DNA of 49,565 nucleotides from Gemmatimonadales bacterium (GCA_036259315.1 DATABZ010000336.1:1-49565), one strand, 5' to 3'. Positions 1-49,565 are shown, numbered from the stretch's first letter. The notes: a model not told the origin generated them from the letters alone. Numbers and translations are program-made.

Positions 1-1126
1 CCGCGCGGGAGGTGACGACGCCGAGCTTTCCCAGATCCCCCAGCGTTCGGATCGACGTGGCACCGCGCTGGCCCACGATGCGGCGCGCCGAGGTAGGACC
101 GATGCCGGGCACCCTCAGCAGCTCCTCGGGGGAGGCAGTCCGGATCTCGACGGGGAAACGCTCGGGGTGGGCGATCGCCCAGGCCGTCTTCGGATCCACG
201 GCCAACGGCAGGTTGCCCGTGGGCTCGAACACGACCTCGTCCACGTCGAACCCGTACTCCCGCAGCAGGTGATCGGCCTGGTATAGACGGTGTTCCCGGA
301 GCGCGGGGGCCGCCGGTGCGCTCTCGAGCGGGGTGTCCTCGATAGGGCGGAACGCGCTGAAGTGCGCGTGGTGGATGCCGCCCCCGGCGCCCAGCTGGCT
401 GACGGTGCGAAGGATGGTGCGGTCCGAGTCGGAAGACGCACCGACGACGAACTGCATCGTCATGCCCGCGACGCCCCCCGGATGCAGCGCATCGCCGGGC
501 TTCCCGTGCGCCCGCTCGGCGCGCTCACGCAACAGATGGCCGCGCACCTGCTCGAGGTTCGAGACGGTCGTTCCGAAGCTCTTGTCGGGTGCGATGGAGG
601 CCAGACTGGCCCCGCACGGCGCCTCCAGGTTCACCGAGACCCGGCTGGCGAGCCGGGTGAGCCGCTCGACCTGAGCCGGCTCGGCGCCGGGCACCAGCTT
701 CACATGGATGTACCCGCCGAAGCGGTGCCGCTCGCGCAGCAACTCGAGAGCAGTGATGAGATCGTCCATCACCTTCACCGGCCGACCCGGAATTCCGGTG
801 GTGACGAAGAGCCCCTGGCACCATCCTCGCGCCCGTGCGCCCAGAAAGATCCGCACCAGCTCCTCGGGCTTGAGCAGCGTGCGGGGCATGTTTCGGTCCC
901 GGCGCATCGGGCAATAGTGACAGTTGTAGCTGCAGGCATTCGTCATGAGGATGCGGAGGAGGGACATCCGCATCCCGGGAAGCGGGCGCAGGTGCCGGAT
1001 GTTGATCGGCCCGAGCGCTCCGGTGGACCGCGCGTGTCGCAGCCTGGGCGGCAGGCCCTCGCGATCGTCGGCGGCGAGCGACATCAGGGAATCGAGCTTG
1101 CGCTCCAGATCAGGGCTTCGCGACAT
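1..1126 (-). CDS. putative DNA modification/repair radical SAM protein (3' end runs off the window)
   Basis: Not in the ORF track (no stop inside the window); hand-translated from ATG at 1126-1124. GAGGAGGA RBS on the minus strand at about 1131-1138. N-terminus MSRSPDLERKLDSLMSLAADD...LLRILMTNACSYNCHYCPMR carries the radical-SAM CX3CX2C motif. The C-terminal part reads PEELLRVPGIGPTSARRIVGQRG, a helix-hairpin-helix typical of the rSAM family linked to UDG-like genes. Confidence 0.7.
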   Translation of the reverse strand, partial: MSRSPDLERKLDSLMSLAADDREGLPPRLRHARSTGALGPINIRHLRPLPGMRMSLLRILMTNACSYNCHYCPMRRDRNMPRTLLKPEELVRIFLGARARGWCQGLFVTTGIPGRPVKVMDDLITALELLRERHRFGGYIHVKLVPGAEPAQVERLTRLASRVSVNLEAPCGASLASIAPDKSFGTTVSNLEQVRGHLLRERAERAHGKPGDALHPGGVAGMTMQFVVGASSDSDRTILRTVSQLGAGGGIHHAHFSAFRPIEDTPLESAPAAPALREHRLYQADHLLREYGFDVDEVVFEPTGNLPLAVDPKTAWAIAHPERFPVEIRTASPEELLRVPGIGPTSARRIVGQRGATSIRTLGDLGKLGVVTSRA

Positions 1127-1178
1127 TGGCTCCTCCTCGCTCCTTCCAGGCTACCCGAAGAAAAGCCGAAGCGCAAGA

Positions 1179-2285
1179 GTGCCTCGAACCCCACCACTCG
1201 CCGGTATCAGGGTGCTCGACCTCACCCGCGTCCTCGCCGGGCCGCTCTGCACCATGACGCTCGGCGATCTGGGCGCGCAGGTGATCAAGGTCGAGCGGCC
1301 GGGCTCGGGCGACGAGACCCGCGGATGGGGACCGCCGTTCGACTCGGAGGGAAGGAGCGCCTACTACCTCTCGGTGAACCGCAACAAGCTCGGGGTCGCG
1401 CTGGATCTGGACCTCGAGCCCGACCGCGACCTTCTGATGGGGCTGGCCAACGAGGCGGACGTGGTGGTGGAGAACTTCAGGGCCGGCACGCTGGAGCGCC
1501 GGGGCATCGTACCGGAGGCGCTCCTCCGGTCGTCGCCGCGCCTGGTCTGGTGCAGGCTCACCGGCTTCGGCGCCGACAGCCGGCGACCGGGCTACGACGT
1601 CGTGGTGCAGGCCGAAGCAGGCTGGATGGCCATCACGGGAGAGCCGGATGGCGAGCCGATGAAGATCGGGGTGGCCCTGGCCGACGTCTGCGCCGGCAAG
1701 GATGCCGCGATCGCGATCCTCGGCTGCCTCGCCTCACGCGCCGGGCTGGGCGACGCGGAACGGATGCTCACCATCTCCCTCGCGCACAGCGCGACGGCCG
1801 CGCTGGTCAACGTCGCTCAGAACGCGCTCGTGACCGGCGAGGAGCCCCGGCGCTGGGGGAACGCGCATCCGAACCTGGTGCCCTACCAGTTGTTCGAGGC
1901 CGCGGATCGGCCGTTCATCCTCGCGGTGGGCAACGATGCCCAGTGGCTCGGCTGTTGTCGCGCGCTGGAGCGGTTGGATCTGGGGAACGATCCTCGCCTG
2001 CAGCGGAACGCGGGAAGAGTAGAGCACAGGGCTGAGCTGGTGCACACGCTGGGCCAGACGCTCCGCACCCGCGGGGCCGCCGATTGGCTCGAGCGGCTCG
2101 AGGGGCACGGCGTGCCCGCCGGCGTGGTGCGGCGGGTGTCGGAGGCGTTGGCCGATGTGGAGGCGGACGCGAGGACCGGGGTGGCGCCGCTCGCACCGGG
2201 ATCCGTGCGCCTGCCGCCACCCGGGCTGGACGAGCACGGGCCCCTCGTGCGCGCGCGGGGCTGGGGGGCGTTCGAGGCCCTATGA
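1179..2285 (+). CDS. CoA-transferase family III (CaiB/BaiF-like)
   Basis: ORF 945..2285. The conserved N-terminus LAGIRVLDLTRVLAGPLCTMTLGDLGAQVIKVERPGSGDETRGWGPP is typical of family III CoA transferases. In-frame GTG at 1179 chosen as start because upstream residues look non-coding; start is uncertain. Confidence 0.85.
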   Translation: MPRTPPLAGIRVLDLTRVLAGPLCTMTLGDLGAQVIKVERPGSGDETRGWGPPFDSEGRSAYYLSVNRNKLGVALDLDLEPDRDLLMGLANEADVVVENFRAGTLERRGIVPEALLRSSPRLVWCRLTGFGADSRRPGYDVVVQAEAGWMAITGEPDGEPMKIGVALADVCAGKDAAIAILGCLASRAGLGDAERMLTISLAHSATAALVNVAQNALVTGEEPRRWGNAHPNLVPYQLFEAADRPFILAVGNDAQWLGCCRALERLDLGNDPRLQRNAGRVEHRAELVHTLGQTLRTRGAADWLERLEGHGVPAGVVRRVSEALADVEADARTGVAPLAPGSVRLPPPGLDEHGPLVRARGWGAFEAL

Positions 2286-3206
2286 CGCCGCCGGCTTGGT
2301 CTTGAGCGTGCTGTCCGCCGGAGCGAGCCGGTCGGCGGTCCAGGTGTCCAGCCGGTAGACCGTGCTGTCCCCCGCGGCCTGGACCCAGAAGCCGTTCGCC
2401 GTCGAGTCGAACGCGAGCGCCAGAAGCGGCGTGCCGTCCTTGCGCAGCAGCCGCACCCGGCGATCGGGTCGGGCGAGCTGCGCGGAGTCCGCCTCCGCGC
2501 GCGAGGCGAAGTCCGCCGCCTCCACTTCTCGATAGGCGGCGAGCAGCTCCGCGACGGCCGCGCTGTCGGCCCGGCCGCCGGGCACCAGGCTCCACGCCGT
2601 GCTGTCGCGGCGAATCGTGTACGCGCGCCGGCCGCGGGTCACCTCGATCAGTCCCACGCTGTCCTCGGATACGCCCGCGATCCTGCGGTCGCGCCATTCC
2701 TCGGAAGACTGCTCCAGCGCCTCCGCCAGATCGCCGCCCACCAGATAGACCGACGAGTCAGCTGCCAGGCGGAAGTACCCGCCCTCGAGGCTGGGCCCCC
2801 GGTTGCCCTGCACCAGGTCCGCCACCATGGAGTCTCCGCGCACGATCCGGATCCGTGTGCCCTTGGCGCTGTCCACGCCGAAGCCGCCGTGCGAGCCCGG
2901 ACGGGTCCCCACCAGTTCGGTCCGGCGAGCGGTGTCCGCCAGGGCACCGAAGAGCTGCTGGACGGCGCTTCCGGAGGCAGGGTGCCCGTTCACCGTCCAG
3001 GCGGAGTCGCGCCGGCCCAGGCGGACGGTGTCGGCGGCGCGCATGATGATCACCGAATCCACGGAGTCGCGGGTGAGCGCCGGCAGCGCGAAGCGATCAG
3101 TCTCGGATAGCCCCTGGGAGCCGCGGCGCGCGAGCGAGACGGCACCCCAGAGCAGCAGCAGCGCTCCGAGGATCATGGCGAGTCGAGCGAGCTGAGCCGA
3201 CGTCAT
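2280..3206 (-). CDS. DUF4340-like protein, accessory to the GldG-type ABC system
   Basis: 308 aa ORF with an N-terminal TM anchor (LARLAMILGALLLLWGAV). 4-bp overlap with the upstream GldG-fusion gene. Position and size match the DUF4340 genes that follow gldG-like genes. Confidence 0.6.
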   Translation of the reverse strand: MTSAQLARLAMILGALLLLWGAVSLARRGSQGLSETDRFALPALTRDSVDSVIIMRAADTVRLGRRDSAWTVNGHPASGSAVQQLFGALADTARRTELVGTRPGSHGGFGVDSAKGTRIRIVRGDSMVADLVQGNRGPSLEGGYFRLAADSSVYLVGGDLAEALEQSSEEWRDRRIAGVSEDSVGLIEVTRGRRAYTIRRDSTAWSLVPGGRADSAAVAELLAAYREVEAADFASRAEADSAQLARPDRRVRLLRKDGTPLLALAFDSTANGFWVQAAGDSTVYRLDTWTADRLAPADSTLKTKPAAS

Positions 3207-5434
3207 CCCGCGCTCCCGGGCACCGGCACCAGCGGACGGTAGGGCTCCCGTGTCCGCCGGCGTCGCCGCACCAGCCGCACCACGCCCAGCAGGGCCACCG
3301 CGAGCGGCAGCCCGACCAGGTTGGCGTATTTCACGCCCTCGCGCAGCGCCGAGCTCTCGAACAGCAGCGGCGGTGGGCGTCGGTCCTTCGAGCGAATCGC
3401 GATCAGCTCCTCGTCCTGCGCGAGCCAGTCCACCGCGTTCAGCGTGAAGGCGAGGTTCTCCGGCGCGGTGCGCACGAAGCGGTCGGTGGCGAAGTCCAGG
3501 CTGCCGACCACGACGATCCGGCCCGCGGCCTTGCCGCCTTCCGAAGCCGGCTGTGGGTTCACCAACGCCGCCAGCAGCCGCTGCTTCAGGTCCGTCTGCG
3601 GGAAGTCCTGGGTCGGGGTGATCGTGGTGACGTTGCTGAAGGTGCCCGTGGCCTGGCTGCTGCTGAGCAGCGGTGTGACCGTGCCCTTCGCGGCGCCGGT
3701 CGTATCGATCGTGCTCGCCCAGGTGAGCACCACGGCGCTCAGATCCTGGTTCACCGGCGTCGCCCCGGTGCTCTGCGCCCGGATGAAGAACGGATACACC
3801 TGGAGCACGCGGCCGAAGTCGGTCGGGAGGGGGATCACCTCATTCGCCAGGAGATCGTACGCCATGTCGCTCCGGATTGTCACACCGTAGGGCCTTAGGA
3901 GCGCGTTCCAGGCCACCTGCTTCGGCTGCGCCGTCGGCGCACGCTGCGAGACTTCCATTCCCGGCGCGAGCACCAGCGCGCTTCCGCCACGGTTCAGGAA
4001 GGCTTCCAGCCGCCTGAGCTGATCGGCCGGCAGGCTGTCCGGCGTGCCGGCGAGCACCAGCGACACCACGTCAGGTCCGGGCTGGGTCGAATCGCTCAGG
4101 TCGATGTCGCGCACGTCGTACGAGCGGCGGAGCTGCTCCTGCATGTCCGCGAAGGCGGCCGACGGGCCGGTCGAGTAGGTCACGAAACCGACCGCCGGCT
4201 TCTTGTCGCGGGTGAGCTGCCGGATGGTGGACGCCATCCGGTACTCCAGGTCGTCGGTCCGCTGGACGAAGGGAATGGTCTCGGTCTCGCCGCCGTGCTG
4301 GACCGCGAGCCCGAGGTAGCCCTGCTTCACCTGCAGCTCCGCTTCGCCGATGACGTTGAACTGCACCGGCTGAATGCCGAGGGACTCGGCCTCGCGGCGG
4401 GCCTCCTCGTCGTCCGAGGGGTCGCGCTCGATGACGCGCACCTGCCCGCGTCCGGCGGAACGCAGGTCGCGGAGCAGATCGTCCACGTCCCGCTTCATGA
4501 GCGCGACTTCGGTCGGCAGCTCCTTGGAGGCGAAGAGCTTCACGGTGACGAGGTCGTCCAGGTCGCGGACGATCCTGCCGGTGGCCGGGGACAGGGTGTA
4601 GGCGTTGCCCGGCGTGAGGTCGAGCCGCCCGCCGATGTAGTTCCCGAGCAGGTTCACCACGACCAGCGACACCGCCAGCATCGCGACGCCCAGTTTGAGG
4701 CGCCGCGCGCCCGCGCCCGGCGCGAGCTTGCGGCTGAGCAGGGCGCCGTATGCCAGCGCGAGGAAGATGCCGGCCAGCGAGACGAAGTAGATCACGTCCC
4801 TGAGATCGACCACGCCGCGGCCGAGGCTCTCGAAGTGGGAGAGCACGCCGATCCGCGCGGCGATCGCGCCGAGTCCCGGCGGGAGCCCGACGAGCAGCGG
4901 GTCGAGGCCGACCAGGATCAGCAGGAACATGAGCCCGGCACCCACGATGAAGGCGGTGATCTGGCTGCGGGTGAGGCTCGAGGCCCACACGCCGATGCCG
5001 GCCAGCCCGGCCGCGAGGAGTGCTGCGCCGATGTACTGCCCGAAGATGGTGCCCCAGGGCAGGTCCGCGCCGGCCGAGAGCCCCAGCGGAATGGCGAAGG
5101 TCAGGGCCAGCGCGATCCAGAGGAACAGCACCGAGCCGAGATACTTGCCCAGCAGCAGCTCCAGCTCGCTCACCGGCTGCGCCAGCACCACCTCGATCTG
5201 ACCGCCCCGGATGTCCTCCGCCAGCGACCGCATGGTGACGGCCGGGACGAAGAAGAGGAACTCCCAGGGCAGGTAGTCGAGCATGGGCCGCAAGCTCGCG
5301 GTGTTCGACAAGTATGCCTGACGGAAGAAGAGGAACGCGTTGATCGCGAGGAACACGACCAGCAGCACGTAGCCGGTCGGCAGGTCGAACATCGCCCGGA
5401 GCTCGCGACCCGCGATGGTCCAGATACGCCTCAT
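3203..5434 (-). CDS. fused ABC-2 type permease / GldG-like ABC transport auxiliary protein
   Basis: Real start taken at MRRIWTIAGRELRAMFDLPTGYVLLVVFL (ATG 5434, ATGA overlap with the ATPase stop). About 240 aa of multi-TM ABC-2 permease are followed by a GldG-like domain (LTPGNAYTLSPATGRIV...VKLFASKELP...QGYLGLAV) and a C-terminal TM helix. Residues upstream in the 961-aa ORF are an Arg/Pro/Gly-rich artefact. Confidence 0.8.
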   Translation of the reverse strand: MRRIWTIAGRELRAMFDLPTGYVLLVVFLAINAFLFFRQAYLSNTASLRPMLDYLPWEFLFFVPAVTMRSLAEDIRGGQIEVVLAQPVSELELLLGKYLGSVLFLWIALALTFAIPLGLSAGADLPWGTIFGQYIGAALLAAGLAGIGVWASSLTRSQITAFIVGAGLMFLLILVGLDPLLVGLPPGLGAIAARIGVLSHFESLGRGVVDLRDVIYFVSLAGIFLALAYGALLSRKLAPGAGARRLKLGVAMLAVSLVVVNLLGNYIGGRLDLTPGNAYTLSPATGRIVRDLDDLVTVKLFASKELPTEVALMKRDVDDLLRDLRSAGRGQVRVIERDPSDDEEARREAESLGIQPVQFNVIGEAELQVKQGYLGLAVQHGGETETIPFVQRTDDLEYRMASTIRQLTRDKKPAVGFVTYSTGPSAAFADMQEQLRRSYDVRDIDLSDSTQPGPDVVSLVLAGTPDSLPADQLRRLEAFLNRGGSALVLAPGMEVSQRAPTAQPKQVAWNALLRPYGVTIRSDMAYDLLANEVIPLPTDFGRVLQVYPFFIRAQSTGATPVNQDLSAVVLTWASTIDTTGAAKGTVTPLLSSSQATGTFSNVTTITPTQDFPQTDLKQRLLAALVNPQPASEGGKAAGRIVVVGSLDFATDRFVRTAPENLAFTLNAVDWLAQDEELIAIRSKDRRPPPLLFESSALREGVKYANLVGLPLAVALLGVVRLVRRRRRTREPYRPLVPVPGSAG

Positions 5435-6372
5435 GCGGGCTCCTGGTCGGTGGTGAGCTGGCGGAACAGATCCTCGAGGCTCCCCGCCTCCTGGTGCAGC
5501 TCGAACAGTGTCCACCCCGAGACCTTGGCCAGCTCGAAGACCCGCGGCCGCAGGTCCTCGACTCCGGCGACCGTGACGGTGGCGCGCACCCGGTCGCCGT
5601 CCACGGCCCGGGCTTCGATGCCGCGGACGCCCGGGAGCTCGGCCAGCCGGTCGGCGATGCCGGTCCCGCGGGCCTCCACGCTGATGCGGGCTCCGTCTTT
5701 GGCCCGGGAGACGAGGTCGTCCACCGGCCCGTCCGCCACGATGCGGCCCCGATTGATGATCAGGAGCCTGGAGCAGGTGAACTGGACTTCGGGGAGAATG
5801 TGGGTCGAGAGGATGACCGTGCGCTCCCGGCCGAGTTGCGCGATGAGCCGGCGGATCTCGACCCGCTGGTTGGGGTCGAGCCCCTCGGTGGGCTCGTCGA
5901 GCACCAGCAGATCGGGCCGGTGGAGAATGGCGGCCGCGAGCCCCACCCGCTGGCGATAGCCCTTGGACAGCTCGCCGATCGGGCGGTGGTACACGCTCTC
6001 GATGCCGGTGGCGGCGATCGCCTCGTCGAGGGAGGCGCGCCGGTCCGAGCCGCGGATGCCACGGAGGCCGGCCACGTAGTCCAGCCATTCCGAGACCAGC
6101 ATCTCACCATAGAGCGGGTTGTTCTCGGGGAGGTAGCCGATCCGGCGCTTGGCCTCCCGCCCGCCGTCGGCGAGGGGCACGCCGTCGAGGCGGATGGTTC
6201 CGGTGTCCGGCTCGAAGTACTGGGTGATCATGCGCATGGTGGTGGACTTGCCGGCGCCGTTGGGGCCCAGGAAGCCGACCACCTGCCCGCGATCCACCCC
6301 GAAGGAGACCTCATCCACGGCGGGGATGCCGTCGAACCGCTTGGAGACTCGGTCGAGCGTGAGTAACGACAT
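5431..6372 (-). CDS. ABC transporter ATP-binding protein (GldA-like)
   Basis: Walker A GPNGAGKST, signature LSKGYRQR, Walker B LLVLDEPTEGLD. Start placed at MSLLTLDRV (ATG 6372). Confidence 0.9.
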   Translation of the reverse strand: MSLLTLDRVSKRFDGIPAVDEVSFGVDRGQVVGFLGPNGAGKSTTMRMITQYFEPDTGTIRLDGVPLADGGREAKRRIGYLPENNPLYGEMLVSEWLDYVAGLRGIRGSDRRASLDEAIAATGIESVYHRPIGELSKGYRQRVGLAAAILHRPDLLVLDEPTEGLDPNQRVEIRRLIAQLGRERTVILSTHILPEVQFTCSRLLIINRGRIVADGPVDDLVSRAKDGARISVEARGTGIADRLAELPGVRGIEARAVDGDRVRATVTVAGVEDLRPRVFELAKVSGWTLFELHQEAGSLEDLFRQLTTDQEPA

Positions 6373-6564
6373 ATCGCTGCTTGGGTTGGGGGAACTGTCG
6401 GGCGGGATACTAATGCCCGTGCCCGCGACCATCAAGCGCCAGACGGCAGAAGGGCCAGACGGCGGGGAGGGTCAAACGGGTGGCAGGCGTCATACGGCTG
6501 AAAATGCGCAGGCCGGCCCCAGAGTCGCATCCCGCGGGGGCGGGGAGCGATTACATTCGCACGC

Positions 6565-7230
6565 GTGTCCGCTCACAGGAGAGAAAACTTCGCCCGCCGG
6601 GCGGCGGCGCTCGGCGTGGTCGCGGCCTGCGTTTGCGCGACCAGCGTACCAGCCGGCGCACAGGAGCGCGCCGCGGTAGGCGCGGAGGTAGGCTATTCCC
6701 GTGCCGATCTGACCGGCGAAGCCTCGGACCTGGTGGAGAGCCGCCAGGGCGCGATCACGGGGGTGTATCTGCACCTGCCGGCCAGCCGGGTACTGAGCGT
6801 CCGGCCGGAGCTCCTGTTTTCCCTGCGAGGCGGCCGGGCTTTGGTGCTCGTAGAGGGGTCCATCACCGAGCTCGACATCGAGCTCGCGTATCTCGAGTTC
6901 CCGCTCCTGGCCCGGGCGGTGCTGCCGCGCGGGCGGGTCAGGCCTGCCGTATTCGGCGGGCCATCGGTCGCGCTCCAGATCGGATGCGATCTCGTCTTCA
7001 CGTTCTCGCCCGACTCGACGGGCCGCTTCACCTGCGGGCAGGAGCAAGCCACCAGCCAGGTCCGTGAGTGGGACCTCGCCTGGATCGCGGGTGCGGCCCT
7101 TGAACTGCACCTGCCCCGCACCACCCTCGCCCTCCAAGGCCGCTACACCGCGGGCTTCCGCTCGATCCTCGAGGGCCCCGTGGATCTGAGGAACCGCGGC
7201 ATAGCGGTGCTGTTCGGCTTGACCTTCTAG
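6565..7230 (+). CDS. outer-membrane beta-barrel protein (porin-family/OmpA-like barrel)
   Basis: Signal peptide ending AGAQE, alternating hydrophobic beta-strand pattern, and C-terminal ...AVLFGLTF ending in Phe (OMP signature). GTG start. Confidence 0.6.
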   Translation: MSAHRRENFARRAAALGVVAACVCATSVPAGAQERAAVGAEVGYSRADLTGEASDLVESRQGAITGVYLHLPASRVLSVRPELLFSLRGGRALVLVEGSITELDIELAYLEFPLLARAVLPRGRVRPAVFGGPSVALQIGCDLVFTFSPDSTGRFTCGQEQATSQVREWDLAWIAGAALELHLPRTTLALQGRYTAGFRSILEGPVDLRNRGIAVLFGLTF

Positions 7231-7234
7231 GCCC

Positions 7235-10200
7235 CTACTCGAAGAAGTACCGCAGCCCCAGCTGCGCCCTCCACCGCGAGAACACGCTCGGGTCGTCGAT
7301 GAAGGTCTCGGCCGGGCCGGTGAACTGGAGGACCGGAGCTCCGTTCGCGTCGAACTGGGGCACGCCGTTCTCGTCCGTCGCCAACCGCAGCGGCGAGGTG
7401 GCGGCGGCGCTCGCCACCTTCCGGACGCCCCAGTCCGAGCTGATCAGGTTCCCCACGTTCAGCACGTCCAGGCTCAGCTGGAAATTGTGCCGGGTGACGC
7501 CGCCGAAGGCGAAGTCCTGGAGGATGCGGAGATCCACGTTGCTGTACCAGGGGTTGACCGCGCCGTGCCGCTCCGCGATCTCGCCCCGGTGGGAGCGGAG
7601 GTAGTCGTCCTGCTCGATGAAGGCATCCAGGGCCTCCCACTGCTGCTGGGCCGTGACGTTGGCGCCGCAGCCCGCCGGGCAATCGGCCAGCGTGATCTCG
7701 CTCTGGTCGCGGGGAATGTAGATGAGGTCGTTCCCGCCGGTGCCGTCCCCGTTCACGTCGCCGGAATAGATGAAGGAATACCGGTTACCGCCCGCGCCGG
7801 CGAAGCGGTTCCCCTCCGCGACTTCGAGGAAGAGCCCGATCGACGTGCGCAGGTTCTCCGACCACGACTTCACGTAGGTGGCGCCGCCCACGATGCGGTG
7901 CCGCTGGCCGAACTCGGAGTAGCTGAGCTCGGGGTTGTTCGGATCACCCTGAACCGGCTGGCTTTGCCAGAGCACGCTGGCGATCTCGGTCGACTTCAGG
8001 TTGTTCTTGGCCTCGGTGAAGCTGTATCCCAGGACGGCACTGAGTCCGAACTCGAAGCTCTTCCGGAGCTGGGCGGTCACGTTGAGGTTGTGCCCCTCGC
8101 TGGTGTTGTCCAGCACGTAGATGCCGGCACCCCCGTCGGGGTTCAGCTCGTTGGCGCCGACACCCCCGTAGTAGGGCCGGCCGTCCGGCAGCGTGCGCAC
8201 GGGAGCGACCAGATCGGCGTTGCGCACGATCACGTTGTTGATGTCGTTCCCGTAGATCACCTCGAGGGTGCCGAGGAACCCGCGGCCGAGCTGCTGGTCG
8301 ACGGCCACGTCGGTGATCCAGGTCTGGGGCCACTTGAAGTCGGACACCATTGCATTCAAGTCGAACGACTGGGCCAGGGTCGCGTCGTCCTTGGTGGGAC
8401 GGACCGGGCCGGTCGGGAACAGGTTCGGGTTCGCGCCGGGGTTGGAGACCACGTTGCCGACCCAGACGAACGGCACCCGGCCCGTGAAGATCCCGGTGCC
8501 GCCGCGCAGCTGGGTGCGCCGGTCGCCGCTGACGTTCCAGTTGAACCCCACCCGTGGTGAGAACAGGGCCTGCGCCCCCGGCAGCTCGCTCTGATCGACG
8601 GTCTCCGGCTCCCGGTTCTCGTCCAGCGCGGTCAGGGAACGGGAGAACGGATTGTCCACCGGGTCCGTGAAGTACAGCGGGAAGTCCACCCGGACACCGA
8701 ACGTCAGATTCAGGCGCTCCGAGGCCAGCAGCTCGTCCTGGGCATAGACGCCGACCTGGCCGACGTCGATGTTCTCGCCCTTGAACGGCCCGGTTCCGAT
8801 CATCGCGCGGAAGTCCTTCTGATTCGGGTTCGCCGGGTCCGTGGCGGTGAAGAACTCCTCCAGCGAGCCGAACGTGCTCCCCACCGGGAGCGAGGCCGGC
8901 AGGAAGAAGACCCCGTTCCTGAAGAGATTGAATGCGTTGAAGAAGCTGAACGCCTCGAAGTTGGCGCCGAAGGTGAGCGAGTGGCGCCCCTGGAACAGGG
9001 TGAAGTTGTTGGTGAGCTGGAAGACGTCCTGGTCCAGGATGTTGTGGATCGAGAACGGCTCGTGGCCGAGCGTGGTGTAGGTGACCCCGCCCTCGCCGAT
9101 CTCGATGGTGGGGAAGGGCTCGCTGAACGGCTGGCGGAAGTCACGGAACCGGTTGTAGCTGGCGAAGAAGCGGTTGGCGAACGCGCTCCCCCGGCTGTTC
9201 AGCTCCAGCGCGAAGGAGTGCAGGTCGTTGTTGATGGCATACCCGGCATTCCGGAACGGCAGGCTGCTCTCGTTCGGACCCCGCCCCGTGTTGGCGAAAC
9301 TCAGCACGAACGGGTGGGGCGGCAGGTCCCGCTTGGCGTCCAGGAAGTTGTACCGGAGCGAGAGATTGTTGCTCGGGTTGATGTTCCAGTCCAGCTTCGC
9401 GAGCACCTTGTTGTTGTCGGTCTCGTTGACGTAGCCCTCGTAGGGGCCGGGATCGTAGCCGTACGCGTCGATCATCCGCTGACGGATGGCGTCCATGACC
9501 GAGGCCTCCACCCGCGAGAAGCCGAAGCCGGACGAGCCGCGGCTCGCCGCGAAGTTGGTGCCCGGGTCGTCGGTGCGCTCCAGCTCGGCGTTCACGAAGA
9601 AGAAGAGCTTGTCCCGCACCAGGGGACCACTGAGCGAGAAGCCCGACTGGATGAAGCTCAGGTCGGGGTCGGCCACGACATCCTGGCCGCTCACCGTGTT
9701 GCCGAGCAGCGCCTCGTTCCGCCCGAAGGTGTAGAGCGACCCGCGCAGGGTATTGGTGCCGCTCTTGGTGACGGTGTTGATGTTGGCCCCGGTGAACCCG
9801 CCCTCGCGCACGTCGAAAGGCGCCAGCGAGACCTGCACCTGCTCCACCGCGTCGTACGGCACCGGCTCGGCGTTGGTCTGGCCACCCGGCGCGGGGTCGT
9901 CGAGGCCGAACGGGTTGTTGAAGTAGGAGCCGTCGAGCGACACGTTGTTGTAGAGCCAGTTCCGGCCCGCGAAGCTGAAGTTTCCGTCGTTGCGGGGATC
10001 CAGCCGGATCAGGTCGCGGGTCGACCGCTTGACCGACGGGAGCACCTCCACCTGCTCCGGGGTTATGTAGGTGGCGGCCCCGGTGCGTCCGGCGTCGAGC
10101 ACCTCGTCCCGCTCCGCCGTGACCGCGATCTCCTCCAGTTCCACGGCCTGGGCGCTGAGCGCCAGGTCCAGGCGCAGCGTCTGTCCCAACCTCAGCTCGA

Positions 10201-10537
10201 CGTTCTGCTCGGTGCGCGGCTGAAAGCCGATCATCGTGGCCGTCACCCGGTAGGGCCCACCGACCCTCATGTTGAGCAGGCTGTACGCGCCGCCGGTCCG
10301 GGCCGAGGTGCGGTATTGCGTGCCGCTGGGCACGTGTACCGCCACGATCTGCGCGTCCTCCAGCGGAGTGCCGTCGTCGCCCGTGACGAACCCGTTGATC
10401 GCCGATGTGGTGACGCCCTGCGCGTCTGCAGACGCCGGGACGAGCGCCCAGAGTGCCAGGAGCGTCAGCAGGGAAGCGACGGCTCGCAGGTATCGGTGCG
10501 TGGGGAAGGACGAAGAGGACGAACGCTGCAGTGGCAT
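7235..10537 (-). CDS. TonB-dependent receptor with N-terminal carboxypeptidase-regulatory-like domain (Oar-like)
   Basis: Start at MPLQRSS (ATG 10537, GGAG RBS). Signal peptide ...ASADAQG, then a CarboxypepD_reg-like fold (INGFVTGDDGTPLEDAQIVAVHVPSG...YRVTATMIGFQP). About 1100 aa of plug and barrel-like sequence ends ...AQLGLRYFFE. Confidence 0.85.
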   Translation of the reverse strand: MPLQRSSSSSFPTHRYLRAVASLLTLLALWALVPASADAQGVTTSAINGFVTGDDGTPLEDAQIVAVHVPSGTQYRTSARTGGAYSLLNMRVGGPYRVTATMIGFQPRTEQNVELRLGQTLRLDLALSAQAVELEEIAVTAERDEVLDAGRTGAATYITPEQVEVLPSVKRSTRDLIRLDPRNDGNFSFAGRNWLYNNVSLDGSYFNNPFGLDDPAPGGQTNAEPVPYDAVEQVQVSLAPFDVREGGFTGANINTVTKSGTNTLRGSLYTFGRNEALLGNTVSGQDVVADPDLSFIQSGFSLSGPLVRDKLFFFVNAELERTDDPGTNFAASRGSSGFGFSRVEASVMDAIRQRMIDAYGYDPGPYEGYVNETDNNKVLAKLDWNINPSNNLSLRYNFLDAKRDLPPHPFVLSFANTGRGPNESSLPFRNAGYAINNDLHSFALELNSRGSAFANRFFASYNRFRDFRQPFSEPFPTIEIGEGGVTYTTLGHEPFSIHNILDQDVFQLTNNFTLFQGRHSLTFGANFEAFSFFNAFNLFRNGVFFLPASLPVGSTFGSLEEFFTATDPANPNQKDFRAMIGTGPFKGENIDVGQVGVYAQDELLASERLNLTFGVRVDFPLYFTDPVDNPFSRSLTALDENREPETVDQSELPGAQALFSPRVGFNWNVSGDRRTQLRGGTGIFTGRVPFVWVGNVVSNPGANPNLFPTGPVRPTKDDATLAQSFDLNAMVSDFKWPQTWITDVAVDQQLGRGFLGTLEVIYGNDINNVIVRNADLVAPVRTLPDGRPYYGGVGANELNPDGGAGIYVLDNTSEGHNLNVTAQLRKSFEFGLSAVLGYSFTEAKNNLKSTEIASVLWQSQPVQGDPNNPELSYSEFGQRHRIVGGATYVKSWSENLRTSIGLFLEVAEGNRFAGAGGNRYSFIYSGDVNGDGTGGNDLIYIPRDQSEITLADCPAGCGANVTAQQQWEALDAFIEQDDYLRSHRGEIAERHGAVNPWYSNVDLRILQDFAFGGVTRHNFQLSLDVLNVGNLISSDWGVRKVASAAATSPLRLATDENGVPQFDANGAPVLQFTGPAETFIDDPSVFSRWRAQLGLRYFFE

Positions 10538-10928
10538 ACCCGTGTCTCCGGTGGAGCGGGAGGCCCCGTGATGGATCGCGGAGGACCTGACGTGTTCGGG
10601 GCGGGAATGGTTCGAGTTTGGGGGATAGCATACCGCGCGCGGAACCGCTCGGCAAGCTGCCGAATCTGAAGCGCTTTCGGCCGCGAGGCCGGGGGTAGAA
10701 CTGCTCGAAGCTCTTGGTCCGTCAGGCGCTGGCTCGAGGTGGACCCGGTGGAACATCCCGGGCGTGCTCTCCGTAGCGTCTCAATAGCCGAGCGCGACAG
10801 ACGCGCCCACCAGCTAGCCAGCGATCGATGTCGTACCCGAGCGACCTTCTCTGCAGGAGTGCCGCGGGAGCTCGGCGGCACGGGGCCGCCTGGGCACACC
10901 CCTTGCCGACTCAGGGGTCGAGCCCTAC

Positions 10929-10951
10929 TATACCTAAGTCACTCAGGTATA
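10929..10951. promoter_or_regulatory. AT-rich 23-bp near-perfect palindrome, candidate PadR operator/promoter element
   Basis: TATACCTAAGT-C-ACTCAGGTATA has one mismatch between 11-nt arms. It lies about 53 bp upstream of the padR start and is the most AT-rich spot in a GC-rich intergenic region. Confidence 0.35.
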
Positions 10952-11003
10952 CGAGTCGGAAGCCCTGCACCGGACCAGTCCCAGCGCCCTCGAGGAATCG
11001 CCC

Positions 11004-11336
11004 GTGGCCGGCAGCGATCTCTACATCGGCACCCTCGACGTTCTCATCCTGAAAGCGCTGAGTTGGGGCCCCATGCACGGCTATGCGATCGGCCGCTGGA
11101 TCCGCCAGACCACCGACGACGCGCTGACGGTGCAGGAGGGCGCGCTCTATCCCGCCCTTCACCGGCTCCAGCGTCGCGGTTGGCTGGAGGAGGAGTGGGG
11201 CGTGACCGACACCGGACGGGACGCCAAGTACTACCGCATGACGCCCGCCGGCCGGCGCCATCTGCGCGCCGAGGTCGAGCGCTGGCGGACGTATGCCCGC
11301 GCGGTGAGCGCGGCCCTCGAGGCCGCCCGGGCCTGA
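11004..11336 (+). CDS. PadR family transcriptional regulator
   Basis: 110 aa; LDVLILKALSWGPMHGYAIGRWIRQ...EGALYPALHRLQRRGWLEEEWG...KYYRMTPAGR is the classic PadR winged-helix signature. Confidence 0.9.
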   Translation: MAGSDLYIGTLDVLILKALSWGPMHGYAIGRWIRQTTDDALTVQEGALYPALHRLQRRGWLEEEWGVTDTGRDAKYYRMTPAGRRHLRAEVERWRTYARAVSAALEAARA

Positions 11337-11340
11337 ATCC

Positions 11341-14001
11341 GTGCGGCGTCGCTTCCGCCTGCCCGGCCGATCCAGCGACATCGCCCGCGACGTCGAGCGC
11401 GAGCTGCGCTTCCACCTGGACATGCGCACCGAGGAGCTGATCGAGCGCGGAATGCGGCCCGAGGCCGCTCGCCTGGAGGCGCTCCGGGCCTTCGGCGACG
11501 TCGGCGCCATCGAAGGCGAGTGCCGCACCATCACCGCCCGGGCTGCGCGGGAGCGCGCCAGGAGAGCCACCATGAACGGACTGCTGCACGACCTCCGCTT
11601 CGCGCTCCGCTCGCTCCGGAAGAGTCCCGGATTCACCCTCGCCGCCGTCCTCACGCTCGCGCTGGGCATCGGCGCCAACACCGCGGTCTTCAGCATGATT
11701 CGCGGCGTGCTGCTGCGCCCCCTGCCGTACGAGAACGGCGAGCGCCTGGTGTACCTGCGGCAGCCGGCGCCGCTGGCCGGCGTCCAGAACGCGCAGTTCT
11801 CGGTGCCGGAGCTCGTCGACTACCGGCAGCGGAGCCGGACCCTCGCCTCGATCGTGGAGTACCACTCGATGCCGTTCATCCTGCTCGGCCGGGGCGAGCC
11901 GCGCCGGGTGCAGACCGGAGTGGTCTCCGCCAACTATTTCGACGTTCTGGGTGTGCGGCCGCTGCTCGGTCGCGTCTTCCGCGCGGGCGAGGACCAGCCA
12001 GGCGCCGAGCCGGTCCTGGTGCTGAGCCATGCCTTCTGGCAGAATCGGCTGGGTGGCGATCCGGGCATCGTCGGCCGGACCTTCGAGATGAACGACCGGA
12101 TCCATACCGTCGTCGGGGTGCTTCCGCCGGTGCCCCAGTATCCGGCGGAGAACGACGTCTACATGCCCGCCTCGTCCTGTCCCTTCCGCTCGTCACCGTT
12201 CATGCTCACCACCCGCACCGCGCGGCCGCTGCACCTGTTCGGGCGGCTTGCTCCCGCCACACCACTGGCGGGGGCCCGCGCGGAGCTGGAGGGCATCGCG
12301 GCCGTGGTCCGGTCGGAGCATCCGGGGGCCTACCCCGCGGGGCAGGGGTTCTCCATCTCGGTCGCTTCCCTGCACGAGGAGCTTACCAGAGGCGCTCGTC
12401 CCACGCTGCTGCTGCTCATCGGCACCACCGGGTTCGTCCTGCTGATCGCCTGCGCCAACATCGCCAACCTCACACTGGCGCGGCTCACTCGCCGCTCGCG
12501 CGAGATGGCGCTCCGGTCGGCACTGGGCGCGGATCGTGCCCGGCTCTTTCGCCAGATGCTGGTGGAGGGCGGCTTGCTGGCGCTTGCGGGCGGCGTGCTC
12601 GGCCTTGCGCTGGCTGCGGGAACCATGCGGCTCCTGACCGGCTTCGCCGCTCGCTTCACCGTCCGTGCGGGCGAGATCGCCCTCGATGCGCAGGTGTTGG
12701 CGTTCACGCTGGCTGTCTGCGTGCTCACCGGCCTCGCCTTCGCGATTCTGCCCGCGCTTCCGTCGCGGACCAACCTGGTCGCCGCCCTGAAGGAAGGCGG
12801 AGCCGCCGTGAGCGGCGGCGGGTCTCACCGCATCCGGGCCGCGCTCGTCGTGGCCCAGGTCGCGGTGTCCATGGTGCTTCTGGTGGGCGCCGGGCTGTTG
12901 CTGCGGAGCCTCCTCGCGCTCCAGGCGCTGAACCCCGGCTTCGACACGGAGCGCGTGCTGACCATGACCCTCGATCTCGATTGGTCCCGCTACACTACCG
13001 ATGACCTCGTGCGAGGCTTCCACGATCGCCTCCATGCCAGGCTCGCCGCCCAAGCCGGCGTCGTCGCCACCGCATCGTCGCTGACATTCCCCCTCGACGG
13101 TCATCGCCGGATCAATGTCAACTTCCTCGTCGAGGGGCAGCCGCCCACGGACGATGGTGCCCAGCCCCTCGGTGACCTGCGCAGTGCCTCGCCCGACTAT
13201 TTCCACACCCTCGGCATTCCGCTGGTGACGGGGCGCCTGTTCACGCCGTCCGACGGCCCGGACGCCCCGAGCGTCGCGATCGTGAACCAGACGCTGGCCA
13301 GACGACACTGGGGGACCGAGAGCCCCGTCGGCCGGCGCATCTCCGCGGACACCGGGAAGACCTGGATCACGATCGTGGGGGTAGTCGGCGACGTGCGCCA
13401 CTACGACCTGGAGAGCGAGCCGTCGGACGAGGTCTATCTGCCGTTTGCCCAGCTTCCGTTCCGGGAAAGCACGTTCCTGGTGCGCACGACCGCGGACCCC
13501 GGCGCGATGGCCCGCCGCATCGCCGCCGAGGTGCTGGCGATCGACGCCGGGCAGCCGGTCGCCAATGTGCGCACGCTCGAGGAGCTGCGGGGCGAGGCCC
13601 TCGCCTCGCCGCGGCTCACCACGACGCTCCTTCTGCTGTTCGCGCTCCTCGCGCTCTGCATCACCGCCGCCGGGCTGGGCGGCGTGGTCGCGTTCTCGGT
13701 CAGCCAGCGGACCCAGGAAATCGGGGTCCGCATGGCGCTCGGTGCCAGCCGCTCAGAGGTGCTCGGCATGGTGCTGCGGGAGGGGCTGCGGCTCGTCGGA
13801 GTGGGCCTGCTCGTCGGGATCGCTGCGGCCATCCTGCTCACCCGCCTCATGGCCGAGCTGCTGTTCCACGTCGACGCGACCGACCCCTTCACCTTCGCCG
13901 TCATGGGCATTCTCCTCCTCCTGATCGCCGCCGCGGCCTGCCTGGTGCCCGCCCGCCGGGCCAGCAGCGTGGATCCGCTGGTGGCCCTCCGCGCCGGCTG
14001 A
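11341..14001 (+). CDS. ADOP-family duplicated ABC-type permease (MacB/FtsX-like, with permease-prefix domain)
   Basis: 886 aa, GTG start 4 nt after the padR stop. N-terminal prefix RELRFHLDMRTEELIERGMRPEAARLEALRAFG, then LRSLRKSPGFTLAAVLTLALGIGANTAVFS and two FtsX-like 4-TM blocks. PadR + ADOP pairing is well known. Confidence 0.85.
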   Translation: MRRRFRLPGRSSDIARDVERELRFHLDMRTEELIERGMRPEAARLEALRAFGDVGAIEGECRTITARAARERARRATMNGLLHDLRFALRSLRKSPGFTLAAVLTLALGIGANTAVFSMIRGVLLRPLPYENGERLVYLRQPAPLAGVQNAQFSVPELVDYRQRSRTLASIVEYHSMPFILLGRGEPRRVQTGVVSANYFDVLGVRPLLGRVFRAGEDQPGAEPVLVLSHAFWQNRLGGDPGIVGRTFEMNDRIHTVVGVLPPVPQYPAENDVYMPASSCPFRSSPFMLTTRTARPLHLFGRLAPATPLAGARAELEGIAAVVRSEHPGAYPAGQGFSISVASLHEELTRGARPTLLLLIGTTGFVLLIACANIANLTLARLTRRSREMALRSALGADRARLFRQMLVEGGLLALAGGVLGLALAAGTMRLLTGFAARFTVRAGEIALDAQVLAFTLAVCVLTGLAFAILPALPSRTNLVAALKEGGAAVSGGGSHRIRAALVVAQVAVSMVLLVGAGLLLRSLLALQALNPGFDTERVLTMTLDLDWSRYTTDDLVRGFHDRLHARLAAQAGVVATASSLTFPLDGHRRINVNFLVEGQPPTDDGAQPLGDLRSASPDYFHTLGIPLVTGRLFTPSDGPDAPSVAIVNQTLARRHWGTESPVGRRISADTGKTWITIVGVVGDVRHYDLESEPSDEVYLPFAQLPFRESTFLVRTTADPGAMARRIAAEVLAIDAGQPVANVRTLEELRGEALASPRLTTTLLLLFALLALCITAAGLGGVVAFSVSQRTQEIGVRMALGASRSEVLGMVLREGLRLVGVGLLVGIAAAILLTRLMAELLFHVDATDPFTFAVMGILLLLIAAAACLVPARRASSVDPLVALRAG

Positions 14002-14086
14002 CCCCGTGCCCCAGGGGCTGTAAGAAGGCTCACAGACGCTCCACTCCACGTGGGACATCTTCGTCGCGTCACCCCCTCCGAGACCC

Positions 14087-16621
14087 GTGCCACTCGAGGC
14101 GGGGCGATCCTCATTCACGCGGGCGCTCGTGCCCGGGATCGGACCGACGATGACGCAGAGCGGGGTCACCCAGACGGTCGAGGCGGCCCGGGCCCGGTTC
14201 CGGGAGGGGATCATCCGGCCCGGCTGGAGGCGCGCCGCGGAGACCGTGTGGGGGCCGCTGCTGACGCTCGCGACTCTCATTCTGCTCGACCTCCTCACGC
14301 GCGCCGGGATGCCGGTCCTGTACCCCTTCCCGGTGCTGCTCCTCACGGTGGCGATCTCCGCCTTTCTCGGGGGGCTGCGGACCGCGCTCGTCAGCGCGGT
14401 GCTCACCGTGCTCTACGGAGTCCACTTCTTCTCCGAGCCAGGCCTGCCGCTCCGCTACCGGCCAAGCGGCGCGTACAGTCTGCTCGTCATCGGCCTCGCC
14501 GCTCCAGCGCTCGCGGTCCTGGTTTCCCGGCTCCATGGGCTGGCGGAGCGGGGCCGCGCGGCCGAGCTCTCCCGGGCCGAGGCCGAGGCGCTGGACCGGC
14601 GCGTGTCGCTGATGTCGCAGGCAAGCGCCACGCTGGCTTCCTCGCTGGACTACGAGGTGACGCTGCGCGAGCTGGCGCGGCTGCTGGTGCCCGCGCTGGG
14701 CGACTGGTGTGCCATCCACGCGATCGGCGAGGGCGGTGTGCCCCGCTTCCTCGCGGGCGCCCACCGCGACCCGGCGCGAGACCTCCTGGTGCGCGCCCTC
14801 TGCGAGTACGGGGATCGGCGCATCCCCTTCGGCCTGCCCGCACGGAGCGAGCCGGTGGAGGTCACCGACCGGCTGATCCACTCCCTGGCCCAGGATGACG
14901 AGCACAGGAAGCTCTATCGCGCGCTCAGGCCCAGCTGGGTCCTGGGCATCCCGCTCCGGGCCCAGGGCCGCATTGCCGGCGTGATCACGCTGGGGATGAG
15001 CCGGGAGTACGCGCGCCGCTTCGAGGAGCAGGACATCCACCACGCCCGCGAGTTGGGGGACCGGGTAGCGCTGGCGGTCGGGGCGGGCCACGTCTTCCAT
15101 GCTGCGCGCGATGCCGACCGCCGCTACCGCATGCTGTTCGACGCCAACCCGCAGCCGATGTGGATCTTCGACGTGGAGACGCTGGAGTTCCTCGCGGTGA
15201 ACGATGCGGCCGTGCGGCACTACGGCTACACCCGCGAGGAGTTCCTCGGCATGAGCATCATGGATATCAAGCCGGCCGAGGAGCCGCCGGGTCCACCGGT
15301 CGCCGGCCAGGCCCGACGCCCCGAGGCCGCGTTCACCCGGCATCAGCGGAAGGACGGCACCGTCATGGACGTGGAGCTCGTGTCGCACGAGCTCGAGATG
15401 GACGGCCGGCGCGCACGGCTGGTGCTCGCCACCGACATCAGCGATCGCACCAGGATCCGCGCGGCCCTGCACCACAGCCAGGAGCAGCTCCGCCAGGCCC
15501 AGCGGCTCGACGCCGTGGGTCGCCTCGCGGCGGGGATCGCGCACGACTTCAACAACATCCTGACCACCATCCGCGGCTTCGGCGACATCCTGTACCGCGA
15601 CCTGGCGGAGGACGATCCCCGGCGCGCCGATGCCGATCAAATCCGCAAGGCGGCGGACCGGGGCGTGGTGCTCACCGGCCAGCTGCTCGCCTTCGGCCAG
15701 CGGCAGGTACCCAACCCGCAGCTGCTCGATCTCAACGATGTGATCCGCTCCATGGAGGGGCTGATCCGCCAGCTCCTCGGCGCGGACATCCGGGTGGAAC
15801 TGCGGCTGTTGCAGGGGCCCGCGACGCTCCTCATGGACCCCGGGCACCTCGACCAGCTGCTGGTGAACATCATCCTGAACGCCAGGGATGCGATGCCGCA
15901 GGGTGGCACCCTCACGATCGAGACCGGCGAGCGGCAGATCGCCGAAGGCTCCCGGTCCCGCCGAGTGCGGCCCGGCACGTACGTACTGCTGGCCATTCAC
16001 GACACCGGCACCGGCATGGACCCCGAAGCGGCCTCTCATCTCTTCGAGCCCTTCCAGGGCGACGATCCTCGGACGCATCGCGCGGGCCTGGGCCTGTCGA
16101 TCGTCTATGGCATCGTCCGCCAGACCGGGGGCGTGGTGCGCGTCTCCAGCGAGCCCGGCGAGGGCACCACCATCAAGGTCTACCTCCCCAAGGCCGAGCT
16201 GGACGAACCGGAGATCGAGCAGCCGGCGGAGCTCCGCGGGCGCGAGACGGTCCTCGTGGTCGAGGACGAGGAGGGCGTACGCGAGCTGGTGCGGCAGATC
16301 CTGGTGGAGCATGGGCACGCCGTGTTGACGGCCCGGCACGGACGCGACGCGCTCCTCATCGCGGAGCGCTACGAGCGGCCGATCGACCTGCTGGTGACCG
16401 ACGTGGTGATGCCGGAGATGGGCGGGGGAGAGCTGGTGGAGCGGTTGACGGCGCTGCGGCCCGATCTCAAGGTCCTCTACATCTCGGGCTACACCAACGA
16501 CGAGGTGGTGCGCCGGGGCATCCCCGGCGTCACCACCGGTTTCCTTCACAAGCCGTTCACGGCCGACGCCCTGATGCGCCGGGTCCGCGAGGTGCTGGAA
16601 GGCGCTCCCTCGGCTACCTGA
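14087..16621 (+). CDS. hybrid sensor histidine kinase/response regulator (membrane N-term, GAF-like, PAS, HisKA, HATPase_c, REC)
   Basis: N-terminal TM helices; PAS (MWIFDVETLEFLAVNDAAVRHYGYTREEF); H-box GIAHDFNNILTTI; G-boxes HDTGTGMD and GLGLSIVYG; REC domain VLVVEDEEGVRE...DLLVTDVVMPEMGG...KP. Start codon uncertain (alternative M at residue 22). Confidence 0.85.
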   Translation: MPLEAGRSSFTRALVPGIGPTMTQSGVTQTVEAARARFREGIIRPGWRRAAETVWGPLLTLATLILLDLLTRAGMPVLYPFPVLLLTVAISAFLGGLRTALVSAVLTVLYGVHFFSEPGLPLRYRPSGAYSLLVIGLAAPALAVLVSRLHGLAERGRAAELSRAEAEALDRRVSLMSQASATLASSLDYEVTLRELARLLVPALGDWCAIHAIGEGGVPRFLAGAHRDPARDLLVRALCEYGDRRIPFGLPARSEPVEVTDRLIHSLAQDDEHRKLYRALRPSWVLGIPLRAQGRIAGVITLGMSREYARRFEEQDIHHARELGDRVALAVGAGHVFHAARDADRRYRMLFDANPQPMWIFDVETLEFLAVNDAAVRHYGYTREEFLGMSIMDIKPAEEPPGPPVAGQARRPEAAFTRHQRKDGTVMDVELVSHELEMDGRRARLVLATDISDRTRIRAALHHSQEQLRQAQRLDAVGRLAAGIAHDFNNILTTIRGFGDILYRDLAEDDPRRADADQIRKAADRGVVLTGQLLAFGQRQVPNPQLLDLNDVIRSMEGLIRQLLGADIRVELRLLQGPATLLMDPGHLDQLLVNIILNARDAMPQGGTLTIETGERQIAEGSRSRRVRPGTYVLLAIHDTGTGMDPEAASHLFEPFQGDDPRTHRAGLGLSIVYGIVRQTGGVVRVSSEPGEGTTIKVYLPKAELDEPEIEQPAELRGRETVLVVEDEEGVRELVRQILVEHGHAVLTARHGRDALLIAERYERPIDLLVTDVVMPEMGGGELVERLTALRPDLKVLYISGYTNDEVVRRGIPGVTTGFLHKPFTADALMRRVREVLEGAPSAT

Positions 16622-17984
16622 CCCGCGCGCGGTAGTTGCGGAGGATGTCGGAGCCGACTTCTCCGCTCAGGTGCAGCGCGATCTCGCCGGTGACCCAGTG
16701 CGGGTCGGCCCCCGGCTGCGCGGTGGACTGCCCCGGGCGCAGCCGCTGCTGATCGAGGAAGATCAACCTTCCCCGCGAGTCCTGATACACCACCCGCACG
16801 ACCGGCCGCGTAGCATCCGCCCCGGGAGAGTTGCGGCCGAGCACGAGTCCCATGAAGAGCGGGCTCATTCCCTCGATCACGTGCACCGGTCGGCCCAGCT
16901 GCTTGGCGGCCTCGTCCAGTCCGATACGGAGATAGATCTGCGCCCGCTGCTCGGGGGTGCGCGGCGCGGGGGGCTGGGTGGTCGAGGCCTGTCGCGTGAC
17001 TGCCTCCCGGCGCCGCGCGCTGTCCAGTGCCGCCGTGGCAGCATCCGCTCGTTCCACCTGGCGCTCACGGTCGAGCTGAGCCAGTGCCACCGCCGCCTCG
17101 GCCCGGACGTCGCGCTCTCGCGCGGTGGGCGGAGCCTCGCCGGCAGGCTGGTCGTCCGCACTCTCATCGTCCGCACCCGCGCTCTCCGCACGCTCGTCCG
17201 CCGTGTCGGCGGCGCGGCCGCCGGCGATATCCCGGCTCTCGGAGCCCGCGTCGGCCAGCTCCCGGTCTTGGGCTCCCGTCCCGGTTCGCTCCCCGTCGTC
17301 GTCATCGGCCGCTGCCTGCTCCCGGGCCTCGGCGGCGCGCGCGGGCTGCGTCGCAGGTGGCGTGGCCCGCTGGGCCGTGCGCTGCGGCGCCGGGGCCGCA
17401 GACTTCGCCGCGGAGGGGGTCGCGGGCTCGTTCGTGACCCCGGGGGTATCCGTCGGGACAGCCGGCGTCCTCCCCGAGGCGTCCTCCTCGCTGCTGAGCA
17501 CCGCGGTCGGCGTCGAGTCCCCGATCCTGACCGGGACGAGCTCGCCTTCGAAAGCGAAGTTCGACGGTCGCCGCATGGCCATGTACCCTGCGCCCACGGT
17601 AACCAGGATCAGCGCGGCCCAGCGCATCCGCCGCATGAGCCCACCGCGCTGGTACCCGGGATTCTCCGGCAGGAGCAGTGGCGGTGGCTCGTTCAGCGGT
17701 CCGGAGACGCGGGGCAGGTCGCGCCCTTGACGTCGCCGCTCGCCTCTGTCGTCGGCATAGGCTGCAGGCTCCGGATCGGCCGGTGCGGTGCGTCGGGATG
17801 GGGTGCTGGGCAGCTCGAGGATTCCCACCAGCCGGTCGGACTCTCCGTGGAACTCCTTCACCTCGCGCAAACGGGTGCCGCAGGCCGCGCAGCTGCCGAT
17901 ATGGGCCTGGATCTCCTTGACTTCGTGGAGATCCAGTTCCCCATCGAGCAGGGCGTGCAACGTGCCTTCGTCAAGATGCGACAT
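16614..17984 (-). CDS. anti-sigma factor (zf-HC2 type) with long low-complexity linker
   Basis: N-terminus MSHLDEGTLHALLDGELDLHEVKEIQAHIGSCAACGTRLRE is the putative-zinc-finger anti-sigma motif (H-x3-C-x2-C). One TM helix (WAALILVTVGAGYMAM). 14-bp overlap with the upstream ECF sigma gene. Confidence 0.7.
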   Translation of the reverse strand: MSHLDEGTLHALLDGELDLHEVKEIQAHIGSCAACGTRLREVKEFHGESDRLVGILELPSTPSRRTAPADPEPAAYADDRGERRRQGRDLPRVSGPLNEPPPLLLPENPGYQRGGLMRRMRWAALILVTVGAGYMAMRRPSNFAFEGELVPVRIGDSTPTAVLSSEEDASGRTPAVPTDTPGVTNEPATPSAAKSAAPAPQRTAQRATPPATQPARAAEAREQAAADDDDGERTGTGAQDRELADAGSESRDIAGGRAADTADERAESAGADDESADDQPAGEAPPTARERDVRAEAAVALAQLDRERQVERADAATAALDSARRREAVTRQASTTQPPAPRTPEQRAQIYLRIGLDEAAKQLGRPVHVIEGMSPLFMGLVLGRNSPGADATRPVVRVVYQDSRGRLIFLDQQRLRPGQSTAQPGADPHWVTGEIALHLSGEVGSDILRNYRARVR

Positions 17985-18471
17985 GGTTCCCTCGATCCTG
18001 CGCGCGATACGCCTCGACCAGCCTGCGCCGGGCTCGGGCGAGCGTCGTGCCCACCGCGCCCCTGGCCAGACCCAGGGTGGAAGCGATCTCGTCGTAGCCG
18101 AACCCTTCCGCCTTGAGCAGGAGCGCTTCGCGGTCCCGCTCGTTCAGACGGTTGAGCGCGGCGCGTACCCGGCCGACCTCCTCACTCCGCTCCAGGTCGG
18201 CGTCCGGGCCGGCCGGCGGCCGGTCCTGCTCGTTGCGCAGCAACTCCAGTCTGCGACCCCGCGTCACGCTCCTTCGGCCGTCCTCTCGCACCAGGTTCAA
18301 TGCCACCGCGAACAACCAGGGCCGCGGGTTCGTCGGCGGCGCCGAAACGGCCCGGGCGAACGTCTCCTGCGCCAGGTCCTCCGCCCGATCCCGATCGCCC
18401 GTCCGGCGGTAGAGCATCCGGACGAGCGATGGATAATACTCCTCGAACAGGCGGGCGAGGTCGGCCGTCAT
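17971..18471 (-). CDS. ECF-type RNA polymerase sigma factor (sigma-70 family)
   Basis: 166 aa; region 2 (DRAEDLAQETFARA...PRPWLFAVALNLVRE) and region 4 (LNERDREALLLKAEGFGYDEIASTLGLARGAVGTTLARARRRL). Confidence 0.9.
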   Translation of the reverse strand: MTADLARLFEEYYPSLVRMLYRRTGDRDRAEDLAQETFARAVSAPPTNPRPWLFAVALNLVREDGRRSVTRGRRLELLRNEQDRPPAGPDADLERSEEVGRVRAALNRLNERDREALLLKAEGFGYDEIASTLGLARGAVGTTLARARRRLVEAYRAQDRGNHVAS

Positions 18472-20627
18472 GTGCCCCTGAAGTTTCGGATCAGCTCCGC
18501 CAGCTCGCCCGGCCGCCAGACTTCGGTTCCGCGGTGGGCGATCCTGATGCTGCGCCGCCGGCCGGCCACCACAATGTCTTCGCCGGCCGAGAGATAAGGG
18601 GCTAGCTCCGGCAACATTCGCACCAACTCGAAATATGCCCGGCTGTAAGCCGCCACTGCGGTGACCGGGATCCTATCGGGGTGGCCCACGTCAGTCCAGA
18701 CGGCCCCCCTCAACACGAACAGCCGGTCGCCGGCGCGCCGGGTGGTTGGGCCCGAGGCGGGGAGGGGCCCGTCAGGGCTGCCGGCCGCAAGCTCGTCCGC
18801 CGCCTGTAAGTTAGTAGTCTCTACGAACTTGGCGCTCCGCCGGGCGCGGTCGAACGCCGCCGCGCCGGTCTGGCTTCCGGCAGCCTCGAGCCTTGGCATG
18901 GGGACCGGTCGTTCCGCCATGACCCCGGGCTCCTGCACCAGGTACGAGGTGTACTCCGTCAGGATGCCGAAGCGAAGGCCCAGGTCACGGATTTCCTCCA
19001 GGAGGACAGGTGACGCACCTTCGACACGGATGGTGCGCGTCAGGTCCCCAATCCGCCGGGCAGCCCAGAGCCGTGGAATGAACGCATTGTCCTGCCCTGA
19101 GCGCGCGAAGTCCGCGCGGGCTTCCACCCGCTCGCGGACCCCGTCCCGCGTGCCGGTCACCACCAGGCGCCCCGCACCGGCGTCGCGGTAGCGGCCGAAC
19201 ACTACCAGCTCGGCCCCATGGAACAGGTCCGGCAGCTGAGCCGGTTGCATGTCCACCAGCTCGACCGGCGACTCGGCGATGCGCAGGTCCACCAGGGCCG
19301 GATGGCGCAGCTTGCCCAGGACGGCGCCCATCGCGGACTCGACGCTCGCGCCGGGCGGGACGTACTCCACCGTGCCACGGCCTTCGACCGCGAGCCGGTC
19401 GAGGAGGTAGGCGTTCACGTCGTGTCCGATGCCGACCGGGAAGATCCGGGCCCGCCCGATACGCGCCGCGGCCTGACCGGCGATCCGGTCGGGAGCCTGC
19501 TCGCCGACGGACGGCATGCCGTCGCTCAGCAGGATGATCTGCGACAGGCGCTCGGTGCCGCTCGATCCGTCCAGCGCCGCGTCCAGGGCCCCGGCGATGT
19601 TGGTGCCTCCCTCCGCATCCAGTCCTTCGACGAACTCCCGCGCATCGGCGAGGTTGGCGGCCGTTGCGCCGACCGGCTGCTCGCCGAACCGGCGCACCGT
19701 GCCGGAGAAAGCGACGATGCGAAAGCGATCGTCCGGACCCAGCGTGCCGAGCGCATGCTGGAGGGCCGCCTTCGCCTGCTTCAACTTCGTCCCGGACATG
19801 GAGCCGGACACGTCCACCACCAGCGTGAGATCCCGGGGCACCGACCGGTCGCTCCTGGCGGATCCTGGCGCAAGGAGGAGCATGAAGTAGCCGTGTTCCC
19901 CGGCGGGCGCATGGGTCAGGAGCGTGGCGCCCGCGACCGGCCGACGGAGCGGCAGCAGCAGCTCGACGTCTCCCGTCGAGCCGGGTGCGACGGTGATCAC
20001 GAGCCTGCCGCCTTCGGTCCTGTTGTCGATGGTGTGCGTGGGGGAGTAGGGAGGTCCGTACAGCTCGCCACGGGTGACTTCGATGCGCAGCTCGGTGGGG
20101 CTGTCGCCGCCGCGAACACCTAGGGCGTAACGGAGCCGAAGCGCGTCACCCTGGCGGACCATGAGCTGCGTGTACCGCAGCGCGACGCGGCGCGTCTCGC
20201 CCGGCTGGAACGGGAAGATCTGCGCCCGGACCAGGCCGTGACCGGCGAGCGTCAGGAGCGCCGGGTCCTTCTTTCGGCGAACGATGCTCTCGTAGATCTC
20301 CCGTGCCTTCTCCGCGTCCATCGGCTCGCCCCGCAACTCCTCACCGTTGAGCCAGAGGGAGAAATCGTTGAAGGAGGCCTCACCCGCGAGCGGGTACAGG
20401 TAGCTCCCTTCGGCGATGGCGGGGCCCTCGTTGCGGAAGCGCTCCTCGACCTGAACATGCGCCAGCCGATCATCCAGCGAGATGGTTACCCGCGAGTCGA
20501 CCCTGGTGACGGGGCCCGTTGGCGTCTCCGGTGTACGATTCTCGATCTCGACCCAGCCCTGGGCGACGACCGAGTGCAAGGGAATGCAGAGGCAGGTGGC
20601 GAGAGCGAGCGAGGTGGCGCGGCGCAT
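18468..20627 (-). CDS. secreted VIT domain + von Willebrand factor A domain protein
   Basis: Signal peptide MRRATSLALATCLCIPLHSVVAQG. VIT-like region (RVTISLDDRLAHVQVEERFRNEG...YLYPL...FSLWLNGEEL). vWA MIDAS motif VVDVSGSMSG plus ILLSDG. 4-bp overlap with the sigma gene. Confidence 0.85.
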   Translation of the reverse strand: MRRATSLALATCLCIPLHSVVAQGWVEIENRTPETPTGPVTRVDSRVTISLDDRLAHVQVEERFRNEGPAIAEGSYLYPLAGEASFNDFSLWLNGEELRGEPMDAEKAREIYESIVRRKKDPALLTLAGHGLVRAQIFPFQPGETRRVALRYTQLMVRQGDALRLRYALGVRGGDSPTELRIEVTRGELYGPPYSPTHTIDNRTEGGRLVITVAPGSTGDVELLLPLRRPVAGATLLTHAPAGEHGYFMLLLAPGSARSDRSVPRDLTLVVDVSGSMSGTKLKQAKAALQHALGTLGPDDRFRIVAFSGTVRRFGEQPVGATAANLADAREFVEGLDAEGGTNIAGALDAALDGSSGTERLSQIILLSDGMPSVGEQAPDRIAGQAAARIGRARIFPVGIGHDVNAYLLDRLAVEGRGTVEYVPPGASVESAMGAVLGKLRHPALVDLRIAESPVELVDMQPAQLPDLFHGAELVVFGRYRDAGAGRLVVTGTRDGVRERVEARADFARSGQDNAFIPRLWAARRIGDLTRTIRVEGASPVLLEEIRDLGLRFGILTEYTSYLVQEPGVMAERPVPMPRLEAAGSQTGAAAFDRARRSAKFVETTNLQAADELAAGSPDGPLPASGPTTRRAGDRLFVLRGAVWTDVGHPDRIPVTAVAAYSRAYFELVRMLPELAPYLSAGEDIVVAGRRRSIRIAHRGTEVWRPGELAELIRNFRGT

Positions 20628-20800
20628 CGAGACGCTCCGGATTCAGGATCCGGGGAGATGCGCCGGTCGGAGGAACTTGCACGGCGGCACACTCCTCGCA
20701 GCGCTCCTCGAGTTCTGCGCGGGGGAGTGTGACGCGGCTCACGCAAGCGCTATTGGCGCTTGCCTCGCGAGGCGGAACTTACGAGGTTGAGCACCGAGCG

Positions 20801-22912
20801 ATGGAACACACTGCATTGAAAGCCGAGCTGCCCCTCAGCCCGGACCGGATCGAGTTCCTGGAGGAGACCGGTCGCGCGCTCGGCCGGGCCATCGAGCTCA
20901 CGGCCGTTGCGAAGGTCGCACTGGAGGCGCTGGTCCCGTCGGTGGCCGACATGGCCGTTCTGGTGGTGAGCCAGCGCGAAGGACCGCCGCACGTCGCCGT
21001 CACCCACGCTCGTCCGAACTCGACCCTGCTCCTCGAGCGCGAGGTCCGCGAGGCCCTCGACGCGATCCTCTCATCGGCGGCCCGGAATGCGCAGGAAGGT
21101 CGCCATAGCCACTGGATCCCCAATCTCTCGGACGAGACCGCCCGGTTCCTGACCCGGGAGGACCCGCGGCTCCACTCGCTGATCGAGACGGCGGGCCTGC
21201 ACTCGCTGATCGTCGTCTCACTCCGCTCGGGCGGCCGAACGATCGGGGGGCTGGCGCTCGGCCGCGCCGAGACGCCCACGCCGTTTCACAGCGCCGATTT
21301 CGCTACCGTGCAGGTGCTCGCTCGCCGCATCTCGCTCGCCATCGATTCCGCAATGCTCCAGGAGCACCTGCAGCAGCATCTGAACCGGGCTCCTGCGGTC
21401 GCCGAAGCGCTCGATAAATGGGTGAGAGTCTTCGACGTGGCCTGGTGGGGTGCCGCGATCGTGGATGGTGTGGATCACCGGATCGAGGCCGTCAATCCCG
21501 CCTTTGCCCGCCTGCACGGTCACGCGGAGCCGGACACGCTGGTAGGCCGGCCGTTCGCCGAGCTCGTGCCGACCGACCGCACCGGCGAGATCCAGCAATG
21601 GAAGTTGGGCTCCGAGGGGCTGGTGTACGAGTCGGAGCACCGACGGAGCGACGGGAGCGTGGTTCCCGTGCTGGTGAGCGTCACTCCGCTGTACGATGAC
21701 CGGCGGCCCGGCTCGTACGTGGTCACGGTGCAGGACCTCAGCGATCTCAAGCGCGCCGAGGAGCGGCTTCGCCGGGCGCAGAGGATGGAAGCCGTCGGGC
21801 GACTCGCCGGCGGGGTGGCTCACGAAGTGAACAACATGATGACCATCATCCTGGGCTTCAGCGACCTGCTGAGCCAGGAGGGAGCCGCCGAAGGGCAGCA
21901 GCGGGAGGTGGAGGAGATCAGAAAAGCGGCGCTGCGCGCCGGGAAGATCACGTCCCAGCTCCTCGCCTTCAGCCGGCAGCAGGTGCTTCAGCCCAGCGAC
22001 CTGCGCCTGAACGCGGTAGTGGAGGAGATGGCGGCGGTCCTCCGCCTCATGCTGCCTGCCAACGTCCGCGTGGAAACCGCGTTGTCACCGCTCGATACGG
22101 TGGTGCGGGTCGATCGCTCCCAGATCGAGCAGGTGCTGATCAACCTCGCCTTCAACGCCCGCGATGCGATGGTGTCGGGAGGAACCATCCGCCTCGTGAC
22201 GGAATCCCGCCGGCTCGACGAAGACGCCGGCCGCCGCCTGATCGGCATCCCGATCCCTCCGGGCTCCTACGGGCTCATCTCCGTCATCGATACCGGTCAC
22301 GGCATGGACGCCGCAACCCTCGCCCACGTGTTCGAGCCCTTCTTCACTACCAAGCCGGTCGGGTCCGGCACCCGCCTCGGGCTCTCCACCGTCTACGGGA
22401 TCGTCAAGCAGAGCGGCGGCTACGTCTGGGCGGAGAGCACGCCCGGTCAGGGGACCACGTTCACCATCTGCCTTCCCGAGGTGAGCGGTGCGGCCGGGGA
22501 GCGTCCCGCCGTCCCTCAGGCCATACCGGAGCCCCGCGCGAGCGGCGAGACGGTGCTGGTCCTGGAGGACGAGGACGGCGTCAGAGAGCTCACGGCCCGG
22601 GTGCTTCGCGACCGCGGGTATGAAGTGGTGCCGGCCCGCAACGGCAGCGAAGCCCTCGCCAAACTGCGCGAAGGCACCGGCACCCACGACCTCCTGCTGA
22701 CCGACGTCATCGTTCCGGATATGGGCACCGAGCAGCTCGAGTGGGAGGTCCATCGGATTCTGCCCGGCCTGCCTATCCTTTATATGTCGGGGTATCCGAA
22801 GGACGACATCCTGGCCCGGGGACTGTTGCGGGCCGACCAGCCGTTCCTTCAGAAACCGTTTACCGGCGAGGACTTGGCTGCCGAAGTCGGGCGCATGATC
22901 CAGCGGGCCTGA
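20801..22912 (+). CDS. hybrid sensor histidine kinase/response regulator (GAF-like, PAS, HisKA, HATPase_c, REC), cytoplasmic
   Basis: Start set at MEHTALKAEL (ATG 20801); upstream ORF residues are an Arg/Ser-rich artefact. H-box GVAHEVNNMMTII; DTGHGMD and GLSTVYG; REC VLVLEDEDGVRE...LLLTDVIVPDMG...QKP. No TM segments seen. Confidence 0.85.
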   Translation: MEHTALKAELPLSPDRIEFLEETGRALGRAIELTAVAKVALEALVPSVADMAVLVVSQREGPPHVAVTHARPNSTLLLEREVREALDAILSSAARNAQEGRHSHWIPNLSDETARFLTREDPRLHSLIETAGLHSLIVVSLRSGGRTIGGLALGRAETPTPFHSADFATVQVLARRISLAIDSAMLQEHLQQHLNRAPAVAEALDKWVRVFDVAWWGAAIVDGVDHRIEAVNPAFARLHGHAEPDTLVGRPFAELVPTDRTGEIQQWKLGSEGLVYESEHRRSDGSVVPVLVSVTPLYDDRRPGSYVVTVQDLSDLKRAEERLRRAQRMEAVGRLAGGVAHEVNNMMTIILGFSDLLSQEGAAEGQQREVEEIRKAALRAGKITSQLLAFSRQQVLQPSDLRLNAVVEEMAAVLRLMLPANVRVETALSPLDTVVRVDRSQIEQVLINLAFNARDAMVSGGTIRLVTESRRLDEDAGRRLIGIPIPPGSYGLISVIDTGHGMDAATLAHVFEPFFTTKPVGSGTRLGLSTVYGIVKQSGGYVWAESTPGQGTTFTICLPEVSGAAGERPAVPQAIPEPRASGETVLVLEDEDGVRELTARVLRDRGYEVVPARNGSEALAKLREGTGTHDLLLTDVIVPDMGTEQLEWEVHRILPGLPILYMSGYPKDDILARGLLRADQPFLQKPFTGEDLAAEVGRMIQRA

Positions 22913-24112
<1,200 letters not shown>

Positions 24113-24113
24113 T

Positions 24114-25307
24114 ATGCCGATCTACCACACGATGGGCCAGATCCCCCGGAAGCGTCACATCGCCTTCCGAAAGCCCGACGGAGGGATCTACGCCGAGGAG
24201 CTGATGGGGCACGAGGGGTTCACGGGGACCGCCTCGCTGCTCTATCACATCTACCCGCCGACTACCGTGAAGTCGGCGCGGCGGCTCAGGGAAACGAAGT
24301 ACGAAGCCGACCCCGACCAGACGCTGCGGCACCGCCACTTCCGCACCTCGCAGGTGAAGAAGGGCGGCAGTCCCACCCTCGACCGCGTCCCGCTCCTGTT
24401 CAACAACGAGGTGGCGATGCTCTACGTCGAGCCGGACGAGAACGACGCCCACTTCTACCGCAATGCCCAGTCGGACGAGCTGGTGTACGTGAGCAAGGGC
24501 AGCGGCACGCTGGAGACCGTTTTCGGCGACCTGCCGTTCCACGAGGGCGATTATCTCATCATCCATCGCGGCATCCTCCACCGCTGGCGGCTCGACCTGG
24601 CCGGCGAGCCGACCAAGCTGCTGGTCATGGAGAGCCGCGGGCACGTACGCTGGCCGAAGCGCTACCGCAACGAGTTCGGGCAGCTGATCGAAGGTGCGCC
24701 ATACAGCGAGCGCGACATCCGTCGGCCCACCGCGCTCCGCACCCACGACGAGAAGGGCGACTTCCCGATCCTGGTGAAGCAGTACGAGGGGCTCAACGAG
24801 ATCATCCTCGACCACCACCCCTTCGATGTCGTGGGTTGGGACGGATACTTCTATCCCTGGGCATTCAACATCCACGACTTCGAGCCGATCGTGGGCCGGG
24901 TGCACCAACCGCCACCGGTGCATCAGACCTTCCAGGGAGACGGGTTCGTCGTCTGCAGCTTCTGCCCGCGGCCCTACGATTTCCATCCCGAGGCCGTGCC
25001 CGCTCCGTACAACCACAGCAACGTGGACTCGGACGAGGTGCTCTACTACGCCTCCAGCGAGTTCATGAGCCGAAAGGGCATCGAGTTCGGGAGCATCACC
25101 CACCATCCCGACGGGATCCCCCACGGCCCGCACCCAGGGCGCGCCGAGGCGAGCATCGGAGCCAAGTACACGGAGGAGCTGGCGGTGATGATGGATACCT
25201 TCCGCCCGCTCAAGGTGGCGAAGCCGGCGCTGGCGATCGAGGATCCCGAGTATCACAGGTCGTGGCTGGACGCGCAGCACGCGCAGTTCAACCCGCCCAC
25301 GACATGA
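24114..25307 (+). CDS. hmgA: homogentisate 1,2-dioxygenase (short bacterial form)
   Basis: 397 aa, 1 nt after the hppD stop. Cupin-type core; [25 protein letters not shown] and [16 protein letters not shown]...[12 protein letters not shown] match the HGD family as I recall it. Confidence 0.8.
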
Positions 25308-25329
25308 CCGGACCGGTGCTCGGGGACGC

Positions 25330-27318
25330 TTGAGCGAGCCGATCTGGCGCCCAAGCGCCGAGAGGGTTCGGCGCTCCAACATGACCGCCTTTCTCCAGCG
25401 GGTCCGCGACCGGCGGCCCGCGGGAGCGGAGGCGGTCGTCGATTTTGCCTCTCTGTACCAGTGGTCCGTCGCTCGGCCCGAGGCGTTCTGGCCGGAGGTG
25501 TGGGACTTCTGCGGTGTCGTGGCCGAGGAGCGTCCGGGCCGGAAGCCGTGGGACGAGGTGGCGGTGGGGCTCGAACGGATGGCACCACCCGATCCGGCGC
25601 TCGGCCCACGCTGGTTCCCCGGAGCCAGGCTCAACTTCGCCGAGAACCTGCTGCGCTTCGGGGACGACCGTGAGGCGCTGGTCTTCTGGAACGAAGCGGG
25701 CCGGCAGCGTGGCCTCACCTTTCGCGAGCTGAACGAAGCCGTCGCGGGGGCCGCCGCGGCGCTCCGCGAACACGGCATCCGTCCGGGTGACCGGATCGCG
25801 GGCTTCCTGCCGAACATGCCGGAAACCGTGGTCGCGATGCTGGCTGCCGCGAGCCTCGGGGCGATCTGGTCGTCCTGCTCACCGGACTTCGGCGCCAACG
25901 GCGTGCTCGACCGGTTCGGCCAGATCGAGCCGCGCGTGCTGGTCTGCGCGGACGGGTACCGCTATGCGGGCAAGGCGATCGACTCGCTGCCGCGGATCCG
26001 TGAGGTGCGGGAGCGCCTCCCCGGAATCGAGCAAGTGGTCGTGGTGCCGTATCTCGCGGAGCGGCCGGATCTGGCGGGGATTCCGGGGGCGGTGCTGTGG
26101 GGGGATTGGGCGGTCCGCCTGTCCGCCCCTCTACGGTTCCGCCGTCTCCCGTTCGATCATCCGCTGTACATCATGTACTCCTCCGGAACCACCGGCCTTC
26201 CCAAGTGCATGGTCCACGGGGCAGGGGGGACGCTCCTCCAGCATCTGAAGGAGTTGGTCCTGCACACCGACCTCACCCGCGAGGACCGGATTTTCTACTT
26301 CACCACGTGCGGATGGATGATGTGGAACTGGCTGGTCTCGAGCCTGGCGCTGGGGGCCACGGTGGTGCTGTTCGACGGTGCTCCCCTGACGCCCCCCGCC
26401 GTGCTCTGGGACCTTATCGAGCGCGAGCGGATCACCGTTTTCGGCACCAGCGCCAAGTATCTCGCGCTCGCCGAGAAGGAGGGGCTCCGCCCGGGCCGAA
26501 CCCACGACGTGTCGGCGCTCCGCGCCATCCTCTCCACGGGCAGCCCCCTCGCGCCCTCCGGTTTCGACTACGTCTACCGCGACATCAAGACCGATGTCCA
26601 TCTGGCGAGCATCAGCGGAGGGACGGACATCATCTCGTGCTTCGCGCTGGGCAATCCGGTCGCACCTGTGTGGCGCGGCGAGCTCCAGACTCGAGGTCTC
26701 GGCATGGCGGTGGACGTCTTCGACGAGACGGGTCGTCCGGTCCGGGGGCGCGACGGAGAGCTGGTCTGCAGCCGCCCGTTCCCCAGCATGCCGGTGGCCT
26801 TCTGGAACGATCCCGAAGGCGCCAAGTACCGCTCGGCCTACTTCGAGCATTTTCCAGGAGTCTGGCGGCACGGCGACTGGGCCCGGCTGACGGAGCATGA
26901 CGGATTGGTGATCACCGGAAGGAGCGACGCCACGCTCAATCCAGGCGGTGTGCGCATCGGAACCGCGGAGATCTACCGCCAGGTCGAGCAGCTTCCGGAG
27001 GTGATGGAGAGCCTGGTCGTGGGTCAGGAGTGGGAGGGGGATGTCCGGATCGTGCTGTTCGTCCGGCTCCGCCCCGGGGTCGATCTCGACGACACCCTCC
27101 GGGACCGGATCCGGCGCCGGATTCGGGAACATGCGAGCCCGCACCACGTCCCCAGGCGCATCGTCGCCGTGGCCGACATCCCCCGCACCATCAGCGGCAA
27201 GATCACCGAGCTGGCCGTGCGCGAGGTCATTCACGGCCGGCCGGTGACGAACACCGAAGCCTTGGCCAATCCGGGGGCGCTCGAGCTGTTTCGGGGCCTT
27301 CCGGAACTGAGTGCCTGA
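25330..27318 (+). CDS. acetoacetate-CoA ligase (acetoacetyl-CoA synthetase)
   Basis: 662 aa, TTG start. N-terminus [20 protein letters not shown]...[22 protein letters not shown] is typical of AacS. AMP-binding motif [17 protein letters not shown]; C-terminal [10 protein letters not shown]. Confidence 0.85.
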
Positions 27319-27520
27319 CGTCATCGAATTGACACGATCCCTTCGGGTCCGTTCCGGGTGGGAATCTCCCGGAGTGTGATCTGTGACCTAGTCGGGCGCC
27401 CCACACGGCCTTAGCTTGGGGCCCACGAAACGAATCCGATACCCGTGGCCCGCGTTCACCGAATCGGGCGAATGTGCACCTGGAGCGGGCATGACTACGA
27501 CGACTCAGGGGAATAACGCT

Positions 27521-28162
27521 ATGAAGACGCTTTGGATCCTGGCCGCCGCCGGCACCATCACGGCGTGCGCCGGTCGCAGCGACGAAGAGGTCGGCGCGGC
27601 CCCCGATCGTGGGGACACTACCGCGGTGACCACCGAGGTGGATACCGCCACCGGCCAGTGGGACACCACCGGCGCCACCGGGGATGTCAACGCTCAGCCG
27701 AGCGACACCGGCTTCGCGCCGACCACTCCGGACACCAGTGTCGGCCAGTATCCCGACACGGGGATGGACACCACTGGTTACGGGACCGGGGTGGATACCT
27801 CCGGCTACGGTACCGGTGCGGATACCTCCGGCTACGGCACGGGGGCTGATACTTCCGGTTACGGCACCGGGGCCGACACCTCCGGCTACGGAACCGGCGT
27901 AGATACGTCCGGCTACGGGACCGGCGCGGACACGTCCGGCTACGGCACCGGCGCCGACACCACCGGCACCGGCTACGAGAGCGGCATGGGGACCGACACG
28001 ACCATGACGACGCCGGACACGGGCGGGTACGCTCCCGGCACCGGCACGGACACCGGCGCCGACACCTCGGGCATGGACAGCGGTATGGGCACCGACACCA
28101 CCACGAGCACCTCGGAGCCCAGCGTTCCGGCTGACCCGGGCGCCACCGCGCCCAACCAGTAA
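27521..28162 (+). CDS. lipoprotein with Thr/Gly/Asp-rich tandem nonapeptide repeats, unknown function
   Basis: MKTLWILAAAGTITAC has a lipobox (ITAC). The rest is low complexity with DTSGYGTG(A/V) repeats and no recognisable domain. Start moved to ATG 27521 within ORF 27416..28162. Confidence 0.65.
   Translation: MKTLWILAAAGTITACAGRSDEEVGAAPDRGDTTAVTTEVDTATGQWDTTGATGDVNAQPSDTGFAPTTPDTSVGQYPDTGMDTTGYGTGVDTSGYGTGADTSGYGTGADTSGYGTGADTSGYGTGVDTSGYGTGADTSGYGTGADTTGTGYESGMGTDTTMTTPDTGGYAPGTGTDTGADTSGMDSGMGTDTTTSTSEPSVPADPGATAPNQ
27764..27979 (+). repeat. 27-bp in-frame tandem repeat, 8 units (6 core DTSGYGTG[A/V] + 2 degenerate flanking units)
   Basis: Unit boundaries at 27764, 27791, 27818, 27845, 27872, 27899, 27926 and 27953. 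Units differ mostly at synonymous third positions. Confidence 0.9.
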
Positions 28163-28186
28163 GCAGGCAGGCTGACCTCAGGACAG

Positions 28187-28217
28187 GGCCCCGGGTGTTT
28201 TCCCCGGGGCCTTTGTT
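28187..28217 (+). terminator. candidate rho-independent terminator
   Basis: GGCCCCGGG (28187-28195), loop TGTTTTC, CCCGGGGCC (28203-28211), then TTTGTTC. Lies 25 nt after the lipoprotein stop. Confidence 0.5.
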
Positions 28218-28264
28218 CTGCCCGTGAATGGCGCGGCCTCCTGGCGGCGGCTAGAATAGCCGCC

Positions 28265-28780
28265 ATGCCCTCCGTCTCCGTCACCCGCACATACCTGGAG
28301 ATGCTGTCGCCGGCGGATCTGCGAGCCGCCCGTGAGCCGACCGATGCGCCAGCCCTGCAGCGGATCGAGCACTGCCCGGTTTCCTTCTTCCGCTACCTGT
28401 ACACGGAGGTAGGCAGGGCATACCACTGGACCGACCGTCTGGCCTGGACCGACGATCAGGTGAGGGCTCACCTGGCCGATCCGAGCGTCGCCCTGTGGCT
28501 GGTGTCGTCCCAGGCGGCGCCGGCCGGCTACTTCGAGCTCCGGCGGCACCAGGACCGCTCGGTGGAAGTGGCGTACTTCGGACTGTTGCCGGAGTTCGTC
28601 GGACGGGGATGGGGCGGGCACCTGCTCACCCTTGCGGTGCGTACGGCCTGGGACCTGGAGCCCGACCGGGTCTGGCTCCACACCTGCACCCTCGATCACC
28701 CGGCTGCGCTGCCCAACTACCTCAAGCGCGGGTTCAGGCCCGTGCGCGAGGAGGTCTACACGGCCGAGCTGCCCGTGTGA
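28265..28780 (+). CDS. GNAT family N-acetyltransferase
   Basis: 171 aa; acetyl-CoA binding-type motif LLPEFVGRGWGGHLLTLAV and C-terminal ALPNYLKRGFRP. Confidence 0.75.
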   Translation: MPSVSVTRTYLEMLSPADLRAAREPTDAPALQRIEHCPVSFFRYLYTEVGRAYHWTDRLAWTDDQVRAHLADPSVALWLVSSQAAPAGYFELRRHQDRSVEVAYFGLLPEFVGRGWGGHLLTLAVRTAWDLEPDRVWLHTCTLDHPAALPNYLKRGFRPVREEVYTAELPV

Positions 28781-28914
28781 GCCGCATCACCGGTTCTTTC
28801 CACCCTGCGTGACGCACATCGCGGCGCCATCTCCTCGTAACACCCATACATCAGTAGTACTGAACCGAAACCAAACCGGCCGATCGTGGCGGCCGGCCAC
28901 ACGGCTGAGGCCTC

Positions 28915-30750
28915 ATGCCCAGAGTCCCGCTGGCTGCCGGTGCGCTGCTCGTCGTGCTCGCCTGTGCGGACGGACGCCCCGCTGCGCCTGCCGCGGGCGC
29001 CGACGACCGCCCATCTCGACAGTCGCTCGGTGCGGCTGCGGCATCCACAGACAGCGTCGGCGCCGCCGGTGGTCAGTGGACCACCGCGGCCGGCGATTAC
29101 GCGAACACGCGGTTCAGCGGACTGAGCCAGATCACCACGGAGAACGTCAAGAACCTGAAGGTCTCCTGGACGTTCTCCACCGGAGTGCTCCGCGGCCAGG
29201 AGGCGGCACCGCTGGTGGTCGGGCAGACGATGTACGTGGTCACCCCCTTCCCCAACATCCTGCACGCGCTCGACCTCGCCAATCCCGGCACCACCCGCTG
29301 GTCCTTCGAACCGAAACCGCTCTCCGCGGCCCAGGGCGTCGCCTGCTGCGACGTGGTGAACCGGGGCGCGGCCTACGCGGATGGGCGGGTGTTCTTCAAC
29401 ACGCTCGACAATCACACGGTCGCCGTGGATGCGGAGACGGGGAAGGAGATCTGGCGGACGAAGCTGGGAGAGATCAATCGCGGCGAGACGATGACGATGG
29501 CGCCGCTGGTCGTGAAGGGGAAGGTGCTGGTGGGGAACAGCGGCGGTGAGATGGGTGTGCGCGGCTGGCTCACCGCGCTCGATGCCGCGACGGGCCGCGT
29601 GGTCTGGCGAGCCTACAGCACGGGGCCGGACACGGAGGTGTTGTTGGGAGACCGGTTCAAGCCGTTCTACCCCGCGGACCGGCAGCCGGATCTGGGCGTG
29701 AAGAGCTGGCCGGGCGACGCCTGGAAAACAGGTGGCGGGAACGTCTGGGGGTTCGTCTCGTACGATCCCGACCTCGACCTCGTCTACTACGGGACGGCCA
29801 ACCCGGGCCCCTGGAACCCCGAGGTGCGGCCGGGCGACAACAAGTGGACCTCGTCGGTGTTCGCTCGCGACCCGGACGACGGGCAGGGGGTGTGGGCCTA
29901 TCAGTGGAGCCCGCACGACCTGTTCGACCACGACGGCATCAACGAGAACGTGCTGCTCGACCTCGAGTGGCGGGGCGGGCCGCGGAAGGTGCTGGTTCAC
30001 GCGGAGCGGAACGGATACGTCTACGTCCTCGACCGCACCACGGGCGAGGTGCTGTCGGCGGAGCCCTTCCACTTCATCACGGCGTACCGCGGGGTGGATC
30101 TCCGCACGGGCCGCCTGCGCGTCGTGGAGGAGAAGAAGCCGACGACCGGCGTGGTGGTCCGCATGATCTGCCCCAGCGCCCCGGGCGCCAAGGATTGGCA
30201 GCCGATGGCGTGGTCGCCGCGCACGAGACTGCTCTACATCCCCCACCAGAATCTCTGCATGGACTTCGAGGCGACCGAGGCGAACTACATCGCGGGAACA
30301 CCGTATGTCGGCGCGAACGTGAAGTACTACGCTGGTCCGGGTGGGCACCGGGGGGAGCTCTCGGCCTGGGACCCCGTGGCGGCGAAGGAGACCTGGACGA
30401 TCAAGGAGCGGTTCCCGGTGTGGAGCGGCACGCTCGCGACCGGGGGCGACGTGGTGTTCTACGGCACCATGGACGGGTACTTCAAGGCGGTGGACGCGCG
30501 CACCGGCGCGGAGCTGTGGCGCTTCAAGACCGGATCGGGAATCATCGGTCAACCCGTGACCTACCTCGGTCCGGACGGGAAGCAGTACGTCGCAATCCTC
30601 GCCGGGGTCGGCGGCTGGTCCGGCGCGATCGTAGCGGCCGGGCTCGACCCGCGGGACTCCACCGCGGGGAACGGGTTCGCGAACGCGATGCGGGACCTGC
30701 CGCAATACACCACCAAGGGCGGCATGCTCTATGTCTTCGGGCTTCCGTAG
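28915..30750 (+). CDS. xoxF: PQQ-dependent alcohol/methanol dehydrogenase, XoxF-like (copy 1)
   Basis: 611 aa. Vicinal Cys pair GVACCDVVNRGAAYADGRVFF; eight-bladed propeller W-motifs; GNSGGEMGVRGW; PHDLFDHDGINE with a DxD signature (D338/D340 precursor numbering). GAGG RBS 4 nt upstream of the ATG. Confidence 0.88.
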   Translation: MPRVPLAAGALLVVLACADGRPAAPAAGADDRPSRQSLGAAAASTDSVGAAGGQWTTAAGDYANTRFSGLSQITTENVKNLKVSWTFSTGVLRGQEAAPLVVGQTMYVVTPFPNILHALDLANPGTTRWSFEPKPLSAAQGVACCDVVNRGAAYADGRVFFNTLDNHTVAVDAETGKEIWRTKLGEINRGETMTMAPLVVKGKVLVGNSGGEMGVRGWLTALDAATGRVVWRAYSTGPDTEVLLGDRFKPFYPADRQPDLGVKSWPGDAWKTGGGNVWGFVSYDPDLDLVYYGTANPGPWNPEVRPGDNKWTSSVFARDPDDGQGVWAYQWSPHDLFDHDGINENVLLDLEWRGGPRKVLVHAERNGYVYVLDRTTGEVLSAEPFHFITAYRGVDLRTGRLRVVEEKKPTTGVVVRMICPSAPGAKDWQPMAWSPRTRLLYIPHQNLCMDFEATEANYIAGTPYVGANVKYYAGPGGHRGELSAWDPVAAKETWTIKERFPVWSGTLATGGDVVFYGTMDGYFKAVDARTGAELWRFKTGSGIIGQPVTYLGPDGKQYVAILAGVGGWSGAIVAAGLDPRDSTAGNGFANAMRDLPQYTTKGGMLYVFGLP

Positions 30751-31330
30751 CGGTCGGAGCAGCACTCGTAGGCTCTGCGGCAGCGGCGGGGGCGGGCTGC
30801 TCCTGGCCGTCGTGCTCGTGGCCGGCCTGGGGTGCGAGCGCGAGACGAGGCGATTCCGGGAGGTGCCGCCTACGGCGACGCCGGGCAGCGCGCTGCGCCT
30901 CAGCTCGCTCAATCCGGGGCCGCCGGTGCCGGACCCCACGATCCGGAGCGCCTACGCGGAGAACGCCTACGCGGTCTCCGAGGGGAAGCGGCTGTACACC
31001 CAGTTCAACTGCGTGGGCTGCCACGCAATGGGCGGCGGTGCGATGGGCCCGCCGCTGATGGACGACGAGTGGATCTACGGCGCCGAGCCGGAGAACATCT
31101 TCGCCACCATCGTGCAGGGCCGGCCCAATGGGATGCCCGCCTTCGGCTCCAGGCTCTCCACCAATCAGGTGTGGCAGCTCGCGGCCTACGTGCGCTCGAT
31201 GAGCGGGCTCCTGCGCAAGGACGTGGCCCCCGGCAGGGCGGACGCGATGCAGGCCAAGGCCCAGGAGCAGGCGACGACCGAGCAGCGCCCGGTGGAATCC
31301 ACCGTTCCCCCCAAGTCGGAGCGTCCGTGA
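30731..31330 (+). CDS. class I c-type cytochrome, membrane-tethered (XoxG-like role inferred)
   Basis: 199 aa; hydrophobic N-terminus ending ...VAGLGC; heme motif CVGCH; GRPNGMPAFG (Met ligand region). 20-bp overlap with xoxF copy 1. Paralog of 41567..42103. Confidence 0.75.
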   Translation: MSSGFRSGRSSTRRLCGSGGGGLLLAVVLVAGLGCERETRRFREVPPTATPGSALRLSSLNPGPPVPDPTIRSAYAENAYAVSEGKRLYTQFNCVGCHAMGGGAMGPPLMDDEWIYGAEPENIFATIVQGRPNGMPAFGSRLSTNQVWQLAAYVRSMSGLLRKDVAPGRADAMQAKAQEQATTEQRPVESTVPPKSERP

Positions 31331-32286
31331 CGCAGTTCCCGGGCGCGCACTCGGCGCATGCTCCGGCCGGGCCGCAGGCGCTGATGCTCGACCGGCTGGG
31401 CGAGCTGTTGTACGGGATCGCCGCGGTCGTGTTCGTGCTGGTGGTGGCGGCGCTGCTGGTAGCCGCGTTCCGCCGGCGCCGCGCGGGGGAGGAGATGGAG
31501 AGTCCGGCGCGCGAGCGCCGGATGGCGATGGCCGTCGCGATCGCCGCAGGGGCTACCGTGGCCACGCTGATCACCGTTCTGTTCCTCAGCTTCGGTACCG
31601 GGAAGCAGCTGACCGGGACCGCGCCGCCCGACGCGATTCAGATCCGCGTCACCGGCCGGCAGTGGTTCTGGGACGTGGAGTACCGGGACTCCCTGCCGCA
31701 ACGGTGGGCGACCACGGCAAACGAGATCCACGTGCCGGTGGGGCGTCCCGTCGTGTTCCAGCTGCGCTCGTCGGACGTGATTCACAGCTTCTGGGTGCCC
31801 AATCTCGGGGTGAAGCGCGACATGATTCCGGGCCAGGAGACCAGTATCTGGTTCCAGGCCGACACGCCCGGCGTTTACCGCGGCCAGTGCGCCGAGTTCT
31901 GTGGCTACCAGCACGCCAAGATGGCGTTCCTGATCGTGGCGGAGCCGCCGGACCGGTTCGCCGCCTGGCTCGACCGCCAGCGCGATACCGCCCGGACCCC
32001 GACCGACTCGCTCGCGCGTCGCGGTCAGGAGGTCTTCCTCGCCTCGACTTGCGTGATGTGTCACGCCATCGGCGGGACCCCGGCCGGAAGCCGGGTGGGC
32101 CCCAACCTGACCCATCTCGCGAGCCGCCGGACCATCGCCGCCGGCACGCTGCCCAATACCCGCGGACACCTGGCCGGCTGGATCGTGGACCCGCAGCAGA
32201 TCAAACCCGGCGTCCGGATGCCGCCCAACGCTCTGTCCCCGGACGACCTCCAGGCCCTGCTCGCCTACCTCGAGAGCCTCGAATGA
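31327..32286 (+). CDS. ctaC: cytochrome c oxidase subunit II with C-terminal cytochrome c domain (caa3-type)
   Basis: GTG 31327 overlaps the upstream stop (GTGA); alternative ATG at 31384. Two TM helices. CuA motif HSFWVP...CAEFCGYQHAKM; C-terminal heme motif CVMCH and PGVRMPP. Confidence 0.85.
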   Translation: MTQFPGAHSAHAPAGPQALMLDRLGELLYGIAAVVFVLVVAALLVAAFRRRRAGEEMESPARERRMAMAVAIAAGATVATLITVLFLSFGTGKQLTGTAPPDAIQIRVTGRQWFWDVEYRDSLPQRWATTANEIHVPVGRPVVFQLRSSDVIHSFWVPNLGVKRDMIPGQETSIWFQADTPGVYRGQCAEFCGYQHAKMAFLIVAEPPDRFAAWLDRQRDTARTPTDSLARRGQEVFLASTCVMCHAIGGTPAGSRVGPNLTHLASRRTIAAGTLPNTRGHLAGWIVDPQQIKPGVRMPPNALSPDDLQALLAYLESLE

Positions 32287-34232
32287 GGCCCGACACGGCC
32301 ACGGCGCCGGAAGTCATCACGGTCAACCCGCTCGATCCCGCGACCCTGGAACGGGAGCGGCGGGAGCTGGAGCGCTCGTGGCGGGCCGAGCCGGGACTCT
32401 GGGGCTGGCTCACCAATGTGGACCACAAGTCGGTCGCCCTGCGCTACATCGTCACCGCGTTCGCGTTCTTCCTGCTGGGTGGCGTCGAGGCGGCGCTGAT
32501 GCGGATGCAGCTCGCCCGTCCCGAGAACCAGCTGCTCGGGCCCGACGAATACAGCCAGATCTTCTCCACCCACGGCACCACGATGATGTTCCTCTTCGCG
32601 GTGCCCATCGTGATGGCCGTCGGGCTGTACCTGGTCCCCCTCATGATCGGCACGAGGAACGTCGCCTTCCCGCGGCTCAACCTCTACGGCTATTACGTCT
32701 ACCTGATCGGCGGGGTGCTGCTCTACACCGGCCTCCTGCTGAACACGGGGCCCGAGGCCGGATGGTTCAACTACGTGCCGCTGTCGGGCCCGGAGTTCTC
32801 GCCCGGCAAGCGCAGCGACGTCTACGCCCAGACGGTCACCTTCACCGAGATCTCCGCATTGATCACGTCGGTGGAGATCATCGTGACCGTGTTCAAGCAG
32901 CGCGCGCCGGGCATGTCGCTCAACCGGATGCCGCTGTTCGTCTGGGCCCAGCTGGTCACGGCGTTCATGGTGATGTTCGCCATGCCGTGGGTCGCGACCG
33001 CGAGCATGTTCCTGGCCATGGACCGCCTGATCGGGACCCACCTGTTCAACCCGGCGGAGGGAGGGGACCCGCTGCTCTGGCAGCACCTCTTCTGGTTCTT
33101 CGGGCACCCCGAGGTGTACATCATCTTCGTGCCCGCGCTCGGGTTCGTCTCCAGCATCGTGTCCGCCTTCACCGGCCGGCCGATCTTCGGCTATCCGGTC
33201 ATGGTCCTCGCGCTCGTGGTCACGGGCTTTCTGAGCTTCGGGCTCTGGGTCCACCACATGTTCGCCACCGGTATCCCCCAGCTGAGCGAGAGCTTCTTCA
33301 GCGCGGTGAGCATGATGATCGCGATCCCCACCGGGGTGCAGATCTTCTGCTGGACCGCGACGATCTGGTCGGGCCGGCCGCGCTTCACCGTCCCGTTCCT
33401 CTTCGTGCTCGGCTTCGTGGTCGTGTTCATCATCGGCGGCTTCACGGGAGTGATGGTCGCCTCGGTGCCCTACGACGTGCAGGCGCACGACAGCTATTTC
33501 GTCGTGGCGCACCTCCACTACGTGCTGTTGGGGGGCATGGTGTTCCCACTCTTCGGCGCGGCCTACTTCTGGCTGCCGAAGGTGACCGGGCGCATGCTGG
33601 ACGAGCACCTGGGCCGCTGGCACTTCGCGCTCTTCTTCATCGGGGTGAACCTGACCTTCTTCCCGATGCACCAGCTCGGTCTCGACGGCATGACCCGGCG
33701 GGTCTACACCTACCTGCCGGAGACGGGCTGGGGCACGCTGAATTTGGTGGCCACGCTCGGCGCGCTCACGATCGCCGCGAGCGTGGCCGTGTTCCTGGTC
33801 AACCTGGTGCGGAGCCGGCGCGCCGGCGTGCCCGCGGGGGACGACCCCTGGGGCGGGCCGGACCTGGAGTGGGCCACGAGCTCGCCGCCGGCGCCGTACA
33901 ACTTCCACCTCATCCCGACGGTGCAGAGCCGCACCCCGCTGTGGAAGCGGGAGCCGGACGCGCCGGTCGTGACCGGACTCCGCACCGACATGCGCGAGAT
34001 CCTGGTGACGACGATGCTGGACGCCGAGCCCGACAACCGGATGCGGCTGCCGGAGCCCAGCATCTGGCCGCTGCTGGCGGCACTCGCGACGGGCGTCACG
34101 TTCATCACCCTGATCTTCACGCCGTGGGGGCTGCCGGTCGGGGCCGTGCTGATCACCATCGCGTTCACCGGCTGGGGCTGGCCGAGCGGAAAGGAGCACG
34201 AGCTACAGGTGCGGGAGGAGCGGGAGGGATGA
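32283..34232 (+). CDS. ctaD: cytochrome c oxidase subunit I (A1-type), with a 2-helix C-terminal extension
   Basis: ATGA overlap with ctaC. WLTNVDHKSVALRY, IFSTHGTTMMFLF, LFWFFGHPEVYIIF (His-Tyr and Glu motif), GLWVHHMF, HDSYFVVAHLHYVL. 649 aa; the last ~100 aa add two TM helices. Confidence 0.92.
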   Translation: MRPDTATAPEVITVNPLDPATLERERRELERSWRAEPGLWGWLTNVDHKSVALRYIVTAFAFFLLGGVEAALMRMQLARPENQLLGPDEYSQIFSTHGTTMMFLFAVPIVMAVGLYLVPLMIGTRNVAFPRLNLYGYYVYLIGGVLLYTGLLLNTGPEAGWFNYVPLSGPEFSPGKRSDVYAQTVTFTEISALITSVEIIVTVFKQRAPGMSLNRMPLFVWAQLVTAFMVMFAMPWVATASMFLAMDRLIGTHLFNPAEGGDPLLWQHLFWFFGHPEVYIIFVPALGFVSSIVSAFTGRPIFGYPVMVLALVVTGFLSFGLWVHHMFATGIPQLSESFFSAVSMMIAIPTGVQIFCWTATIWSGRPRFTVPFLFVLGFVVVFIIGGFTGVMVASVPYDVQAHDSYFVVAHLHYVLLGGMVFPLFGAAYFWLPKVTGRMLDEHLGRWHFALFFIGVNLTFFPMHQLGLDGMTRRVYTYLPETGWGTLNLVATLGALTIAASVAVFLVNLVRSRRAGVPAGDDPWGGPDLEWATSSPPAPYNFHLIPTVQSRTPLWKREPDAPVVTGLRTDMREILVTTMLDAEPDNRMRLPEPSIWPLLAALATGVTFITLIFTPWGLPVGAVLITIAFTGWGWPSGKEHELQVREEREG

Positions 34233-34837
34233 CGGCGCCGACCCGCGCGCTCGACGTCTCGAAGCTGCCTTCCACGGTCTTCGACCACCGGAGCCACATG
34301 TGGTGGGGCACGCTCGGCTTCATGCTGATCGAGGGCACCACGCTCTTCGTCTGCATCGCGAGCTACTTCTACCTCCGGCTGAACTTCACGGTGTGGCCAC
34401 CGGAGCACACGCTTCGGCCCGCGCTCTTCTGGCCTACGGTCCACGTGATCGTTCTGCTCGCCAGTGCGGTGCCGATCACTCTGGCGGATCGGGCCGCGCG
34501 GCGACTGGATTTGCCGGAGATGCGCCGCTGGTTCGTGATCGCCTCCCTGTTCGCCGTCTCGTTCCTGTTCCTGCGGTGGCAGGACTTCCTCGCCCTGAAC
34601 GTGCGCTGGGACGCCAATGCTTACGGCTCGATCGCCTGGGCGGCGGCGGGGTTCCACGGCACCATCCTGCTGCTCCAGGTCGTGGAGACGCTGATCTTCA
34701 CCGTATTCCTCTTCAGCAAAGATTTCGAGGAGAAGCACTTCTCCGACGCGAGCGACACCGCCTTCTACTGGTACTTCTTCGTGGGCAGCTGGATCCCGAT
34801 CTACCTAACGCTCTACCTGAGCCCCCGACTGCTATGA
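34229..34837 (+). CDS. ctaE: cytochrome c oxidase subunit III-like (5-TM form)
   Basis: ATGA overlap with ctaD. 202 aa; HMWWGTLGFMLIEGTTLF...; five predicted TM helices. Aligns by eye to the C-terminal third of the fused subunit I/III at 43041..45593. Confidence 0.75.
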   Translation: MTAPTRALDVSKLPSTVFDHRSHMWWGTLGFMLIEGTTLFVCIASYFYLRLNFTVWPPEHTLRPALFWPTVHVIVLLASAVPITLADRAARRLDLPEMRRWFVIASLFAVSFLFLRWQDFLALNVRWDANAYGSIAWAAAGFHGTILLLQVVETLIFTVFLFSKDFEEKHFSDASDTAFYWYFFVGSWIPIYLTLYLSPRLL

Positions 34838-34850
34838 GGCCGCTGCGGAG

Positions 34851-35225
34851 ATGACCACCGACACCAGCGCACCACTCGCGGACGGCACCAGGATCGGCGC
34901 CCTGTGGACCGCCAACCTGCTGGGGCCGCTCGCCGTGCTGATCGGGCTCGAGATCGCCTACATCTTCGCCGACCGCGCCTGCGTGACCGGCGACATGCTG
35001 CCGGTGCATCTGACCTGGCTCGCGAGCCTGCTCGCGTCGGGGCTCGCCGGGTGGCTCGGCTGGCGCGAGTGGCGGCGGTGGGGCGGCAGTCATGCCGGTG
35101 AGGACGCGGGGCTCGGGGGACGCAGCCGATTCCTGGCGCTGATGGGGATGCTCCTGAGCGCGGTGGCCGCCCTGGTCATCGCGGCGCAGTGGTCCGCCGC
35201 CTTCGTCTTCCATCCCTGCCAGTGA
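34851..35225 (+). CDS. small 3-TM membrane protein with conserved Cys residues, oxidase-associated, uncharacterised
   Basis: 124 aa, hydrophobic. Shares the WREWRR motif, Cys positions and gene position with 45601..46008. Confidence 0.55.
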   Translation: MTTDTSAPLADGTRIGALWTANLLGPLAVLIGLEIAYIFADRACVTGDMLPVHLTWLASLLASGLAGWLGWREWRRWGGSHAGEDAGLGGRSRFLALMGMLLSAVAALVIAAQWSAAFVFHPCQ

Positions 35226-35227
35226 CC

Positions 35228-36469
35228 ATGCTCGCGCTCCTCCTCCACGAAGGCGCACCGCTGGCGCCGCACGATCTCTGGAGCGCCTGGAGCTGGGAGC
35301 CGGCCGTGTTGGCCGGGCTCGGCGTCACCGCCCTGCTGTACGCGCGAGGAATGGCCCGTCTGAGGGCCCGCAGCGGCAGCCGGATGGCGGCGCGGCGGCG
35401 CGAGGCGGCGGCGTTCTGGTGCGGCTGGGTGGCGCTCGCCGTGGCCCTGGTGTCGCCGCTCCACCCGCTGGGCGAGGCGCTGCTCGCCGCGCACATGGCG
35501 CAGCACGAGCTGCTCATGGTGCTCGCCGCGCCGCTCCTCGTGTTGGGCCGGCCACTGGTGGTGTCGCTGTGGGGGCTCTCCCCGGGACCGCGCCGCGCCA
35601 TCGGCCGGTGGGTGGGCGGGCTGCGCTCCCTCTGGCGGCTGATCTCCCGGGTCGAGGTGGCCTGGCTGCTGCACGCCCTGGCCATCGTCGGATGGCACCT
35701 GCCCGTGCTGTATCAGGGGACGGTGGAGTCCGACCTGGTGCACAGCCTGCAGCACTCCAGCTTCCTGCTCACGGCGCTGCTCTTCTGGTGGTCCGTGCTG
35801 CCGGGCGCCACGCTCAGGGGCCGCCATGGGGCGGCCATCATGTCCCTCTTCGGCACCATGGTGTATACCGGCGGGATCGGCGCGCTGCTGACGTTCGGAC
35901 GCACCCTCTGGTACCCGGCGTACGGCGAGGCCGCCCCGCTCTGGGGGCTCACGCCCCTCGAGGACCAGCAGCTCGCAGGTCTGATCATGTGGGTGCCGGG
36001 CGGCCTGTCCTACCTGCTCGCCACCGTCTGGCTCACGATCGACTGGCTGCGAGTCTCCGAGGCGAGGGTCGTCAGGTCGGAGCGCGCCCGCTCGCGGGCG
36101 GCCGCCGCCGCGCTGCTGGTCGTCCTGGCTCTCGCCGCCTGCGAGCGCCCGCGCGCGCTCTCCGCGGAGGAGGCGGCGCAGGTGGTCGGCGGAGATCCCG
36201 AGCGGGGGGCGCTCGCCTTCCGGCGGTACGGCTGCGGGTCCTGCCACACGCTGGGCGGCGTGCCCGGTGCGAACGGGCTGGTGGGCCCGCCGCTGGGCGG
36301 AATCGGCGCCAGGACGTACGTCGCCGGGGTGCTGACCAACACACCCGAGAACCTGACACGGTGGATCCAGTCGCCCCAGGAGGTGGACTCGCTCACCGCG
36401 ATGCCCGACCTCGGCGTCAGCGCGGGCGAGGCCCGCGACATCGCGGCCTGGCTCTACACCCGGCGCTGA
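35228..36469 (+). CDS. ctaG: cytochrome c oxidase assembly factor CtaG (caa3_CtaG family) fused to a C-terminal cytochrome c domain
   Basis: Start ATG 35228. Multi-TM region with HMAQHELLMVLAAPLLVLG, GWHLPVLY and LQHSSFLLTALLFWW, typical of the CtaG/YcnJ-type membrane family. Then an internal TM/lipobox-like LLVVLALAAC and the heme motif CGSCH. Confidence 0.75.
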   Translation: MLALLLHEGAPLAPHDLWSAWSWEPAVLAGLGVTALLYARGMARLRARSGSRMAARRREAAAFWCGWVALAVALVSPLHPLGEALLAAHMAQHELLMVLAAPLLVLGRPLVVSLWGLSPGPRRAIGRWVGGLRSLWRLISRVEVAWLLHALAIVGWHLPVLYQGTVESDLVHSLQHSSFLLTALLFWWSVLPGATLRGRHGAAIMSLFGTMVYTGGIGALLTFGRTLWYPAYGEAAPLWGLTPLEDQQLAGLIMWVPGGLSYLLATVWLTIDWLRVSEARVVRSERARSRAAAAALLVVLALAACERPRALSAEEAAQVVGGDPERGALAFRRYGCGSCHTLGGVPGANGLVGPPLGGIGARTYVAGVLTNTPENLTRWIQSPQEVDSLTAMPDLGVSAGEARDIAAWLYTRR

Positions 36470-36517
36470 CGTGCCCCCGGTCACCGACCCTCTCGCGGGC
36501 GCCGCCCAGGATCCGTC

Positions 36518-37819
36518 ATGAGCACCGGAGCGAAACCGATCGATCCGGGCTGGCGAACCCGGGACATCCTCCGCGCGGCGGCGCTGGTGGCCGGCGTGTA
36601 CGTCGCGCTCCAGCTGTTGTGGGTGGGCCGGTCCGTCTTCCTCATCGGCTTCTTCGGCGTGCTCCTCGGGATCGTGCTGGCTGCCGGGGTGGACTGGCTC
36701 GAGCGGTATCGAGTGCCCCGGGGCGTGGGTGCCGTCCTCCTCGTGCTCCTGATTTTCGGGGCGCTGACGGGTCTCGGCCTGCTCACCGCGCCGCAGATCA
36801 GCCGGCAGTTGGGTGAGCTGCGGCAGCAGGTGCCGCAGGTGATCGACGACGTCGAGCGCTGGGTGCAGCAGCGGGGTGGGGGCGTCGCGGAGATCATCAA
36901 GGCCGCGACCGACACGTCGCCTCAGGCGAGTGACGCGTCCCGGCAGCAGGGAGACATTGCCCAGCAGCAGGAAGACACTGCCCGACAGCAGGAAGACACT
37001 GCCCGGCAGCAGGCCCGCCAGCAGGCCGACGCACCGCCCTCCGGCACGGCCGGCCGGCAGTCCGGTTCGGAGCGACAGTCCGACGCGTCCGCTCCGCAAG
37101 GCCAAGGCGACCGGCAGCAGGGCGGAGGGCAGGTGGACCTCCGGAAGGGGATCACCCAGCAGCTCGCGGGCGTGGGCCGCCACTTCTTCTCGGTCTTCTC
37201 GTCCACCGTTGCCGTGCTGGGCGGGCTGATCATCATGCTGTTCGTGGCGATCTTCGTCGCGGTGGATCCCGGTCTGTACCACCGCGGTCTGATGCATCTC
37301 TTCCCCCACCGGAGCCGACGCAAGGCGGGCGAGGTGCTGAGCGCCACCGCGACCACGCTCCGGCGTTGGCTCCTCATGCAGATGGTGGCGATGCTCGCGA
37401 TCGGCGCCGTGACGACGGTGGTGCTGCTGCTGCTCGACGTGAAGGCCGCGATCGCCCTGGGCATCATCGCCGGGCTGCTCGAATTCATCCCCTACGTAGG
37501 TCCGATTCTCTCCGCGGTGCCTGCGATCGCGATGGCGCTGGTCGACGGGCCCGAGAAGGCCATCTACGTCGCGCTCGCCTACACCGCGATCCAGCAGCTC
37601 GAAGGTGTGGTGCTCCAGCCGCTCCTGATGAAGGAGGGACTGGAGCTGCCGCCGGTCGTCACCATCCTGGGGCAGGCGCTATTCTCGCTGGTGTTCGGCT
37701 TCCTGGGGCTGCTGCTGGCGGTTCCCCTGTTGGCCAGCGTCATGGTCCCGCTCAAGCTGCTCTACGTGCGCGACGTGGTCGGCGACGAGGTGACGGTGCC
37801 CGGCGAGGAGAGTGGCTAG
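36518..37819 (+). CDS. AI-2E family transporter (PerM/UPF0118) with Gln-rich loop insertion
   Basis: 433 aa; TM-rich; C-terminal core LLEFIPYVGPILSAVPAIAMAL...QQLEGVVLQPLLM is the family signature. An ~80-aa Q/D/S-rich insertion lies between the helices. Confidence 0.85.
   Translation: MSTGAKPIDPGWRTRDILRAAALVAGVYVALQLLWVGRSVFLIGFFGVLLGIVLAAGVDWLERYRVPRGVGAVLLVLLIFGALTGLGLLTAPQISRQLGELRQQVPQVIDDVERWVQQRGGGVAEIIKAATDTSPQASDASRQQGDIAQQQEDTARQQEDTARQQARQQADAPPSGTAGRQSGSERQSDASAPQGQGDRQQGGGQVDLRKGITQQLAGVGRHFFSVFSSTVAVLGGLIIMLFVAIFVAVDPGLYHRGLMHLFPHRSRRKAGEVLSATATTLRRWLLMQMVAMLAIGAVTTVVLLLLDVKAAIALGIIAGLLEFIPYVGPILSAVPAIAMALVDGPEKAIYVALAYTAIQQLEGVVLQPLLMKEGLELPPVVTILGQALFSLVFGFLGLLLAVPLLASVMVPLKLLYVRDVVGDEVTVPGEESG
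36944..37006 (+). repeat. three 21-bp in-frame tandem units (QQGDIAQ / QQEDTAR / QQEDTAR)
   Basis: Units at 36944-36964, 36965-36985 and 36986-37006. The last two differ at 1 nt. Confidence 0.85.
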
Positions 37820-37848
37820 TTGGTGGACCACCACGAGGAGAGTGGCTG

Positions 37849-38640
37849 ATGGCGGAGCAACCGGAGGAGGGAACCCGCCTCACGGCGGCGCAGATCCACG
37901 AGAACGTGCTGCGGCCGGCGGAGCACGAGATCCGGCGCCCGGCCGCCGCCTTGCTCCTGTCCGCGCTCGCGGCCGGACTCGTCATCGGCTTCAGCTGCCT
38001 GGGAGCCGCGTTCGCGGCCGCGGTCGTGCCCGAGCCCTACAAGCACGCGGCAGCGGCCGCCGCCTACCCGCTGGGGTTCATCTTCGTGATCATGGCCCGG
38101 AGCGAGCTCTTCACGGAGAACACCCTCGTTCCCGTCATTCCGCTGCTGGAGCGTCGCGACCTCGAGACCCTGAAGCTGGTGGCCCGCATCTGGACCCTGC
38201 TGCTGGTGGGCAACCTGGTGGGCACCCTGCTGTTCGCCCTCACGCTGGCGCGAACCGACGTGCTGCGGCCCGAGTTCGCGACCGAGCTGCTGCAGATCTC
38301 CCGACAGGCCACGGAGGGCGAATTTCTCCAGACCGCCTATGCCGCGGTGTTCGCCGGATGGCTCATGGCTCTGCTCGCCTGGCTGCTCGCCTCCACGACC
38401 TCCACACTGGCGCAGATCGTGTTCATCTGGCTCTGCACCGCGCCCATCTCCGCGCTGCACTTCCGCCACTCGATCGTGGGCTCCACCGAGGCGTTCTACC
38501 GCGCCGCGCTCGGCGATGCGGGGTGGGGCGCCATGCTCGGGGACTTCGTCGTCCCGTCGGTGCTCGGCAATGCCGTCGGAGGAGTGCTGCTGGTCGCGCT
38601 GCTCAATTACGGACAGGTGCTGGCGGACCGGGAGGGCTGA
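37849..38640 (+). CDS. formate/nitrite transporter (FNT) family channel
   Basis: Start at MAEQPEEG (ATG 37849, GAGGAG RBS). 263 aa with six TM helices. FIFVIMARSELFTENT and HSIVGSTE motifs resemble FocA/NirC. Confidence 0.8.
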   Translation: MAEQPEEGTRLTAAQIHENVLRPAEHEIRRPAAALLLSALAAGLVIGFSCLGAAFAAAVVPEPYKHAAAAAAYPLGFIFVIMARSELFTENTLVPVIPLLERRDLETLKLVARIWTLLLVGNLVGTLLFALTLARTDVLRPEFATELLQISRQATEGEFLQTAYAAVFAGWLMALLAWLLASTTSTLAQIVFIWLCTAPISALHFRHSIVGSTEAFYRAALGDAGWGAMLGDFVVPSVLGNAVGGVLLVALLNYGQVLADREG

Positions 38641-38763
38641 AGCATGTGACGGGCCTCACGGCTCAGCCCGGCGGGCCCGCTCTACACTCCGAGATCCGAT
38701 GGCCGGCGCGGGAAGGTAAGCGCCGACCCGTGGGGCCCCGCCCCGCCTGCCCACGGTGACATC

Positions 38764-40722
38764 ATGACACGCCCGTACTCTCGCGGCTTTCTGCTTCGCG
38801 GCGTTCCCTTGCTGTTGCTTGCCGCCACCCTGACCGGGTGCGGCTCCGAGGCACCGCCCGGCGGTGGGGGCGCACGTCCGCCTGACGACGCCGCAGCAGG
38901 GGGAACCGCGGCAGGCGGCGGCGCCGTCGGCACCCGGACGACGGCTGAGCCGATGCTCCCACCCGGCGCAGACCAGGGCGAGTGGACCATTCCCGCGCGG
39001 GATTATGGCAGCACTCGCTACAGTCCCCTCGATCAGATCACGAGCGAAAACGTCCGTCAGCTGCGGCTGGCCTGGAGCTTCTCGACCGGGGTGCTCCGGG
39101 GCCACGAGGCCGCCCCGATCGTGGCGGACGGCACGATGTACGTGGTCACCCCCTGGCCCAACTACCTCTACGCGCTCGACCCCGTGACCGGCGAGCAGAG
39201 GTGGAAGTACGACCCGAAGACCGCGCGGGCCGCGCAGGGCGTCGCCTGCTGCGACGTCGTGAATCGCGGGGCCGCGTACGCGGACGGCCGCGTCTTCTTC
39301 AACACGCTGGACAATCACACCGTCGCGGTGGACGCGAAGAGCGGGAAGGAGATCTGGAAGGTCAAGCTGGGCGAGATCAACCGCGGCGAGACGATGACCA
39401 TGGCGCCGCTGGTGGTGAACGACAAAGTGTACGTGGGGAACAGCGGCGGTGAGATGGGCGTCCGGGGCTGGATCACCGCACTCGATGCCGCCTCCGGTGA
39501 GATCGCCTGGCGGGCCTACCACACCGGCCCCGACGAGGACGTGCTGATCGGACCCAGGTTCAAGCCGTTCTACCCCTCGCACCGGGGGAAGGACCTCGGC
39601 GTCACTACCTGGCCGCCCGACCAGTGGAAGCTCGGCGGCGGCACTGTCTGGGGCTGGATCTCCTACGATCCGGAGACGAACACCATCTACTACGGCACCT
39701 CGAATCCGGGCGTCTGGAACCCCGCCATGCGTCCGGGCGACAACAAGTGGTCCACGACGATCTTCGCCCGGGATGCGGATACGGGCGAGGCGCTCTGGGC
39801 GTACCAGACGGCGCCGCACGACGAGTTCGACTACGACGGAGTGAACGAGGTCGTCCTGCTGGAGCTCGAGATCGACGGACAGCCGCGGAAGGTCGCGGTC
39901 CGCCCCGGCCGCACCGGCTTCATGTACGTCATCGACCGCGCGACCGGCGAGGTGCTGTCCGCCGAGCCCTATGGCTACCTGAACTGGGCGAAGGGCATCG
40001 ATCTCAAGACGGGTGTGCCGATCATCAACGAGGAGAAGCGCACCGGCAACCGCTCCGCCACCAACATCTGCCCCGCGGCACCGGGCATGAAGGATTGGCA
40101 GCCGACGGCGTTCTCCCCGCGCACCGGGCTCCTGTACGTGCCGCACAACAACCTCTGCATGGACTACGAGGGTGGGGAGGCGGGCTACATCGCGGGAACC
40201 CCGTACGTGGGAGCCCGGGTCAAGATGTACGCGGGGCCTGGGGGGCACCGCGGAGTCTACAGCGCGTGGGACCCCGCCGCGCAGCGGGAGGTGTGGGCCA
40301 TCAAGGAGCGGTTTCCGGTGTGGAGCGGCACCGTGGTGACCGCTGGGGACGTCGCCTTCTACGGCACGATGGACCGCTGGTTCAAGGCGGTGCACGCCCG
40401 CACGGGTGAGCCGCTCTGGCAGTTCCGGGTGGGGTCGGGAATCATCGGGCAGCCGGTCACCTATCTCGGAGCGGACGGCCGGCAATACGTCGCCATTCTC
40501 TCCGGCGTGGGCGGCTGGGCGGGGGCGACGGCCCTGGGGCTCATGCCGGAGATCGATCCCTTCATCGCCCTCGGTTTCGGCAACGCCATGGCGGACCTGC
40601 CGCAGTACACGGCGCAGGGAGGCATGGTATACGTGTTCGCGTTGGAGCGGCCCGGTCGCCCGACCGCGGCATCGGGGGGACGGCGAGCCGGCGACACGAC
40701 GGGCCCGGCGGGCACGCGATGA
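38764..40722 (+). CDS. xoxF: PQQ-dependent alcohol/methanol dehydrogenase, XoxF-like (copy 2), lipoprotein-type signal
   Basis: 652 aa. Lipobox LTGC at residues 23-26, followed by an ~45-aa Gly/Ala/Pro linker. GVACCDVVNRGAAYADGRVFF. PHDEFDYDGVNE with the canonical XoxF DYD (D356/D358). C-terminal ~25-aa basic extension. Confidence 0.9.
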   Translation: MTRPYSRGFLLRGVPLLLLAATLTGCGSEAPPGGGGARPPDDAAAGGTAAGGGAVGTRTTAEPMLPPGADQGEWTIPARDYGSTRYSPLDQITSENVRQLRLAWSFSTGVLRGHEAAPIVADGTMYVVTPWPNYLYALDPVTGEQRWKYDPKTARAAQGVACCDVVNRGAAYADGRVFFNTLDNHTVAVDAKSGKEIWKVKLGEINRGETMTMAPLVVNDKVYVGNSGGEMGVRGWITALDAASGEIAWRAYHTGPDEDVLIGPRFKPFYPSHRGKDLGVTTWPPDQWKLGGGTVWGWISYDPETNTIYYGTSNPGVWNPAMRPGDNKWSTTIFARDADTGEALWAYQTAPHDEFDYDGVNEVVLLELEIDGQPRKVAVRPGRTGFMYVIDRATGEVLSAEPYGYLNWAKGIDLKTGVPIINEEKRTGNRSATNICPAAPGMKDWQPTAFSPRTGLLYVPHNNLCMDYEGGEAGYIAGTPYVGARVKMYAGPGGHRGVYSAWDPAAQREVWAIKERFPVWSGTVVTAGDVAFYGTMDRWFKAVHARTGEPLWQFRVGSGIIGQPVTYLGADGRQYVAILSGVGGWAGATALGLMPEIDPFIALGFGNAMADLPQYTAQGGMVYVFALERPGRPTAASGGRRAGDTTGPAGTR

Positions 40723-41570
40723 CGCGCCGGGCAGCAGCCGTCGGCCTCGTCGCCGCGCTCGCGGGCGCCACACTGGCTTCCGGCGCGTTGCCCGGTGACC
40801 CCGCCGCCGCCACGCCGGCCGGCGTCCTCCGCGTCTGCTCCGACCCCAACAACCTTCCGTTCTCCAATCGCGCGGGGCAGGGGTTCGAGAACCGCCTCGC
40901 CGAGCTCGTCGCGGCCGAGCTCGGAGCGCAGGTCCGCTACACCTGGTGGGCGCAACGGCGGGGATTCGTGCGCAACACCCTCGGCGCCGGAGCGTGTGAC
41001 CTCATCCCGGGGGTTCCGGCCGGCTACGAGCTGGTGGCCACGACCGAGCCCTACTATCGCTCCACCTACGTCTTCGTGACCCGGCGGGACCTGTCGCCGG
41101 CCATCGAGTCCATCGACGATCCCAGGCTGCACCGGCTCCGGATCGGCGTCCATTTGATCGGGGACGACTACGCCGCGCCGCCGCCCGCCACGGCACTCGC
41201 CCGGCGCGGCATCGTGGACAACGTGCGAGGCTACAGTCTGTACGGCGACTATCGGGAGCCGAACCCACCCGCCCGGCTGGTCGAAGCCGTGGCGAAGGGA
41301 GAGGTCGACGTGGCGCTGGTATGGGGTCCCCTCGGCGGCTACTTCGCCGAGCGGGAGTCGGCGCCGCTCCGGGTCACTCCGCTGCTGGAGCGTGGTGACG
41401 GCCCCGGCGTGCCCTTCGTCTTCGACATCGCGATGGGCGTGCGCCGCGGGGACTCGGCACTGGCCCGGAGAGTCGGCACTGTCCTGGACCAGCGGCGTAC
41501 CGAGGTCCGGCGCATCCTCGAGCGGTACGGCGTGCCGCTGGTTCCCGGTCGCCCGAAGGAGGCGACATGA
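40719..41570 (+). CDS. xoxJ: quinoprotein dehydrogenase-associated periplasmic binding protein (MoxJ/XoxJ family)
   Basis: ATGA overlap with xoxF copy 2. 283 aa; LRVCSDPNNLPFSN...GFENRLAELVA...CDLI...PYYRSTYVFV...VDVALVWGPLGGYF matches the MoxJ-type SBP signature as I recall it. Confidence 0.8.
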   Translation: MTRRAAAVGLVAALAGATLASGALPGDPAAATPAGVLRVCSDPNNLPFSNRAGQGFENRLAELVAAELGAQVRYTWWAQRRGFVRNTLGAGACDLIPGVPAGYELVATTEPYYRSTYVFVTRRDLSPAIESIDDPRLHRLRIGVHLIGDDYAAPPPATALARRGIVDNVRGYSLYGDYREPNPPARLVEAVAKGEVDVALVWGPLGGYFAERESAPLRVTPLLERGDGPGVPFVFDIAMGVRRGDSALARRVGTVLDQRRTEVRRILERYGVPLVPGRPKEAT

Positions 41571-42103
41571 TCCGCGCGCGCCCACTCGCCGCATCCGTGT
41601 TCTCGGCCCTGCTCGCCGGCTGCGGCGGCCAGGAATCGGCACCCGAGCCCGCCGCCAGCTGGCTGGCCGAGCCGCTCACGGCCGTGCAGACCAGCGCGAT
41701 CACCGCCGGCGCGGGGCAGACGCCCGTCGAGATCAAGAACCCCTATACCGACGATCCCGGTGCGCTGAGCCAGGGACGTCAGCTCTACAACGGGTTCAAC
41801 TGCGCCGGCTGCCACGGCTCAGCGGGCGGCGGCGGGATGGGCCCCCCACTGGCGGACCAGGACTGGATCTACGGCGGCTCCGACGCGCAGATCTACGCGA
41901 CCATCGTCCAGGGCCGGCCCAACGGCATGCCGGCCTTCGGCCACGCACTGACCGGTGAGGCGGTCTGGAAGCTCGCCGCGTACGTGAAGTCGCTCGGGCC
42001 GGGCACTGGCGAGAACCAGGGCGGCGGGGGTCAAGGCGGTGGGGAGCAGGGACGCGAGACGCAGGGCGGCGGGCAGCAGAGCGGCGGAACCCAGAGTGAT
42101 TGA
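41567..42103 (+). CDS. class I c-type cytochrome lipoprotein (XoxG-like role inferred) with Gly/Gln-rich tail
   Basis: ATGA overlap with xoxJ. Lipobox LAGC; heme motif CAGCH; GRPNGMPAFG. C-terminal tail GENQGGGGQGGGEQGRETQGGGQQSGGTQSD. Confidence 0.8.
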   Translation: MIRARPLAASVFSALLAGCGGQESAPEPAASWLAEPLTAVQTSAITAGAGQTPVEIKNPYTDDPGALSQGRQLYNGFNCAGCHGSAGGGGMGPPLADQDWIYGGSDAQIYATIVQGRPNGMPAFGHALTGEAVWKLAAYVKSLGPGTGENQGGGGQGGGEQGRETQGGGQQSGGTQSD

Positions 42104-43031
42104 CTGGTCCGCGGGCGCGGCGGCCGAGCAGATCGGCGATCTCTTCTGGACGATGACGACCCTGGGTGCCGTCATCTTCGTCATCTTCTGCATCGCCCTC
42201 GCCTATGCGCTCCTGCATCGGCGGCGTCCCCAGGACCCGGCGACACCCGAGCGCGACCGCAAGGGCACCCGGCTGATTCTGTGGCTCGGCGCCGTGGTGC
42301 CCGCGCTCATCCTCGTGCCGCTCTTCATCTGGACCGTGCAGACGCTCGCCGCGCTCGACCCACGCTCGCAACGGCCGGATCTCGTGGTGGATCTCGTCGG
42401 CAAGCAGTGGTGGTGGGAGATCCGCTATCGGGACAGCGTTCCGGGGAACGTCTTCGTCACCGCGAACGAGCTCCACATCCCCGTGGGGCAACGGGTCGAG
42501 CTGCGGCTCACCGCGACGGACGTGATCCACAGCTTCTGGGTCCCGGAGCTGCACGGGAAGACCGATCTCATCCCGGGCCGCGAAAACGTCACCTGGATCC
42601 AGGCCGATCGCCCGGGCGTCTACACCGGCCGGTGCGCCGAGTACTGCGGGATGCAGCATGCCAACATGGGGCTGCTCGTGATCGCCCAGACGCCCGAGGA
42701 GTTCCGGGCCTGGACCGCCGGGCAGCGCCGCACCGCCGCGGAGCCGCGCGACTCGCTGACCGCGAAGGGTCGCGAGGCGTTCCTCGGTTCGGCCTGCGCA
42801 CTGTGCCACCAGGTGCGGGGGACACCGGCGGGCGGGTACCTCGGCCCCGATCTCACCCATGTGGCGAGCCGGCGCACGCTGGCCTCGGCGCTGCTGCCCA
42901 ACACGCCCGGCCACCTCGGCGGGTGGATCGGGAACCCGCAGGCGCTCAAGCCGGGCTCGCGCATGCCGCGGGTCCCGATGAGCCGCGAGGAGTTCAGCCT
43001 CATCCACCGCTACCTCCAGACGCTGGAGTAG
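42096..43031 (+). CDS. ctaC: cytochrome c oxidase subunit II with C-terminal cytochrome c domain (caa3-type), copy 2
   Basis: GTG 42096 chosen because EQIGDLFW aligns with LDRLGELLY of copy 1; alternative ATG at 42153. CuA motif HSFWVP...CAEYCGMQHANM; heme motif CALCH. Confidence 0.85.
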   Translation: MIDWSAGAAAEQIGDLFWTMTTLGAVIFVIFCIALAYALLHRRRPQDPATPERDRKGTRLILWLGAVVPALILVPLFIWTVQTLAALDPRSQRPDLVVDLVGKQWWWEIRYRDSVPGNVFVTANELHIPVGQRVELRLTATDVIHSFWVPELHGKTDLIPGRENVTWIQADRPGVYTGRCAEYCGMQHANMGLLVIAQTPEEFRAWTAGQRRTAAEPRDSLTAKGREAFLGSACALCHQVRGTPAGGYLGPDLTHVASRRTLASALLPNTPGHLGGWIGNPQALKPGSRMPRVPMSREEFSLIHRYLQTLE

Positions 43032-43040
43032 GTTGCACCG

Positions 43041-45593
43041 ATGGCCACCACCGCCGAACGGCCGAGCGTAAGCGCGGAGCAGAAAGAGGGCTTCGAGCGC
43101 GCCTGGAGTCAGCCGACGGGGTTCCTCGGCATGCTGCAGACGATCGACAACATCCCGATCGCGCAGCGCTATCTCGCCACCTCGTTCGGCTTCTTCCTGC
43201 TCGGCGGGCTCCTGGCCGCGCTGATGCGGATCCAGCTCGGCACGCCCGACAATACCTTCCTCGACGCGGAGACCTACAACCAGATCTTCACGATGCACGG
43301 GACGACGATGATGTTCCTGTTCGTCATCCCGTTCATCGAGGCGCTCGCGACCTACCTGCTGCCGCTCATGCTGGGGACCCGGGACCTCCCGTTTCCCCGG
43401 CTGACCGCGCTGAGCTACTGGACCTACCTGTTCGGCGGGCTCCTGATCTACTCCAGCTTCCTGTTCGGCCTGGCGCCGGACGGCGGCTGGTTCGCCTACG
43501 TGCCGCTCACCAACAAGCAGTGGTCGCCCGGGCTCAACCTCGACTTCTGGGACATCGCGCTCAGCGTGGCCGAGATCGCGGCCATGGGCGCGGCGGCGGA
43601 GATCATCGTGTCGGTGCTCCGCACCAGGTCGCCGGGGATGTCGATCAACCGGATCCCCGTGTTCGGCTGGGCCATGCTGGTGACGGCCTTCATGATCATC
43701 TTCGGGTTCACGCCGCTCATCGTCGGCACCGCGATGCTGGAGCTGGACCGGAAGGGGCTCACCAGCTTCTTCGTGCCCGAGAACGGCGGTGACCCGCTGC
43801 TCTGGCAGCACCTCTTCTGGGTCTTCGGGCATCCCGAGGTGTACATCATGTTCCTCCCGGCGGTGGGGATCCTGACCCATGTCGTCCAGGTCTTCGCCCG
43901 GCGTCCGGTGGTGAGCTACACGCTGGTCGTGCTGGCGATCATCGCGACCGGGTTCCTCAGCTTCGGGCTCTGGGCCCACCACATGTACGCGACCGGCATC
44001 TCCCCCATGGCCCTGGGGTACTTCGCCGCGGCGAGCACCGTGATCGCGATTCCCACGGGCGTGCAGGTGGTGGGGTGGGTCGCCACCCTGTGGGTCGGGC
44101 GTCCGCTGTGGCGCACGCCGCTGCTGTTCGGCATCTCCGGGCTCGTCATCTTCGTGCTCGGCGGGATCACCGGCGTCATGGTCGCCTCGCCGCCGTTCGA
44201 CTTCCAGGCCCACGATTCCTACTTCGTCGTGGCGCACCTCCACTACGTGCTCATCGGCGGCACCGTCTTCCCGCTGTTCGCCGGCCTCTACTACTGGCTG
44301 CCCAAGATCACCGGGCGGATGATGGACGAGCAGATCGGCCTGTGGAGCGCGGTGGTCATGTTCATCGGGTTCAACCTGGCGTTCTTCCCGATGCACATCT
44401 CCGGGCTGCTCGGAATGCCCCGCCGGGTGTACACCTACCCGACCGAAGCGGGATTCGATACCTACAACCTGCTCTCCTCGATCGGCGCCTTCCTCTTCGC
44501 CGGCGGCGTGCTGCTCAGCCTGTTCAACTTCTTCCGCAGCCTGCGAGCGGGCCGGCCGGCCGGGGACAACCCGTGGAACGCGGACTCCCTGGAGTGGTCG
44601 AACTCGTCGCCGCCGCCGAACGCGCAGTATCCCCGCATACCCGTGGTGCGCGACCGCCACCCGCTCTGGGACGAGCACTGGCGGCAGGAGCGCATGCGGC
44701 CGGAGGAGACACCGGCGCGCACGGCCGAGGCGCAGGAGGACGTGGAGCAGATGGCCTACTGGCCGACCCGGTGGCGCGGCGCCCTGGTGGTCTCGGTGAC
44801 CGAAGGCCGGCCGCTCGCGGTCGTGCACATGCCGCGGCGGTCGTTCGCGCCGTTCATCATGTCGGTCGGCTTCCTGGTGTTGTTCGCGGCGCTCATCGTG
44901 GACCAGACCACGTTCATGGCGGTCGGGGCGGGCATCATCGCCGTGGCCCTGATCATGTGGTTCTGGCCCCAGGACACCGAGACTGCGGCCATGGAGGAGA
45001 TGTACGGCCCCGAGCCGAAGGAGCTGCCGCTCGCGCAGGCGGGACCGGCAGCCAACGGCTTCTGGGGCACCTGCGTCTTCCTGCTCATCATGGCGACCGC
45101 GCTCACCACGATCGTCGCGGGCTACTTCTATCTGGGCGGCAACGTGGCGCTCGACCTGGTCGGAAGCCCCGCCGAGCCGATCGAGCGGCCGGCGATCGCG
45201 GTCGGGCTGCTGGCGCTCGGGATGATTCCCGTCGTGGCCGGGATCCGCGCAATCGGGCGTCGGCGGCTCGGTCTGCTGCGCCTGGGTGTGACCGCCGCGC
45301 TGCTGCTCGCGGCGCTGCATCTCTGGCTCCTCATCGCCACGTGGCTCGGCAGCGGGCTCTCGCCCTCCAGTGACGCGCAGCACTCCGCGTTCGTCGGCGT
45401 GGCCGGGTTCCATGCCGTGCTCTCCGTCATTCTCCTGGTGATGACGGCGGTCGCGACGATCTGGGCCTGGCTCCGCCCGGCCGACGGGCGGGGCCACGCG
45501 GCCGCCTGGAACGCCGCGCTGGTGTACGGTTTCGCCATCGTGAGCGGCGTGATCGTCTTCGGCGTTCTCTATCTGGTCCCCCGCTTCGGTTGA
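43041..45593 (+). CDS. ctaD: cytochrome c oxidase subunit I fused to subunit III (copy 2)
   Basis: 850 aa. IFTMHGTTMMFLF, LFWVFGHPEVYIMF, GLWAHHMY, HDSYFVVAHLHYVL. The C-terminal ~300 aa aligns to the copy-1 subunit I tail plus the separate subunit III (GFWGTCVFLLIMATALTTIVAGYFYL vs MWWGTLGFMLIEGTTLFVCIASYFYL). Confidence 0.9.
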   Translation: MATTAERPSVSAEQKEGFERAWSQPTGFLGMLQTIDNIPIAQRYLATSFGFFLLGGLLAALMRIQLGTPDNTFLDAETYNQIFTMHGTTMMFLFVIPFIEALATYLLPLMLGTRDLPFPRLTALSYWTYLFGGLLIYSSFLFGLAPDGGWFAYVPLTNKQWSPGLNLDFWDIALSVAEIAAMGAAAEIIVSVLRTRSPGMSINRIPVFGWAMLVTAFMIIFGFTPLIVGTAMLELDRKGLTSFFVPENGGDPLLWQHLFWVFGHPEVYIMFLPAVGILTHVVQVFARRPVVSYTLVVLAIIATGFLSFGLWAHHMYATGISPMALGYFAAASTVIAIPTGVQVVGWVATLWVGRPLWRTPLLFGISGLVIFVLGGITGVMVASPPFDFQAHDSYFVVAHLHYVLIGGTVFPLFAGLYYWLPKITGRMMDEQIGLWSAVVMFIGFNLAFFPMHISGLLGMPRRVYTYPTEAGFDTYNLLSSIGAFLFAGGVLLSLFNFFRSLRAGRPAGDNPWNADSLEWSNSSPPPNAQYPRIPVVRDRHPLWDEHWRQERMRPEETPARTAEAQEDVEQMAYWPTRWRGALVVSVTEGRPLAVVHMPRRSFAPFIMSVGFLVLFAALIVDQTTFMAVGAGIIAVALIMWFWPQDTETAAMEEMYGPEPKELPLAQAGPAANGFWGTCVFLLIMATALTTIVAGYFYLGGNVALDLVGSPAEPIERPAIAVGLLALGMIPVVAGIRAIGRRRLGLLRLGVTAALLLAALHLWLLIATWLGSGLSPSSDAQHSAFVGVAGFHAVLSVILLVMTAVATIWAWLRPADGRGHAAAWNAALVYGFAIVSGVIVFGVLYLVPRFG

Positions 45594-45600
45594 GTGGCCC

Positions 45601-46008
45601 ATGACCCAGGGAGAGACGGAGCACCAGCTCGGCATCGAGACCGCCCCGACGGGCCGGCTGCTGTTCGGGCTGCTCGGCGGGGCGGCGGCGTGGAGCCTTC
45701 ACTTCCTCGCCAGCTACGCCGCCCTGTCGATCGGCTGCGTCGCCGGGTGGCGCGGGATTCGGGAGATCCTGGCCATCGGCACGCTGGTGCTCCTGGCGGT
45801 CGCCGTGTGGTCCACGGTGGTCGCCTGGCGGGAGTGGCGGCGGGTGAGCGGCAATCAGCCCTGGGACGTGGCACTCGGCGAGCCGCGGGGCTGGTTCGCC
45901 TACCTCATGCTGACCGGCGTGCTAATGGGCGTGGTGTCCGCCTTCACCATCGGCCTGGAAGGATGGGGTACCCTGGTGCTGCCGGTGTGCGGGTGGGACG
46001 TGCGATGA
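45601..46008 (+). CDS. small 3-TM membrane protein with conserved Cys residues, oxidase-associated (paralog of 34851..35225)
   Basis: 135 aa; the WREWRR motif, a Cys after TM1 and a Cys near the C-terminus are shared with the copy-1 protein. Same position after subunit I/III. Confidence 0.55.
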   Translation: MTQGETEHQLGIETAPTGRLLFGLLGGAAAWSLHFLASYAALSIGCVAGWRGIREILAIGTLVLLAVAVWSTVVAWREWRRVSGNQPWDVALGEPRGWFAYLMLTGVLMGVVSAFTIGLEGWGTLVLPVCGWDVR

Positions 46009-46445
46009 GGCGGCGCCTGGGTGCGCTGCTCCTGCTCGTCGGTGCGGCGCCCGCGTGCTCGCCGGGCGGAGACGATGCCGCGCGCGCGGAAGTTCTGGCG
46101 ACGGTGCAGGGAGATCCGACCCGGGGGGAAGTCGCGATCGAGCGCTACGGCTGCGGCACGTGCCACGTCATTCCCGGACTCGCGCGCGCGCGGGGGAAGG
46201 TGGGTCCGCCGCTCACCGACTTCGCGCTCCGCACGTACATCGCGGGTAACTCCTTCAACACGCCGAACAATCTCGTCGCCTGGATTCGCCGCCCCGATTC
46301 GGTCGAGCCGGGCACCGTGATGCCCACCCTGGGCGTCACGGAGCAGGAGGCGCGCGACATCTCGGCCTACCTGCTGCTCGAGACCGCCACCGGCCAGTTC
46401 GGCCCGCCCAGGCTGCTCTCGCCCTCCCTCCTGCACGGCGACTGA
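46005..46445 (+). CDS. c-type cytochrome with N-terminal signal/anchor, stand-alone paralog of the CtaG-fused cytochrome domain
   Basis: ATGA overlap with the upstream gene. MRRRLGALLLLVGAAPAC; heme motif CGTCH. GPPLTDFALRTYIAGN...NLVAWIRRP...MP aligns to the C-terminus of 35228..36469. Confidence 0.75.
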   Translation: MRRRLGALLLLVGAAPACSPGGDDAARAEVLATVQGDPTRGEVAIERYGCGTCHVIPGLARARGKVGPPLTDFALRTYIAGNSFNTPNNLVAWIRRPDSVEPGTVMPTLGVTEQEARDISAYLLLETATGQFGPPRLLSPSLLHGD

Positions 46446-46455
46446 CAGGGCGCGG

Positions 46456-47502
46456 ATGCCGGAGTTCGGCGCCCTGCCGCTGCCGGTGAATCTGGCGCTC
46501 TTCACCGCCGCGGCTGCCGTCGTGTGGCTCGCCGGCACCCGTATCGCGGGCTACGCGAGCACATTGGCCGAGCGGACCGGCATAGGGAAAGCCGTGGTCG
46601 GCGCCCTCCTGCTCGGCGGTATCACCTCGCTGCCGGAGGTCGCCACGACCGGGAGCGCGGCGGCCTCGGGCAATGCCGTCCTGGCGGTCAACAACATTCT
46701 CGGCGGAGTCGCGATGCAGGTCGCCATCCTGGCCGTGGCCGACGCGGCGATCGGCCGTGGTGCGCTCTCCGCGATCGTCGCGCGGCCCACGGTGCTGCTG
46801 CAGGCCACCCTCAACATCGTGCTGCTCGTGCTCGTGGCGACCGGCATCACGGCCGGCGACGTGCCGTTTCTCGGGCTCGGGGCGTGGACGGCGGCCATCG
46901 GGGCCGCCTACCTGGCGGCGATGGTGATCATCAGCCGCTCCCACGCGCCCGAAGCATGGCGACCCGGCAGAGTGGTGAAGGAAGGTGCCGTGGGCGAAGC
47001 GGCCAGGGACGCGGCCGAGGAAACCCGATCTACGGCCCGAATCACGGCGTATACGGCCGCGGCCGCGGCGGTGATCTTCGCGGCGGGTTACGCCTTGGCC
47101 CGCACCGGGGAGGCCCTGGCGGAGCAGACCGGCCTCGGGTCGAGCTTTGTCGGGGCGGTGCTGGTGGCGATCGCGACGTCCCTGCCGGAGGTGAGCTCGA
47201 CGGTCGCGGCCGTCCGGTTGGGGCACTATGAGCTCGCCTTCGGCGACATCTTCGGCACCAACCTCTTCGACGTCGCCCTCGTGGTCGTTGCCGACGCCAT
47301 CTATGCCGGCGGGCCGGTCCTCCGCGAGGTCGGCGCGTTCTCCGTCTGTGCCGCTCTGCTCGGCATCCTGGTGACGGGGATCTTCCTCGGCGGACTGATC
47401 GAGCGCCGAGACCGAGTCGTGCTCCGCATGGGGGTCGATTCGCTCCTCGTGGTGCTGGTGTATCTCGGTGGGCTCGTCGTGCTGTACCGGCTCCGGCCGT
47501 GA
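46456..47502 (+). CDS. Ca2+/cation antiporter (CaCA) family membrane protein
   Basis: 348 aa with two internal alpha-repeat motifs, GGITSLPEVATT and AIATSLPEVSST, each within a 5-TM half. Confidence 0.8.
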   Translation: MPEFGALPLPVNLALFTAAAAVVWLAGTRIAGYASTLAERTGIGKAVVGALLLGGITSLPEVATTGSAAASGNAVLAVNNILGGVAMQVAILAVADAAIGRGALSAIVARPTVLLQATLNIVLLVLVATGITAGDVPFLGLGAWTAAIGAAYLAAMVIISRSHAPEAWRPGRVVKEGAVGEAARDAAEETRSTARITAYTAAAAAVIFAAGYALARTGEALAEQTGLGSSFVGAVLVAIATSLPEVSSTVAAVRLGHYELAFGDIFGTNLFDVALVVVADAIYAGGPVLREVGAFSVCAALLGILVTGIFLGGLIERRDRVVLRMGVDSLLVVLVYLGGLVVLYRLRP

Positions 47503-47520
47503 GTGGTATTATCCCGCCCC

Positions 47521-48429
47521 ATGACGTCCCGCTCGACCGCGCGCCTGGAGCTGGCCGCCGCGGCGATCCTCTTCTCGACCGGTGGCGCCGCCGTCAAGGC
47601 CGTGGACTTCACCGGATGGCAGATCACCTGCCTGCGGTCGGGCATCGCCGCGCTCGCGATCTGGGTCATGACCCGGCAGGCCAGAGGCGCGTGGACCGGT
47701 CGACATCTCGTGGTGGGGGTCGCCTACGCGGCGACCCTGACGCTGTTCGTGCTGGCCAACCGGCTCACCACCGCGGCGAACGCGATCTACCTCCAGTCGA
47801 CCGCGCCGCTGTACCTGGCCATCCTGGCGCCATGGCTGCTGCGCGAGCCGACCCGGCGGCAGGACCTCGCCTTCATGGCGGCGGTGGGAGTCGGGCTCGC
47901 GCTCTTCTTCGTGGGCGTCGACCGTCCGGTCGAGTCCGCGCCCGCCCCGATGCAGGGGAACCTGTTGGCCGCCGCGAGCGGCCTCACCTGGGCGCTCACG
48001 GTCTGCGGGCTCCGCTGGATGGGGGCGGCGGGAGCGAGTCAGGGGTCGGCGGTCGCGGTGGTCGTAGGGAACGTCATCGCCTCACTCGGCGCGCTCCCGC
48101 TCGCGGTGCCGTTCGGCAGCCACGGGGTGGGGGATTGGGCCCTCGTCGGCTATCTCGGCGTGTTTCAGATCGCCCTTGCCTACATACTGGTGACCAGGGC
48201 GCTGGCCACCATTCCCGCGCTGGAGGCCTCGCTGATCCTGCTGATCGAGCCGGTGCTCAACCCGGTCTGGGCCTGGCTCTTCCAGGGTGAGCGGCCCGGC
48301 GTGTGGGCGCTGATCGGAGGAGCCGTGATTCTCATGGCGACGGCGGTGCGCACCGTACTCGACGCCCGGCGCGGGCGCCGCGGGGAGGCACCCCTCGAAG
48401 CCGACACTTCCCGGGTTCCGGCGGGCTGA
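47521..48429 (+). CDS. DMT superfamily (EamA-like) transporter
   Basis: About 10 TM helices in two EamA-like halves. A GTG at 47503 is an alternative start directly after the upstream stop. Confidence 0.75.
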   Translation: MTSRSTARLELAAAAILFSTGGAAVKAVDFTGWQITCLRSGIAALAIWVMTRQARGAWTGRHLVVGVAYAATLTLFVLANRLTTAANAIYLQSTAPLYLAILAPWLLREPTRRQDLAFMAAVGVGLALFFVGVDRPVESAPAPMQGNLLAAASGLTWALTVCGLRWMGAAGASQGSAVAVVVGNVIASLGALPLAVPFGSHGVGDWALVGYLGVFQIALAYILVTRALATIPALEASLILLIEPVLNPVWAWLFQGERPGVWALIGGAVILMATAVRTVLDARRGRRGEAPLEADTSRVPAG

Positions 48430-48432
48430 CGC

Positions 48433-49077
48433 ATGGCGGCCCCGGCACCCGTGCTCATCGAGACCGTCCGCGTTCGCGATGGCGTGGCCCCCCTGTGGTA
48501 CCTGCACCTCCGGCGACTCGCGTCGAGCTGCAAGGCGCTGGGGGTTCCGCTGCCGGGGGAGCTGATCACCCCCGCCGGTGGCCGGGACCGCGTGCACAGG
48601 CTCGAGGTCAGTCCCCGAGGGGTGGAGATCAGCGAGCGGCCTGTGGGGACCACGGCCCCGGTCTCGCTGATCCAGGCGACTGTCGTGCACCGGCCGTATC
48701 CGCACAAGACGACCGAGCGGCGCCAGTTCGACCACGCGCTCGCGGAGGCCCGCACGGCGGGGGCCGATGATGCGGTCCTGCTCACTCAGGGCGGTTATGT
48801 GGCCGAGTGCGCGCTGTGGGGGCTGTTCTGGTGGGAGGGAGGCCGCCTCTGCGCCCCATCGCTGGAGCTCGGCGTGCTGCCCGGCGTGGCCCGCGCGAGG
48901 CTGGAGGAGCTGACCGGCGGGATCGCGGCGCGGCGCGTCAAGCCGGGCGACCTCGAGGGGCGGAGCCCCTTCGTCGCGAACGCCGCGCGGGGGGTGGTGC
49001 CGGTGGCGAATCTGGCGGGTCGGCCGGTGCCGCAAGACCCGGGAACACCGCGGCTTTCGGACATGTTCTGGCCTTGA
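48433..49077 (+). CDS. aminotransferase class IV family protein (4-amino-4-deoxychorismate lyase-like)
   Basis: 214 aa; HKTTERRQFDHALAEARTAGADDAVLL...GYVAECALWGLFW...LPGVARARL resembles the PabC/IlvE fold-type IV core. Short for the family. Confidence 0.6.
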   Translation: MAAPAPVLIETVRVRDGVAPLWYLHLRRLASSCKALGVPLPGELITPAGGRDRVHRLEVSPRGVEISERPVGTTAPVSLIQATVVHRPYPHKTTERRQFDHALAEARTAGADDAVLLTQGGYVAECALWGLFWWEGGRLCAPSLELGVLPGVARARLEELTGGIAARRVKPGDLEGRSPFVANAARGVVPVANLAGRPVPQDPGTPRLSDMFWP

Positions 49078-49136
49078 CCCGAGCCCGTCGGACCCGGTAA
49101 TTTTGGCGGCCTCGCCCGGGGCGCTGTCCCCGCCGC

Positions 49137-49211
49137 GGTGGTTGTAGCTCAATCGGTTAGAGCGCCGGACTGTGGCTCCGGAGGTTGCGGGTTCGATTCC
49201 CGTCAGCCACC
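49137..49211 (+). tRNA. tRNA-His (GTG anticodon), with encoded G-1
   Basis: Manual cloverleaf: G-1, acceptor GTGGTTG/CAGCCAC, D arm GCTC-AATCGGTTA-GAGC, anticodon arm CCGGA-CTGTGGC-TCCGG, T arm GCGGG-TTCGATT-CCCGT, discriminator C pairing with G-1. No encoded CCA. Confidence 0.9.
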
Positions 49212-49321
49212 CTGGAAGAGCCGGTCGCTGGAAGGACCGGTCGGGAGTACCGGTGGTGGGGAGTACCGGTGAGGAAGTCCGGTGGCCGCGGGCGGAGGAC
49301 GCGCCGGCGGAATCGGTGCAG

Positions 49322-49394
49322 AGGTCCGTAGCTCAAGTGGTAGAGCACCGGTCTCCAAAACCGGGGGTTGCAGGTTCGAGTCCTGCCGGGCCTG
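49322..49394 (+). tRNA. tRNA-Trp (CCA anticodon)
   Basis: Acceptor AGGTCCG/CGGGCCT, anticodon arm CCGGT-CTCCAAA-ACCGG, T arm GCAGG-TTCGAGT-CCTGC. Close to E. coli tRNA-Trp across the D and anticodon arms. Confidence 0.9.
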
Positions 49395-49406
49395 TGCGGG
49401 AACTGT

Positions 49407-49479
49407 GGCGCTATCGTCTAGGGGACTAGGACGGGGCCCTCTCAAGGCCCAAACACGGGTTCGAATCCCGTTAGCGCTA
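49407..49479 (+). tRNA. tRNA-Glu (CTC anticodon)
   Basis: Acceptor GGCGCTA/TAGCGCT, Glu-type D arm TCGTCTAGGGGACTAGGAC, anticodon arm GGGCC-CTCTCAA-GGCCC, T arm ACGGG-TTCGAAT-CCCGT. Confidence 0.85.
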
Positions 49480-49492
49480 TCGAGAAACGGTC

Positions 49493-49564
49493 GGCCCCAT
49501 CGTCTATCGGTTAGGACGCGACCCTTTCAAGGTCGAGAGAGGGGTTCGACTCCCCTTGGGGCTA
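49493..49564 (+). tRNA. tRNA-Glu (TTC anticodon)
   Basis: Acceptor GGCCCCA/TGGGGCT, D arm TCGTCTATCGGTTAGGAC, anticodon arm CGACC-CTTTCAA-GGTCG, T arm AGGGG-TTCGACT-CCCCT. Ends 1 nt before the window edge. Confidence 0.85.
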
Positions 49565-49565
49565 T

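Follow-up and report, generated by a model that had tools for sequence, protein, structure and literature searches.

Canonical xoxFGJ clusters (XoxF5, XoxF4 and XoxF2) and mxaFJGI clusters do not encode a terminal oxidase; in these systems soluble cytochrome cH carries the electrons to an oxidase encoded elsewhere. A different arrangement is normal for XoxF3. A XoxF3-Cox-CtaG cluster that includes a small hypothetical protein was described in Acidobacteria, Gemmatimonadetes and Verrucomicrobia (Voutsinos et al. 2024, BMC Biol, PMC10875860), and that paper credits Keltjens et al. 2014 with first noting cox and ctaG genes in xoxF3 operons. According to the same account, XoxF3 has had no experimental study, none has been purified so far and its substrate is unknown. 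Cerium induces XoxF3 in M. trichosporium OB3b; in Methylocella silvestris, expression of XoxF3 is very low and shows no response to lanthanum.

Two further systems resemble parts of the locus considered here. A substrate-specific 'downhill' chain has its classical precedent in Acidithiobacillus ferrooxidans, in the rus operon (cyc2-cyc1-coxBACD-rus; Appia-Ayme et al. 1999, cited in PMC8239418). What it has in common with the present locus is that one operon links a periplasmic or outer donor, through c-type cytochromes dedicated to it, with an aa3-type oxidase of its own; in the rus case the donor is Fe(II), acting via Cyc2 and rusticyanin, and not a PQQ dehydrogenase, and the organisms and the oxidase lineage differ. 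The rus system has been reported as a supercomplex. The caa3 oxidase of Thermus thermophilus (2YEV) has the same subunit II-cytochrome c and subunit I-III fusions as one of the two oxidases described below. The Thermus oxidase is of the A2 type and has the K-channel lysine. The oxidases described below lack it and have the A1-type GHPEVY glutamate, and they are encoded after a dehydrogenase.

The window (the whole 49.6-kb stretch of DNA that was analysed) comes from a soil Gemmatimonadales bacterium. Two same-strand gene sets, module 1 (28915-36469) and module 2 (38764-46445), lie within a single co-directional 20-kb array on the plus strand. Each module encodes a XoxF-type PQQ dehydrogenase, a small tethered cytochrome c, an oxidase subunit II in which the CuA domain is fused to a cytochrome c domain, subunits I and III, a three-helix protein with two Cys residues, and a third cytochrome c domain. 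The genes listed by an earlier, sequence-only reading of this DNA are intact open reading frames at the coordinates it gave, and profile searches matched the PQQ dehydrogenase, COX1, COX2, COX3, CtaG and cytochrome c families in the window. The ATGA/GTGA junctions noted in that reading are 4-bp overlaps at positions 31327, 32283, 34229, 40719, 41567 and 46005; longer overlaps occur at 30731 (20 bp) and 42096 (8 bp). Intergenic gaps are at most 13 bp, with three exceptions: 48 bp upstream of a gene for an AI-2E-family transporter (36518-37819; PF01594, E 1e-55), 29 bp upstream of a formate/nitrite (FNT) channel gene (37849-38640; PF01226, 176.8 bits) and 123 bp upstream of the module 2 dehydrogenase gene. 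Judging by gene spacing, the basis for operon structure here, the genes of each module are predicted to be co-transcribed. Genes for PQQ biosynthesis (pqq), heme a synthesis and lanthanide uptake are absent from the window; the earlier reading had stated this for the first two groups.

In their content, and in the phyla that carry them, the modules agree with the XoxF3 clusters of PMC10875860, so the linkage to an oxidase, which the earlier reading had implied to be new, is the already published XoxF3 arrangement. NRAMP genes with small hypothetical proteins, found nearby in relatives, are a further likeness to these clusters. In contrast to the clusters in the XoxF3 account of that paper, the window has two tandem cassettes of differing architecture, separated by the AI-2E and FNT genes, and in its module 2 subunits I and III are fused and CtaG is missing.

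Both dehydrogenases, DH1 of module 1 (28915-30750, 611 aa; also matching PF01011) and DH2 of module 2 (38764-40722, 652 aa), score well above the TIGR03075 cutoff of 480, with 656 and 670 bits, respectively. For both, the best PDB match is the lanthanide methanol dehydrogenase 4MAE (647 bits for DH1 and 668 bits for DH2), whereas the ethanol dehydrogenase PedH scores only about 340-365 bits and ExaA is also far below 4MAE. In the alignment to 4MAE, DH2 keeps the ACCD, GET, NPG and D-Y-D motifs; DH1 is the same at these columns except that it has D-H-D instead of D-Y-D. Both proteins hence have the vicinal cysteines, the Glu, Asn and Asp that bind the metal and the additional lanthanide Asp, in agreement with their earlier classification as XoxF-type. 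This points to lanthanide-type enzymes, with methanol as the putative substrate. The N-termini are lipoprotein-like, with VLAC in DH1 and the lipobox LTGC in DH2.

The lanthanide-Asp PQQ dehydrogenase, a dedicated c-type acceptor and a MoxJ/XoxJ-type protein are features that the locus shares with canonical xox and mxa clusters; unlike these, its dehydrogenases are only 47-54% identical to the structures of XoxF1, XoxF2, XoxF5 and MxaF, and its cytochromes fail the cytochrome cL model. The placement proposed as a check on the earlier reading was carried out by neighbour-joining, with solved XoxF1, XoxF2, XoxF5 and MxaF structures as the references. In this tree DH1 and DH2 fall into one clade, apart from XoxF1, XoxF2, XoxF5 and MxaF. 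The two proteins are ~68% identical to the product of a plasmid gene in a xoxFJG cluster of Methylocella tundrae T4, probably the gene that was called XoxF3 in the paper on that strain, and the content of the surrounding cluster matches that published for XoxF3.

The small class I cytochromes c occupy the position of xoxG in other xox clusters. The module 1 protein (30731-31330, 199 aa, one CxxCH; PF13442 and PF00034) has a hydrophobic N-terminal anchor, and its module 2 counterpart (41567-42103, 178 aa; PF13442 and PF00034) has the lipobox LAGC. With 37 and 47 bits, they do not reach the cutoff of the cytochrome cL (MoxG) model TIGR03872 (147.8), and the best PDB matches of the module 2 protein are CcoP domains, followed by cytochrome cL at E about 1e-10. 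Because the position beside the dehydrogenase is conserved in all related loci that could be assessed (see below), these data support a role analogous to that of XoxG rather than membership in its family. Module 2 also contains a gene for a XoxJ-type periplasmic binding protein (40719-41570), which the sequence-only reading missed although its other module 2 genes stood. The product matches the TIGR03871 model (310 bits, cutoff 212) and is below the cutoff of the MoxJ equivalog model (148 against 258); module 1 has no XoxJ-type gene.

The oxidase genes follow. Subunit II of module 1 (31327-32286) and of module 2 (42096-43031) match PF00116 and PF00034, and the CuA motif H-x34-C-x-E-x-C-x3-H-x2-M, read from the module 1 translation, is intact in both. 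Subunit I of module 1 (32283-34232, 649 aa; PF00115, E 1.7e-149) was aligned to M. smegmatis CtaD and is matched by 2YEV with 424 bits; its COX1 domain ends near residue 495 and is followed by a C-terminal extension. In module 2, subunits I and III form one protein (43041-45593, 850 aa; PF00115, E 2.5e-144; TIGR02891, 677 bits with a cutoff of 671), of which residues 661-848 match the module 1 subunit III (E 4e-17). The latter is a short form of 202 aa encoded at 34229-34837 (PF00510, 35.8 bits, cutoff 23.8). Subunit III is thus separate in module 1 and fused in module 2, as had been noted, with the extent of the module 1 gene corrected. An open reading frame at 34300-34854, considered for this subunit, is in the wrong frame.

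The remaining proteins of the modules are probably oxidase assembly or accessory parts. The three-helix protein of module 1 (34851-35225, 124 aa) has no match among Pfam and NCBIfam profiles; the module 2 copy (45601-46008, 135 aa) is similar to it with E 1e-8. An alignment shows one conserved Cys after helix 1 and another at the C-terminus. The third cytochrome c domain forms the C-terminus of a caa3-type CtaG in module 1 (35228-36469; PF09678, 190 bits) and is a free protein with a signal- or lipoprotein-like N-terminus in module 2 (46005-46445, 146 aa; PF00034), as the earlier reading had it. The two domains are homologous (49% identity), and module 2 has no CtaG. A gene for a Na/Ca-exchanger-family membrane protein (46456-47502; PF01699) starts 10 bp after module 2. 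It is absent from an otherwise identical locus (L090), and a gene of this family also follows the cytochrome c gene in another oxidase cluster (L083); the protein is an uncertain member of the system.

The same gene order and strand in both modules, together with dehydrogenases that are 68% identical and have long identical stretches in common, could suggest a recent tandem duplication in place, providing redundancy or higher dosage. The identity of about two thirds estimated earlier holds for the dehydrogenases; the other pairs range from 27 to 51% (XoxG-like cytochrome 51%, third cytochrome c 49%, CoxI 48%, CoxII 45%, three-helix protein 28%, CoxIII 27%). Even in the identical 36-residue stretch, 16 of 108 nucleotides differ, all of them synonymously, and the view that the copies are old was upheld. 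Duplication of one module in place is at odds with the finding that each has closer relatives among the modules of other organisms than in its neighbour. CoxI of module 1 shares 60-73% identity with its counterparts in other phyla and genera, against only 48% with that of module 2, and DH2 clusters in the tree with further Gemmatimonadota sequences and not with DH1. The architecture of module 1, with a separate subunit III and the CtaG-cytochrome c fusion, is widespread, whereas that of module 2, with the subunit I-III fusion, a xoxJ gene and no ctaG, is found mostly in Gemmatimonadota. In relatives that share the flanking genes (an AMP-binding enzyme and GNAT, then EamA and an aminotransferase), module 1 occurs alone (L085-L089). 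A second, independent example of the tandem pair is a 57.5-kb contig from farmland (L090). The AI-2E-family transporter is at the same position in all six of these loci; the FNT channel is conserved in them and is 65% identical to its counterpart in L087. A recent duplication is already contradicted by these observations, and we give it almost no weight. The modules are different lineages; with such different architectures, each would have been inherited or acquired ready-made.

Conservation of the link between dehydrogenase and oxidase was assessed in 80 related loci, 62 of which, with at least 4.5 kb of DNA 3' of the dehydrogenase gene, were taken as informative. A small cytochrome c gene follows on the same strand in 62/62 loci, CoxII in 61/62 and CoxI in 60/62. 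For the genes further along, counts were restricted to the 49 loci whose downstream DNA extends over 9 kb or more: CoxIII is present in 47, CtaG in 48, and a three-helix homolog between the two in 30. The linked loci belong to at least six phyla and include Gemmatimonadota, Acidobacteriota, Methylomirabilota/Rokubacteria, Binatia, Verrucomicrobiia and Alpha-, Beta- and Gammaproteobacteria. In the reverse direction, a query with the module 1 subunit I returned five loci (L085-L089), each with a PQQ dehydrogenase gene upstream. In Sinorhizobium medicae WSM419 the cassette lies on pSMED03, a conjugative plasmid, flanked by IS66 elements; the cassette is mobile as a unit. Other cultured carriers are a Mesorhizobium sp. 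and Roseisolibacter sp. H3M3-2. The neighbourhood survey that had been proposed as a check therefore shows that the adjacency (60/62 informative loci) is not due to chance.

These data bear on whether the oxidases could be general-purpose cytochrome c oxidases that lie beside xoxF by happenstance, with the dehydrogenase as one donor among many. Relatives of the module 2 I-III fusion (59-61% identity, with the substitution K362Q) occur in three loci without a PQQ dehydrogenase within 10 kb (L081-L083), so this oxidase type is not exclusively dedicated, and the window contains no heme-copper oxidase besides the two in the modules. Against this stand the same-strand synteny across phyla and the linkage to xoxF of every sampled relative of the module 1 subunit I. 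Moreover, the window encodes two complete oxidases, each with its own dehydrogenase and its own cytochrome c, and the rhizobial cassettes sit on accessory plasmids. Rhizobia also possess chromosomal housekeeping oxidases. We regard a general-purpose role as improbable, and the dedicated alcohol-to-O2 chain suggested by the sequence-only reading is well supported by the synteny.

By their residues, both oxidases can be assigned to the A-family of heme-copper oxidases, caa3 type: both subunits I keep the six His ligands of heme and CuB, Tyr288 and Glu286. Their proton channels are unusual (R. sphaeroides numbering, as for K362). The canonical K-channel lysine is replaced by Gln in both modules, and neither has the canonical D-channel set N121/D132/N139/N207: module 1 has N121L, D132N and N207E with N139 kept, and module 2 has N121T, N139T and N207E with D132 retained. 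Among the 65 linked subunits I, position 362 is Q in 62 and A or S in the remaining three, whereas it is Lys in 65/65 canonical A-type representatives. Asn replaces D132 in 39 of 58 module-1-type sequences, Glu replaces N207 in 44/65 linked subunits, and position 121 is hydrophobic in most. Seven positions, at least 80% conserved in each group, set the linked oxidases apart from the canonical A-type representatives, and these include two added Glu residues in helix IV. The linked oxidases form a coherent clade in a tree of 111 representatives. We found no literature description of an A-family clade without the K-channel lysine and with a remodelled D-channel, and the XoxF3 account of PMC10875860 contains neither an oxidase residue analysis nor a proposal for the electron path. 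This clade is possibly new.

In model A-type oxidases, the K-channel lysine is required for turnover, as seen with E. coli and Rhodobacter mutants, and therefore normal oxidase activity of the two enzymes cannot be assumed. The consistent differences that mark the clade could mean that the linked enzymes depart from the ordinary type of proton-pumping O2 reductase; they might not pump, or might have an altered stoichiometry, another proton route or another substrate. The site of O2 reduction is nevertheless fully canonical, with three CuB His residues, the cross-link Tyr, Glu286 and both heme ligands. NO-reductase-type sites lack this Tyr (PMC11214002). Natural loss of the canonical K-channel was reported in archaeal family A oxidases (PMC8239418), and loss of oxidase function does not necessarily follow from the absence of the lysine. 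An unusual reductase is a tentative possibility that we consider rather unlikely.

The reading we prefer, and hold to be probable, is that the two modules are paralogous XoxF3-type respiratory cassettes that serve as dedicated methanol-to-O2 chains. As the protein families suggest, the lipid-anchored lanthanide- and PQQ-dependent dehydrogenase would oxidise periplasmic methanol, possibly to formate, and pass electrons to the membrane-tethered class I cytochrome c of the neighbouring gene. From there they would flow through the cytochrome c domain of subunit II, CuA and heme a to the heme a3-CuB centre of the A-family oxidase encoded downstream, where O2 would be reduced. The lipobox and anchor sequences of the dehydrogenases and small cytochromes hint that dehydrogenase and oxidase may form a physical complex. 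In such a chain, electrons would circumvent the quinone pool as well as the bc1 complex or alternative complex III, and the formate produced could be taken up through the formate/nitrite-family channel whose gene lies between the modules.

The two modules (module 1, 28915-36469; module 2, 38764-46445) belong to a single co-directional array on the plus strand, spanning 28915-49077. All genes listed for them in the sequence-only reading are intact open reading frames at the coordinates it assigned, and at most junctions the genes either overlap by 4 bp (ATGA/GTGA), as it described, or lie at most 13 bp apart. Wider spacings of 48, 29 and 123 bp precede 36518, 37849 and 38764, respectively. A scan for sigma-70 promoters found no promoter-like sites, and in a scan for intrinsic terminators such sites were no commoner than in shuffled sequences. 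Profile searches confirmed the families. The dehydrogenases of module 1 (DH1, 28915-30750) and module 2 (DH2, 38764-40722) match the methanol/ethanol PQQ dehydrogenase model TIGR03075 with 656 and 670 bits (cutoff 480). The other matches are two small class I cytochromes c, two COX1 proteins, two COX2 proteins, both with a cytochrome c domain at the C-terminus, a Caa3_CtaG protein carrying a fused cytochrome c domain, and one further, free cytochrome c.

The gene list, right for the genes it named, missed a XoxJ-type binding protein (40719-41570, plus strand; TIGR03871, 310 bits), which is present in module 2 and absent from module 1; CtaG is absent from module 2. Subunit III of module 1 is encoded at 34229-34837 on the plus strand (PF00510). 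The open reading frame 34300-34854 was rejected as a candidate for this gene, being in the wrong frame, rich in Arg, Ala, Gly and Pro, and matching no family. Between the modules are genes for an AI-2E-family transporter (36518-37819, plus strand) and a formate/nitrite (FNT) channel (37849-38640, plus strand; PF01226, 177 bits). The latter was masked by a spurious long reading frame, 37812-38759, with the same residue bias and no family match, which is a wrong-frame artefact of DNA with 70% G+C.

The best solved relative of both dehydrogenases is the lanthanide methanol dehydrogenase 4MAE of Methylacidiphilum fumariolicum (668 bits for DH2, 647 for DH1), followed by MxaF enzymes and the XoxF proteins of M. 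extorquens and M. buryatense; scores against the ethanol dehydrogenases PedH and ExaA are about half as high as against 4MAE. Aligned with 4MAE, both proteins retain the Cys-Cys pair, the metal ligands Glu, Asn and Asp, and the additional Asp that binds lanthanides, the last in a D-Y-D motif in DH2 and D-H-D in DH1. In a neighbour-joining tree of five solved references and 64 homologs, DH1 and DH2 fall into one clade apart from XoxF1 (7O6Z), XoxF2 (4MAE), XoxF5 (6OC5, 6DAM) and MxaF (4TQO), with 47-54% identity between the clade and each of these references. Named database relatives are mostly Gemmatimonadales proteins from metagenome-assembled genomes. The clade appears to match what the literature calls XoxF3.

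To assess the linkage between dehydrogenase and oxidase, one GTDB genome per species was scanned with the dehydrogenase alignment, and the 80 best loci (L001-L080) were retained and searched with every module protein. Among the 62 loci with at least 4.5 kb downstream of the dehydrogenase, the small cytochrome c follows directly on the same strand in all 62, CoxII in 61, CoxI in 60 and XoxJ in 51. Where at least 9 kb was available (49 loci), CoxIII is found in the same arrangement in 47, CtaG in 48 and the three-helix protein in 30 (tblastn, 1e-5). The hosts include Gemmatimonadota, Methylomirabilota/Rokubacteria, Binatia, Verrucomicrobiia, Alpha-, Beta- and Gammaproteobacteria, and, within Acidobacteriota, Pyrinomonadaceae, Bryobacteraceae, Thermoanaerobaculia, Vicinamibacterales and Terriglobia. 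The reverse start, from homologs of module 1 subunit I, returned five places, all with a PQQ dehydrogenase upstream. Sinorhizobium medicae WSM419 (locus L092) has a complete cassette between IS66 elements on the conjugative plasmid pSMED03 (17385-25398), and on plasmid p1 of Methylocella tundrae T4 (locus L091) the oxidase genes run in the opposite direction to xoxFJG-ctaG. Cultured carriers comprise S. medicae WSM419 (pSMED03), Mesorhizobium spp., Sphingomonas horti and Roseisolibacter sp. H3M3-2. Chance juxtaposition is thus discounted by CoxI downstream in 60/62 loci across at least six phyla and by the plasmid copies. The linkage is close to universal for the XoxF3-like clade surveyed, and synteny over several phyla together with the plasmid copies indicates that the adjacency is ancient, conserved and has moved as a unit.

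The xoxF3-oxidase linkage is not new. The cluster is described by Voutsinos et al. 2024 (PMC10875860), who credit the 2014 mini-review of Keltjens et al. with an earlier mention of cox and ctaG in a small number of xoxF3 operons. They also describe NRAMP genes and small proteins, and these occur in the relatives examined here as well. The statement in the sequence-only reading that canonical xoxFGJ and mxa clusters do not encode the oxidase holds for xoxF5 and mxa, but not for the XoxF3-like clade. According to the same paper, XoxF3 systems have yet to be studied biochemically. Published expression data on XoxF3 diverge, with strong induction by cerium in M. trichosporium OB3b and near silence in M. 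silvestris. The window is a further XoxF3-type case, distinguished by two cassette types in tandem.

The identity of roughly two-thirds estimated by eye between the modules applies to the dehydrogenases (68%), but not to the other pairs, which are at 51% (small cytochrome c), 45% (CoxII), 48% (CoxI), 27% (CoxIII), 28% (three-helix protein) and 49% (third cytochrome c). Many synonymous differences were indeed found: over a shared stretch of 36 identical residues, the two dehydrogenase genes differ at 16 of 108 bases. A recent local tandem duplication is rejected on the following observations. Module 1 CoxI is 60-73% identical to CoxI of other genera and phyla, compared with 48% to its module 2 counterpart. 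DH2 clusters in the neighbour-joining tree with Gemmatimonadota homologs (L001, L002, L003, L007), not with DH1. The architectures differ, the subunit I-III fusion of module 2 being found also in L001, L002, L026, L044, L045 and L084. Finally, five relatives (L085-L089) that share with the window the left flank (AMP-binding enzyme, small protein, GNAT) and the right flank (AI-2E, FNT, EamA, class IV aminotransferase) have module 1 alone, with NRAMP genes in place of module 2. A two-module tandem of identical layout recurs on an independent 57.5-kb farmland contig (L090). The pair is thus a stable arrangement in at least one relative.

On the grounds of established methanol dehydrogenase and caa3 oxidase biochemistry, we propose that PQQH2 on the dehydrogenase would reduce the adjoining cytochrome c, from which electrons would pass to the cytochrome c domain of subunit II and on through CuA and heme a to heme a3-CuB, where O2 would be reduced. 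This chain is consistent with the genes present and with the redox ligands, which are intact. A dedicated chain, as suggested by the sequence-only reading, is well supported by comparative genomics; its mechanism is a proposal. Lipobox-like N-termini (VLAC, LTGC, LAGC) are seen in the translations of DH1, DH2 and the module 2 cytochrome c, and the small cytochrome c of module 1 has a hydrophobic N-terminal anchor. These termini, taken from the window since a regular-expression survey over homologs was too permissive, give only a hint of a membrane-attached assembly, with which they would be compatible. The small cytochromes c fall short of the cytochrome cL model, and are best regarded as positional analogues of XoxG rather than established orthologs.

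Aligned with CtaD of M. smegmatis, module 1 subunit I has Gln for the K-channel lysine and Asn for the Asp at the D-channel entrance. We surveyed these residues (R. sphaeroides numbering) in 65 xoxF-linked subunits I, 58 of them of the module 1 type. All 65 have the heme and CuB ligands and Tyr288; Glu286 is conserved in 62, with Trp in the remaining three. K362 is replaced by Gln in 62 and by Ala or Ser in three, N207 is Glu in 44/65, D132 is Asn in 39 of the 58 module-1-type proteins, and a hydrophobic residue is usual at the N121 position. When the whole database was searched with module 1 subunit I, 150 cluster representatives were retrieved; the signature is common to those closest to the query, and the remoter canonical A-type enzymes have N-D-N-N and T-K. 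Seven positions, including two added helix IV glutamates, separate the signature clade from the canonical group, with at least 80% conservation in each. The S. medicae plasmid protein has channel residues identical to those of the clade. The M. tundrae plasmid protein lacks the GHPEVY motif and has Ala at K362. K362Q was rejected as an exclusive mark of xoxF-linked oxidases, as subunit I-III fusions with the signature were found with no PQQ dehydrogenase nearby. The signature marks a coherent clade of A-family oxidases, not the linkage itself. Independent losses of the canonical K-channel have been reported in archaeal family A oxidases (PMC8239418). We did not find this signature or clade described in the literature on xoxF with caa3 oxidases or on K-channel variants in Acidobacteria. 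It is conceivable, though we consider it rather unlikely, that the XoxF3-linked oxidases would represent a hitherto undescribed A-family lineage whose proton path has been rebuilt (K362Q, two added helix IV Glu including N207E, frequent D132N), and would assemble with lipid-anchored XoxF and its cytochrome c into a horizontally mobile, self-contained methanol:O2 oxidoreductase complex, whose proton-to-electron yield would be unlike that of textbook aa3.

The conserved three-helix proteins (34851-35225 in module 1, 45601-46008 in module 2), encoded between subunit III and CtaG where CtaG is present, have one Cys after helix 1, one at the C-terminus and a W-R/N-x-W-R loop. The Cys pair is predicted by the positive-inside rule to face the periplasm. 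No Pfam or NCBIfam family matches them; they may serve in copper handling or as a small subunit of the oxidase, and the published AlphaFold-based likeness to 'vesicle transport' is unlikely to be meaningful. In module 1 the third cytochrome c forms part of the CtaG protein (35228-36469), and in module 2 it is a free protein (46005-46445); in most related loci a cytochrome c is fused to CtaG or adjoins it. This is a hint that it serves in assembling the oxidase, possibly by handling copper redox chemistry, and stands outside the main electron path. The FNT channel, which we suggest may import formate from periplasmic methanol oxidation, is encoded near the cassette in only 6 of the 80 survey loci. 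The order AI-2E then FNT after the cassette is also seen in L085-L090. A Na/Ca-exchanger-family gene (46456-47502, plus strand) starts 10 bp past module 2; such a gene also follows the cytochrome c in a xoxF-less oxidase cluster (L083) and is absent from the otherwise identical tandem of L090.

A predicted lipoprotein gene (27416-28162, plus strand), immediately before the GNAT gene and module 1, contains seven tandem 27-bp repeats (27779-27967) encoding the Asp/Thr/Gly-rich unit YGTGADTSG, and has a 46% identical homolog in the same position in L087; periplasmic metal binding is only a guess. Two hybrid histidine kinase/response regulator genes (GAF, PAS) and an ECF sigma/anti-sigma pair (14087-16621, 16614-18471 on the minus strand, 20519-22912) lie 6-15 kb upstream of module 1. 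Genes resembling 4-hydroxyphenylpyruvate and homogentisate dioxygenases of tyrosine catabolism (22916-25307, plus strand) are followed by the AMP-binding acyl-CoA synthetase gene, which is in the conserved left flank of L085 and L087.

The value of these results is practical rather than one of discovery, and lies in the near-universal linkage, the cultured carriers and the unusual proton-channel residues. For further work, the most useful leads are the channel signature and the cultured carriers listed above, and the S. medicae and M. tundrae plasmid strains can serve at once as experimental systems. XoxF3 dominates among the methanol dehydrogenases of soil Acidobacteria and Gemmatimonadota. 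A dehydrogenase travelling with its own cytochromes and oxidase would constitute a compact, transferable respiration of methanol or other alcohols that bypasses the quinone pool, with a bearing on the consumption of atmospheric and plant methanol in soils and on the biological use of lanthanides.
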